From the NCBI RefSeq assembly GCF_022045235.1, contig NW_027266286.1, positions 59,830,001-59,894,000 on the forward strand: 64,000 nt of DNA, in the 5' to 3' direction. The DNA comes from Haliotis cracherodii (taxonomy: Eukaryota). Below the pieces are notes generated by a model that searched no databases, was not told the DNA's origin, and worked only from the letters and a program-made list of their open reading frames with translations. Shown here in pieces: positions 1 to 64,000 of the stretch; the first letter of the stretch is position 1; every line of letters starts with the position of its first letter. The position numbers were made by a program, and so were the translations under genes.

Positions 1-1459
1 GTTTATATAGCAGTCCTTGCAGACGGTAGCCCAGTCTCTGGTCACGCTCAGTTGCGTTGCGTATCATCCGGGTACTCACGGGGGAAAAAAAACAATAACA
101 AGGCAACAACCAGTCCGGGGAATTGCGTTAGATCAGTGCCCCTTTAAACCAAACTCACTCACTAAAATCACTTTGTGAAGCCCAGACCAACAGCAGTGTA
201 AGATCTGTAGAGTGTTTTAATACAACTGGTAGGATTATGACAAATGGTGGCATTTAGACAGTGCCGTACTGATCTTTGTCAGTATTCAATATTGTTGAAT
301 CAGCACATTTAGTTTTGAACCCCTGAAGTGTGAAAGCTGATTTTACCTAGCCAATTGACTACACTTGCTTCAACATGCCAGATTTATTTCAAGATGAAAT
401 ATTTTATTTACCCCAATATTATTTTTAAAATTCATTTTGATCTTCACACTCATTTAATATTTCAGCTTAATCCTGCTCACCCATCCCAAATACCTAACAT
501 GACATGACTTCGTGGCTTCATGGAATCTTTACACTTCATTGACTTTAGATTTGTGGAAAGCCTCCGAGATAAAGGCCATGATATTGGCATGCACTACTGG
601 TAAACAAATTTCAGATGAACCGCAGCTTCACCATTTGACCAGAGTGTGGAATAGTTTCAAAATATTGCAGGCCAATTAGGCCAGCTAGCCGTAAAAATTA
701 GCTGACAGTTTCAGATTTCACCAAAAATTTTCTCCTGCAATGGTATCTATGAAGTAAGCCCAAATTGCAAATCATGAGTCAAATATTATGAAGGGGGCTA
801 AACTTGATACATTATAAATAATTTTTTTATGTTGTAGTTTTGATGGATGTATTGATCTTCAGAAACAGAAGAACATTTGTGTATATTTGGATAATGGAAA
901 AGTGTGCATAAAAAACATCACTGTAAATATCTCTGTAGCTTGTCAGGCTAGGGAAAATTCAGAATCGTCGGCACAACCGATATTTTGCTTACCACAGGCA
1001 GCTATTTCGCACATTGCACTTAACCTTAATGAAAGTGAGGAAACTGAGGAATTCTTTCAAAAAGAAGGGAGTCACATTGCAAATAAGATGCTTTAAGATT
1101 ACGAGCAAGTCATGCAATATTCTGGGACTCTTAGGGTAGTTAGGACTGGCCTTCTGTCCAGGTTCATGTCCATTGATCTTGTGTTGTGCAGGTGTTTCTA
1201 GACTTTTATCCAGTAGTATTCTGATTATTTAGCAAATACTTTGGTACAGACATAAAAGGTCCTTGTTGATCTTACTCTTGATTATTCCTTGATAATAGAT
1301 CAATGAATGCATGCTGCTGCAAAATCTTAGGACACAACTGAGTAAAATATGTTTCATTTGATTTGTTAATATTTGTTCAAAGGTTGATATTTTTGTGAAA
1401 GCTAAATTCTGTTATGATATACCAAGTGTGTAATCACCCATATATGACATATGTTTCAG

Positions 1460-1578
1460 TCATAGAACCAGTCACAGCCCAGGCTAGGCTGATCATCAGC
1501 ACCGAAAACAATTCCCTGCCAAAGGTGTTTGCAGACTTCACCCTGGAGGAGATAGAGGTCCTCTTGTCCAGGCAGCAG
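1460..1578 (+). CDS. VPS13: VPS13 exon w1
   Basis: tttcag|..IEPVTAQARLIISTENNSLPKVFADFTLEEIEVLLSRQQ|gtgaga. Confidence 0.9.
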
Positions 1579-4500
1579 GTGAGATGATGCATCAGAGGAG
1601 TGAGTGAATGAGTGTTTGTAGACTTCATCCTGGTGGAGATAGAGGTCCTTCTGTCCTCCTGTTGGTGCAGACTTCACCCTGGAGGAGATAGAGGTCCTTC
1701 TGTCCTCCTGTTGGTGCAGACTTCATCCTGGAGGAGATAGAGGTCCTTCTGTCCTCCTGTTGGTGCAGACTTCACCCTGGAGGAGTTAGAGGTCCTCCTG
1801 TCCTTCTGTTGGTGTAGACTTCATCCTGGAGGAGTTAGAGGTCCTCCTGTCCTCCAGTTGGAGCAGATTTCACCCTGGAGGAGTTAGAGGTCCTCCTGTC
1901 CTTCTATGGTGCAGACTTCACCCTGGAGGAGTTAAAAGTCCTCCTGTCTTCAAGTTGGTGCAGATTTCACCCTGAAGGAGTTAGAGGTCTTCCTGTCCTC
2001 CAGTTGGTGCAGACTTCACTCGGGAGGAGTTAGAGGTCCTCCTGTCCACCTGTTGGTATAGACTTCACCCTGGAGGAGTTAGAGGTCCTCCTGTTGGTGC
2101 AGACTTCACCCTGGAGGAGTTAGAGGTCCTCCTGTCCTTCTATGGTGCAGACTTCACCCTGAAGGAGTTAGAGGTCTTCCTGTCCTCCAGTTGGTGCAGA
2201 CTTCACCCTGGAGGAGTAAGAGGTCCTCTTGTCCTTCTGTTGGTGTAGACTTCACCCTGGAGGAGCTAGAGGTCCTCCTGTCCTCCAGTTGGTGCAGATT
2301 TCACCCTGAAGGAGTTAGAGGTCTTCCTGTCCTCCAGTTGGTGTAGACTTCACTCTGGAGGAGTTAGAGGTCCTCCTGTCCACCTGTTGGTGTAGACTTC
2401 ACCCTGGAGGAGTTAGAGGTCCTCCTGTCCTTCTGTTGCAGACTTCACCCTGGAGGAGTTAGATGTCCCCTGTCCACCTGTTGGTGTAGACTTCACCCTG
2501 GAGCAGTTCGAGGTCCTCCTGTCCACCTGTTGGTGCAGACTTAGCTCTGGAGGAGACAGAGGTCTTCCTGTACAGACAGGGGGCTTGAATAATGTTTAAT
2601 GCTTGCTCAATCATCCAGGTCGTCACAGTAACTGCAGTATCAGGATCACAGTGGGGAGTCTGCACATCCTACTGTGGCCACTTCATCCCCACTGGACTAC
2701 TGTAATGACAAGCAAACGAACATAAAGATGTATTATATCCTGGAATTCATGAAGTGATATGACTTTAGGAAACACAGGATTTGTGATCTTTGAGAAATAG
2801 TTTTAGTAAAGGTAATTTACACATTCATGGTTAAATACATTGCCAACTATCACTGTTTGTCACAACCAGATGTTGGTTTTGAGTCTGACAAGAAGGCTGT
2901 TATTATTGCTGGAGCATTATCCTCTGCACTCAAACCTCACTGGTTAATATGTAACTTTTTTCAGTTCCTGAATCTGTTGACACTGAGTGAGTCTTTCCAA
3001 CTTATGAGCATCAACCAGCGGTACAGGAAGTACCACCCTAACATCCCTCTCAAGGTCAGCCCAAGGTCATGGTGGCATTATGCCAACACAGCCATCTTGG
3101 AGGAGATGATCCGTCCCTACTCCTGGGAGAGAATTAAAGAACACAGGTACATAGTTGAATACTCTCTTGCTGATAGGTACTGTCAAATATGTGATGTAAA
3201 GGAAAATAATATTTGAAATAATGCTTTCCTCATATTGATGGAGTATATGCTTGCTATTTGTGCAGGAACCAATACCGGAAGTATAAGGACCTTTACAAGC
3301 GGAGCCTAGAACGACCAGACCATGAGTCCATTCGGAGTAAGATGTGGGAGCTGGAGGAAAATCTGGATGTATCCAACATACTGCTGGCCAGAGAACATTC
3401 CAAGGTGGAGGTGAGTGTACACACTGCTGGCAACAGAACATGCCAAGGTGGAAATGAATGTACACACTGCTGGCCAGAGAACATGCCAAGGTGGAAGTGG
3501 GTGTATTTTCTGCTGGCCAGAGAACATGCCAAGGTGGATTTGAGTGTATACACTGGTGGCAACAGAACATGCCAAGGTGTAGCTGAGTGTACACACTGCT
3601 GGCCAGAGAACATGCCAAGGTGAAGGTGAGTGTACACACTGCTGGCAACAGAACATGCCAAGGTGAAGGTGAGTGTATTCACTGCCTGCCAGAGAGATCA
3701 TGCCAAAGTGGAGGTTAGTGGACATTCTACATGCTTGAGAGGGGTGCATATTGTTCTGCAATGACCATGTTAAGCATAGCAAATACCAGTGGTGTTGTTC
3801 CATCACATTTCGTTGTTTTCCCTTGGCTGACAACACAACTAGATTGAGTAGACAATATTTAACTGCCAAAGACATATAAGGAGCATGTTCCAATCAGTAC
3901 AAAGACTGTATTTTGTTACGCCTTAAGGCTGTGTCACTATACATCAGTTTATCAACCTGTTTGTATATATCACTTCTGAGTCTCTCTTATTTTTTTAGTT
4001 TGCCCGTGAGGCCCCTGAACGAGCCAAGCATCGACCAAAGAAAGAAAAGAAGGGCTGGTTTAGTTCATGGTTTGGTAGCAGTGAAGATGTGGATGACTTT
4101 GAAATAACTGGAAAGGAGACACGTGAGTTTGTTTTTATTTTGAATCAGATACAAGTTCACTTATTCTGTTTTTGTAATTCATCAAATTTTAGTATTGATA
4201 TTCCAATTTATCATTCCAAACTGGCTTCCAAGGCAGTATCACTGCAATATGAAATTGCATCACAATGCTTTGCAGACCATTGTGATGTCAGCGTTTTATA
4301 TGACATCACAATCAAATGACATCATTAATCTCTCTGCCACGGAAGCTTGTTGTCTGTACTTTTTACACATAAGTCACTGCTTGTTACTGTTTACAAATTG
4401 TAATTGTTGGAAAGAATGATTTTTGATGATAATTAGAATTTTACCCTTGTGTGTTTTGATATCAAATATATCAACACTTGTCGATAAAAGTTTAATACTC

Positions 4501-7500
4501 TTCAACAAGCTATGGAGTTTTAAACTACAGTTGTTCCTCACAATAACACCCTTCTCGATACCGCGGATTCGGTTAAACCTTGGGGATAATGACTGGCTCC
4601 CATAAATTTATCAACAAGTGTTGATGTACTTGATGTCAAAGCACATGTGGGTAACAATTTAAGACTGGGGCAGTATATTGAAGAATTGAGAATTGGGTGA
4701 TATGGTGTATAACCCTTGTAACTCCCTGACAGAGGACTGGCTGGACAAACTGAGCAATGAGGAGAAGGAGAAACTGTATGATGGCATCGGCTACGACATC
4801 AACGCCAATACCCAGACATATGCCCCAGAGGTGAGTGGGTGCAGTGAGTCAGTGTGGCATGAACAATCCTGTTCCTACAGCTACAAGTATTAGATTGGCC
4901 AGTAGTCCCTTATATGTTACACAGTAAGGGTAGAGAATAGGTCTTTAGCAACCCATGCTTGCCGTAACAGGCGACTAACAAGATGGGGTGGGCAGGTTGC
5001 ATGTCATCATATCCCAATTGTGTAGACCGATGCTCAGGATGTAAATCACTGGATTGTCATGTCCTGACTTACAGCCTGATGTCATATAGCTGGAATATTC
5101 TGAGTGCGGCATTGGACAACAAACACACTGACAAACAAATGTTACACATGATGCCTCATTTCAGTTCCACTCATCAGTTTTATGTGTAAGGGCAATTCTT
5201 TGTCTCCTCTTCAGTGTTGTCTTGCAGTGTTGCTAGATTATATGAAAACCTCAATGGTTACTTGTTGAAGGCAGAATAAGTCTTTAGTACCCCATTAATG
5301 TTGTAAGAGAACAGTTCAGTACCAGATCATGTCATGACAATCCAGGGATTTACATCCTGAGCATCGGTCTACATCTGTCGTACATAAACATCTGTCGTAC
5401 ATAAACATTTCAGGCAGTCAGCACAAACCACGAAATTTATCTCAATTTATTTCAACTCTGTTTTTTTCACCAAAATTATATTCTAATAAGAGCCCCCAAT
5501 TTCCAATTTTGAGAGCGCCCTGGGCGCTTATTACGTCGAATACGGTAGCTAGAATATTGACCAAGGTCAGATATGAGTGGACTGCTGTTGACTGGTGTAA
5601 CACAACATTGGGTGAGTCCAGGTCTTGTCAGTGTCCTCTCTCTTCCAGTATGTGAAGCACAAGGTGCAGGTGATCCTGAAGAGCTGCTGCGTGTCCCTTG
5701 TCAACTACAGCAAGAAGATCCTGCAGGTGTCTGTCACTCACCTCCTGGCCACCTGGGAGGACCGACCCGCCACCGGTGCCTTCAGGTGGGTCAGCGGGAC
5801 ACCATTCCTGGCAGTCTTGGAGATAATCATTTACAGGAATTCACAGTTGGTGTCTAGTTACATGATTGATGCAGAGTACCAGACATTAACTATTTACGTA
5901 TTGACTCGCAGAAGATGCAGCTGATGTTTGGCTGAATATTATCATGGCAGATAATCTGCCATTTTCAACTGTATGACATAACAAAGGCCGGAAAGAATGG
6001 TTACCCAGATAAAAAAATCTTGTACATTCACCACTATAAAGGGGAGTTGAGGTAGCCTGATAAAAAAATCTTGTACATTCACCACTATAAAGGGGAGTTG
6101 AGGTAGCCTGATAAAAAAATCTTGTACATTCACCACTATAAAGGGGAGTTGAGGTAGCCTGATAAAAAAATCTTGTACATTCACCACTATAAAGGGGAGT
6201 TGAGGTAGCCTGATAAAAAAATCTTGTACATGCACCACTATAAAGGGGAGTTGAGGTAGCCTGATAAAAAAATCTTGTACATTCACCACTATAAAGGGGA
6301 GTTGAGGTAGCCTAATGGTTGAAGTTTTGGCTCTTCTCACCTTAACCTTGGGTTTGATTCCCTACATGCTACAATCTGTGGAGCCAGTTCTTGGTGCGCC
6401 CTGCATTGCTATGGCTGGAACATTGCTAAAATGGCGTAAAACCGAACTCACCCTCTCAATCACTGTTGCACAATATTGTGAAACTCATGGTGACATAGGA
6501 TGTCTTGTGAAACAGTGAATTCATTTAATAGGTACAGTTTTCATTAAAAAGTGTCTATTCCAAAACTTGCTTACAACCAGGCAGAATCCACAGAGGATAT
6601 TTTTTTGTTCTGTCTTGATCCACTCAACACGAAAATAAATACATGATACTTTTGTGTATGCCACTGTCAAAGTATCTGTTTAATCAATTTGCTGTTTGGT
6701 GTACATGTCAGCTGCTTCAACGTATAATGGATAGCTGTCAGTGCTGTAAATCCAATAACCTTGGTATCACGATCTGATAAATATGGAAATGAGGTAGCCT
6801 AGCAGGAACTACTTTTAATGAGCTCCATGCCTCAATGCAATGTGGCTGCTTGCTAAATAAACTGTTACCAACACCCCCAATAAGTTTAGGTTCTTTTCGA
6901 TGTGTGGATGTTTTTCTACACAAACATGTCTTCATAACAGAAACATACTCGGCTAATAACGTCTGTGTCTGTGTTTCAGGATCTCCTCCAACACAGAGAG
7001 TTTCTCAATCGAGGGGGCTTCCATTGAACACGAGCTCATCCCCATCCTCACCTCCGACATCGGAGTCTATGGTGCGTTCACGTCCTTGTACCAGCCAAAA
7101 AGATTCCTATCAAGTAGTAATGATAATCTGATCATTGTGATAACAGTACAACTAAAGATCAATAGATTGATCAGGGTTTCATAAGATAGATCTTGTTTTG
7201 AGTGTATGTGAGAAAGGTTAGATCATTATTTCCCCCCGCCACAATGTGGAAAGAGGATAAAGGAATAGGTGCTGTCCGCCCGTCACGTTTTGTTTCTGGA
7301 GCAGAACCCCCAAACCATGAGAGATATCTTAACTAAACTTGGCACATAGATAGGTCTCCTGGCGAACTGGTGCCTTTTGAAAGTTTGTGAATTTTTTAAA
7401 TTTATTTTTCGAGTTTCCACAGCAACGACTTTGACTTAGTCTGAAAATGGCAGTAGTGCTTGTTTCCAGAGCAGTTCTTGAAGAGCGTACAATATTACTT

Positions 7501-10500
7501 GCCCTGCAACCGGACATGTCATATTGGCGGGGGATATGAGAATTTCATGCTTTTTGTACCCTTTATGTCAATAAAACTTTTATCAGCAATACTTGTGTCC
7601 CCAGCCCCCTCAGTGAACCAGGTGTGCACGTTGGACTTCGAGGTGAAGCCGCTCTATGTGGATGCAGACTACTCCCTCAGTCTCAACATTCAGCCAGTTG
7701 AGATTGTTTATGATGAGGTGAGAAGTTCCTGAGTGTCATGAGTCTTCCATGTTAATTCCTATTTTATGAATCTAACCGACATTGGGCAGTTGTTTGTTTC
7801 AAGTGGGTACTTCGTGAGTTTTTTGGTATTAAGGCACATAGCCTATGGAATTCTGTCTTAGAATAGGCCCCTAGAAACCTAGGCTGTTCATAACAGGCGA
7901 CCAGATCGATTGGTGGTCTGGCTCAATGACTTGGTTGATTGACTTGGTTGATAACGTGTCTTCATTTCCCAAAGGCATGGTTTGTTGCTCACAATATCAC
8001 TTGATTGTCTGGTTCGGACTTGATTATTTACACGCCTCCATCACATAGATGGAATGTTCCCGAGTGTGGCGTTAAACAACAGACTCACACTTATCAAGGT
8101 ATATATTTGTGTCAGATTTAATGCAGCATGACATTCATTTTCAGCACTCTATCTTGGAGGTCACAATGTTCTTCAATACACATATTAAAGTATATTTTTG
8201 TGTCAGTTTGATGCAGTGTAACATACATTTCCAGCACTCTATCTCGGAGGTCACAGCTTTCTTCAACGTCCCCCATGGAGGGGTGGACATGAGGTCTGCT
8301 GCCATGGTGACGCTGCAGGAAGTAGCCAAGTACAGCCGGGCAGGGCTGCAGTATGCCATAGAACAGCACAAGGTATATAGAGATAATATGTCCGTACAAA
8401 TGATTGCAAGTAATTCCATGTCATTTTATTGGGTAACAAAGCAAAATGTTCTGCATTTATGTTTCCATAAACTGAAAAAAAAATATCCACACCTTCTAAC
8501 TGACTACTGTTTCCTGATTGGCTGATAATAGTTGGGCGGGGCTTGTGCTGCGTCATTGTACTGAACAGTGTCACTGATTTCCTATCTATAAAAATAATTG
8601 TGTTAATGATTAAATATGCAGTCTGTGAAGTTATTATTGTTGACATATATATTTATAAGATTCGACTTCAATATGTTTTTACATTAATAGAGGTATAAAT
8701 GTTAAAAAACTGTGTGCACACACATTTCAATTTTTTTATTTTCTCGTTTTTTATACCTCCATAATCTAAAAAAATATTGATCCATGAAAATCCGGGTTGG
8801 AATAGGTCTTCAGCAACCCATGTTGTCGTAAAAGGCACCTAACCTTGTCGTAAGAGGCGACTAATGGGATCGGATGGTCAGACTCACTGACTTGGTTGAA
8901 GCATGTCATCATATCCCAATTGTGTAGATCGATGCCTTGTACAGACTTGATTATTTACAGACCGCAGTCATATAGCTGTAATATTGCTGAGTGTGGAGTT
9001 GCACTCAATTCTTAAATGTACTGAACAAATAGTAAACCATGGTCAGGCTGAAATGTCATTGCCGCTATCACTTACCAAGTTTGTGTCTATTCATCAGCTG
9101 ATGAAGGTTTTTCATGTTGGTTTGTGTGTATTGATTTTCATGACAATAATATCTTCGTATGCATTCATCAACTGCATGTTCTTATGTCTGTTAAGCCACA
9201 CATGAATGAACTTTCTCTAACTTTCTACTCCAGTGTACAATTGTGTTGTGTTTCAGACAGTGCATGTCGCCCTGAACATGAGATCTCCGTACATCGTGGT
9301 GCCCGAGTTTGGTACATTGCACAGGTAAAACATTCCCAGGTTGTATGGAGGGCTTCATAGTCACCTGAATGTGACCTTACACCACACAGGGGTCGGGGTG
9401 GAGTCCAGGGTAGAATAGGTACGCTTGTCATATAAGCAACTAAATGGATTGGGTGGTGACTTAGTTGATTGTGTGTCATCGTATCTGAACATCTTGGACC
9501 AGTGGTCATATTGATCATTAAATCATTGATTTGTCTGGTCCAGACTGGATTATTTACAGGCGTTAAGGAACAAACCAATCTCATTAAAATCAGATTTTAG
9601 TTCTCGCTTTCGTGGAACAAAGATCTGAGGACATCCCATTACAGGTCCCGTCAGAACAACCTTTCCGACCAATCAGAGTTCTCAGACTCAGTTCAGTCTC
9701 ATTTCTGTGTGATCTTATATCTGGGAGACTTCCATAGATTAGCCTTGTTTACCAGTCCAGTGACTACTTAATTGTAGGAACAGTGCCAGTTTCTCAAGCT
9801 GGTGAAAGGGTGTCTGTATAGACGACATTTACAATGGTTTCATTCCATCAATCCGTATACTCTGTACAGGGTTCTTTTTAAACTGACCTCAGCTTTATGG
9901 TATTCATGTTAAGATACATACTCGTCAAGACGTCTCTTCTCTCTTCTGAAGAAAAATCAAGTTTCATCATGGAGTATTTAAATCTGGAAAAAACCTAATT
10001 CTGGAACTCATGAGACTTAACGTTATAAGGGCCCCATGACATGTATTCTTAATTTAAAAAATGTTTTCCTTTTTCAGAGGAGGAAATGTTTTGATAGCTG
10101 ATTTTGGAACACTGCGTATAGAAAGTGAATTACAGCCAAAAGATGTCTCCCTTGAAGTAAGTGTTACACAACCTACATAGTTAGTGGCTCTTGCCCAATG
10201 GAATATGGCCATTTCAGCACATGGAGTATATTTTTATACCAGTAACTGTAGTACAGACTCAACATTGAAAGAACTGTGTGGTCCATATGCAGATCATGAT
10301 GTTGTGATTAGATTTAAATTAGAGAACTCATGATGATATCTTATAGTAATGCTCAGCTTCCCATTGTTCTCAGAAGCAGTAGGTAGAGGGGTTTACGGCC
10401 ACAAGCCTTCTATCTATTACAAAGATTAACAATCAACAAAATTTTAATCTTTTGTTACAATCAGGGCAAAATTAAGATTCAAACATATATTCAGCTGATC

Positions 10501-13500
10501 CTGGCATGGCTAAAGGACACAACTCTGCACACAGGTTGACACCATTGGTCATATCCAACTAATATTCATGCACATTTTGGACTAGTGTTTTCTGTAAAAT
10601 CACTAGATTTATTAAGAAACTGGATTTTCACTAATAGGCTAACATACTAGTGGCCATGTCTATCCCAGTGCACAGAGATTACCTTATGCAGTCATTGATA
10701 TGTATACGTGTGTTTGCAGGATGCGACGATGTCGGAGATTGAGTCCCGCCTGTATGACCAGTTTAACATCACAGTGAGCGACGTCAAGGTGCTGCTGGCA
10801 GACTCAGGTGAGGAAGGTCAAGGTCGAAGTGACCTCTTGTTTTAACTATGTACTGCATTGCACAAAATGAGTAATTTGAAGAACCAAAGGGCTAAGGATA
10901 CAAAAAGAAAGACCATTTCATATGCATGTTATGAATATCTGTCAGTGTTAATTTTTATTACATGATGTATTTCAATTTCTAAGCTTACAAATATTTGCTT
11001 ACAAATTAATGTCTAGCAGAGGGACATGTTTAATTTAGAAAAAATTTGGTGAAACTTGACATAAGTAAAAATAAAACTTTGTGAAGATAATTACTAGGAT
11101 TACCATGGTTACTGTGTTATGAAATTATTAATATTATAATTGCACCAAATATATACATTTGTGTCAGTTTTGGAAGGGGGGTTGAATTGAGACATGCATG
11201 TATGGAAGCTGTGAGCTATTGTGCCTCCAGGTGATGACTGGCACACAGCGCAGACCCAGCCCGACTCGGACTACCACATCCTTCCCAGCGTGCAGGTGGT
11301 TGTGGCGTTCTTCAATGCTGTCCGCAGAGACTACAAGCAACTGCCACAGTGAGTCGTTCATCACCTGCCCCCACCATCAACAACATATCACAGTCACGGT
11401 TACTGTTGACACCAGGGTCCATTTCCACACAGCGACCTTAGAGCTGTCGCCACAGACTTAGGATAGTCAGAGTGCTAAGGTCGTAATGTGGAAATGAGGC
11501 CAGAGAGTTTAAAGTATTTAAAACATGGGCCCTATTTGTTCATTCCATTCTAGAATCCCTCCACTGTGATATTACTCAATAAAGTACGGGAAAAAACAAT
11601 TGCTGCTACTCACTGCCTCAGCCCTGCGTTACATTGAACTGTCCTCAATGCAGTGTTAAACCCAAACTCACTCACTCACTCTTCAGGCAGAAGCTTGTTG
11701 CCAGTCTGCCGACCATGAAACTGAACATCTCAGACAAGCGCCTGCTGCTGCTCATGTCCTTCTTCCGCAACTTCCCTATCCCCGCCAGCACCAGCATGGC
11801 CACCCTCGGCGAGGACATGGTCGACAGCTGCATCATCATCCAGCCCGCTGTGCCCCTGGTGAGTACATGCTCCTGCAGTGGAGGAAGGTATCTCATCTCT
11901 GTACCTGCAGTTGTGCATGGCGCTCACAGATCATGTAGATGTAGTGCTGACTGATCCTGGCAGAGTGTTGATTGACTGATTCTGGGAGGGTGTTGATTGA
12001 CTGATCCCGGGAGAGTGTTGATTGACTGATCCTATGAGAATGTTGGTTGACTGATCCTTTGAGAATGTTGATTGACTGATCCTGGGAGAGCGTTGATTGA
12101 CTGATCCTGGCAGCGTGTTGATTGACTGATTCTGGGAGGGTGTTGATTGACTGAGCCTAGGAGAATGTTGATTGACTGATCCCGGGAGAGCATTGATTGA
12201 CTGATCCTGGAAATGTTGATTGACTGATCCTTTGAGAGTGTTGATTGACTGATCCTGAGGAGTGTTGATCGACTGGTCCAGGGAGAGCACTGATTGGCTG
12301 ATCCTGTGAGAATGTTGGTTGACTGATCCTTTGAGAGTGTTGATTGACTGATCCAGGGAGAGGGTTGATTGACTGATCCTGGCAGGGCATTGATTGACTG
12401 AGCCTTGGAGAGTGTTGATTGACTGATCCTTTGAGAGTGTTGATTGACTGATTCTGGCAGGGTGTTGATTGACTGAGCCTTGGAGAGCGATGATTGACTG
12501 ATCCAGGGAGAGCGTTGATTGACTGATCCAGGCAGGGTGTTGACTGACCGATCCAGGGAGAGCGATGATTGACTGATCCTGGGAGAGTGTTGATTGAATG
12601 ATCCTGGGAGAGTGTTGATTGACTGATCCAGGGAGAGTGTTGATTGACTGATCCAGGGAGAGTGTTGATTGACTGATCCTGGGAGAGTGTTGATTGAATG
12701 ATCCTGGGAGGGTGTTGATTGACTGATCCTGGGAGAGTGTTGATTGACTGATCCAGGGAGAGCATTGATTGGCTGATCCTGGGAGAGTGTTGATTGACTG
12801 ATCCTGGCAGGGTGTTGATTGACTGATCCAGGGAGATCGTTGATTGACTGATCCAGGGAGAGTGTTGATTGACTGATCCTTGGACAGTGTTGATAGACTG
12901 ATTCTTTAAGTGTTAATTGACTGAACCTTGTAGTGTTGATTGACTGAATCTCGGAGTGTTGATTGACTGAACCTTGTAGTGTTGATTGACTGATTCTGGG
13001 AGTGTTGATTGACTGATCCTAGGACCGTTGATTGACTGATTCTTTGAGTGTTGATTGACTGAATCCTTGAGTGTTGATTGACTGATTCTGGGAGAGCGTT
13101 GATTGACAAATCATGGCAGAGTGTTGATTGACTGAAAGTTTCATTGAAATCATGAAAGTTTGTTGCTTCTGCATAGTATAGTATTGTTTAAGTCAGAGAT
13201 CAATCACTCAAATCTGTAGATTCTACTTCCTATATCAACACATTCAAGTGATTTACATCCTTGTTTACAAATCGCTCAACAAAATCAGCTGGGTCTACAC
13301 CAAGACGACTTTTGTGATGTCTGCAAGGATGGCTGTAGGAGTTAGCCTTTTCAGTTAGAGATACTTGATGACTGCATGGTAGCCAATTTTGTTGGTTTTC
13401 CTCAACAGAGAATGCTTAGTCTCTATGATGCTTGCAGATATAGAAATATGCTTCCTCATTGTGTATTTGGTTCAAATGCAGCCTGTGAGCATGGATAGAG

Positions 13501-16500
13501 TTCTTAATACATTCGAACTTTTAAGTGTATGCTAACAGAACATTCCAGCCACCCCTCGTACTCCCCATTAAAAGAAATGCTGTATCTACTGTATGACCAA
13601 ATATGAACACGTATCACACACACACGAACCCAACCAGGCCTCATGAAGCATCTTTATTCAGCATTGCCATGTTGTATGAACCGTTTCAGGTATCTTGTAG
13701 TGGCGCCAAAAATGGTAAAACTAAGGATAAAGTAAGAAACAGATATATGGTTTTTTTCAACAAGTTAATAATTGTTGCAACAAAATGTTTGTGCATGTGT
13801 GATTCTCTACCTTCAAGACATTCTTGTTTCACCATTCTAGAATGATTGTGCACATGACTAATTACCACTTGAGTATGTGTGTTATGAATGCCCATGTCCT
13901 TCCCTACTGACAATGTCTTGTCACACACTTAGTATTTGCATGACGCCAGGAGCTGCTTGTTATGGCTTACAAAGGTCAACCAATCAGCCTGCAGATTTTC
14001 TGCCTGAGAGACTAACAATTCTATGAAATTCTTGCACTTTTCAGCAAGTCTTTTTACAGCATTGTCAATGCTTCATTGCTTTATACCGGTACACTTTGTT
14101 CCTCCATCACCCATGTATACATATGGCTGCCATGAGATGTGGTCGCGGTTGTTAACCAACGATTCAAGCAAAGGCCTGGTTCTAGCGAGAGGGAACACAG
14201 CATGTCCTTAGCCCAGAGATCTTCAGTTACAGAGTGTATGGTTTTTTATGAGCTGAATACTGAGCTGCTTGGAGACAGAGGTCATAGGATGTACATAGTG
14301 TTGCTTCTAGGACGCGGAATTGCGAGATTTCTGCAAATTTGTCTCATTTCCCCCCAAAATCAAACATTTATACAACCATCGTCCTGCACAGTTGTCATAA
14401 AAGAGTGTCCATATATGTTCAGCGCATGAAATACTGTACACCCCACAACTGACACATTTATCATTAAGATTTCACAAGATTTATTTTATCTCTCTAGTGA
14501 CCATCATCAGACTTTCAGGATGGTAACACCAAGTGTGTACAAGATCAGTTGTGTCCCACTCAGCAATATTCCACCTATTTGATGGTTGTTGTAAATATTG
14601 CATCTGGACTGGACAATCCAGTGACTGATATCATGAGCATTTATCTACGTAAATTGGATACATTGACATGCATCAACCAAGTCAGTGAGTCTGACCACCG
14701 GATCCCGTTAGTCGCCTCTTACGACATGCATGAGTTGCTGAAGACCAACTCTAAGCAATAGGTATTCATTAGTGATGGAGGAACGTATATACAAACCCAT
14801 GAAGTATTGACGATGTGTGAGAATGTGTTTGTTGACTAATGTGTTCTTTTTACATGTTTCTTAGCTATTCAAAGTGCAAAGTTGAAATAACATCCTTCAT
14901 TCTTTATTTATTGAAATAAACTTGTCATCAATTGTTCTGACAAAGTACTGTTAAGTCATTTAATAATGGAGTCTTCAAACAAGATTGGGTCTCTGACAGA
15001 TGATGTGAGTTGGGGTTTAGTGCTGCTTTGAACAGTATAATCATGACCTGATTGAACAGTATGATCATCGTCACCTTAATGTGAAGAAAGTCATTCGCCA
15101 CACATGGGGTCTCTAGTCACTCAGTGGGGCGTTTGGGTAGACGAGTGGTTAAAGCGTTCGCAAGTCACGCCAAAGACCCAGATTCGATTCCCGACATGGG
15201 TACAATGTGTGAAGCCCATTTCTGGTGTCCCCCCCCCCCCGTGATATTGCTTGAATATTGCTAAAAACGGTGTAAAACCGTATTCACTCACTCTAGTCAC
15301 TCAGTTACAGTTCTGTAACTCACTGTACTGTATTACTATATATGTTAACCATCATGTCTATCAAAATACTGTTCAATATTCTATCAATCTGCTACATGCT
15401 TTGATCATTTAGACCACAATGAATTATTGCTTTTTCATCCAATCGTATTTTTTAAATGTGAGGTGAGAGGAATATATAAAGAAACGGTTGAGCAGGTGTG
15501 AGATGAGGTGATATGGGGTTTAATGTTGCATTCTGATTAATGCCTGTGTATGGTGTGTGCATGTGCTGCCACCAAGTGTGCATTACATGAAGCACAGATG
15601 TTTGATTGGATTTCATGTATTGTGTATTCCGTCAAGAAAAGAAAGAAGGGAACACAGATTGATGTGTTCTTTGTCTTCTGTAATTGAGACCCGTGAAGAT
15701 TCCGGGGTCGAATAGGTCTTCAGCAACCCATACTTGCTGTAAAAGGCGACTATGCTTGTCGTAAAAGGCGACTAACGGGGTCGGGTGGTCAGGCTCGCTG
15801 ACTTGGTTGATACATGTCATCGATCCCAATTGCGTGGATTGATGTTCATGATATTAATCACTGGATTGTCTGGTCCAGACTCTATTATTTACAGACCGCC
15901 GTCATATAGCGGGAATATTGCTGAGTGCGGCGTTAACAACAAACAAACAAACAAACCTAAAAGGCGACCAAATGGATCAGGTGGCATGCTCAGTGACTTG
16001 GTTGATTGCATGTTATTGTACCATGACACGTGGATTGTTGCTCACAATATCTATCACTGGATTGTCTGGTTAAGACTTTATTACTTATAGGCCACACTAA
16101 TATAGGTGGAATGTTGCAGGGTGTTGTATTCAACAACAAACAAAAACTGTGAGGCAGGTGTGAATGGGGAGCTAATAATTAATTCATGATGGCCTTATAT
16201 ATAACAAGGTCATCATCAAACTTGGGCAAGATCCTCTGAAAGATGTTTGTCTCTTGTATTACAGTATTTGATGCATATCATGATCAGTGTATATTGTATT
16301 AGGTTCAAGGAGACGAGTGAGACCAAATGAAGGTAGGATTGTTCAGAGTATATTCCTACCCTTTTTTCCATCCTTAATGTATGCCTGTCTTACTATAGGA
16401 TCCATCAGAGACCCAGATGGAGCCTGATGTTGACACATTAAGGAGGATGCGACGCTCAGTGCTCGGGAGGAAGGTGGTGATGAAGAATGATGGGAGGAAG

Positions 16501-19500
16501 AAGACGAAGAAAGAGAGTGTCCTCACTTCTCAGTCATCCAGAAATAGTGCTGGTGAGTGCAGCTGGTGCGAGCAGCCATCTTGAAAATATACATTTGGAA
16601 CATTTTTAAAAATGTAGTGCATCTTACCTGAGCCATCTAGGGTCACTTTTTACATGTTTACCTCTCTGAACTCGGAAGGACTATGAAATGAATGATATGG
16701 ATGATACCAGTGGTTTAAACTTTGCCTACAGGCTTTTTGTTGGATATGATAGGTTGCTGTCATGCCAGTCATAGGTGAGCTACAGGGCCTCATTGGTCTG
16801 TGTTTTCTGGCGTAAGGCCTACTGATGTGACTGTTAGCTGAAGTGAGGTGAAATGGGGTTTAATGTCGCGTCCAAGATTATTGCACTTATATGGCGATGT
16901 GCATGCACGTGTGTGTGTGGTTGCTTGTACTAGTCTGGGCTGATGCCGATTTATTGTGTTAGCCCACTGAGATACCATGCTGCAGTTTAACATGAATACC
17001 CCACTCAGACACAGTATACTGACTCCGAGCCGACCAATCCTTGTCTTAGCCCCTTAATGCCGAGCGCCAGACAGGGTAACAACAAATACCATCCTTTAAC
17101 ATCTTTTGGTATGACAAGGCCAGGGATCAAACCCCGGACCTTCCTCTCTCCGGGCGGACACTCTACCACTAGACCATGGAGGCGGTCCGACTGTTCGGTA
17201 CTTTTATCAAGTGTACGTATGTAATTTATGCTTGTTGTTATCTCAACAAGAGATAGTCCAGCAAAAACACTTTTGTAAAATGGCTGTGCATCAACATGCT
17301 GACCTAATGTTTCAGGTGAGGAGGTGTTCTTCTCCGCATCAGATCATTCAGACGAGGATGTGGATGAGTGGTCTGAGTGAGTTGGAAATAATTATTTGAT
17401 ATTAATTAAGTTATCTTTTTGTGCACAATCACTGTAGTCACTTACAATTGAGTAGTGGTTTGGGGTAGCAGGTCATCCTTTTGATCAATCTTGAGAACAT
17501 AGCTAGCAGTAAAGTAGGAGGTGGTCTTGAGTTGTTGTTCATAATACCTGACAGTCCACTGAAATCAGGAGACATGTCTCCAGTCTTGCATGCACTGGGA
17601 AATGCCTGGGTTTCAGATGTTTTTCTTGAAAACGCCTTCAATACAAGATAACCTTGAAAAGGCCTGAAAGTAAGAGTAGTAGCACTGACAGGCCTCGGGG
17701 TTAGAGCAATTGTATGACAGACCTGGAGGTAAGAGTAATTGCATTGAAAGGCCTGTAGGTAAGAGTAATTGCATTGAAAGGCCTGTAGGTAGGAGTAATT
17801 GTATGACAGGCCTGGAAGTAAGAGTAATTGTATGACAGGCCTGGAGGTAAGAGTAATTATATGCCAGGCCTGGAGGTAAGAGTAATTGTATGACAGACCT
17901 GGGGGTAAGAGTAATTGTATGACAGGCCATATGGGTTCAATGTATTTAGCCCATTCTTTAGAGACCTATTTATGTAAATGTTTAACCTCTCTAATAAGCA
18001 CTTTTGGAAAAAAATGTGGAGAGGAAAATATGCAGAAGTATTTTGTTGCCTCTTTGTTGCAGTTTCCTGCACATCAAGCCTGTAGACGACAGCACTTTCC
18101 CTTCCAACTCGGTGAACATCCTGGTGCGGATGACCTTGGGGGAGTTTGTCATCAACCTGTCCAGGGTCATGGACAAGCACGAGACTCCATATCTGATGTT
18201 CCGCGTCAACCGGCTGCGCATTGACTCAGCGTTGACAGTGCATGGCTATGCTGTCCACGCCACGCTGGGAGGTGTGCAGCTCGTAGACAAGATCCATGTC
18301 GGTAAGGCACATGGCTTGTTCCTGGTCTGATTGGAACACCTCTTTTAGACATGTCATTTCCCTGAGTTATTTCTCTGATTTCTTGGCCCCTGAGGTAGAC
18401 TGGAGCGGCTTTCACTTTGTTATAAACAAATGCAATGATGTCTTGTATTACCTTATACAAACAATGCAGAACACACCAGCTGAAATGTTGTTGAGTGCGG
18501 CATTAAACCACAAACAAACAAACACTTCCTTGACCCAGTGTTTCGGTATAGGCAGCTGTATGTGTGTCCTATGTTCTCTCCACAGGCTCATCCGGAGAAT
18601 ACATGGAAATCTTGGGCACGAATTCCGCGACAGATCTGGTCTCCATTGTTTACAGAAAGGTGGGTGCAAGGAATGTCATTCAGAATGATCACCTCCGACC
18701 TAGCCACCCACAGTCCCTTGTGGTCAACAGTGAAAGTGCAGATAGAACAGACCTCATTGGCGTCCTTGGTCCAGTTCTGTTTCTTCTTTACAAAAGCCCT
18801 CTAAAAGACATCACAGAGAAATGACCTATGCAAATGACTCACCATTTGTTCAAACTTTTAACAATCGTGAGCTGTCAAGAATTAATGCTGTCACCAAGTT
18901 TTTACCTGATTCAGGCAAATGACATATCCTTTCACAGAATATAGCTTGGAACCCTATTCACTCAATCCCAGTCTACAGGAAAACATGGTTGTGTTCCAGG
19001 TGGAGGCGTCGTGTCCTGACTTCAGTGACGGTTACGGCGGCGTAGAGCATGCCCTGCTGCTGAAGCTGCACACGATGTCGGCACTGTGCGACCAGGCCAG
19101 CATGATCTACCTCAACGCCTTCATCCAGGGGCTCATCACCAGGTATGCCTCACTTCTTTCAGGGGTCATCACCTGATAGGACTCACTTCTAATGAACTCA
19201 AGGACATACATCGGTATTTTTTGGTTTATACATTTGACTGTCTGAGCCAGAAGTCACAATCTGATGTTTATTTATGTTTAGATGATAATCAGGTACTAGG
19301 TTTACCTGAAATAATAAACATTCAGCATATTGTTTAACAATAGTAATTTCTTCCAGTCGTCTAAGGCGCCGCAATTGGGAATGCAGAGTTGCATCCCTTG
19401 GGCATGCCAGAAACTATGATTGTGGGCTTGAATCCTGGTTTGTCACGATTAATTTTCTAGATTTGTCAGCTCCATACCCGTACTCGTTGGTATCACCAAA

Positions 19501-22500
19501 GTGGTAAACGTCGGGCTTTCCTCCCACATTAAGCTGACACGCTGTGGTATAACTGAAATACTGTTAAAAGCGGTGTTAAACCCAACTCAGGCACTCACTG
19601 AGACTTTGTGTGTGACAGCGTGCACAGCATGGACATGAAGACCAGCACCAGCACCGTGATCTCCTCCTCCGACCTCAACAATAAGGACCGACCCTCCCTC
19701 ACCGAGCGACTCACATCCATCACCGATGAAGGTATGTAGCTTCTTTGACTAACCACGGGCTTGCATGGCTCGGACTGTAGCTGGAATAGTTCTATGAAAC
19801 AACATACACTTCTTTACTCCTCTTACTTTTGTCTTATACAGCTTGATTCAAGACCTGCAGAAATATTTATGAATGACGAGACTTTTTACTAAAGCTACTG
19901 ACCGCCTCCGTGTTCTAGTGGTAGAGCTTCCGCCCGGAGAGCGGAAGGTCATGATTCAATCCTCGGCTGCATCCTACCAAAAGATGGTACTTATTGTTAC
20001 CCTGTCTGGCGCTCAGAATTTAGCGGCTAAAACAAGGACTGGTCGGCTCGGAGTCAGTATACTGTGTCTGAGTGGGGTACACACTTTGCATGCACATCGC
20101 TACATAAGTGCAATAATCTTGGACGCGACATTAAACCCAATTTCACCTCACCTCTACAGCTACTTCTACATCTAGAAATTAATAATTCTTTTCTGTTCTT
20201 GGGGTTTTGATGAGTTTTTTTAATTATTAACATACAGAAAAGCCACTATTATATGCTATGGCCCTACAAACCAATGTTGCTAGGGGATAGTGGGCTGAAA
20301 AACAGGAGAGGGAGGAAGGAGAGAGACATGAGGATATACATTCATAATTTGAAAATATTTGTAAAGTAATATTTGTTTGAATTTGTCTTGAAGTCCTTCT
20401 ATGGACTTTATTATTTTAATGATTTCACGTAAACATTTGTCCCTGTGTTACAGTGGACTATCTGCCTCCACGGTGTATCAAACTTAACATGGTGGCCAAA
20501 CTGGAGAACTTGAGTCTCAGATTGTGTGACTCTGAAAACAGCCTCTCCCATATCGACATCACAGGTGAGTGCCCAAAAGGCAAATAGCTTCTCAAGTGAG
20601 TGTCTGACAAACTTTGTTTAGTTGCCATCTATACCACTCACATGTTCTATTATGTTGCATGAATACTTTATTATGGGAACCTATGTCCCAAACATTTCTT
20701 TTATGATTTAACCATTTCTACCTTCCGCCATGTGTCTTCTATAATGGCCATGTTATTCCCGACATTTCTTGTCATTATGTGTCATGTCTGACATTGTGTT
20801 GTCTTCAGGTTTGGAGAGTCACATCCTGGCCACAACTACCAGGACAACTGTACGATTACGTCTCAAAGACATGTCCATCCAAGACTGCTCTGTCGGCGCC
20901 ATATTCCCCAGGGTATGCCTGTCTTGTCAGCACTGAATATACTCCATGTGATAAATATGTATACTCTATGTGATAAAATTACTGTACTCCGTGCGATAAA
21001 ATTACTCCATTTCAAGTGATAAGTATGTATTCTCTGTGTAATAAAAGTACTTTAGTCGAAGTGATCAATATCTCTACTCTGGGTGATTAAGTTACTATAC
21101 TTCATGTGATAAATGTGTATACTCTATGTGATAAATATGTATACTCTATGTGATAAATATGTATACTCTATGTGATAAAAGTGTATACTCCATGATATAC
21201 TCAAAAGTTTTCATATTTCTTGCTCAAGCATTTGCACCAATGTTAATGGTAGTTGTGATGTAACATGTAGGTTATAATATAAAATAATAGGAATGTATAG
21301 TATTATTTCAACTCTGTCCTTGGAGTGATTATTTTCAAACTAAAAAGCTATTATAATTTTGTGCTTAAGATTTTTTCTTGTCACGCAGATCTTAGTCATT
21401 GAAGATGATAGCTGTTTCGATCTGAAGGTGAGTGTACAGTTACTGTGTGGAATTTGAACATTCGACCTAGTTATTGATCCGTTAGATATATTGATTCTGT
21501 TGTATGTTTAGAAATCAATACAATTGTTTCTAGTTGGCTGAATCAATTTTATGGAATTAACATTGGTTGAATCCACCTTGTCTTAATCAACGTTAGCTGC
21601 AGTAAACGTGGTCAAATTAACCTTGGTTGAATCACCCTTGACTGAATCAACCTTGGCTGAATAAATTTGCCTGAATCAAGATCGTTTGAATCAGTTAGAC
21701 TGAATGAATATTGACTGAATCTGGAGTTCATGTTTTACAGTTGATTCATGTGGATTGGTGTTTGATGTGTTTGTGTATGTTCAGTTTGTGAAGTACAACA
21801 AGAACTATGAGGGTCGTCTTGACAACCGGCGCCAGAGCCAGGCCCTGGACTACAGCATCCGGCTCCGTGTGGGGCAACTGCAGACCGTCTATCTCAGCAA
21901 GTTCTACTGGGAACTTATTGTAAGTTCCACTGCAGGCACTCCCAACATCTGTGGGGCATCACACAGTAATCAGAATAATTTTTACTGATGACTGATGTCA
22001 TGTAACATCATACCAGAGGGTTAACTTTGGAAAGGTTAAATAGACACAATCAGTTTTCCTGATAGAATATTTATACATAATTGTGACCAACCATTAGATA
22101 AGGGACCTTATAGATGAAAGAATCTCAATTTTACTTCTCATTATATTTAGAAACTACAGTATCTTAGGAACACAGAAATACAATTCACGAGCTTCAATTC
22201 ATATTTATTACAGATACATGGCATCAAATTTTTGGACACATTTTCTGCAAAGATCCATTTTCAGACTTATAAATGCCTTTGTAATAATTGCAGATTTTAG
22301 ATATGATGTCAGATTAATTGAACGTAGACATTTATGCTGAAATGTTTGGAAATAATGTTTTTATTACATTACAGACTAACGGAAGAAAAATAAGATATTT
22401 TTGTAATTCTCACATATGGCGATTTTTACTGAAGTAAGTTGATGTCAAACGTCTCTGTCATCACACAATTGTTTCCTAGCACACATGGTTTGACTAGGTT

Positions 22501-25500
22501 TGTATCGTGTATTACATGTCTAATGTTATGTATATGAACAGTTTGTGGAGTGAATGTGTTTCAGAGATTCTTTGAGCCTTTTATCAACCCAGAGATGACC
22601 GAGGCTGCCAGGGCTGCTGCCATGGAAACGGTTCATAGACAGGTATGTGTAACTACAGGCACACCAATGTCGCCACCAAGCAAATGAGAGCAATAGAAAA
22701 CATGTACAATATATGATATAGAAGTCCATTTGTTTAAAGGTATGTTAGAGAATTGAATGATTTGGAAGACACACTCACTCACTCATCCACTCATCCACTC
22801 TCACTCACTCACTCATCCACTCTCACTCACTCACTCACTCACTCCCTCATCCACTGTCCACTCTCTGACTGATTAACTCACTCATCCACTGTCTACTCAC
22901 AAACTCACTCATCCACTATCCATTCTCTGACACACCCACTCTCTCCCTTCCTCACTCACTCACTCATTCACTGACCACTCACTCATCCACTGTCCACTCA
23001 ACCACTCACTCACTCACTCTGTCATGTGCTGTCCATGCAGGTTGATGACATACAGTCTCAGAATGTGCGCATCAGCCTGAACTTTGACCTGCGCTCCCCG
23101 ACCATCCTTGTCCCCCACGACTCCAAGTCCACAGAGATGTTCATGCTCAACCTCGGCAACCTCAACATCAAGAACTACTTTGACCACACCAGCATACCCC
23201 CCGACATGAAGCAGGAGTGGAACCACATCTACGTCAATCTCAGCTCAGTCAAGGTCAACAGGTAGTTTCTTGTACTCCATTGCTGATGGGATGCATTGAC
23301 TTAGAACCTTCTTGATTTGTATTGAAACTATCCCAATAAGGGTGTATTGTGCGTAAAATAACACAATTAAATGTAATTGGTGCTCTTGTTGAGCTACTCC
23401 TAAATGGGGTGGTGTCATAATAACCAACTTAGATGAGAATTTGGTGGGTTCAATGTGTCACCTTCCTCATTATGTGTCATCATATCCAAATAAGTTGGAA
23501 CGATGCTCATGCTATCAACCACTGGTTTGTCTGGTCCAGACTGCATTCTCTTCATGATATATCTTGATTCATGCTAATAGAGGTGTAGAACAACATTATC
23601 TCTCTCGTCCACGCCATCAAAGCCTGTGAGGTGTGGCCTGGTACAGGGATTTATCTAGACCTGCTCAGAGACCGATATTCAGTTCTGCAGTAAATGATAG
23701 TAAAAAAAATCAATTGGAATTAAAACAATTTCCAATACCTCAGAATTTACAAAAATAAGAATATTAAAAATATCATATTTGAAAAATATCACTATTTGTT
23801 TCCCAATGTGCCTGCCTAAGACTCTCGGTGTGTAATCAGACTGCCTCCGTGGTCTAGTGGTAGAGCGTCTGCCCGGAGAGAGGAAGGTCCGGGGTTTGAT
23901 CCCCGGCCGCATCATACCAAAAGATGTTAAAAGATGGTACTTGTTGTTACCCTGTCTGGCGCTTGGCATTAAGGGGCTAAAACAAGGACTGGTCGGCTCG
24001 GAGTCAGTATACTGTGTCTGAGTGGGGTATTCATGTTAAGCTGCAGCATGGTATCTCAGTGGGCTAGCACTATAAATCGGCATCAGTCCGGACTAGTACA
24101 AGCAGACACACACGTGCATGCACATCGCTATATAAGTGCAATAATCTTGGATGCAACGTTAAACCCAATTTCACCTCACCTCGGTGTGAAATCCTAGATG
24201 AATGCCTGTGGTGTTCTGTGTAAGTGTGTACATGTTCCTCACACAGGGTCCAACTGTCCCTGGCTGATGATGTGTGTAACATCCTCCACAACGTGCTGGA
24301 GCCTGTCAGCCTCAAGGCAGATATCCGCATGGCCATCAAGCCTGTACTATCTGATGTCAAACTCGACATCTCGGGGCATCTGGAGAAGGTCAAGGTCAGT
24401 AACATCAGAATCCAGGTGTCTGTGTATTACATCTACCCTGACAAGTAGGTCATATCCAGGCAGGGAAACAAAGACTTCGTAATCATCTGTTTGAGAATTG
24501 AATGAAGACTCTCACTGTCTAACCACCACTCTTACCCAGAAATGTCCTCACTTCTGAGATAGATATCTGTCAGTTTTTAGTTTGCCTCTCATCACAAGGA
24601 GACCCCAAACCCCATATTTGAAACAAGTTTCTCAAGCTAGTCAACTAATCTAATAATAGCCAAAGTAAATTATACTTAATCGGAATTCCAGAAGTTAATG
24701 TGGGCATAATATCAAGCAGTGACATGACATGTTGTTTATTTTGATATTTAGATTAATATTTTAAAATAAAGATGAAAGTATTGATGCATATGCCACTCAA
24801 CTGAAACTATCTTATTCAGGCTCTCCTTTCTATTTGAATGAAAAGAAGCACTTAATGTAAGCAATATCGTGTGTATAGCTACCAAATGCGAAGGAATAGT
24901 TTCAAATGTGATACAAATGTAATAGCTATAGTCGTAACAGCGGTTCTTATTGGAATCAGCACATGACCGCTATTGAAACTGACGGCATTGGCAGCTGAAG
25001 ACATTTGGTCATATCTGTTAAACAGTTACTGTCACCACAGTGCATGAAACATGGCTGACAATTGATGCGCATTGAAATTAAATTATAATTCCCCTTCGAT
25101 ACAGATTATTCATTTTCGGCAAAAATGTTTTTTGTATGCATTATCAATGCATTTTGATGGGAGTCATAGAGCTATATAAATTACTTCACCAATAATTTCA
25201 TTCACTGTTTACGTCTGAGAGCTAGATCTAGTAATTACACAATAATTGTTGATATAACAGGGCTGATAAAAAAGTCTGTCAGTCAGTGTCAACAGTAAGG
25301 AATTCGTCTGTGGCTGATTGGCACTTAAACAATAATATTAATTTATATATTATTTTATCAACATATACCATTACCAGATCCCGATGTGTGTTTTGGCTAC
25401 CAAACAGTTGCCAAGATTGCTGGGATCTGGTGGGCAGATGGGCGAGATATCGGACGTCTTCAGCGTGTTCGGAGACCATACCTGCCCATTTTTTTGTGAT

Positions 25501-28500
25501 AACTGATACAAGAACACATGTCTCCCACTTTAGATAACAATTTCTGATGCATATGAATACTAGTTGCTCAATGCAGTGGATTATATGCTTTTTAGTCAAG
25601 ACTTCGAGTCAGACACTGAAAGAAAATACTTCACTTCTCGCTTATTGCCACCATTTCGTACATGCTGTTTTTCCGGAAAAGGTGTTGTCAAGTAACTTCA
25701 ACGGCTTTTGACAGATACAGCCGAAGATATTCCACTTGATTCAACTGAGAATCCCATTGTGGCTGTGCACGTATTTTTCCCTGCTAACAACCCCCAGTGT
25801 TTCTTTTCATTTGCATAATAAATGCATTCAATTTGCCTTCATTTTAAACACATTTTATTCAAATAGTTAGGAAGGTCTGTTATTTACAAGGTCTTGTCAT
25901 GTCTGTTGTTGGACTTTCAAATCGACATATTTTTTTTTCATGTCTTGAAAAATAGGTGTGACCCCTAAGTAGAGAGTCACTGCCTCATGTGTGTTGTAAG
26001 AGCCACAAGGGCCCATTCCGTCCTTATCGAGGGGAGTGCTAACCTTCTCTCCTTTCTAACAACACATTAATCGGGGGTGACTAGACAGTATATATAGCAC
26101 GAGGGGCTGTTAGCTGCAATTGTTAGGTTCACCTCATTAACATTCTCAGACCACAAGTAATCTCATTAAATTCAAATTTATCTCCAGCTCTTTGCAATAT
26201 TACTATTTGATATTGTTCTTTGGTGTTTTCAATTGTGGTTATTGTTTTGACATGATATCCGCATTAGATATGTAATGAAAGTAGATAATAGTATGTGTAA
26301 CGGTTGATTCGGACGCCATCTTTGTTTGGGAGTTACAAAATTGAAGTTATCAGAGTAAATTCTATAAATTCAATATATTACGTTAATAATATCAATTTAA
26401 AGTACATTATTACATTCATGTAAGGTCTTTTTTTTAATACTCATCTGAATGTATTGGGTTTTTTCACATTATAGGTCAATATATTAGCAAAGGATTTACA
26501 ACTGGTTAGAGGGATCCTGCAGGACAATTTGTCAGAGGGAGCTCCACAACCAACATCAGGTAGGCAGAGACCTGTGATAGATAGGGACGCAACAGGGAAT
26601 AGTATTCTCCAAGGGTAAAACGAAACAAGAACTTGTAGATGACTGCATGGGTGACTGTGATTTAGTGTGACACTTCACTATGCAGAGTTATGTCCCTTAG
26701 CTGCCAAGATCTGGTAATAGAGTTCAAATCCCAGATTTGTCCTGAATGTGTGTATTTGTTGGCCTCTTTGTAGAAATAGTTTTCTTCAGAATAGATGTTG
26801 AATTAACAAGACATTGTTTGTAACTTCTCTGTAACTATGGTAACTACTGTGTTGCTATGGTGACAGGTATCTATGAGTCCCCGACAGTGCAAGACCTGCA
26901 CCTTCAGCACGAGCTCAGCATCGACACCACCACACCCATCAGCGAGACGAGGGAGAGTCTGACAGACTCAGGACACAAGGCCTCCACAAACTTCCTGTTC
27001 CGCTTCGAGGGAGTTTCAGCAACTCTGTTTGAACAGAGCTCACCCGAGGAGGTGAGACATTTGTCTAGGTTCCCACACAGCCACTTTCCTAAATGTGTAA
27101 TAAAGACTACCTGTATTTTATTAAGAGTGTCATCCACCCTTTTTGTAAGTTCATATCAGTCAAGAGTGGTTGGGTGACTCAGTGGTTAAAGCAATTGCAG
27201 GACTGGGTTCAATTCCCCCATGCTAAATGTGGAGTAAGACTGTACTCACTGATTCACTCAGCACTCAACAAATGAGCTCAATTAATAATGAATTCAGACA
27301 TTGAGATTCTCTTAAATATAATACTGTCATGGATATTAATATGTTTTATTATTACAACTCATTATCATCTTAATTATATAATCTGCTGGGATTCAAGGTA
27401 AATGGATGAAATTTATATTTTAAATTGATTGTAACTTCCTATCACTCAGTAAAGAGAAGTTGTTACCATCCTCTGTGTTACAGGGCTCTCTCTGCAACAG
27501 CCTCTGCTGCATGGACATGGAGAACATCAACCTCAGCGCCATCAGCCAGAGTGACGGAGACCTCAAGGTCACATTCGCCCTCACTTCCCTATATATAGAT
27601 GACACGAGGCCGGACAGTGACCTGGCCAACAAACGGTAAGTGTGCCAAGTTACAACAGCATACAATATTTTCTTGAGTATAGTGCGCACTTTTTTTCCAA
27701 AAAACACAGCTGTGTAGAAGGGGGTGCGCATTATACACGAATTAATGAGTTTTGATGTTTTTTTCCCCATGGAAAGACATTACCGTGAGCACGTAACACC
27801 GGAAATACCATGTCAACAAATCCATTCTGAAGTTCACAAATTATTCATGTAATTACACTGTCTGGCTAGGAAAAGTGTTCTTTGTATATCTGGACTTATG
27901 TTTGTAACTTATTTTATTAATTTTATTCAAAATTCCTTTTAATATTGTTTTAATTAATTTAGGCGAAATCGTGTATGAAGCGATCTTCCGATCGCACAAC
28001 TCACGGTTATTAACAGCAACCAGGGTCAGATTACCGCTATTGATGCCTTGAAACAAACTTAAGTTGATAGAGAATGGATACATATATCCTAAATGCCATA
28101 TTTTGATTCGTTAAAAGTCATATTTGTTTTTGTTGGACGATTCTATGTCAACACGTAATTCTTGCGATCACGCGATCACGTGCATGGGAGCCTTGACGGT
28201 GACTGGTCAGACTGGTTCCATGTAAAAAATAATACCCGAGAATAGCGATCAGCTGCTTCGCTTAGGGTTATTATTATTTTAAATATGTTTAGTAAAAGCT
28301 GCATCTAAATTAACAAGATATTGGAATATATTATTCCTGATAAAAAAAAAAGTTTCAGATACAACTTTTACCGATTCTTGCATTAAAATACTGTAAAGTT
28401 ATATCATTGGTTGTGTCTTGACCGAATCACCGGTAGATTCCAAGAAAACGTGTGTACAGCTGATTGCTGTGTCCGGCTTAGTTTACAAGAAAATACACAA

Positions 28501-31500
28501 GGTAATCATAATCCCTGGATATAAAACAATGCCTAGCTGAAAAAAAAATACAATTTAAACGGTAAATCAACATATCTGGTGATTTTTTTTTCTCAAATTT
28601 CGAATTTGTACTGATGAAGTTTCTCATCACCCGTTAGTTTGCCGGACTTCACTGAAGGGGTAGATCTACGGTGTAATGTTTTTCTGCGCATAATATTCAA
28701 ATTTCTTTTTTTCCAAAATATTGAACCCGCTAGAGGGTGCGCATTATACATGGGTGCGCACTATACTCAAGAAAATATGGTACATATTGTGTGTGTGTTC
28801 CTACCTCTTACAGTCTCAGTCAGCGTCTGTGTTCATGTTTCAGGGTGCTGTACTGCGCCAGGAAGCGGCAGACATCATATTTCGTGTGTTCCTACCTCTT
28901 ACAGTCTCAGTCAGCATCTGTGTTCATGTTTCAGGGTGTTGTACTGCGCCAGGAAGCAGCAGACGTCTGACGAGTTGCCGCTCATGTCACTCATCTACAA
29001 AGTCAGCAGCGATGGCAACCAGAAAGGTGAGATGGCACAAGTAGAGTCTGGGTGGAGAACAGGATTTTCTGTGACAACCACCAAATTGGTGAAGTGGGTA
29101 TAATATCCTAGGCCCCTTTCCACAAAGTGATCTTAGCGTTAATACGATTCTAACTTACATTCTTTTGCATTGTCTTAGGATAGTAATAGCGGAACTAGGC
29201 TCTTAGCTACAATGAGTAACCTGCAGTGCGAAATTAGCCTACAGTAGGTCAACTATAAACAAGTATTGATTTTAATTGTTCAAAATAATTTTACAGATTG
29301 AAAAATATCATTTGAGCCAGAGTTAGTACCTCAGTGTTTGTATTACTACTTTTGAGGCAGAATTAAAATGCAGGATGTTTTACTGTTGTGTAGTGGTGTA
29401 AGAAAACATGAAACATCTTTCTAACCTTTACTCAGGTAACTCTAAGCTGAAACAGGGAAAATATTAGTCACACATTTGTATCCCCAACTGAAGTTTTTCT
29501 CAAGTAGTCACTATTCAAGTTCTGTCCAAATGTATGACCATACACAACATTTGGTGTAACCTGGTGTTACCGACCTTGACCTCTGACCTACGTGAAATCT
29601 TACAAGAGAAAAGCACAAATATGAAAGATTAATGTATCTATTCAATTTGGAAATTGGAAATAGGCACAATGTGAATCAACCTCTTTCTAACATCCTGCTT
29701 CTGTGTTACCAGCGGACCTGATGGTGGAGAAGTTGCGTCTGAACGTGTCGGTGCCGTATGCCGTGGTGCTCTACTCCTTCTTCCAGGCCTCCTTCCAAAC
29801 AATCGGGGACACCAACAACTACTCCATGGAGGCCTCCACAACCTTCACCCCTCCGGTCCAATCAGCTCCCACCACCACGCTAAGTGTGTACGGGTCACTC
29901 AAACAGCCGGAGATTGTCCTGTATGCTGACCCCAACAACTACGACAGCAGGGTCATCGTGCTCTATGTGAGTGGAAACTCATGTACTATGCGTTACATGT
30001 ATCAATAGCTGGGAATAAAGGATGTTATGAGTCAGGTGTCCATGAACATTCAGCTGAAAACATCATATACCCGCTGCTTTTGACACTTGTAACAAACTTT
30101 TCTCTACGATTTCACAAGTTACTGTGAATTATTTGGTAAAACATTTGTGTGTGACAGTAGGATCTCTATATGCCTGCCATCAGATTCTCAACTTGGTAAT
30201 TTGAAGTGCAAATAGAGTCAATTTTGATGTGACATGCCAGTGACTTCACATCAAACGGTATGATGTCCCCCAAGGCCATTCGGCTGCCTTGGGTTTTTAC
30301 AGCAACTGGCCAATCAGATAGCAAGAGTCTTTAAGAGTAATGAGTATAATAAGAGTATATACAAATATTGTGTATTATGTTCAAATATGCACCTGAGTGA
30401 AACAAACACCAGTGATGTATGCAGCCCTGAGGCCCATGTTACCCATCAAAATCGAATATGTTATGAACTTTATATGTAATTTGCAATTAAAATTTTTCAA
30501 GAAAAAATGCTTTTGGTCATATGATTGTTGAGTAATTTCTGTGAATGTATCTGTTAGGCGGACGTGGCGTTTGAGTACCGGACAGACCAGGAGAAGCAGG
30601 TGTTCTGGTCCCGTGTGTCCAACCTGCAGATGGCGTCCTGCATCCGGACCTGGGACTCCTCCAGCAAGAGTGTGGTATGTGTCTCAAGCAATTACTGTGG
30701 AACCCTGGGAAACATGAATACTCAAGCCTATAAATAATCCCATTATCAAAGCTTGAGGCTAAATAATAGGTCATAAATAAATCTTTTTGTATGTAATGGG
30801 CTATGAGATACCCCAAATTAATCTAACAGTGAGATATATCTCCCATTTCTGCACTTTTTTTCTTGAGTGTTGAATCATTACACCTTTCTGGTTGTGGGTT
30901 TTTGGGTTTGAATTCTCCTCAGGGAGCTGAGAATGCACTTGAAAGGCACACTGATATGTTGCCTTGGTGATAACATATCCTATAACCATGGTAACCATGT
31001 CTACCTGCAGCTTCTGGCTCCCTGCTCGCTGGAGTTCACGCAGAAATTCCTGTATGACCAGAGCATGACCGAGATGACTGTGGACGTGACCAAGGTGAAC
31101 GTGTATCTGTCGGCCACTGTCCTACAGCTTCTGTATGACATCTACCAGAAGATCCAGCTGCCACAGACACAGGTACATGCAACATCTCTTGAATGGGTGG
31201 ATTGTGGGTGGATGGATTTTGAGTGGAGAGATTTGATTAAAATAAGCTACCAACAACCCATTGTCGTCGCAAGGCAAACTAAAAGGAGGATTGTGAAGGG
31301 GGTGGAGAATGTCTGGCCTAAAATTTTATTTATTTCACAAGGGGAGCAGTTGTTAAAAGCCTTGCCTGATAAAAAGATTCTCTACAGTTGATAGAAAGAG
31401 TAGACTATGCTTGTCGTAAAAGGTGACTAACGGAATCAGGTGTCAGACTAGCTGACTTGGTTGATGCATGTAATCAATCCCAATTGCGTGGATCAATGCT

Positions 31501-34500
31501 CATGATATCAATCTTGGATTGTCTGGTCAAGACTCGATTATTTACAGACCGCTGTCATATAGCTGGAATATTGCTGAGTGCGGCGTAAAACAAAGAAAGC
31601 AACATGCAGTTCAATATGTAATTATCTGTGTTCCAGACGGACAGCGCCAAGCCAGAGGCAGAGACCAATGACGTGAAGGGCTTGTGGAAGGTTAAGGCTG
31701 TGAAGGCCCAGAGATGGCTGCAGGACAGAGGTAAGCTCAGTCGGAGACATTAGCCACTAGACCGAAGCCTGAGTCTAGTAAAATATCTTTAGGTCTAGTA
31801 AGCTTTTGTTGTAAAGTCCATACATTAACACTGAGATCTACTCAAAATGATTGGAGTGACAGGTTCAGGATAGTAGATTCAAAAGTTTTTGGCACAGACT
31901 GTAGCTCAGTCGTAGAATCATTCAGCTTTTCTAGACACATTTTGGTCATAATAAAGCTTTTGTACCCAATACTTGCCACATAGGTCATGATGCAAATAAG
32001 AAGATTGGATGGCTGTAAATGCTACTGATGACCCCTGGGATTGTTTACTGTGTACTGAGGAAGATCACCTCACAGTTGTGTACTGTTTCAATTGTGTCAT
32101 CATTTTGTCTGATTATTGAAAGAACCATTTATATCATATATTGTTTTGTACTTAAGTTATTGGTCATTGATCATGGGAGATTTTTTGTGCTTTGTTGGTG
32201 TGCAATGGTTTAGATTTTACTCTATGGTGGTTGTGTCTACTGTTTGTGTGTATGTTTTAGAATTACTGATAATTTTCTATATCATCTCAAACTGGTTCCC
32301 ACAGTAGATATCGCTTGGGTGAGATCAGGCGAGATCTCTACATTGTATGTATTGCGGCAATGAAATTGCATCACAATGCTTTGCAGACCATTGTCACATC
32401 ATTGGTTACCATGACGTCACGAACAAATGACATCACTAATGGCTCTGCTACTGAAGCTGTCAGCAGTACATTTTACACTAAAGACACTGCTTATTACAGT
32501 CTACAAACTGAAAAAGTTGGAAGAATAATGTTGAATGATAAATACAAGCTCATCCAAATGTCTTTTGATATCAAATATATCATCACGAGTTGATAAAAAG
32601 TGGAAAAAGTTCTCGGCAAGCCTTTGAATTTTTCCACTTTTATCAACTTGTGTTGATATATTTGATATCAAAAGACACTCGGGTGAGATTCTCTATTTTT
32701 TAACATATTATTAATTGGTGCTTTAATTTGTAACTGGAATTTTTGAATGCTACTGAAGTAATGTAATTGCAACACTTTCGCCTCATCTGTTTACAGAGGA
32801 TTATGCTGGCATAGCGTCTACTCTGCAACCACCAGAGACTCCAAAAGAAGTGATCAAGGTGAAGGTTGAGGAGATTAACGCCATGTTTGAGGTGGAGAAC
32901 CTCGACCAGCATGTGCCCATGTTGAGTGTGAGGACGTCGCTGGAGGGGAAGGTGGTTGACAGACTCACCAAGGTGAGCAGACGACATCTGCTGCATTGTT
33001 GTGTCCAAAGTAAGCAGACGGCACTACTGTTGTTTTGTGTCCAAAGTAAGTAGACGACACCTGCTGTTGTGTTGTGTTCAAGGTGAGGAGATGACAACTG
33101 CACAAAGGTCTGTCATTGTAGGGGTTCTTGTTAATACTAGGGCTGGGATGAGTCCAAATTTACTACCCGGGTACGCACCCCTCTATTACCTGACCCTACC
33201 CGGGTACCCACTGTAGGTCTCAGGAGATGTCTCAAAATGTCTGATTGGGAAAATTTTTAGCATAACCGTGGCAAAACGTATTTAGATACATGTATTAAAC
33301 AATCTGGTCATTCATACACTGAAGTTGAATAAGTTAAATCTTTATTCAACCGTATGAAAAATGAGAAGGAATGGCTGCACAGTCAGAAAGAAATTCGAAC
33401 ATTAGTGACTTGTAGTGTAACCATAGTGTTCAAGATAATTTTTGTCATTAAACAATAGATCACGTGACTAACCACGGGTTCGGGTAGTCCTGTGGGTACC
33501 CAGGTCCTACTCAGTACCCAACCGACCCGGGTACCCAAGTTACCCGTCCCAGCCCTAGTTAATACTGGTGCTTAGTTCTAATAACATGCCATAGTGAAAG
33601 CAGACTGACACTGCTATTTAATCAAGAACATTTTATCTTGTTTCTGCCAAAGTGCATTGCCTTGCAGTGAACACATTTAAGTTAAAATTCTATATGAACA
33701 TGTTGGATGCTTTTGCTCACAAACACAAATTCTGGGTTCAGTGCTTGAAGTTTCAAGGTTCATTAAATCTTTTTAATTTTCAAATTCCATCTGAACCAAT
33801 GCTGAAATTTCATAACATTGGCAAATCCATGTGTAAGTCTCCATCAAGGTCTGTATATATATAAACACGCTGAATGTGAAGCAAACATAAGCCTAGTTAG
33901 TTACAACATAGTTAATTGGCGATTAAATTACTCACCATTGTCTCTTATATGTTATTACTTAATAAATTAATTTTATTTTACAGGCACCAATTTGGTGTCG
34001 TACCGTGTAAACACAAAATGGCAATATGTGCGAACAATCATCGTAGAAAAAACAACGCAAGATAAACATGATTTTATTGCATATATAAGGTTTGTGTGCG
34101 CACTTGTGATGTGCTTTATTCCAGGTCGCCTTATACAGGGAGTATAGGATTTAGGGTTGATTTTGAAGGTGTGTTCAGGGGGGTCGTCTTATACACAGTG
34201 ATATACGGTACTCCCTGTGATTAATGTTTGTATCATACGAGGATTGTACCTGCAGTGAAATTTGTGCCACTTCCAGTTTCATGTGGAGGCAGAGTTCCAC
34301 CTGGAGGTGTACTTCTTCAACGAGCGGCTGAGTGTGTGGGAGCCATTGGTGGAGCCAGTGTGTGAGAAGGAGGGACTCTACAGACCATGGGAAGTCCTCA
34401 TCAAGGTAGGGAGTTACGAGGTTTATTCCCCATCCAGTGCGGGATGTTATTGTCTTCCCATCCACGTATTGAACCAAGATTCTTACCAGAAATGGAATAT

Positions 34501-37500
34501 TATTTTGTTGATGCTTCATCATTGTAGTTATGTTGATAATACATACCGGTACTTGCATAGTTCATTGTTGACTTTCCAGATTATCAAGGCTAAAGGCTAT
34601 CCAATGGCGTGTACATATGAGGACAGTGACCTTGACATTCCGGACTGTCTCCAGAACGAGGTTCAGAATATGATGCACCGCTCTCGGGTGAAGTCCAGCA
34701 GCTCTGAGACAGACACAGATTCATCAACGGACATGACTATCATACGTCACCGATCTCTGAGACGAATCCGACATGGTAGTGACCGCAGCTATGGTAGATT
34801 TCATTTGCCTGGCTATATTCTACTAACATCTTTCCCTGATGCTGTCTGTATGATTAAACTGCTGTTTAGATCTGAAACATTTTTATCATTATGCTAATCA
34901 GATGTCTGTTAATTGCATGACATATTTAACTTCATTTCTCAAAACCTTCATTATTGCCACCCAGTACTGACATTTTCTAACCTTGGAATACTAATGATAC
35001 AAGAGCAAGCTGTCTCATGTTTGGCTTAAAACTATAATAGAATCATTTTGATAACAGGCTAAAAAATACAGAAGGTGATTCTCAGGCCAGGATTTCTCTC
35101 AAATTTGAGCTGAATATGCCATTGTTTGCCCGTTTCCATGAAAGATATGATATTGTGTAGTGCAATATGCTGACAGCCATTAGAACGATGGTCAATGATG
35201 GCTGTTTACTGCCAGCACAAAGAAATGCAAATGTATTATGTCATAACCACCTTTTTTAAGATGTTGAGATAAGGGAAAGCAGATAATGGTGTTGATCTGT
35301 ATTTGAATATAACCATCTATTGGATATGAAGGTTGAATAATATGAAGTCTACATTAATCACAGCAAGTTCCAGTGTGAGTCACATGATTGAGTTGATATC
35401 TGCTCATAAACCAGATGGCATGTGCTTTGGTTAGTGTGCCGATGTCAGAGCTGTCATTGGGACTGTATGTAGAAACAACATGTTTTCATCCAACTACGCA
35501 AAAGACGTTAAAGACCACTCGATTCTTTCATATTACTATAGATATTCTGTCATGGGTTGAGGACCACCCAATTCTTTCATATAACTTCAGTTAGTCTGTC
35601 ATCATGACACACTGACAGGCTAACTATAGTATTATGAAAAAATCTTGTGGCCCTTAGCTCCTTTGAGTAATTTGGTTGTAATTTTAAGCCCCTCGTCTTG
35701 AGAATCGAGAAACAATGTGACTAGCCTTGTAATTTAATACAAAGAGAATTTTGATCATCCTTGACTTTCAAGTGATCAATATTGTCTACAGACCACTCTT
35801 CCCCGTGTGAAAACAAGGCATAGTATTCAACTCTGATGTACTTGTTGATAAGTGGAAGACAGTAGGAGAGGTAGAACGTTGACATTAGATGTTCTCTCGA
35901 TATATGTGGGTGGCTGGGTATTGCTAGTTTGCTGTTCACAGTTACACAGGATGCTTAGAATTTCTAGGTTCCCCAATTATGCTCCTTTCTCTGTTCATCA
36001 TTTTAGTAACTGTCTAGGATTTACATCAATTTGGGCATTTCCCACATATTGAAGGTGACAATTGCTCCCTGATATAACAGAAATGTTTAAAAGTGGTGTC
36101 AAAGCCAACTGACTCTGCCACTCTCACCCTTTTTGTAGATCTCATTTGACGCTTTTCTTGTTGTTGGAATATGGGAAGTGGGAGACATGACATTGCATTG
36201 TTGTTGCTATGGTGATGGAAACACTTCATGCATGATCATTGACATACCAAGTTTCATTAAATCGTATCGGCTTGAACAGCAAGAGGCTACAGTATTTGTG
36301 TACCCGACACTTTGTTTCAGAGTCTTTAAGTCACCATAGTAGTATACAAGGGGAGTCGGATTCGGAGCCTGAAGGCTTCATCCATAATATAACCAACAAG
36401 CTTGGAAGCATCTTCAGCAGCGATAGTAGCGATGCTGACATCAGCGAGGCGGAGGAAGCAGATGACCTGTTTGACCCATCTCTAGATAAACCCGTGTTTA
36501 TAACGTCTCGAGGACCGGTGCACGTGTCCACCGGTTAGCAGCTGATTTGTTGTGACCTGTAGTTCAATGTGCATCATTGTTTCACACTCCGTGCCTGCGC
36601 TCTGCACTAAACATATTAATCATCTGTTTTATTGGCTGTTCCATATTCTAATGAAATATGTCCGTTTTAGTTAAGTTTTTATAATGACTTTTTATGATTT
36701 ATTCAATATTCATAAATAAAGTGGATAGTTATTGTGTCTTTGTATTGCTATTTTTAGATAAGACAGTGTGTCTGTGAAGTCTTTATTTAGAAGTTGGTAG
36801 AACATTAGGATCTGACACCTTTTTATGGGTAACAACTTCTGTATTCTTTGTAATAGATCATGTTTCAGGGCAAATTCTTGCCCTTCATCAGGTGAATACT
36901 GAGTAAGTGTATTGCAGCGTATCTCAAAAACATTTTGAGGCTGCTAGCCCGAATGTGGCTCTTAGCATCATTTTCAGTTGATTTAGCAATATTAAATAGA
37001 TTATTATTTCTGAGCTAAAAAAACTGAACAGAATTTTACTAGACTCAGTCTCCGGACTAGTGGCTAAAGTCGCAGACTGATATTGAGGTAATATATATAC
37101 ATGCAGATGTTGACACAAGGTAGGACTAATCACAGGAGTCCGTATCTAAAAATAGACGCCCTCATGCATATTCATGACCATCTCCACACGCGAGCCCGAA
37201 GGAGATGGTCAGAATATGCATGAGGGCATCTATTTTTAGATACGGACTCCTGTGGACTAATGTACAAAGATAACAATATAGGCAGGTAGCCAGTGGGATG
37301 AACTGGAGAGAAGCCCATTAAACAATGAGGGTGTGGTGATGGGTGTGGTAACAAGGAGCAGACCATGGAGCTTACAAAGAATAAAGACATTGGTATCCAT
37401 AAAACATGTCAGATATTCTGTGTGACTGTGGTTTTATTTTTCAGTGTTGTTATTCTGTACAGTTCGTCACCAATGTTACCATTCACTTGAATGATATGTG

Positions 37501-40500
37501 CTTGGTACCTACGTGCTTCTCCTTGCGTGCGTTCATGGGACTTTGTTTTTTTGCTTGAAGTTGCTTCTTGGTACTAAGAGCAGGTGTTGCTGGTGGCTTG
37601 CGTCTAGATGCATTTTACAGAGATTTTGCCAGGGCATGTGATTGCTGGATTCAGGATATTTACTTACAATCACTCATTATAAAATGACCTGTGCGTGAAA
37701 AATTGCTCAGAAAATAATCAAACCCTCACTCGAAATATCAAAGCGCGCAGTATTTTTTATCAATTGAAACTATCATTACTTGTAAATAAATTTCAAAGTA
37801 GTCGGTCACTAATAAGGTAATCGCGAAGTCTAGCATGATGTAAACACAGTCTGTCATACTCACGACTTATGTTTACTACGAAAACAAAAGTAAATGAATT
37901 CCAGGAAATCCCTGCGATATAAATTTGCAAGCGTCGATCACTGCAGTCATTGTCTTTCATTGAGATTTCATGCAGATGGACTGTGTGTGAAAAACACATC
38001 TTTGATCTTAGCCATGACTTTCATACACTCCCCCCATGTTAAAAGGAAATCCCCATTTCTGGAACTGAAGAGGGGACCCCCCCCCCCCTCATTTATATAT
38101 TTCTGGCAGAATCTCCAATTTAAGCATCATTTTTGTGTTGTTAGTAGATTGTTAGTAGATGTTTGCATTTATTTGTTGTATTTTACGATACATTTAATTA
38201 TAATATTTTGAAGAAAACACAGAATTATAATTGTAATACACACTTAATGAATTGGTCATTTATTTTTGGAGGGAAAAAATTACCAGGCATGTAGGTTATG
38301 AAAAGGAACTTTAAGAAAACAATCTTTGGGTAAGGTTTGAATAGGATATCAGCTTTAGGTGTTTGATTGGTGTTTTGAAGTTGGTCATTCATGGAGACAT
38401 CCTACAAAGGTATCCTACTCAAGACAAGTTAAAGAACACCCAATTTTTTAAATGACTATAGTTAATCTTTTATGTCATGAATACCACGACAAATACATGT
38501 AAACTGTAGTCATGTGAAAACATTGAATGTTCTGTAACTTGTTTTGTGTAGTTGACATGGGTTCCAGATTCTGTATGTTCACAAACTAGAAAAGTACAGA
38601 AGTTGACATCTATACAGTGTCTTTAAGATATCAATGATATTAATAATTTCTCCTAAATACAAAATGTGACTGCAGTTTATCCACATCATAAATGGCGATT
38701 TTTGAAAATATTCCAAGCAATAATATGTGAAAAATTCCATAGTTACAATTACCCTCGGAAATCTTTTTTTTCCAGACAAAAGAAACAATGAATATCAAAA
38801 GTATTGTATCGGGATACAAATCATTCCACACCCATTGTATCAGGATACTTATTGTATTGCTATTGCAACCCCTCCACATTGTTACACCTCTGTTGTACAG
38901 CAGGTTCTCTCTCAAACCTTTCGGTTAAAGTTGAAAGTATGTAACATCTGCCGATGTTGCAGGTGTGCATGGGTTTGACGAGCCGGACACTGTGATGATG
39001 GAGGAGGACGATGACACGCCCACGTGTGTGTATCTGATGGTGGACTCTGAGGACAGGCTGCGCCTCAACATCACACCACAGGCCATCAGCATCCTTAGAG
39101 ATGTTCTACAGGTAGTGAGAGACAATGCATTCACTATACTTCATTTCAGTGAGCTATCCTTGAAGGAGTGAGTAAGTATTCAGGACTCAAAGTTGCGACT
39201 AAAACGGTCGCGAATTCGACCTAAATTTCAATTTGTCTACTGTCTAAAATTCAGAGGTAGCCAAATGCCTACCTTGAAAATATCTTGTGGCAACTAAATT
39301 CTATTGCTTCACATTTGAAAACACAAAAATAAATAACAGCTAAATGTGGAAAACATGTCTGCTAATAATTGTACTTGCGTATAAGTTAATCTGCTAAAGT
39401 TGACAATGAACAGAAATACATAAACATTAATGTAATTAGTATCTTATTTCAGTTGCCAATACTCATTGGGTATGCAAGCATATGCCTAAATAATCTAGTA
39501 GCATAAATTGCATCATTGTTTTGAGTCACAAATAAAAGAAATCAAGTACAGTTTCCACTAATATACAATTCCAAGACGAATGCTATGACTTATACATATT
39601 TTAACAGTTATTTGTTAAAAGATAATTCCAAATGCTTTTGGCTACCGACAATATTGGCTTGATTTCTTGATTTTACCGCTGGCTACCTGGAAAAAAATAC
39701 CTGTAGCCATATTGCTACTTGGTAAAAATTTAAACTTTGAGGCCTCAGTATGGTTTTATGCCGCTTTAAGCAATATCCATCACTATCACGGAGGGGGACA
39801 CCAGAATTAAGCTCATTGTACCCATGTGGTGAATCAAACCCAGGCCTTCAGAATGAAAAGTGAAGGGGCTACCACATCGCCCCTATCCTTGATGGAGCAT
39901 TATGATGAAAGCCTTGTAGTCTGAATTCCAAAATGTATCACAAACCCTTTCTTAATACATTATAACTGATAGAGTATTCTTGAAGGTTTTGGTGGTACTG
40001 AAAGCTCATGCATCTTATTCAAATTGAAAACAGAAAGTGTTAAAACATCTTATCAGTTTTAGAGAATCGTGGAAGGCAGTTTTGTTAATCACTGCCATTT
40101 TCATGCTCTGTTTCAGGCTTTAAGTGCCCCATCTGCATCAGATCTGTCCTCGGTGAGGACTCTCCCAGCCTTCGAGCTGGACAACAAGGTAATGCCTCCA
40201 TTATGAACTACCCTCAGGTTCCAGGTAGATTAGCCCCCTGTGATTCATGCTGACTTAGTCTGAGAGCTGACTAATAAGGAATGGTGGTTACACAGTTATA
40301 TCCTCCCCATGGAATATAAATGCCATATTATGTGATAACTGTACTTCATGAATGTCATTGTAGTAAACGTACTTTGTGAATGTTTTCAGATTGGCGTCGG
40401 CTGTTACATCACTCTACATCCGGATGTCAAGGTGGGCGAGCACTATAATTGTTCAGTCAAATGTAAAATACCCCAGAAAGTGCATTAACCCACAATCATC

Positions 40501-43500
40501 CACTGCCTCAAAACGAATCTGAAAAATGAAATGTTTGAACAAACAAATTTGATGGTTTTCAAAACATGGATGCTGCTTGCTGACATCCTGATGACATGTG
40601 CAGTATTCATGGCTGGAGGCCCATGTCTGTGTTGGATAGGGAGACAAAGTACTGGATGATAATTCTCTCTGTCACTAATACATGTATAATAAGAATTTCT
40701 GTCACACTTAGGACTAAATAACAGTATGTTTAGTGGTTACCAAGCTATATTTATTGGTTACATGTGATTGTCAGATTGACTGGCGCCTGTTTCCCCAAAC
40801 AGGAAGACAGGGGATGGTCGATTTCTCATAGGTTGCGATTGGACGACACACCTTCGAAGTGTAGACATGTGTCATGTTTATTTAGGTTCCTACTCAAGGA
40901 CACCATGCATGCGCATCTATCTACACATATCTATTGCAAGTTTGAATACCAAACTCGCAATAGATATGTGTACCCTACTCACACACATGAGTCCCAAAGA
41001 GGGAAAGGTCAGCTGAAATTGCTAAGGCAGAACGCGACCTATTAAACACTTAAAGCAACAACAACAACAACATGCATCTATGACTGGATATGGTAGAGAT
41101 TCGTACCATAATACTTGGCTGCTGCCTGTTGGTTAAGAGTGCTAAGCTAGCTGCACAAACCAGTAGAGGAACAAGCTTGATTTACCAATATCCAATAAGC
41201 AAGACTTTATGGTACTGACAGTCAATGGATGCATTAATTATCAAGCACAATCTTATATGAGAGTCTTTATAAGTATTTAGAAGCTGGATATGATTATGAC
41301 AAGGAATCTTATGGATAACAACTTCTTCCTTATACATGCACAAGATTCCGGGCTACTTCTTGCCCCTTCATTAGGTGAATGAAGGGCCTGAAGGGTTGAG
41401 TGTGTATCATGAAGAAGTTGTTATCCCTATGTTCCTTGTCACAATCTTGTATGTTAGCTTATCTGATAATTCCATACTAGTTGTCCGTCTTTAGCAACCT
41501 ATGCTTGTCACAAGAGGAGAGGGGGCACGGGTGGCCCAGTCGTCTCAGGCGCCGTGATTCGCTGTGCAGAGTTGCGTCCCTTGGGGATGCCAGAAACCTA
41601 TGGTTGTGGGTTCGAATCCAGGTTTGCCCCAGTTATGTTTCTAGGTTGTGATAGCACCATACCCATGCTCGTGGGCTTCACCAAAGTGGTAAACGTCTGA
41701 GACCTTCATCACTTCAGACTTTCCTCCCACATTAAGCTGATATAGCTGGAATACTGTTAAAAGCGGCGTTAAACCCAACTCAATCACTCACTCACAAGAG
41801 GCGACTCATGGGATCTGGTGATCAGGCTCACTGACATGGTTGATGTATTGTATCCAAATTGCAAAGATCAATGCTCATGATCAATCACTGGATTGTCTGG
41901 TTCAATAGATTATTTACAGACCACCATCATATGGCTGGAATATTCCTGAGTGAGGCGCTATACAACAAACAAACAAACAAACAAACAAACCTGATGTCTT
42001 GTGTATATCATGGTGGGTTATTGATGGCCATGTTGCCAGTATATAATGACATTATACGCTGGATGTTATAACAATATATTCCTATCTCAGATCCATAAGG
42101 ACCATATACATGGCTGTACCATCCTCCGTGCAGGAGAAAACAAGATGATCAACAACATGGACGATGAGGATGATATAGAGATTATCACTGATGAGGAAAT
42201 CATTACCCAGCATGAGTAAGTGGAATATATAACAGTGATGATAGAAGGGGCTTGATATACAGAGGGAGGGAGATGAAGAGATGGATGGGAGCAGATGTAT
42301 GATATACAGGGATGGATGTAGTGAATGTATGTAGTGTGATAATGTAATGGAGGTGAGAGGGGAACCTGAGTGTTACAGTTATCAGTCACTGCCTGCCTCA
42401 CATGATCTCTCTGTCCATCCCTTACTGTCTGCCTCACATGATCTCTCTGTCCATCCCTTACTGTCTGCCTCACACGACCTCTCTGTCCATCCCTTACTGT
42501 CTGCCTCACATGATCTCTAAGTCCATCCCTTACTGTCTGCCTCACACGACCTCTCTGTCCATCCCTTACTTACTGCCTCACATGATCTCTCTGTCCATCA
42601 CTTACTGCCTGCCTCACATGATCTCTCTGTCCATCCCTTACTGTCTGCCTCACATGATCTCTAAGTCCATCCCTTACTGTCTGCCTCACACGACCTCTCT
42701 GTCCATCACTTGCTGCCTACCTCACATGTTCTCTCTGTCCATCACTTGCTGCCTGCCTCACACGACCTCTCTGTCCATCCCTTACTGTCTGCCTCACACG
42801 ATCTCTCTGTCCATCCCTTACTGTCTGCCTCACACGACCTCTCTGTCCATCACTTGCTGCCTACCTCACATGTTCTCTCTGTCCATCACTTACTGCCTAC
42901 CTCACATGTTCTCTCTGTCCATCACTTACTGCCTACCTCACATGTTCTCTCTGTCCATCACTTACTGCCTGCCTCACATGTTCTCTCTGTCCATCACTTA
43001 CTGCCTACCTCACATGTTCTCTCTGTCCATCACTTACTGCCTGCCTCACACGATCTCTCTGTCCATCACTTACTGCCTACCTCACACGATCTCTCTGTCC
43101 ATCACTTACTGCCTACCTCACACGACCTCTCTGTCCATCACTTACTGCCTACCTCACATGTTCTCTCTGTCCATCACTTACTGCCTACCTCACATGTTCT
43201 CTCTGTCCATCACTTGCTGCCTACCTCACACGACCTCTCTGTCCATCACTTACTGCCTACCTCACACGATCTCTCTGTCCATCACTTACTGCCTGCCTCA
43301 CACGACCTCTCTGTCCATCACTTACTGCCTACCTCACATGTTCTCTCTGTCCATCACTTACTGCCTACCTCACATGTTCTCTCTGTCCATCACTTGCTGC
43401 CTACCTCACATGTTCTCTCTGTCCATCACTTGCTGCCTACCTCACATGTTCTCTCTGTCCATCACTTGCTGCCTACCTCACATGTTCTCTCTGTCCATCA

Positions 43501-45256
43501 CTTGCTGCCTACCTCACATGTTCTCTCTGTCCATCACTTGCTTCCTACCTCACATGTTCTCTCTGTCCATCACTTGCTGCCTACCTCACATGTTCTCTCT
43601 GTCCATCACTTGCTGCCTACCTCACATGTTCTCTCTGTCCATCACTTGCTGCCTACCTCACATGTTCTCTCTGTCCATCACTTGCTGCCTACCTCACATG
43701 TTCTCTCTGTCCATCACTTGCTGCCTACCTCACATGTTCTCTCTGTCCATCACTTGCTGCCTACCTCACATGTTCTCTCTGTCCATCACTTGCTGCCTAC
43801 CTCACATGTTCTCTCTGTCCATCACTTGCTGCCTACCTCACATGTTCTCTCTGTCCATCACTTGCTGCCTACCTCACATGTTCTCTCTGTCCATCACTTG
43901 CTGCCTACCTCACATGTTCTCTCTGTCCATCACTTGCTGCCTACCTCACATGTTCTCTCTGTCCATCACTTGCTGCCTACCTCACATGTTCTCTCTCTCA
44001 ATCACTTACTGCCTACCTCACATGTTCTCTCTGTCCATCACTTGCTGCCTACCTCACACGACCTCTCTGTCCATCACTTGCTGCCTACCTCACATGTTCT
44101 CTCTGTCCATCACTTACTGCCTACCTCACACGACCTCTCTCTCCATCACTTACTGCCTACCTCACACGACCTCTCTGTCCATCACTGACTGCCTACCTCA
44201 CACGACCTCTCTCTCCATCACTTGCTGCCTACCTCACATGTTCTCTGTGTCCATCACTTGCTGCCTACCTCACATGTTCTCTCTCTCCATCACTTGCTGC
44301 CTACCTCACATGTTCTCTCTCTCCATCACTTGCTGCCTACCTCACATGTTCTCTCTCTCCATCACTTGCTGCCTACCTCACATGTTCTCTCTCTCCATCA
44401 CTTGCTGCCTACCTCACACGACCTCTCTGTCCATCACTTACTGCCTACCTCACACGACCTCTCTCTCCATCACTTACTGCCTACCTCACACGACCTCTCT
44501 CTCCATCACTTGCTGCCTACCTCACACGACCTCTCTGTCCATCACTTACTGCCTACCTCACACGACCTCTCTCTCCATCACTTACTGCCTACCTCACATG
44601 ATCTCCCTGTCCATCACTTACTGCCTACCTCACATGTTCTCTCTCTCCATCACTTACTGCCTCCCTCACACGACCTCTCTGTCCATCACTTACTGCCTAC
44701 CTCACACAACCTCTCTGTCCATCACTTGCTGCCTACCTCACACGACCTCTCTCTCCATCACTTGCTGCCTACCTCACACGACCTCTCTGTCCATCACTTG
44801 CTGCCTACCTCACACGACCTCTCTGTCCATCACTTACTGCCTACCTCACATGATCTCCCTGTCCATCACTTACTGCCTACCTCACATGTTCTCTCTCTCC
44901 ATCACTTACTGCCTCCCTCACACGACCTCTCTGTCCATCACTTACTGCCTACCTCACACGACCTCTCTCTCCATCACTTACTGCCTACCTCACATGTTCT
45001 CTCTCTCCATCACTTACTGCCTCCCTCACATGTTCTCTCTCTCCATCACTTACTGCCTGCCTCACATGATCTCTCTCTCCATCACTTACTGCCTACCTCA
45101 CACGACCTCTCTGTCCATCACTTACTGCCTCCCTCACACGACCTCTCTCTCCATCACTTGCTGCCTATCTCACACGACCTCTCTGTCCATCACTTGCTGC
45201 CTGCCTCACACGACCTCTCTATTATACCTCCAGTCAAATCCACCTGTTCATCACTT

Positions 45257-45287
<31 letters not shown>

Positions 45288-48200
45288 CACTCTCTTGACA
45301 GATGTTTATGTACATACAGATAAACTAATTCATTTAGAAGTTCAATGTGACAAGAGTGACTTATGCAATTAAAGCAATGCTTCTCTGCAGCACACCGGAC
45401 AGTCATGGTTTTGTGGAGCGGGCTCTGGCTGACGCTGGGCACACTCTAGTCAGTGCTGGAGCCTTTGTATTTGACGATGACGACGACTACCTGTCCGGTG
45501 ACCTGGTGGACAAGCACAGACTGAAGCTGCAGGTAGACATAGGGCAGACATAATATAATGTGGAAGATTTTACTAGTGCTTCCAGTGCTACCTGACATAG
45601 CACTTGACATGTTCTTTGATGCCAGATGCAGTGCCCATAGAAAACGATATATTATAAACAAAATTGATAAACAAATAAGTTTAATAGGTATTCATATTTT
45701 ATTTAATGCATGCTGACAAATAAATATCATATTTTTCTTGATGTGTAATGGTTAGATATAAGGGAACAGTTATAACTGGCAGCAAGTATTTGAGCTGACA
45801 TCCTACATATATACTGATCAAAAGAAGTTAAGGACCACCTGCTTATTTCATATTACTATAGTTGTTATGCCATGGCAGATTATATCGTGACACACTAGTA
45901 ACTTACTTCTTATGTAATATTGGTGATATAAAGTACTTATACTGAGAGAAAGAAGTAAACATTCTTTTGCATTATTGTATGCTTGTTCCCTTTATCTTCC
46001 CATCAGTATAACTGTATACTATAATCAGTCAGAGTTAGTCGTATACCTAGTTTTGGCGTCATCATCATGCTGATGTCTGTGGTTCCAGGTGGATGGGTTT
46101 GATCCACGTCCGTCACTGCTGCACAAGAGAGCCTGTAGGAGACTGTTGCCTCTCACACCGACCAAGGTGAGGCATGATCTGGGGTAGAAAAGGCCTTCAC
46201 CAACCCATGCTTGCCATAAAAGGCGACTATGCTGGTCGTAAGAGTTGACTAATGGGATCGGGTGGTCAGGCCTGGTGACTTTGTTGATGCATGTCATCGA
46301 TCTCAATTGCATGGATCGATGCTCATGATGTCAATCACTGGATTGTCTCGTCCAGACTCGATTAGTTAACAGACAGCCGTCAAATAGCTGGAATATTGTT
46401 GAGTGCGGCGTTAAACCACAAACAAACAAAAGCATTCAGGGCAGTGGGGTAGTTGTTTAAGTGTCTACTGTCCAACGAAGGCCCAGGTTTGATTCTCCAC
46501 AAGGGTACAATGTGGGATGCCCATTTGTGGTGTCCCCTGCCGTGATATAACTGGAATACCATACCACAGGCAAACTTTATCAACCACTTTACATTCAGTG
46601 AGAGAAGTCACTCAGGATAGGTGCTGCTGGGTGGCACAGTGGTTAGTGCTGTTGTTCGGTAGTTGCTAAGTTTGATCCTCACGATGGTAAAACATGTAAA
46701 GCTGTTGGTGGCGGGTTAATCTATTGCTTAAAACATTTGCTTGTCAGTCAGTAACAGAGGTTCAGTACCCCACATAGGTACAATGTTGTAAACCTATCCT
46801 TGATGTCACCTGCTCTTATATTTCTGAAATATTAGTAATAGTTATTATTATCCTCCCTGACTTAATTAACAATCAGTATTAACAAATGTGACCCACCAGG
46901 AGAAAATGGACCTTATTGGAACAAGGATACAGTTAAGCTATGACCTTAAGACATTTGATGTCATAGCCGTGTGTGATGTCATGTATCTCTGTATTAAATT
47001 TGAATTTAAGCTTGTGAATTGTATTTTGTATTCCGAAGATGCTGTAGATATCAAATATTATGAAAAGTCAAACTGTGATTTTTCACCCATAAGGTCCCTT
47101 ATCTCATGGTTGGTCACAAATATTAACAAGTTCCTTGTAGTACTAAATATACCTCTCCAATGAAGTGTAGATATCGCATATCTCCCTGAGTAATGTCTAC
47201 CCTATATTCCCTCCCTGCAGTCCGAGGACATGGAGACCGAGGTGGGTACTGTGTACAAAGTGTATTCGTTGTCCAGTGTCCTTGTGAGTAGTTGTAGTCT
47301 TTCTTCTTCTTTGTATCAGTCTGTTTATTTCAGAATGTCCATAAGAACACACAGAGGTTTACGTCTTCATATCACTCTTCTCAACATATTGTCATGTCTG
47401 TACCTTGCAGAAGGTGTTCCAACTAAGCCCTGGCCTGTCCGTTCATGTGGTTACATACAGAACTGATCTGATCTGATGTCATGTTTTTATAACATTTCTA
47501 CAGTACAGGGCCTACTTGTACAAAGCAATCTTAGTGCAAAGACTGTTATAAATCTAGGTCAAAGTATGGGAGTAAAGATGATCTTGGCGCTACGATCACT
47601 TTGTTGCAAGGGGGGCCCAGTATTGATATAGATTTGGATTAATCAAAATTCCAGTATTGACAGAGATTTGGATTAGTAAAGATTCCTGTATTGACAGAGA
47701 TTTGGATTAGTCAAGATTCCAGTATTGACAGAGATTTGGATAAGTCAAGATTCCAGTATTGATAGAGATTTGGATTTGTCAAGATTCCAGTATTGACAGA
47801 TTTGGATTAGTCAAGATTCCAGTATTGACAGAGATTTGGATTAGTCAAGATTCCTGTATTGACAGAGATTTGGATTAGTCAAGATTCCAGTACTGACAGA
47901 TTTGGATCAGTTTACACTGTATGTAAATTGGATTCCGTGCATAGTAATTTTTTCTTATTGCTTGTGTTGTGACCAATTACATCTAGTGTACTTTTGACAC
48001 AAGACACCTGCATGCCTGAAAATAGCATGACTCCATCCTTGTCTGTGATTAATACCTTGACAACAAAGCCACAACACACAACAAAGGCACAACAAAGATT
48101 CTATGGAACATGCTATTGAAAGACTGAATGGTTGCACTGACTGCTGAATATGATGAGTATTTGGATGTGTGACCACCGTGGAAACTCAGCCCCACCGAAC

Positions 48201-51200
48201 ACCTGTATTATTGTGTGTTGTCATACCTAGCCAGTAGGGATCTTTCTGCACTATAGTCAGTCAACCATCAATACTAGTTTTGTAATATTTTATGTCCAAA
48301 TAATGATTTTTTCTTCATTGTAATTATGTAGTTTTGTGACAGCTGACATGATCTTGTAGTGGGGTAAGAGCAGACGACTTAACGTCTCACAACAATGACA
48401 TAATGTGTTTCAAACGTACTTGCTGCATGCATGACCAAAGTCACCAAGGTCATTGTTGTGGGACTTTAAATCGTGTCGGCGGTCACAAACTTACATGATA
48501 ACAATGGAGAAAACATCTTTAATCAGACATGAAATATTTCAAAACCAGTAATTTTAGTTAGGTCACTGATTATTATTCAATAATTACCAACTTTCGTCAC
48601 GTGACTGTGTTTCATGGGAAATTATTGTGAAAAACTGAGTGCCCAATCTGATGGTTGATGGACTATAGTGACAGATTGTCCATTTGTTTGATGTATGTAC
48701 AGGCAGCAGTGATGTTTCTCTAGCTGTAAAATTGCTGATAATTGCCACTCACTCATCAGCCGTTATGTTATGAAACAGCAGCAGTATGCTATGGTGCATC
48801 TTGATTATCTTTTCCACTGTACTACTCAAAATAAGTCAAAGAACACCCGATCCTTTCATTGTACTATAGTTAATCTGTCATGGTATGACATATGAACCAT
48901 AGTAATATGAAAGAATTGTGTGTTCTTTAACATTTTTTGGGTAGTATATGCCAGTACATATTTTGTGTTTCCTTGTGTCTGTCAGTTCATATTTTATAAA
49001 ATCATGTTCCTGCATAAGATGATGAAAGTATTTTCAGACACATGTCTGTGTGTATTGTGTTCAGCAACATTGCTGACTTTGAGCTTTGTTTTCAAGACTG
49101 GACACATACAGGCTTGTGTGGGTCACCTTGTTAGAGATCTAGTGTTGACCGACCTTTGTGTTAATTCCAGAACAGCACTAGGTATTGTCTCGTGCTTGAC
49201 AACTTGTTTGTTGACCTTGACCTTTGTGTTTCCAGAACAGCACTAGGTATTGTCTCGTGCTTGACAACTTGTTTGTTGACCTTGACCTTTGTGTTTCCAG
49301 AACAGCACTAGGTATTGTCTCGTGCTTGACAACATGTTTGTTGACCTTGACCTTTGTGTTTCCAGAACAGCACTAGGTAGTGTCTGGTGCTTGACAACTA
49401 GTTTGTGACCTTGACCTTTGTGTTTCCAGAACGGCACCAGGTATTGTGTCGTCCTTGACATCGATATGTGGCAGGGCAGGAAGGTCATCAAGCTGTTCTC
49501 CCCTCTACAGGTGCGGAGTCTATCAACATCCAACATAAAAAACTAACAGGAACACTCTAAGTTTATGGATCTTGCCAGAGAGTTATAAACGTGTTATGAA
49601 AAACCCTGGTTAGAAATATTTTTGTTAGGTTGTTTACAGTTTACAGATTGATCTAGGTTTTATGTGTTGTGATCAAATAAGGTTTCGAGAATTGCATCTA
49701 TATATTTGTAAGCTCAATAGGAGATGTAACTCACTGCTTGATTAATGCAGTGTTTTGTTGACTGTCCAATTTTTTTTATGACGTATACACATGTGTAAAG
49801 AGGCCAGATACCATAGTTAAAAGGCTGTTACATTTTCAACTGAATGTGAAGTTGCTGTCATATATACAACAAAAAAGAAGTTAAGGACCAGGGTCATGGC
49901 ATGACAGATTAACTATAGTTCCTGATATTCTTTTGAGCAGTATATGTATTGAACCGTGACTAAATCCTGCCAGGTTCAGAACAGTCTGACCATGTCCATC
50001 GACATCTCCTGCAAGACAGAAGACCTCAAGAAATACAAGTCAACACGACCTCTGGCCTCTAACAATGAGTACACCCGGCTCAAGACACTGGCGCCACAGG
50101 AAGTGTATTATCTCCCCTTGTTTGTGGCCTACCACTGCCCCCTGTTTGTCAAACCAGCAGATATCAGGTATAGTGTTTGAGATGGTGGCAGAACCTTTAC
50201 AACATGTTGGCTATTTAGAAAATAGTGTTTCTGTTCTTGTAAACTGTATACTGCTTCTGTATTATTTGTAGGTGTTTTCTGAGAATATCATTTGGAGGTG
50301 TTAGATTGTAGACAGAGTTTTTCCAGGTTCAAATTTGCTGGGTTAATGAAAAGGCAGCAGTGTCTGCACCGATCAGTTAATATATGTTTACTGCCAAAAG
50401 ACACGAACCATAGAAACATATAGAGAAGAATGTATGTTAAGAAGATATGATCCCAATTTGTACCAATTAATGACAAAACTAACAATCAGTCAAGTGTTAC
50501 CACAGAGTGTCTCTATTCTTTAACGATATGATGCACATGATTTCCAAACTTTACTGGCTAATCCTGCACAAGACAAATGGAGCATCTTGAGTCATGGATC
50601 TATGATGTCACATGTGATGCGTTCATGAGCATATCGGTTCACACAACATACCAATCTTATATCTCCTGGATATGAGTAAGTCTTCATATATTAATCAACA
50701 TGTATGGTATTCACGTTTCTTTTGGCGGTGAGTATTTATACCGTGGTAGTGATATTTGTTTTAGTATAGGATCAGTATGTCTGTGCCCGATAGTTGGTGA
50801 TTATGGTGCTCAATGATGACAAGATATAGTTTTGGCAGTGATTTACACATACACTATGTTCAGCGAAATCATGTATAGTCCTGAATACATCTGAAGGCTT
50901 TGGGATGCAGATTTTTTCATGAAATGTGGTAGCTTGTTGTACTGTTGTATGTTCCACAATCCTGGTGAGGTCTCCAACTCTTCAACATGAGTGAGTCAGT
51001 ATGTTTTTTTACGCCACTTTTACCAATATTCCAGCAATATCACGGTGGGGGACACCAGAAATGGGCTTCACACATTGTACCCATGTCGGGAATCGAACCC
51101 GGGTCTTCGGCGTGATGAGCGAACACTTAAACCACTAGGCTACCCGACCGCCCCCTTAAACATGAAAAACATTAAAAATTGATTTAATGAACTGCAACTG

Positions 51201-54200
51201 TGCAATTGTGACTGGGATAATCCAGATGTTTTGTAAAAAGATGAACATGATACTGTTGTATGTTATAATGTGCTCACTGTCTGCTACAGCTATGGACTGT
51301 CGTACAACGCCATCTGGTGGCCGGAATTGATGCAGGCGAAGGAGAAGGCCAAGTATTTCATGTGTATGTCACAGAAAGAGGAGAAGAAGTCTTTCAATTT
51401 CAAGGTAAACTAGCAAATTATGATGACTGTAAATATGTATATATCTATATGTATTCCTCTAGTTCTGACAATGCCAAAGAATCGGATGGGCATTTCTTGG
51501 CCGCTGGTATTGATAAATTTGAAACAATAATGTAAAGGTTAATTAATGTCAATATTTAAATATGTAAATCTTAGTTGCTAAACACTGATCCACTGACTGG
51601 GGTAATAATGAGGTATTTGAGCATGATTTTTGCTGCATTATACATATTAACATTATTATCTCCCGCGACAAAGTGTGTGTGTGGGGGGGGGGGGGGATAT
51701 ATAGGAATAGGAGTTTTCCATCCATCCGTCCGTCCTTCTGTCTGCTTATAAAAGGGGACAAATTTTCTGAAAAATTATTATAGTCAGAGAAATTAAGTTT
51801 TACACACTGTTATCAGTGTTCGTGCTCTCATGGCCTAAAATTGGTGTCTTAGATTCTCTTTTTACAGAGTTATGTCCCTTCCTCCTTGCTCTTCAACTTA
51901 GTACATACTGTGTGCAATGTGGACAAGTTTTCTCAGAAACTACAGAAGTTACAAGAATGAAACTTTGCAACCTTATCTCTTCTTAAGGCTTTATAGGACT
52001 CTTTTTGTATAGTTTGTATTCAGGACTATATGAACAAACTTCTAATGTGTGCTATATGTCGGGGGACAGTGATAACGCTGTTTTCTTGTTTACATTATTA
52101 TAGAGCATTTTCCATTTGTTGCTAGAGAGATGTGTAGAGGATGCTTTGACTGGAGAGGTCAGGTACACATTTGTTAAATGGTGTCTAATTCACCCCTCTG
52201 TCTAGGTTCTATGCAAGGACGGGTCCCCCCTGCAGCCTCCCCAGTCTGTGCCTCGCACCATCCCCTACTACAACATCAGCTTCCACTCCCCCGTCACCCT
52301 CCACAACTACCTGCCATACGACCTGCAGTTCTCCCTTGAGGTAAGTCTAGATTGATTGTCTCATCATTCATTTGCATTATCATCAGTTCTCTGCATAAGT
52401 TCACTCACACTTTATAAAGTCAGTCAGTCTATCAGTACAGCATTATCCTGTCAACATGGAGTTATTTCACATAGGCCACTAATTAATGCACAAAGAAATA
52501 ATGACAGTGTTTCTTATGGCAGAAAGTAGGAGATGATGCAAAGTACACATCAGAAGCTTGTTAAATAAATAATGTGTAGCAGGGCGTGGAGTCATCCCAC
52601 AGATGACATCCTTACCTTGTCAGCTTGCTGACGGGGTTAACCTCTTTGGTCATGTGGACAAGGCATCCGACCTCTGATCAAAAGGTCCGTGGTTCGAATC
52701 CTATCACGGGACTCGGAAATTTTATGGCCGCTACAAATGCATCAGGTACAAGAAAAACAATATGCTGATGTAAACCTGGGTGATCTACTTGCTTCCTGTC
52801 TTCATCCCGCTGTTTCTTTGCCAGGGAACCGGAGCTTCCAGCAGCTTGACCCATGGAGAGAGTGCCTCCCTGTATACAGTCGACCTGCACAACACGTTCA
52901 GGCTTCTCATCACTGTAAGTTTGTATCCCATCAAAGTGGAAGGGGATATAGGAATTGATGCTGTCCATCCATCACGTTTGTTTCCGGAGCAGAAGTATAA
53001 AGGCATGAGAGATATCTTAACTAAGCTTGGCACATAGATAGGTCTAGTGGTGCCTTTTGATCGTTTGGGATTTTTTTTTAAATTTATTTTTCGAGTTTCC
53101 ATGGCAACAACTTTGACTTAGCCTGAAAATGGACATGTCATATTGGCTGGTTATATGAGTACTTCATGCTTGTTCTTGTTTGTTAAAAAACGCTGCACTC
53201 AGCAATATTACAGCTGTGACAGCATCCTGTCTGTTTGTTGTTTATGCCACATTTAGCAGTAATCCAGCTATATGACAGCTGCGTGTAAATAAGTGAGTCT
53301 TGACCAGACAATCCAGTGATTGACATCAGGAGCAATTATCTACGCTATTGAGATAAGATGAAATGCATCAATCATGTCATATCAAAATATGTTAAAAGAT
53401 GGTATTTGTTGTTACCCTGCCTTGTGCTCGGCATTAAGGGATTAGGGACAAGGACTGGTCGGCTCATGGACAGTTGTGTGAGAATGCTCATTAACACAAA
53501 CCACCTGAAGGTTGTTCCTTGAAAACAGATTGAATCTTTAAGTTAATGAGTGAATGTTGTTTTATGCCGTTGTCAGTGTAATTATTGCTGTGTCCAGGCT
53601 GTCTGTAAATATTTTAGATATTCAAGATCTACCAGAGGTTGATGGCATGAGCAACAAGGTATTATGTGCCAGTAACGATGCGGAACTATTTATTTCGTGC
53701 AGATCACAGATTATCTTGGCAGTGACTGGACAGGGAGCCTCGATGTGACGTCAGACATGGATGAGTTCAAGGCCATCTCCATGGAAACTGACATCAATAT
53801 GGAGAATGTTAACAAGCATCTGAGTCTGAGCATCCACTCGAATCAGAGTCAGTCACTGGACTTGTACATCTACTCCCCCTACTGGCTCGTCAACAAGACG
53901 GAGTTGCCCCTCCAGCTTAGGGTGAGTCAGGCACTCACTCTGCTGGTACTTGAACACTGGGTGTCTGAATACTTTTGCCTATTGCAAGCTCCTGTTAAGT
54001 CCAAACTACATCACACTATGGTCACACAGTTTCAATCTCATTAAAATCTTTTCACTCAAATATGACATCTCTATTCATGAAGATCTGAACTCATCTCCAT
54101 AGGAGGTCACATCAAAGGAATTTTTTGATCTGCGTCGAGGCTTGTAAATTCTGGAACGAGTGAGCGAAGGATTCAGGCAAGCATATCTGATGTCCGTATC

Positions 54201-57200
54201 GAAAACAAGTTTCGAATAGCATGAAGCTGCAATGTTAGTTTGAATATTTTTTACTTCCCTGTCATTTCTGAGCTCAATGGCATCTACACCCAAAAGGGTG
54301 ATCTTGCGAGGGTATATTTGTGTTCTTTGGCAGCTTTTGTTTGCTAAAGTCGAAATTTTCGAGTTGAGCTTGTAAAGAAATGAAGCCAATTGTTTTTGAA
54401 AGTGGACATCTGGGTCAAGAACCCACTCATCCTTCCATTTAGATTAATCATTCAAGGGTATCCTCACTCAGTATAAGATCTGATTTTAATGAGATTGACT
54501 CATTTTAATTCTGTATTTTATGTAGCCTACTCATCAGAATGGTTACTACTCACAGTGAATACTCCCATACAGTTTCCTCTTGTTTCTGAAATATCACCAG
54601 AAAATTTTACACTCTCAATTCATTATTTTCTACTATTTACAATGTCCTTATGTGAAACATTTGAATTTGTACCATCTATTTCTGTGTTGTGTTGTAGGGG
54701 TCAATGTCTGATGCAATGTTTGAGTGTAGCAGTTCGACCAATCCACTCCTCTTCAGGTACAAGAAACACAAGAGGAAAAAGGTAAGTCATCCATAGAAGG
54801 GAGCACGTATCTATTGTAGAGTGTAAGTAACTAGCAGAGCGTAAACAACTGTAGCAGAGAGTACAGACCTGTAGCAGAGTGTAAATAACTGTAGCAGACC
54901 AGAGACAACTGGAGCAGAGTATAGATTTGTAGCGGAGTGTAAATAACTGTAGCAGAGCATAGACAACTGTAGTAGGGAGTACAGATCTATAGCAGTGTGT
55001 AAATAACTGTAGCAGAGCATAGCACAACTGTAACAGAGAGTACAGATCTGTAGCAGAGCATAAAAAATTGTAAAAGAGTACAGATCTATAGCAGTGTGTA
55101 AATAACTGTAGCAGAGCATAGACAACTGTAGTAGAGAGTACAGATCTATAGTAGTGTGTAAATAACTGTAGCAGAGCATAGCACAACTGTAACAGAGAGT
55201 ACAGATCTGTAGCAGAGTGTAAATAACCTTAGCAGAGCATAGACAACTGTAGCAGAGAGTACAGATCTGTAGCATAGCATAAACAACTGTAACAGAGTAC
55301 AGATCTGTAGCAGAGCATAAACAACTGTAACAGAGTACAGATCTATAGCAGAGCGTAAATAACTAGCAAAGCATAGACAACTGTAGAAGGGAGTACAGAT
55401 CTGTAGCAGAGTGTAAATAACTGCAGCAGAGCATAGCACAACTGTAACAGAGAGTACAGATCTGTAGCAGAGTGTAAATAACCTTAGCAGAGCATAGACA
55501 ACTGTAGCAGAGAGTACAGATCTGTAGCATAGCATAAACAACTGTAACAGAGTACAGATCTGTAGCAGAGCATAAACAACTGTAACAGAGTACAGATCTA
55601 TAGCAGAGCGTAAATAACTACCGTATTTTCTTGAGTATAGTGCGCACTTTTTTTCGGAAAAACACAGCTGTGTAGAAGGGGGTGCGCATTATACACGAAT
55701 TATGAGTTTGGATGTTTTTTCCTCCCATGGAAAGACATTACGTACCGTGAGCACGAAACACCGGAAATACCATGTCAACAAATCCATACTGAAGTACGCA
55801 AAATAATTATGTAATTACACTGTCTGTCTATAAAAAGTGTTCATTGTATTTCTGGACTTATGTTTGTAACTTACTTCATTAATTTTATTCAAAATTCCTT
55901 ATAATATTGTTTTAATTAATTTCGGCGAAATCGTGTGTGAAGCGATCGGAAGATCGCACAACTCACCGTTATTAACAGCAACCACGGTCAGAATACCGCT
56001 ATTGACACCTTGAAACGAACTTTAGTTGACAGAGAAAGGATACATATATCATAAATGACATACTTTGACTTGTTAAAAGTCATATTTGTTTTTGTTTGAC
56101 GATTCTATGTCAACATGAAATTCTCGCGCTCACGTGCTCACGTGCGCGTGAGCCTTGACGGTGACTGGTCAGACATGTTCCATGTAAAAAATAATACCCG
56201 GGAATAGCGATCAGCTGCTTCGCTTAGGGTTATTATTATTTTAAATATGTTTTGTAAAGGCTGCATATAATTAAGAAAATAATGGAATATATTATTCCTG
56301 ATAAATAAAATAGTTTCAGATACAATTGTTGCCGATCCTTGCATTAAAAATCCTATAAAGTTATATCACTGGGTGTGTCTTGACCGAATCACCGGTCGAT
56401 TCCAAGAAAACGTGTGTACAGCTGATTGCTGTTTCCGGCTTAGTTTACGAGAAAATACACAAGGTAATCTTAATCCCTAGATATAAAACAATGCCTAGCA
56501 GAACAATAAATACTATTTAAACGGTAAATAAACATGTCTGGTGATTTTTTATCTCAAATTTCGAATTTGTACTGACGAAGTTTCTCAGCACCCGTTCGTT
56601 TGCCGGACTTCGCTGAAAGGGTACGGTGTAAATTTTTTCTGCGCATAATATTCAAATTTTTTTTTTCCAAAATATTGAACCCCATAGAGGGGGGTGCGCA
56701 TTATACATGGGTGCGCACTATACTCAAGAAAATACGGTAGCAAAGCATAGACAACTGTAGAAGGGAGTACAGATCTGTAGCAGAGTGTAAATAACTGCAG
56801 CAGAGCATAGCACAACTGTAGCAGGGAGTATAGAACTGTGAGAGAAGTCACTATTTAAAACCATCAATTTACTCCATCATGTGACTAATAATTATTTAGG
56901 AGAAATCACTAGTATGTTCTCTATCTGTTGAATCTTCTCCCCAGGCCAAGGTGAGAGTGTACGACTCCAAGTGGTCCCAGTCTTTCTCCCTGGATACCGT
57001 GGGGAGTGCCGGAGTAGTGGTGTGCCACGACAAGGAACGGGGCCGCAAGTACATGGTAGGTGGCTTGTAGGTGAGGTGAGTGGCTAGTTGTTTGTTGGGT
57101 GGGTGGCTAGTTGTTTGTTGGGTGGGTGGCTGGGTTGTTTGTGGTGTGGGTGGCTAGTTGTTTGGGGGGTTGGCTAGTTGGTTGGGTGGGTGGCTAGTTG

Positions 57201-60200
57201 TTTGGGTGGGTGGCTCATTGGTGGGGTGGGTGGGTTGTTGGTGGGTACATGGTAGGTGGCTTGTAAGTGGGGTACAAGATAGGTGGGGTGGGTAGCTAGT
57301 TTGGGTGGGTGGGGTGGGTACATGGCAGATGGCTAGTAAGTGGGATACAAGAGAGGTGGGTTCTTGATGGGGTGGGTGGCTAGGTGATGGGTGGGTGGGT
57401 TGTTTGTGGGGTGGGTACATGGTAGGTGGGTAGGGTGGCTAGTTGATGGGTGGGTGGGTTGTTGGTGGGGTGGGTTACTAGTTGATGGGTGGGTGGGTTG
57501 TTGGTGGGGCCAGGTACATGATAGGTGGCTAGTAAGTGGGATACACGACAGGTGGGTTGTTGGTGGGGTGGGTGGCTAGTTGTTTGGGTGGGTGGGTTGT
57601 TTGTGGGGTGGGTACATGGTAGGTGGCTAGTTAGTGGAGTACAAGATAGAAGGGTTGTTGGTGAGGTGGGTGGCTAGCTGATGGGTGGGTGGGTTGTTGG
57701 TGGGGTGGGTGGCTAGTTGATGGGTGGGTGGGTTGTTTGTGGGGTGGGTACATGGTAGGTGGGTAGGGTGGCTAGCTGATGGGTGGGTGGGTTGTTGGTG
57801 GGGTGGGTGGCTAGTTGATGGGTGGGTGGGTTGTTGTGGGTGGGGCCAGGTACATGTTAGTGATAAGATAGTAGTGCCAGGTATGTGGTAGGGGAACACA
57901 ACCTACCCAAGTGCACCTATGACAGTCAAATCCTATTTCGCTATCTAATCGTGTGCCCTGTCTGACAGTTCATGGTAAAGAGCGAGATGTCCAACTTGAA
58001 GCTGTCCAAGATCATCACCATCCTCCCGTTCTTCCTCGTCATCAACTGCACAAAGCAGAAGCTGCGCTACATGGAGGAGAACGAGGACGCCGACCTGTGG
58101 TTCGACCTCCCAGTCGGAGAGGTAAAGACGTCATCTCACTGCTCACTGCTCATCTCAACCAAAACAGAGATTAGTGTGGCATTCATTATGATATAATAAT
58201 AAAAAAAAGGGAATTCAAACTTGATGTCATAAATATACAGGTTTTTTAACCTAACCTAAATGAACAGCATATGTAGAGGTAGAATGTAGTGTAAACACCT
58301 ATGATTAAGAAGTCTGTATTTAGGAGATAAACATACTGTGTTTACAAGGTAGAGTTAGGTTACCCGTAGATTTAACCGCGCTTAATTGAATTTGGAACCG
58401 AACTCGCAGCATGAGGTTTCAAATGTTAAATGTAGCGCAGTTCAATCTACAGGTAACCTAGCTCTACATTGAAAACAGAGTATGTTTATCTCCATTCTAA
58501 AATGACTAAATAAAACGCGAACTCCTTGGTGTTAGCAAGTATGTTGAGTCAAGTGGCATGAGTTGAGTCCAGTGTTTTGAGTGGGTTGTCGATCTGAATT
58601 ATGGAATCACCGGCAACAGCCTGTAAACAAAACATGGCGCTGTATATGCTCAAGCAGTTTGTTTACACCGTAATACCTCACTCAAACATATGACAGGCAT
58701 TGAAACATATAAGCATGGCTAACATGAAGTGGGCATCCCTAAAGAAAACTAAGAAAGCTTTGCAAGGCTTTTGTTCTACACCGAACGACACCATTATGAC
58801 GTCATATCGCTCACTGTGACGCAAAAGATATGACATCACAGTCGTATATAAAAAATGTGCCAAATACCAAGCTCTCTGTTGTCATTCTCTTTGTAGATTT
58901 CTATTGTGTTTTCTGCACAAAATGTATTGCCACACATCCTTTGAATATTGTAGTAACCGCATCTGTCCATTTTGTAACCTGTAATTGTAGATATGATTTT
59001 TTAAATATGCCCACTGACAATGACTGAAAAAAAGTACTATTCTATGAATATTAGCTTCCACAGTAATGCGGCCGTCAAACTAGCTGTTTCAATCAGAGGG
59101 GGTTTATTGTGATTTAAATAGCCTCTGATTGACCAATCAGCATTGAGTAATTTCCAAATTCATGGTAGAATTAAGTTTAATATTGCATTGACCAATTGAA
59201 TAATGTTCATGTAGCTGAGTTTATGCCACATAAGAGTCTTGGATTTGTGTGATGGTAGATATGTATGATGTTGCAGTGTCAACCCTTCTGGCCCACAACA
59301 GACAACTACAGCATGTACATGAAGTACGAGAACAGCAACGTCGTGTCTCAACACTTCCCCATCAAGAAGCCGCACAACACTGTGCTGCGTATGGACCAAG
59401 GGGTCAGTCCACACATACACTTCTCATGTCCATGGGGAGACCACTTCACACCATTACACATATCATTAGTAGGATTATATAGTTGTCAAAAGAATTCTGT
59501 CCGTCCGTCCTTCCGAGGACATTTTGATATGAGACCTATAACTTGAAAACTACTACATTGATTCTTTTCAAACTTGGTGGACACTTTCTATACCAATAGG
59601 AGAGATGTTTTGCGATTTCTTTATTTGGATATTCTGAAAAATCTATTGTAAAATATTTTACTCAGAATTATTTTACTTAAACATTTGTGCGACCTACAGC
59701 TTGAAAACTTCTTCATGGATTCTTTCAAATTTAAGGAACACTTTCTATACTAATTGGAGAGGTGCAGTGCTAAGTTTGATTTTGATATGTGTATTTTCTG
59801 TTTTTCATGTTTTGAACTTATGATGTTTTTGTACTTCGACATTTGTGCGACCTATAACTTGAAAACAACATCATGGATTCTTTTCTGTATGTGGGTACAG
59901 TTTCTATGCCGAAAGGAGAGGTGCAATGCAAAGTTAGAATTTGATAAGTGGATTTTCTGAGAAACATGTATACACCCCCAACCTATGATGCCATTACTAT
60001 ATTATGTTATTTTGCTTTTTAAGAGAATCCGGGTCAACGTTAAGTCATTGACTTGTGTATCATTGTATAATTTGGGGTACATATCTTTTGTGGAGAATTA
60101 CATGTTTCAGTTTGTCCTTAGGATTAAGAATTTGATGGTAAAAAAAAGCAAACTTAAACAGAAAATCAGGTGAGCTACAGAGCCCCTTGGCTGTATGTTT

Positions 60201-62846
60201 GTGTCCTTCTGTACGGTAAATTGTGTCTTCCAGACAGCACTGTGTGTGGAGGTGTCGGGGGGGACGGACTCCCCCATTACAGTGGTCTTCACCAACTACT
60301 GCCACGGTGACTGCCCTGTGAGGGTTGAGAACCTCTGTGAAGACGTCTTCATCAAAATACATCAGAAGTAAGTACAAACTTTCCATAAAAGCAGACATCA
60401 TGCTCAATTTTGTAGTGAATTTCAGTTGGTAATTTTGCCTTTAAATATCAATTCTGTATTCGACGTAAAAGGCGCCCCACTCTAAGAAGCACCCAAGGCG
60501 ATGTTTGCTAATATATTGGCTAGTGAACAATCCCAATTAGCACCCCTTCTGATTGATCAATGTACACAAGACTTATTTATTCGTGTATAATACGCACTCG
60601 TGTGTTTAATACACCCTTAATTATGGGCAATAAAATTCTGGAAATTATATCTATTGTGTATAATACGACCAAATTCTTCTTTTGTATCATTTCAAGCTGT
60701 CAGGATAAACCACGAAATTAACAATCTTTCAACTCTGTTTTTTTTCTCACCAAAATTATATTCTAATAAGAGCCCCCTATTTCTAATTTTGAGAGCGCCC
60801 TGAGCGCCTATTATGTCGAATACAGTATGTCAAATTAGGTGATACTGAAGAGTTTTCAGTAAGTTATCCTTGACAGTTGAGAAGGTGGACAGGGACCCCG
60901 TTTATTCCCTTCCTGTTGTATGCTCAGGGACCTGATCATGAAAATATTGTGTGCACACTGATCCATTGATCAGGGTAATAATAATGTAGTGCCAATAATG
61001 TAGTGCCATTAATGTAGTGGTAATAATGTAGTGCCAATAATGTAGTGCCAATAATGTAGTGCCAATATTGTAGTGCCAATATTGTAGTGCCAATTATGTG
61101 GTGCCAATAATGTAGTGCCAATTATGTGGTGCCAATATTGTAGTGCCAATAATGTAGTGCCAATTATGTGGTGCCAATAATGTAGTGCCATTAATGTAGT
61201 GCCATTAATGTAGTGCCAATAATGTGGTGCCAATATTGTAGTGCCATTAATGTAGTGCCATTAATGTGGTGCCAATAATGTAGTGCCATTAATGTAGTGC
61301 CAATAATGTAGTGCCATTAATGTAGTGCCAATAATGTAGTGCCAATAATGTGGTGGTGATAATAATTAGCATTCATTTTGTGAAGGGAATTTGGCCCACT
61401 ACATGACTATGACCAAATGAGCATTAGGTTCACAACCTATGGTGGTTTAAGATTTCTTGATGAAGTTTGACAAGTGGTGAACTGGAACTCTTTTAGGGTG
61501 TTATTCGTGGTTGTCTTAATCCTTGCTATTTTTATGCAACACAAAATCTCATTCACTGTTTGTTCGATGTTAGAGGATGGGAGTTCAAATTCATTCTTAA
61601 TTCAATGATCGTCCAAGTCACAAGATTTATTGAGGTCAGTTTGTGTAAATACATGTACAATTTCTTGTGGAATTTTCCTCAACGTGATTTGTGTTACCTA
61701 GGAACCAGAGTCAGGTGACCCTGCTGTCGTCCAGTCAGTCAGTGCTGTACACATGGGATGAACCAATGGCTGAGAGGACACTCATGTGGAATGTGTATGG
61801 TCGCAAGAAGCCCAGCTTCCCTGCCTACATCAACAAGGTATTGACAGTGTTTACTTTGCTGGTAGTTTATAAGTTATGTGTGTCCGTCATTTGTTTCCTG
61901 CTATGCGACGTCTTATGGTAAGAGATGATGTGTTATAAAATAAACAGTAAGATTCTAATCTAAAAATGACAGCTGGCTTACAGTTGCTTGAATTCGATAA
62001 AATTAATAAAATCTATTACCAACATAAACCCAGATATACAATGAACACCTTTTTATAACCAGATAGTATAATAATGGGATTGAATTGGGAGGTTCAGTTC
62101 GGATTTGTTGACTGGTATTTCCGGTGTTACATGCTCGCAGTGATCAGCTGATAATGTATTTCAAGATGGGGGAAAACATAATGTCAGGGCATAACTTTAT
62201 TTAGTTTATTAAAAATCTACATAAATTCTATTTGCAGCAGACTTGCGGGCAAATATCGCCTCGACGCAGGTGTAGATAATTCGCTGTGATGATTAACACA
62301 CAGATTTTTCATCGAGTTTTGATTTCACCTTCCCGACTGTTTCACTATAGGCCACAGTTGTCGTACAATATGCCTATTAGTTCAGATGCACACAGTGTCT
62401 TATTTGTTTGAATAGCACCATAAATAAAGGGTTTTAGCATACCTGAGATACAGTCCCATGGCCAACTCACCCCTTAAAGTCACTGGCTAAGTCATATGTT
62501 GTGGAGGAAGGTCGTCCTTGACCTAAACAACATTCAGTTGACATTTATATACATTGGCAAACATCAGACTGATGTTTAGATTACCTGAGTTTTAAGTCAG
62601 GGGAATTATTGATGTGTTGAAATATTGAATGGAAATGCTTCAAGATAAGTGTTGCACTATTTATTGCTTAATCAAATTAAAACAGAAAGTGGACTTATGC
62701 CTACTTGTGTCTGTATGATATGCCTAATCCTTGTTCTAGGACGGCTGTGGGGAGGTACGACTGCGAGTCCAGTCTCTACGTAATGCCACTGGCTCCATGG
62801 ACGTCACAGATGCCATCGACAGCATGGAGAGTAGCCCAGATGGTGA

Positions 62847-62882
<36 letters not shown>

Positions 62883-64000
62883 GTTGATGACGCAGCTACT
62901 GTAACACATCAGACAGACTCTGATGACTTACAACTAGCTCGATATGAAAACATGCAAAGTCACCTACAGAGGATTAAGACTGACGTGTTTGAATGTATTT
63001 AAATGTCAGATCTACAGGGGATGCTATGAATGTCACCGGGTTTCACACGGATTAGATGAGGATGTATAACTGCACTTCTGATTTCTAATTAATACAGTCA
63101 TCAAAGTATCCTTTTCAAAGAATTTCTACATACTTATAAAGAATACAATAATATTGAAAGGATCCTGTTAGGAGTGAGTCCTCTCCCTTATCCTCTGCAC
63201 AGAGATTTGTTTTCGTTATACATGATAAATCTGAGCATCTGTGATTTCAGCACTGTTGGTTACACTCAGTGTTTATTTTTGTAGCTTATCTCAGTGTTTA
63301 TTTTTGTGGGTTATCTCTCAGTGTTTATTTTTGTATGTTATCTCAGTGTTTAGTTTTGTAGGTTATCTCTTTGTTTATTTTTGTAGGTTATCTCAGTGTT
63401 TGTTTTTGTAGGTTATCTCTGTGTTTATTTTTGTAGGTTATCTCTCATAGTTTATTTTTGTAGGTTATCTCTGTGTTTATTTTTGTAGGTTATCTCTCAT
63501 AGTTTATTTTTGTAGGTTATCTTTGTGTTTATTTTTGTGGGTTATCTCTCACAAAAATAAACACAAAGATAACCTACAAAAATAAACTCTCTTATTTTTG
63601 TAGGTTATCTCTGTGTTTATTTTTGTAGGTTATCTCAGTGTTTATTTTTGTAGGTTATCTCTTTGTTTATTTTTGTAGGTTATCTCTCAGTTTTTATTTT
63701 TGGGGGTTATCTCTGTGTTTATTTTTGTAGGTTATCTCTGTGTTTATTTTTGTAGGTTATCTCTGTGTTTATTTTTGTGGGTTATCTCTGTGTTTATTTT
63801 TGTGGGTTATCTCTCAGTGTTTATTTTTGTAGGTTATCTCTCAGTGTTTATTTTTGTAGGTTATCTCTGTGTTTATTTTTGTGGGTTATCTCTGTGTTTA
63901 TTTTTGTAGGTTATCTCTGTGTTTCTTTTTGTAGGTTATCCTTCAGTGTTTATTTTTGTGGCTTATCTCTCAGTGTTTACTTTCTGCCCCAGCTGAAGGG
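1460..64000 (+). CDS. VPS13: Multi-exon VPS13A/C-like lipid transfer protein gene (partial, 59 exons, ~2,487 codons in window)
   Basis: Spliced translation shows VPS13 family motifs in the expected order: YRKYHP..RSWWHYA, EEKEKLYDGIGY, SRAGLQYAIEQHK, SPYIVVP..ADFG, FFAT-like VFFSASD, SPTILVP..NLGNLNIKN, YFFNERLSVWEPLVEP, PVTLHNYLPYDL, YSPYWLVNKTELPL, WSQSFSLDTVGSAG, YTWDEP. All introns are GT-AG with matching phases. A versus C paralogue not resolved. Confidence 0.95.
1611..2580 (+). repeat. ~49-bp minisatellite (~20 copies) derived from the 3' end of exon w1
   Basis: Unit ggtgcagacttcaccctggaggagttagaggtcctcctgtcctccagtt matches exon 1531-1569. Confidence 0.95.
2965..3146 (+). CDS. VPS13: VPS13 exon w2
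   Basis: FLNLLTLSESFQLMSINQRYRKYHPNIPLKVSPRSWWHYA..WERIKEHR; AG/GT. Confidence 0.93.
3266..3410 (+). CDS. VPS13: VPS13 exon w3
   Basis: NQYRKYKDLYKRSL..ELEENLDVSNILLAREHSKVE|gtgagt. Confidence 0.92.
3381..3720 (+). repeat. ~43-bp tandem repeat (~8 copies) spanning exon w3 end and donor
   Basis: Unit ctgctggccagagaacatgccaaggtgaaggtgagtgtacaca. Confidence 0.93.
3999..4122 (+). CDS. VPS13: VPS13 exon w4
   Basis: FAREAPERAKHRPKKEKKGWFSSWFGSSED..|gtgagt. Confidence 0.9.
4248..4650. mobile_element. Interspersed repeat with internal inverted repeat (second copy ~32360-32700)
   Basis: Shared tgaaattgcatcacaatgctttgcagaccattgt.. and ttgatatcaaatatatca..tgatatcaaa arms at both loci. Confidence 0.7.
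4733..4830 (+). CDS. VPS13: VPS13 exon w5
   Basis: DWLDKLSNEEKEKLYDGIGYDINANTQTYAPE|gtgagt. Confidence 0.92.
4930..5135 (+). mobile_element. Retroposon family A copy (structured head, (caaa)n tail)
   Basis: gaataggtctttagcaacccatgcttgccgtaacaggcgactaa..atatagctggaatattctgagtgcggc..aacaaac. Confidence 0.85.
5410..5545. mobile_element. 3' fragment of MITE family seen complete at 60454-60825
   Basis: Near-identical to 60705-60825, ending ..acgtcgaatacgg|ta. Confidence 0.8.
5649..5785 (+). CDS. VPS13: VPS13 exon w6
   Basis: YVKHKVQVILKSCCVSLVNYSKKILQVSV..EDRPATGAFR. Confidence 0.9.
6008..6313 (+). repeat. 51-bp tandem repeat, 6 near-identical copies
   Basis: gataaaaaaatcttgtacattcaccactataaaggggagttgaggtagcct. 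Confidence 0.95.
6295..6455 (+). mobile_element. Degenerate tRNA-derived SINE (family B)
   Basis: ggggagttgaggtagcctaatggtt..gggtttgattccctacatg..tggaacattgctaaaatggcgtaaaaccgaactcac; aligns to 15126-15290. Confidence 0.7.
6980..7071 (+). CDS. VPS13: VPS13 exon w7
   Basis: ISSNTESFSIEGASIEHELIPILTSDIGVY; phases fit neighbours. Confidence 0.88.
7225..7555 (+). mobile_element. Helentron/HINE-like non-autonomous element (related copy ~52925-53175)
   Basis: Two copies share tcacgttt..ggagcagaa..atgagagatatcttaactaa.cttggcacatagatagg..ggacatgtcatattggc; class assignment is inference from the gtcc microsatellite and layout. Confidence 0.6.
7605..7717 (+). CDS. VPS13: VPS13 exon w8
   Basis: PSVNQVCTLDFEVKPLYVDADYSLSLNIQPVEIVYDE|gtgaga. 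Confidence 0.92.
7858..8090 (+). mobile_element. Retroposon family A copy (diverged)
   Basis: gaatagg..aggcgac..gacttggttga..gagtgtggcgttaaacaac. Confidence 0.75.
8235..8372 (+). CDS. VPS13: VPS13 exon w9
   Basis: HSISEVTAFFNVP..SRAGLQYAIEQHK; duplicate in-frame acceptor 90 nt upstream. Confidence 0.9.
8779..9000 (+). mobile_element. Retroposon family A copy
   Basis: tgaaaatccgggttggaataggtcttcagcaaccc..cttgtcgtaagaggcgactaatgggatc..atattgctgagtgtgg. Confidence 0.88.
9257..9324 (+). CDS. VPS13: VPS13 exon w10
   Basis: TVHVALNMRSPYIVVPEFGTLHR. Confidence 0.92.
10078..10156 (+). CDS. VPS13: VPS13 exon w11
   Basis: GGNVLIADFGTLRIESELQPKDVSLE|gtaagt. Confidence 0.92.
10720..10807 (+). CDS. 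VPS13: VPS13 exon w12
   Basis: DATMSEIESRLYDQFNITVSDVKVLLADS. Confidence 0.92.
11231..11348 (+). CDS. VPS13: VPS13 exon w13
   Basis: DDWHTAQTQPDSDYHILPSVQVVVAFFNAVRRDYKQLP|gtgagt. Confidence 0.92.
11687..11858 (+). CDS. VPS13: VPS13 exon w14
   Basis: QKLVASLPTMKLNISDKRLLLLMSFFRNFPIP..PAVPL|gtgagt. Confidence 0.9.
11948..13135. repeat. ~24-25-bp minisatellite
   Basis: Unit gtgttgattgactgatcctgggaga. Confidence 0.95.
14540..14755 (-). mobile_element. Retroposon family A copy, minus strand
   Basis: cactcagcaatattcca..gatcccgttagtcgcctcttacgac..gttgctgaagacc. Confidence 0.85.
15126..15290 (+). mobile_element. tRNA-derived SINE family B with 15-bp TSD
   Basis: A box-like gggtagacgagtggtt, B box-like gattcgattccc, (cact)n tail; TSD ctctagtcactcagt at 15111-15125 and 15291-15305. 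Confidence 0.92.
15688..15957 (+). mobile_element. Retroposon family A, best-preserved copy (second degenerate copy follows to ~16145)
   Basis: gacccgtgaagattccggggtcgaataggtcttcagcaaccc..gcggcgttaacaacaaacaaacaaac. Confidence 0.9.
16399..16552 (+). CDS. VPS13: VPS13 exon w15 (disordered loop)
   Basis: DPSETQMEPDVDTLRRMRRSVLGRK..SSRNSA; tag| and |gtgagt; phase 0 to 1 bridges w14 and w16. Confidence 0.82.
16843..17187 (-). mobile_element. tRNA-derived SINE family C (Meta/MESC-domain-like), full length
   Basis: Reverse complement of 23839-24182; tRNA head gaccgcctcc.tggtctagtggtagag..ggtttgatccc; (cacct)n tail; domain name from recollection. Confidence 0.88.
17316..17376 (+). CDS. VPS13: VPS13 exon w16 with FFAT-like motif
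   Basis: EEVFFSASDHSDEDVDEWS; phase 1 to 2. Confidence 0.87.
17640..17928. repeat. ~29-30-bp minisatellite
   Basis: Unit gtaagagtaattgtatgacaggcctggag. Confidence 0.9.
18063..18301 (+). CDS. VPS13: VPS13 exon w17
   Basis: FLHIKPVDDSTFPSNSVNILVRMTLGEFVINLSR..LVDKIHV. Confidence 0.92.
18586..18659 (+). CDS. VPS13: VPS13 exon w18
   Basis: SSGEYMEILGTNSATDLVSIVYRK. Confidence 0.9.
19000..19142 (+). CDS. VPS13: VPS13 exon w19
   Basis: VEASCPDFSDGYGGVEHALLLKLHTMSALCDQASMIYLNAFIQGLIT. Confidence 0.92.
19352..19600 (+). mobile_element. tRNA-derived SINE family D (5' eroded)
   Basis: Homologous to 41518-41791. Confidence 0.82.
19619..19731 (+). CDS. VPS13: VPS13 exon w20
   Basis: VHSMDMKTSTSTVISSSDLNNKDRPSLTERLTSITDE. 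Confidence 0.86.
19900..20153 (+). mobile_element. SINE family C copy with internal deletion
   Basis: gaccgcctccgtgttctagtggtagagc..ttaaacccaatttcacctcacctc; flanked by agctact repeats. Confidence 0.85.
20454..20564 (+). CDS. VPS13: VPS13 exon w21
   Basis: DYLPPRCIKLNMVAKLENLSLRLCDSENSLSHIDIT|gtgagt. Confidence 0.9.
20809..20912 (+). CDS. VPS13: VPS13 exon w22
   Basis: LESHILATTTRTTVRLRLKDMSIQDCSVGAIFPR. Confidence 0.9.
20935..21200. repeat. ~22-bp degenerate minisatellite
   Basis: Unit tatactctatgtgataaatatg. Confidence 0.85.
21389..21427 (+). CDS. VPS13: VPS13 exon w23 (39 nt)
   Basis: ILVIEDDSCFDLK|gtgagt. Confidence 0.87.
21785..21919 (+). CDS. VPS13: VPS13 exon w24
   Basis: FVKYNKNYEG..DYSIRLRVGQLQTVYLSKFYWELI|gtaagt. 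Confidence 0.92.
22565..22642 (+). CDS. VPS13: VPS13 exon w25
   Basis: RFFEPFINPEMTEAARAAAMETVHRQ. Confidence 0.9.
22770..23020. repeat. (CACT)n-rich simple repeat
   Basis: cactcactcactcatccact.. Confidence 0.9.
23041..23261 (+). CDS. VPS13: VPS13 exon w26
   Basis: VRISLNFDLRSPTILVPHDSKSTEMFMLNLGNLNIKNYF..SSVKVNR. Confidence 0.93.
23839..24182 (+). mobile_element. SINE family C, full length with TSD
   Basis: tRNA head, cataccaaaagatgttaaaagatggtac core, (cacct) tail; flanks ctcggtgtgtaatc / ctcggtgtgaaatc. Confidence 0.92.
24247..24394 (+). CDS. VPS13: VPS13 exon w27
   Basis: VQLSLADD..VLEPVSLKADIR..DISGHLEKVK. Confidence 0.9.
26475..26559 (+). CDS. VPS13: VPS13 exon w28
   Basis: VNILAKDLQLVRGILQDNLSEGAPQPTS. 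Confidence 0.88.
26867..27051 (+). CDS. VPS13: VPS13 exon w29
   Basis: IYESPTVQDL..NFLFRFEGVSATLFEQSSPEE|gtgaga. Confidence 0.88.
27484..27635 (+). CDS. VPS13: VPS13 exon w30
   Basis: GSLCNSLCCMDMENINLS..LTSLYIDDTRPDSDLANK. Confidence 0.9.
27663..28780. mobile_element. ~1.1-kb non-autonomous DNA transposon (Tc1/pogo-Tigger type, TA TSD)
   Basis: TIRs tattttcttgagtatagtgcgcac / gtgcgcactatactcaagaaaata, TA on both flanks; colinear with 55621-56737; no transposase ORF. Confidence 0.92.
28935..29026 (+). CDS. VPS13: VPS13 exon w31
   Basis: VLYCARKQQTSDELPLMSLIYKVSSDGNQK; duplicate out-of-frame acceptor 91 nt upstream. Confidence 0.88.
29713..29966 (+). CDS. VPS13: VPS13 exon w32
   Basis: DLMVEKLRLNVSVPY..LKQPEIVLYADPNNYDSRVIVLY. 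Confidence 0.92.
30558..30674 (+). CDS. VPS13: VPS13 exon w33
   Basis: ADVAFEYRTDQEKQVFWSRVSNLQMASCIRTWDSSSKSV. Confidence 0.9.
31011..31172 (+). CDS. VPS13: VPS13 exon w34
   Basis: LLAPCSLEFTQK..VDVTKVNVYLSATVLQLL..PQTQ. Confidence 0.92.
31405..31595 (+). mobile_element. Retroposon family A copy (5' truncated)
   Basis: gactatgcttgtcgtaaaaggtgactaacgg..gctgagtgcggcgtaaaacaaa. Confidence 0.85.
31637..31730 (+). CDS. VPS13: VPS13 exon w35
   Basis: TDSAKPEAETNDVKGLWKVKAVKAQRWLQDR. Confidence 0.9.
32797..32972 (+). CDS. VPS13: VPS13 exon w36
   Basis: ..KEVIKVKVEEINAMFEVENLDQHVPMLSVRTSLEGKVVDRLTK. Confidence 0.9.
33138..33557. mobile_element. hAT-type MITE with 8-bp TSD
   Basis: TIR tagggctggga / tcccagcccta; TSD gttaatac at 33130-33137 and 33558-33565; subterminal acccgggtaccc motifs. 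Confidence 0.92.
34277..34405 (+). CDS. VPS13: VPS13 exon w37
   Basis: FHVEAEFHLEVYFFNERLSVWEPLVEPVCEKEGLYRPWEVLIK (family signature). Confidence 0.95.
34580..34793 (+). CDS. VPS13: VPS13 exon w38 (Ser-rich insert)
   Basis: IIKAKGYPMACTYEDSDLDIP..SSSSETDTDSST..GSDRSY. Confidence 0.82.
36321..36533 (+). CDS. VPS13: VPS13 exon w39 (acidic insert)
   Basis: SLSHHSSIQGESDSEPEG..SSDSSDADISEAEEADDLFDPS..; phase 1 to 1. Confidence 0.82.
36855..36897 (-). ncRNA. Minimal hammerhead ribozyme-like core (Penelope-type remnant)
   Basis: Minus strand cacCTGATGA-agggcaa-gaat-ttgccct-GAAAcatgatc: intact CUGANGA and GAAA boxes around a 7-bp stem II; stems I and III imperfect. Confidence 0.6.
37131..37254. 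mobile_element. 124-bp foldback MITE
   Basis: ~54-bp near-perfect inverted arms, 15-nt loop, TSD gactaat at 37124-37130 and 37255-37261. Confidence 0.9.
38963..39111 (+). CDS. VPS13: VPS13 exon w40
   Basis: VHGFDEPDTVMMEEDDDTPTCVYLMVDSEDRLRLNITPQAISILRDVLQ. Confidence 0.9.
39169..39882 (-). mobile_element. SINE family B (minus) interrupted by a MITE
   Basis: TSD ctatccttga(a/t)ggag at 39154-39168 and 39883-39897; SINE body 39747-39882, tail 39169-39180. Confidence 0.82.
39181..39746. mobile_element. MITE-like element nested in SINE tail
   Basis: Terminal caggactcaaagtt / aactttgaggcctc imperfect inverted repeats. Confidence 0.7.
40117..40188 (+). CDS. VPS13: VPS13 exon w41
   Basis: ALSAPSASDLSSVRTLPAFELDNK. 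Confidence 0.87.
40390..40431 (+). CDS. VPS13: VPS13 exon w42 (42 nt)
   Basis: IGVGCYITLHPDVK; continues the P-F-x-x-x-N-x-x-G pattern from w41. Confidence 0.85.
41280..41460. mobile_element. Inverted-repeat Penelope-type remnant with degenerate hammerhead
   Basis: Arms tgacaaggaa..ggataacaacttcttc / gaagaagttgttatcc..ttccttgtca; minus strand cctaatgaaggggcaagaagtagcccggaat related to 36855-36897. Confidence 0.6.
41480..41990 (+). mobile_element. Retroposon family A copy split by a family D SINE
   Basis: gtctttagcaacctatgcttgtcacaagagg [insert] cgactcatgggatc..acaaacaaacaaac. Confidence 0.85.
41518..41791 (+). mobile_element. tRNA-derived SINE family D with 10-bp TSD
   Basis: ggggcacgggtggcccagtcgtctcaggcgcc..ggttcgaatcc; TSD tcacaagagg at 41508-41517 and 41792-41801. 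Confidence 0.9.
42091..42215 (+). CDS. VPS13: VPS13 exon w43
   Basis: IHKDHIHGCTILRAGENKMINNMDDEDDIEIITDEEIITQH|gtaagt. Confidence 0.82.
42385..45220. repeat. 36-bp minisatellite, ~79 copies
   Basis: Unit ctcacatgttctctctgtccatcacttgctgcctac with a few variant positions. Confidence 0.98.
45391..45532 (+). CDS. VPS13: VPS13 exon w44
   Basis: TPDSHGFVERALADAG..FDDDDDYLSGDLVDKHRLKLQ. Confidence 0.86.
46089..46166 (+). CDS. VPS13: VPS13 exon w45
   Basis: VDGFDPRPSLLHKRACRRLLPLTPTK. Confidence 0.88.
46175..46430 (+). mobile_element. Retroposon family A copy
   Basis: ggggtagaaaaggccttcaccaacccatgcttgcc..gagtgcggcgttaaaccacaaacaaac. Confidence 0.87.
46437..46560 (+). mobile_element. SINE family B copy
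   Basis: ggggcagtggggtagttgtttaag..ggtttgattctccac..gggtacaatgtg..ccgtgatataactggaata. Confidence 0.75.
47221..47241 (+). CDS. VPS13: Candidate 21-nt cassette microexon (SEDMETE), not counted in the 59
   Basis: ccctatattccctccctgcag|TCCGAGGACATGGAGACCGAG|gtgggt; phase 0-0 like its host intron. Confidence 0.5.
47620..47910. repeat. ~34-bp minisatellite
   Basis: Unit gattccagtattgacagagatttggattagtcaa. Confidence 0.92.
49143..49460 (+). repeat. 65-bp tandem repeat (5 copies) spanning the w46 acceptor and exon start
   Basis: gttgaccttgacctttgtgtttccag|aacagcactaggtattgtctcgtgcttgacaac. Confidence 0.93.
49430..49510 (+). CDS. VPS13: VPS13 exon w46
   Basis: NGTRYCVVLDIDMWQGRKVIKLFSPLQ (VAB repeat). 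Confidence 0.9.
49974..50167 (+). CDS. VPS13: VPS13 exon w47
   Basis: VQNSLTMSIDISCK..LAPQEVYYLPLFVAYHCPLFVKPADI. Confidence 0.92.
50991..51155 (-). mobile_element. SINE family B, minus strand
   Basis: Reverse complement of 15126-15290; flanks ttcaacatga / ttaaacatga. Confidence 0.9.
51290..51404 (+). CDS. VPS13: VPS13 exon w48
   Basis: YGLSYNAIWWPELMQAKEKAKYFMCMSQKEEKKSFNFK. Confidence 0.9.
52206..52340 (+). CDS. VPS13: VPS13 exon w49
   Basis: ..YYNISFHSPVTLHNYLPYDLQFSLE (VAB/SHR-BD). Confidence 0.94.
52640..52715 (+). pseudogene. tRNA-like remnant (tRNA pseudogene or SINE head)
   Basis: ggtcatgtggacaaggcatccgacctctgatcaaaaggtccgtggttcgaatcc: A/B-box-like, acceptor stem not intact. Confidence 0.45.
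52825..52914 (+). CDS. VPS13: VPS13 exon w50
   Basis: GTGASSSLTHGESASLYTVDLHNTFRLLIT|gtaagt. Confidence 0.9.
53230..53380 (-). mobile_element. Retroposon family A 3' fragment, minus strand
   Basis: gtttgttgtttatgccac..ccagctatatgacag..accagacaatccagtgattgac. Confidence 0.75.
53703..53921 (+). CDS. VPS13: VPS13 exon w51
   Basis: ITDYLGSDWTG..LDLYIYSPYWLVNKTELPLQLR. Confidence 0.95.
54698..54781 (+). CDS. VPS13: VPS13 exon w52
   Basis: GSMSDAMFECSSSTNPLLFRYKKHKRKK|gtaagt. Confidence 0.9.
54810..56840. repeat. Compound minisatellite (aactgtagcagag-based) interrupted by a MITE
   Basis: Subunits gagtacagatctgtagca / gagtgtaaataactgtagca / gagcatagacaactgtagca. Confidence 0.92.
55621..56737. 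mobile_element. ~1.1-kb Tc1/pogo-type non-autonomous transposon, second copy
   Basis: Perfect TIR ccgtattttcttgagtatagtgcgcac, TA TSD at 55619-55620 and 56738-56739. Confidence 0.95.
56945..57055 (+). CDS. VPS13: VPS13 exon w53
   Basis: AKVRVYDSKWSQSFSLDTVGSAGVVVCHDKERGRKYM. Confidence 0.95.
57056..57860 (+). repeat. G-rich (GGGT/GGTG) repeat containing copies of the w53 donor
   Basis: gggtgggtggctagttg units plus recurring gtacatggtaggtgg. Confidence 0.92.
57969..58121 (+). CDS. VPS13: VPS13 exon w54
   Basis: FMVKSEMSNLKLSKIITILPFFLVINCT..WFDLPVGE. Confidence 0.93.
58323..58493. repeat. Long imperfect inverted repeat (foldback)
   Basis: ggagataaacatactgtgttt..gatttaaccgcgct versus agcgcagttcaatc..agtatgtttatctcc. 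Confidence 0.85.
59277..59402 (+). CDS. VPS13: VPS13 exon w55
   Basis: CQPFWPTTDNYSMYMK..HNTVLRMDQG. Confidence 0.92.
59480..59965 (+). mobile_element. HINE-like element with gtcc microsatellite and ~160-bp internal repeats
   Basis: tgtccgtccgtcc followed by three copies of gacctataacttgaaaac..tggattcttttc; class is inference. Confidence 0.55.
60234..60367 (+). CDS. VPS13: VPS13 exon w56
   Basis: TALCVEVSGGTDSPITVVFTNYCHGDCPVRVENLCEDVFIKIHQ. Confidence 0.92.
60454..60825. mobile_element. ~370-bp MITE (Tc1/pogo-type TIRs)
   Basis: ctgtattcgacgtaaaaggcgc / gcgcctattatgtcgaatacag|ta. Confidence 0.82.
60975..61360. repeat. 14-bp minisatellite
   Basis: Unit aatgtagtgccaat. Confidence 0.93.
61702..61837 (+). 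CDS. VPS13: VPS13 exon w57
   Basis: NQSQVTLLSSSQSVLYTWDEPMAERTLMWNV..YINK. Confidence 0.94.
62740..62842 (+). CDS. VPS13: VPS13 exon w58
   Basis: DGCGEVRLRVQSLRNATGSMDVTDAIDSMESSPD|gtgaga (phase 1). Confidence 0.82.
62847..62880. repeat. (GAT)11 microsatellite just after the w58 donor
   Basis: gatgatgat.. seen directly. Confidence 0.95.
63262..63975. repeat. ~26-28-bp minisatellite with an internal inverted block
   Basis: Unit gtttatttttgtaggttatctctgt; 63551-63588 is reverse-complemented. Confidence 0.93.
63993..64000 (+). CDS. VPS13: VPS13 exon w59 (start only)
   Basis: ttactttctgccccag|ctgaaggg; phase-1 compatible; only 8 nt visible. Confidence 0.55.

Follow-up and report, generated by a model that had tools for sequence, protein, structure and literature searches.

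We found that the tandem arrays at the exon edges of a VPS13A/C-like gene in our window (the whole 64,000-nucleotide stretch analysed) almost certainly belong to the ‘mirage’ class of minisatellites. A mirage is a tandem repeat whose unit spans an exon–intron boundary, and the name was coined in amphioxus (PMC3087553, PMC3902484). We put the probability at roughly two in three that the arrays are neutral by-products of a minisatellite-rich genome, silent because only the exon-adjacent copy is spliced. Individually the VPS13 arrays look harmless and, as the class is known, the finding as stated is ordinary.

The 58 exons of the gene (w1–w58) were placed by hand. Exon w56 needed one 1-nt fix, after which AG and GT flanked all 58 exons and the joined frame ran for 2,484 amino acids with no stops; the exon numbering of the earlier note agrees with this model. 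Pfam matches to VPS13_N, VPS13_M and VPS13_VAB each fell on single exons. The joined frame showed 63% and 51% identity to Nucella protein P0001, whose best solved-structure match was VPS13C (E = 2e-105), and w2–w6 and w9 were present in spliced contigs. A full-length VPS13 relative was sought and none was retrieved; thus, the gene is labelled VPS13A/C-like, not VPS13A or VPS13C.

Table 1. Positions in the window of the gene and of the arrays at its exon edges.
Feature	Position	Strand	Details
VPS13A/C-like gene, exons w1–w58	1460..62842	+	runs on past both sides; w59 acceptor at 63992
w1 exon-end array	1612..2585	+	TRF 1620-2571, 49 bp x19.7
w3 donor mirage	3376..3724	+	43 bp x8.1 (TRF); real donor after 3410
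w9 acceptor duplication	8087..8266	+	90 bp x2 (TRF)
w15 donor mini-echo	16549..16576	+	13 bp x2.2
w19 donor echo	19119..19190	+	33 bp x2.1 (TRF); GT lost
w31 acceptor duplication	28793..28964	+	91 bp x1.9 (TRF), 96% alike
w36 donor mirage	32968..33101	+	37 bp x3.6 (TRF); GT at +37, +73, +110
w46 acceptor mirage	49143..49460	+	65 bp x4.9 (TRF)
w53 donor echoes within G-rich array	57046..57860	+	six copies of junction 20-mer

Six TRF arrays span a junction (w3, w9, w19, w31, w36 and w46), and exon-end copies were also found at w1 and w53, giving eight cases in one gene (Table 1). TRF and the 20-mer copies established as real the exon-edge echoes that had been read by eye at these sites, including the faint one at w19. 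The w15 mini-echo fell under a TRF score of 50 and was left out of the tests. Each window array crosses at most one junction and holds 5–35 exon nt; the exon contributes only 5 nt to the w36 unit, and the w46 units contain both an AG and an AG|GT. At w1 the exon copy is followed 87 bp downstream by a first copy and then by 49-bp units. About 39 nt of the 3′ part of the exon is copied in 20 units from which the donor is absent, and the last unit alone retains the exon end, in broken form. With a 49-bp unit lacking the donor, w1 is mirage-derived and not a strict mirage. We rejected tandem exon duplication and mutually exclusive exons, because the window arrays never span both splice sites of an exon. 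Transposon-borne repeats were likewise rejected, as a 1.7-Mb cross-comparison gave no match at another locus for any of the 40 junction-crossing units from dynein genes (see below) or the six from the window. The w3 stretch had one match in the genome.

Results showed that most echoed splice sites are intact. Across w3, w9, w19, w31, w36, w46 and w53, 17 of 23 echo junctions retain GT or AG, and within the window decay shows at w1, at w19 and in three of the seven copies at w3. Sites were scored with a matrix trained on the gene’s own 58 sites. The w3 echoes at +215 and +258 scored 12.5 vs 11.8 for the real donor (GT is retained in four of seven echoes), and the w9 echo acceptor, its AG intact, scored 5.7 vs 3.8; the values at w31 were 13.3 for the echo acceptor and 13.4 for the real one. 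All four w46 echoes retain AG, three of them equalling the real site in score, and four of the six w53 echoes retain GT with an identical 9-mer and the score of the real site. If used, 17 of 18 intact echo sites are predicted to lead to a premature stop; the w31 echo would shift the frame, and the w9 echo would be in frame and stop-free, adding 30 residues.

The same held over 45 arrays, in which GT was present in 307 of 331 donor echoes and AG in 65 of 71 acceptor echoes, counts mildly biased towards intact sites by the 67% likeness that the echo finder requires. No excess change at the echo GT/AG relative to neighbouring positions was found in these arrays, so no selection to silence the echoes is visible; in donor echoes the GT positions were among the less changed (3–5% vs 2–29% elsewhere). 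The earlier claim that the echoes decay was therefore not supported. Evidence for a steady decay with distance was slight, rho being above 0 in 19 of 29 arrays, and the distal copy was slightly more diverged (0.12 vs 0.085, P = 0.05).

The earlier note also placed the functional copy at the exon in each case. This is expected from geometry, because only the exon-adjacent copy rebuilds the original mRNA, and spliced contigs agreed at w3 and w9. Among the contigs listed, one spliced contig from run X14 joins at the real w3 donor, and contigs of X14 and X12 use the real w9 acceptor. X12 and X14 are presumed RNA runs, from which only exon-joining contigs were used; joins were read from record coordinates, since interspersed repeats swamped the joints table. 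The proposal that splicing masks the duplications was thus supported at both junctions tested, which are two of the eight sites, and as contigs drop rare forms this evidence is blind to minor use. X12 depth is high across the w3 array; we rejected this as a sign of echo use, because such depth sums collapsed-repeat contigs and the DNA run X7 rises likewise.

Other samples bore on whether the arrays are products of assembly, a reading to which we give almost no weight. A short-read contig from another sample (X3) runs through the two w9 copies, and the w3 array has both of its ends represented in X3 and X7, one of these another species. Copies within arrays differ from one another by 4–22%, which also argues against artefact. 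Short-read contigs end within the w3 array and so do not give its copy number; the support from other samples covers two of the eight sites and comes from such contigs. At those two sites, w3 and w9, we concluded that the arrays are not assembly artefacts. A 51-bp array in mid-intron (6008-6313) has about five of its six units missing in the relative X7, and repeat turnover thus occurs mid-intron too.

The window weakly supports a modest enrichment of arrays at junctions. Junctions were crossed by 6 of all 28 window arrays vs 2.5 expected (P = 0.03), by 6 of the 22 not borne by interspersed repeats vs 2.9 expected (P = 0.051), and by 8 of 22 when w1 and w53 were added post hoc (P = 0.003); the window itself was chosen for showing the pattern. 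Its strict arrays had a donor:acceptor ratio of 3:3.

We then have a broader count from 18 dynein genes of the same genome, a single gene family with 894 introns whose junctions were taken from homology (67 of 68 VPS13 junctions placed by hand were recovered by the aligner, and 13 conflicting introns were dropped). Of the dynein-gene DNA sampled, ~14% is tandem array, with 32.5 arrays per 100 kb. After removal of 3 wholly exonic arrays there were 416 with a period of 10 or more, from which 82 repeat-borne arrays (by a mask built from 1.7 Mb only) and 43 outside accepted introns were excluded, leaving 291. Forty of these cross a junction, in 15 of 18 genes and 4.5% of introns; a further ten (4 at donors, 3 at acceptors, 3 junk) cross junctions that were not accepted. 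Pooled enrichment was 1.3-fold (gene bootstrap CI 0.97–1.59). Donor-crossing arrays numbered 30 vs 15.6 expected (1.9-fold, P = 4e-4, CI 1.31–2.54) and acceptor-crossing arrays 10 vs 15.2 (0.66-fold, CI 0.30–1.08), a significant difference (P = 0.002); two of the ten acceptor arrays have no real acceptor echo and were retained, which is conservative for the skew. Donors exceeded acceptors in 10 genes, acceptors exceeded donors in 3, and 2 were tied. The ratio stayed near 2:1 at four stringencies (26:11, 19:8, 15:8, 12:6), a Fisher test giving P = 0.14 and 0.23 under the two strictest identity thresholds; the skew was not significant in the strictest junction subset (14:8, P = 0.29), and in the 9 genes whose references are good it was weak (12:7).

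Arrays also gathered beside junctions. Those ending 0–25 nt before the AG numbered 32 vs 12.6 expected (2.5-fold, P = 2e-6, CI 1.56–3.55), a peak that persisted in low-copy arrays (12 vs 5.2) and at higher TRF scores, and the 0–25 nt after the donor held 1.6 times the expected number. Density was ~1.1-fold at 26–200 nt (112 vs 101.5) and 0.5–0.7-fold beyond 200 nt; donor crossing was 1.5-fold even against the 26–200 nt class (P = 0.01). Among the 148 arrays within 100 nt of a junction we found no overall excess of crossing (40 vs 41.6). A modest bias towards exon junctions, as first proposed, was accordingly supported for donor crossing and not for acceptor crossing, and a bias specific to crossing was not supported; the TRF-overlap comparison over the 18 dynein genes gave a donor excess, with a pooled interval that includes 1. 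The excess of crossing sits in expanded arrays (22 vs 8.9), and arrays of fewer than 4 copies showed none (donor 8 vs 6.7, acceptor 2 vs 6.3). Crossing units were GC-richer (0.48 vs 0.40) and copy number increased with GC (rho 0.21, P = 4e-4), so that composition could drive growth. A GC-stratified test was set aside as confounded, because crossing units include exon. Greater age of arrays near exons found no support in percent match (median 93 vs 90), although homogenisation resets this clock.

These data are consistent with the neutral reading given at the outset. Arrays are dense enough that some units will cover junctions by chance. The first duplication would arise through slippage or unequal exchange, and ordinary minisatellite turnover would follow. 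The exon-adjacent copy is the one used at the two junctions with spliced contigs and presumably at the rest; selection against echo GT/AG is not apparent, as erosion there is no faster than in neighbours. We see about an even chance that, in addition, splice-site order filters which arrays survive. Echo donors lie downstream of the real donor and may lose to it, as at human F7, whereas echo acceptors lie upstream of the real AG and may compete with it, so that fewer would survive. Such a filter predicts the observed 30:10 skew. It can only remove arrays, however, and leaves the donor-crossing excess and the pre-AG peak unexplained; the birth, growth or survival of arrays must therefore also depend to some extent on position. 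Somewhat more tentatively, splice-site order may leave a genome-scale footprint on minisatellite location, with expansion itself focused on exon edges.

In a mutational alternative, which we consider unlikely, splice junctions are where duplications preferentially arise or expand, and selection only trims the result; candidate causes are R-loops, pausing of the polymerase, nucleosome edges, or allelic recombination initiated in conserved exons. The sharp peaks across the donor, after it and before the AG, the flat or low density further out, and the pre-AG peak of low-copy arrays speak for it. Yet crossing is not enriched below 4 copies, the GC relations allow composition to drive growth, slippage may just be more frequent in the TG-rich acceptor tract, and longer survival beside an undeletable exon would yield the same pattern. 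Pure chance, in which array density alone sets how often junctions are crossed, would fit the pooled interval, the local comparison within 100 nt and the window P of 0.05, but the donor and pre-AG intervals exclude 1 and donors differ from acceptors; we regard it as very improbable.

Only slightly better odds attach to functional decoys, i.e. echoes kept to tune VPS13 through NMD-coupled splicing or, at w9, to add 30 residues. The echo sites are mostly intact and strong, nearly all would introduce a premature stop, the w9 echo is open, and GT positions in donor echoes are among the less changed. The arrays are young, however (median 93% alike), and intact signals are then expected without selection. 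Real sites were used in the spliced contigs listed, the Nucella protein model has repeats at other junctions (w30, w33), and echoes were silent in the amphioxus RT-PCR (PMC3087553) and F7 minigenes (PMC1557585).

If splice-site order does leave such a genome-scale footprint, arrays freely cross 5′ splice sites (~2x chance), crowd 3′ sites and seldom cross the AG, and mirage-rich invertebrate genomes would offer a natural experiment in which identical splice sites compete by the thousand. Among the dynein genes, a junction-crossing array occurs in about 1 intron in 22, which scaled up would mean thousands genome-wide, and the polarity (30 donor, 10 acceptor, pre-AG peak) is relevant to the choice that the spliceosome makes between identical sites. 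The echoes also carry a warning for annotation, since they can be mistaken for coding sequence. Three copies of one exon start stand in the public Nucella VPS13 model, and the repeats in P0001 were detected by word scan.

The earlier note knew of no systematic description of the pattern, but its class already has a name and published examples (PMC3087553, PMC3902484, PMC1557585). The amphioxus mirages include Adh3, the globins BflGb6 and BflGb9, troponin C and PGBD5 (PMC3087553, PMC3902484). As described in those passages, they resemble the VPS13 arrays in having units over the intron–exon boundary at either exon end, in keeping AG/GT in many copies though not all, and in the slightly greater divergence of the distal copy. 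Normal splicing seems unaffected in the amphioxus cases. Unit length is also comparable, at 33–91 bp in VPS13 vs 10–72 bp and 150–160 bp in amphioxus (PMC3087553, PMC3902484). Unlike those cases, ours lie in a gastropod mollusc and not a cephalochordate, with eight in one gene, and we add to the amphioxus passages a rate counted over introns (4.5% of 894) and a skew of donors over acceptors. We found no systematic survey of mirages or of donor/acceptor polarity in the open-access literature.

In models that derive new introns from tandemly duplicated proto-splice sites (Rogers; Zhuo et al.; Gao and Lynch, cited in PMC3087553), the raw material is likewise duplicated AG/GT, such as the w46 units provide. 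In contrast to what those models describe, no new intron or exon is seen here; the Nucella protein aligned across the same 34 introns over w8–w42. The nomenclature of the human CBS 31-bp VNTR, c.1444_1467+7(16_21), puts 24 exon bases and 7 intron bases in its unit, present in 16–21 repeats (PMC2630376); it shares with VPS13 a unit of exon plus intron bases, and length polymorphism is documented for CBS (PMC2630376). The w3, w36 and w53 donors share their anatomy with the 37-bp VNTR in intron 7 of human F7, where the real donor lies in the first unit and identical, functional pseudo-donors follow unused (PMC1557585). Mutagenesis in mammalian cells showed that the most upstream F7 donor wins (PMC1557585). 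The F7 account covers donors only, and the mechanism that is experimental there is the one that probably operates in VPS13.

The middle part of a + strand VPS13A/C-like gene occupies the window (Pfam matches to VPS13_N, VPS13_M and VPS13_VAB). Fifty-eight exons (w1 to w58) were placed by hand, with AG/GT at all ends and a joined frame of 2,484 codons without stops. The one relative retrieved was P0001, a 1,712 aa VPS13-like protein model of the gastropod Nucella lapillus, whose top solved-structure match was VPS13C. With P0001 as query, a spliced aligner recovered 67 of 68 hand-placed VPS13 junctions, a favourable benchmark because these exons had also served to train its splice matrix. The genome assembly comprises 1.18 Gb in 80 contigs.

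The earlier note had counted at least seven exon-edge duplications. This stood for the six arrays crossing junctions in Tandem Repeats Finder (TRF) and for the w53 copies; the 49-bp units at w1 repeat the 3' part of the exon but lack its donor. The echoes (intronic tandem copies of an exon end or splice site) had also been said to decay, which was not borne out: GT/AG was intact at 17 of 23 echo junctions in the window, and across 45 arrays no faster change at echo GT/AG than at neighbouring positions was found. The real site was matched in score by one or more echoes at each of w3, w9, w31, w36, w46 and w53. Use of the intact echo sites would introduce a premature stop in 17 of 18 cases (w15 among them); the w9 echo, if spliced, would add 30 residues in frame.

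Junction arrays and other features (window coordinates unless stated)
Feature	Position	Observation
w3 donor		junction crossed by TRF array
w19 donor		junction crossed by TRF array
w36 donor		junction crossed by TRF array
w9 acceptor		junction crossed by TRF array
w31 acceptor		junction crossed by TRF array
w46 acceptor		junction crossed by TRF array
w53 donor		6 copies of donor context within G-rich array
w1		exon 3' part recurs 87 bp downstream, then as 49-bp units without donor
Near, non-crossing arrays	20938-21194, 22772-23019, 26820-26861, 54818-55620, 63265-63983	5-37 nt from splice site; class likewise enriched in dynein genes
29-bp x9 mid-intron array	17658-17928	units contain a motif like a strong donor (scores to 9.5, above 5 at eight sites); no exon found upstream; could be remnant of lost or alternative exon, or chance
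20-bp array after w52	54818-56839	split by ~1.1-kb interspersed element (~55620-56740; by eye)
Similar element copy, intron before w31	27640-28790	adjoins w31 duplication on upstream side (by eye)
(GAT)n microsatellite	62839-62890	begins at w58 donor; repeats without GT
Candidate extra exon between w45 and w46	47221-47283	63 nt, absent from first model; AG/GT ends score 7.2 and 5.8; insertion in frame, stop-free
Intron w27-w28	24395-26474	minus strand: short stretch that may resemble a minor-spliceosome snRNA (U6atac type)
L026	about 4.7-5.6 kb upstream of window	54-bp x17 array, unit contains strong donor (11.1); probably another donor mirage belonging to this VPS13 gene, at a putative exon
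L150 (dynein)	G000:C23:72312142-72313785	AAA_6 profile positions 83-120 match 3x within 1.7 kb; may be exon duplication or large echo

For the chance expectation, each array was reduced to a single unit and assigned a random position, wholly exonic ones excluded. In the window, 6 of 28 arrays crossed a junction versus 2.5 expected (P = 0.03); without repeat-borne arrays (those carried by interspersed repeats) the count was 6 of 22 versus 2.9 (P = 0.051). Because the window itself was selected for showing the pattern, we chose for comparison 18 dynein heavy-chain loci of the same genome, annotated by homology to relatives (894 accepted introns; 570 under a strict filter), in which arrays made up 14% of the DNA. 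Forty junction-crossing arrays occurred in 15 of the 18 genes, or 4.5% of introns; the window had 6 such arrays in 57 introns (P = 0.04 for the difference). Pooled crossing enrichment was 1.56-fold for all arrays, 1.36-fold without repeat-borne ones and 1.3-fold within accepted introns (bootstrap 0.97-1.59). The dynein counts therefore indicate a genome-wide phenomenon of which the VPS13 gene is a rich example, with array density explaining most of it.

Polarity was counted on the 291 arrays of the dynein genes. Donors were crossed 30 times versus 15.6 expected and acceptors 10 times versus 15.2, so that the proposed bias of duplication toward junctions held in a modest, donor-sided form but not at acceptors. 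Twenty arrays started within 25 nt past a donor (12.4 expected), 32 ended within 25 nt ahead of an acceptor (12.6), 112 lay 26-200 nt from a junction (101.5) and 87 lay farther than 200 nt (133.7). The pattern persisted with higher TRF scores and longer periods, and the donor:acceptor ratio stayed near 2:1 at all exon-side identity cut-offs, with significance lost at the two strictest. Counting against polarity, however, were the ratios at strict junctions (14:8, P = 0.29), in the nine best-referenced dynein genes (12:7) and in the window (3:3). The donor excess was confined to arrays with at least 4 copies (22 versus 8.9; with fewer copies, 8 versus 6.7). Polarity is the part of these results that deserves genome-wide follow-up.

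Window positions 2900-9400 were compared with all contigs of four sequencing runs of other samples: X3 and X7 (DNA), and X12 and X14 (guessed to be RNA; the species label of X14 matches the best DNA-matching runs). An X14 contig joined 3263-3408 directly to 3997-4122, the real w3 donor being used, and contigs of X14 and X12 entered w9 at 8233, its real acceptor. These spliced contigs support the suggestion that the duplications are tolerated, as read from assemblies that minor echo use could escape. The spacing of the X12 w9 record left no space for 90 extra bases, in a species that may or may not carry the w9 duplication. One X3 contig spanned both w9 copies, and both ends of the w3 array were present in X3 and in X7, from another species; this speaks against assembly artefacts at w3 and w9 only, and the w3 array is therefore likely older than the X3-X7 split. 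Exon position 3399 was T in the window and X12 and G in X7 and in the w3 echoes; by this sequence comparison, the echoes likely preserve the older base of the exon. X7 joined 6010 to 6259 and is therefore missing most of a 51-bp array in mid-intron; array turnover is thus recent and extends beyond junctions.

The most likely origin, we infer, is that frequent tandem duplication and minisatellite turnover would occasionally capture an exon edge. The exon-adjacent copy would have to remain in use, as it was at the junctions examined (w3, w9). Downstream pseudo-donors may be silent by analogy with human F7, where experiments show this silence in a study that also terms 3' splice-site scanning widely accepted (PMC1557585). 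Upstream pseudo-acceptors would be reached first by such a scanning step and would thus be purged more often, a proposal to which we give roughly even odds. The main rival is that junction-targeted mutation drives exon-edge arrays. A filter alone is unable to lift the class above chance, and therefore capture followed by filtering also needs some bias, at exon edges, in how arrays arise, grow or survive; possible sources would be greater growth of GC-rich exon-containing units, slippage in the TG-rich acceptor tract, or protection from deletion beside exons.

In P0001, the start of the w30 exon occurred three times, with acceptor-like residues ahead of two of the copies, and that of w33 occurred twice (residues about 893-1061 and 1213-1250, with low-complexity spacers). 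Judging from the protein model, these repeats are probably acceptor echoes that a public annotation took for coding sequence.

Searches of an open-access library listed no systematic mirage survey or donor/acceptor polarity count. The class itself, which the earlier note did not know to be described, already has a name: in amphioxus, tandem repeats across the exon-intron boundaries of Adh3, globins, troponin C and PGBD5 are termed mirages, with splicing reported undisturbed (PMC3087553, PMC3902484). We concluded that the VPS13 echo arrays are real, of this known kind, and probably neutral. Donor-spanning VNTRs are also described for human F7 (PMC1557585) and human CBS (PMC2630376).
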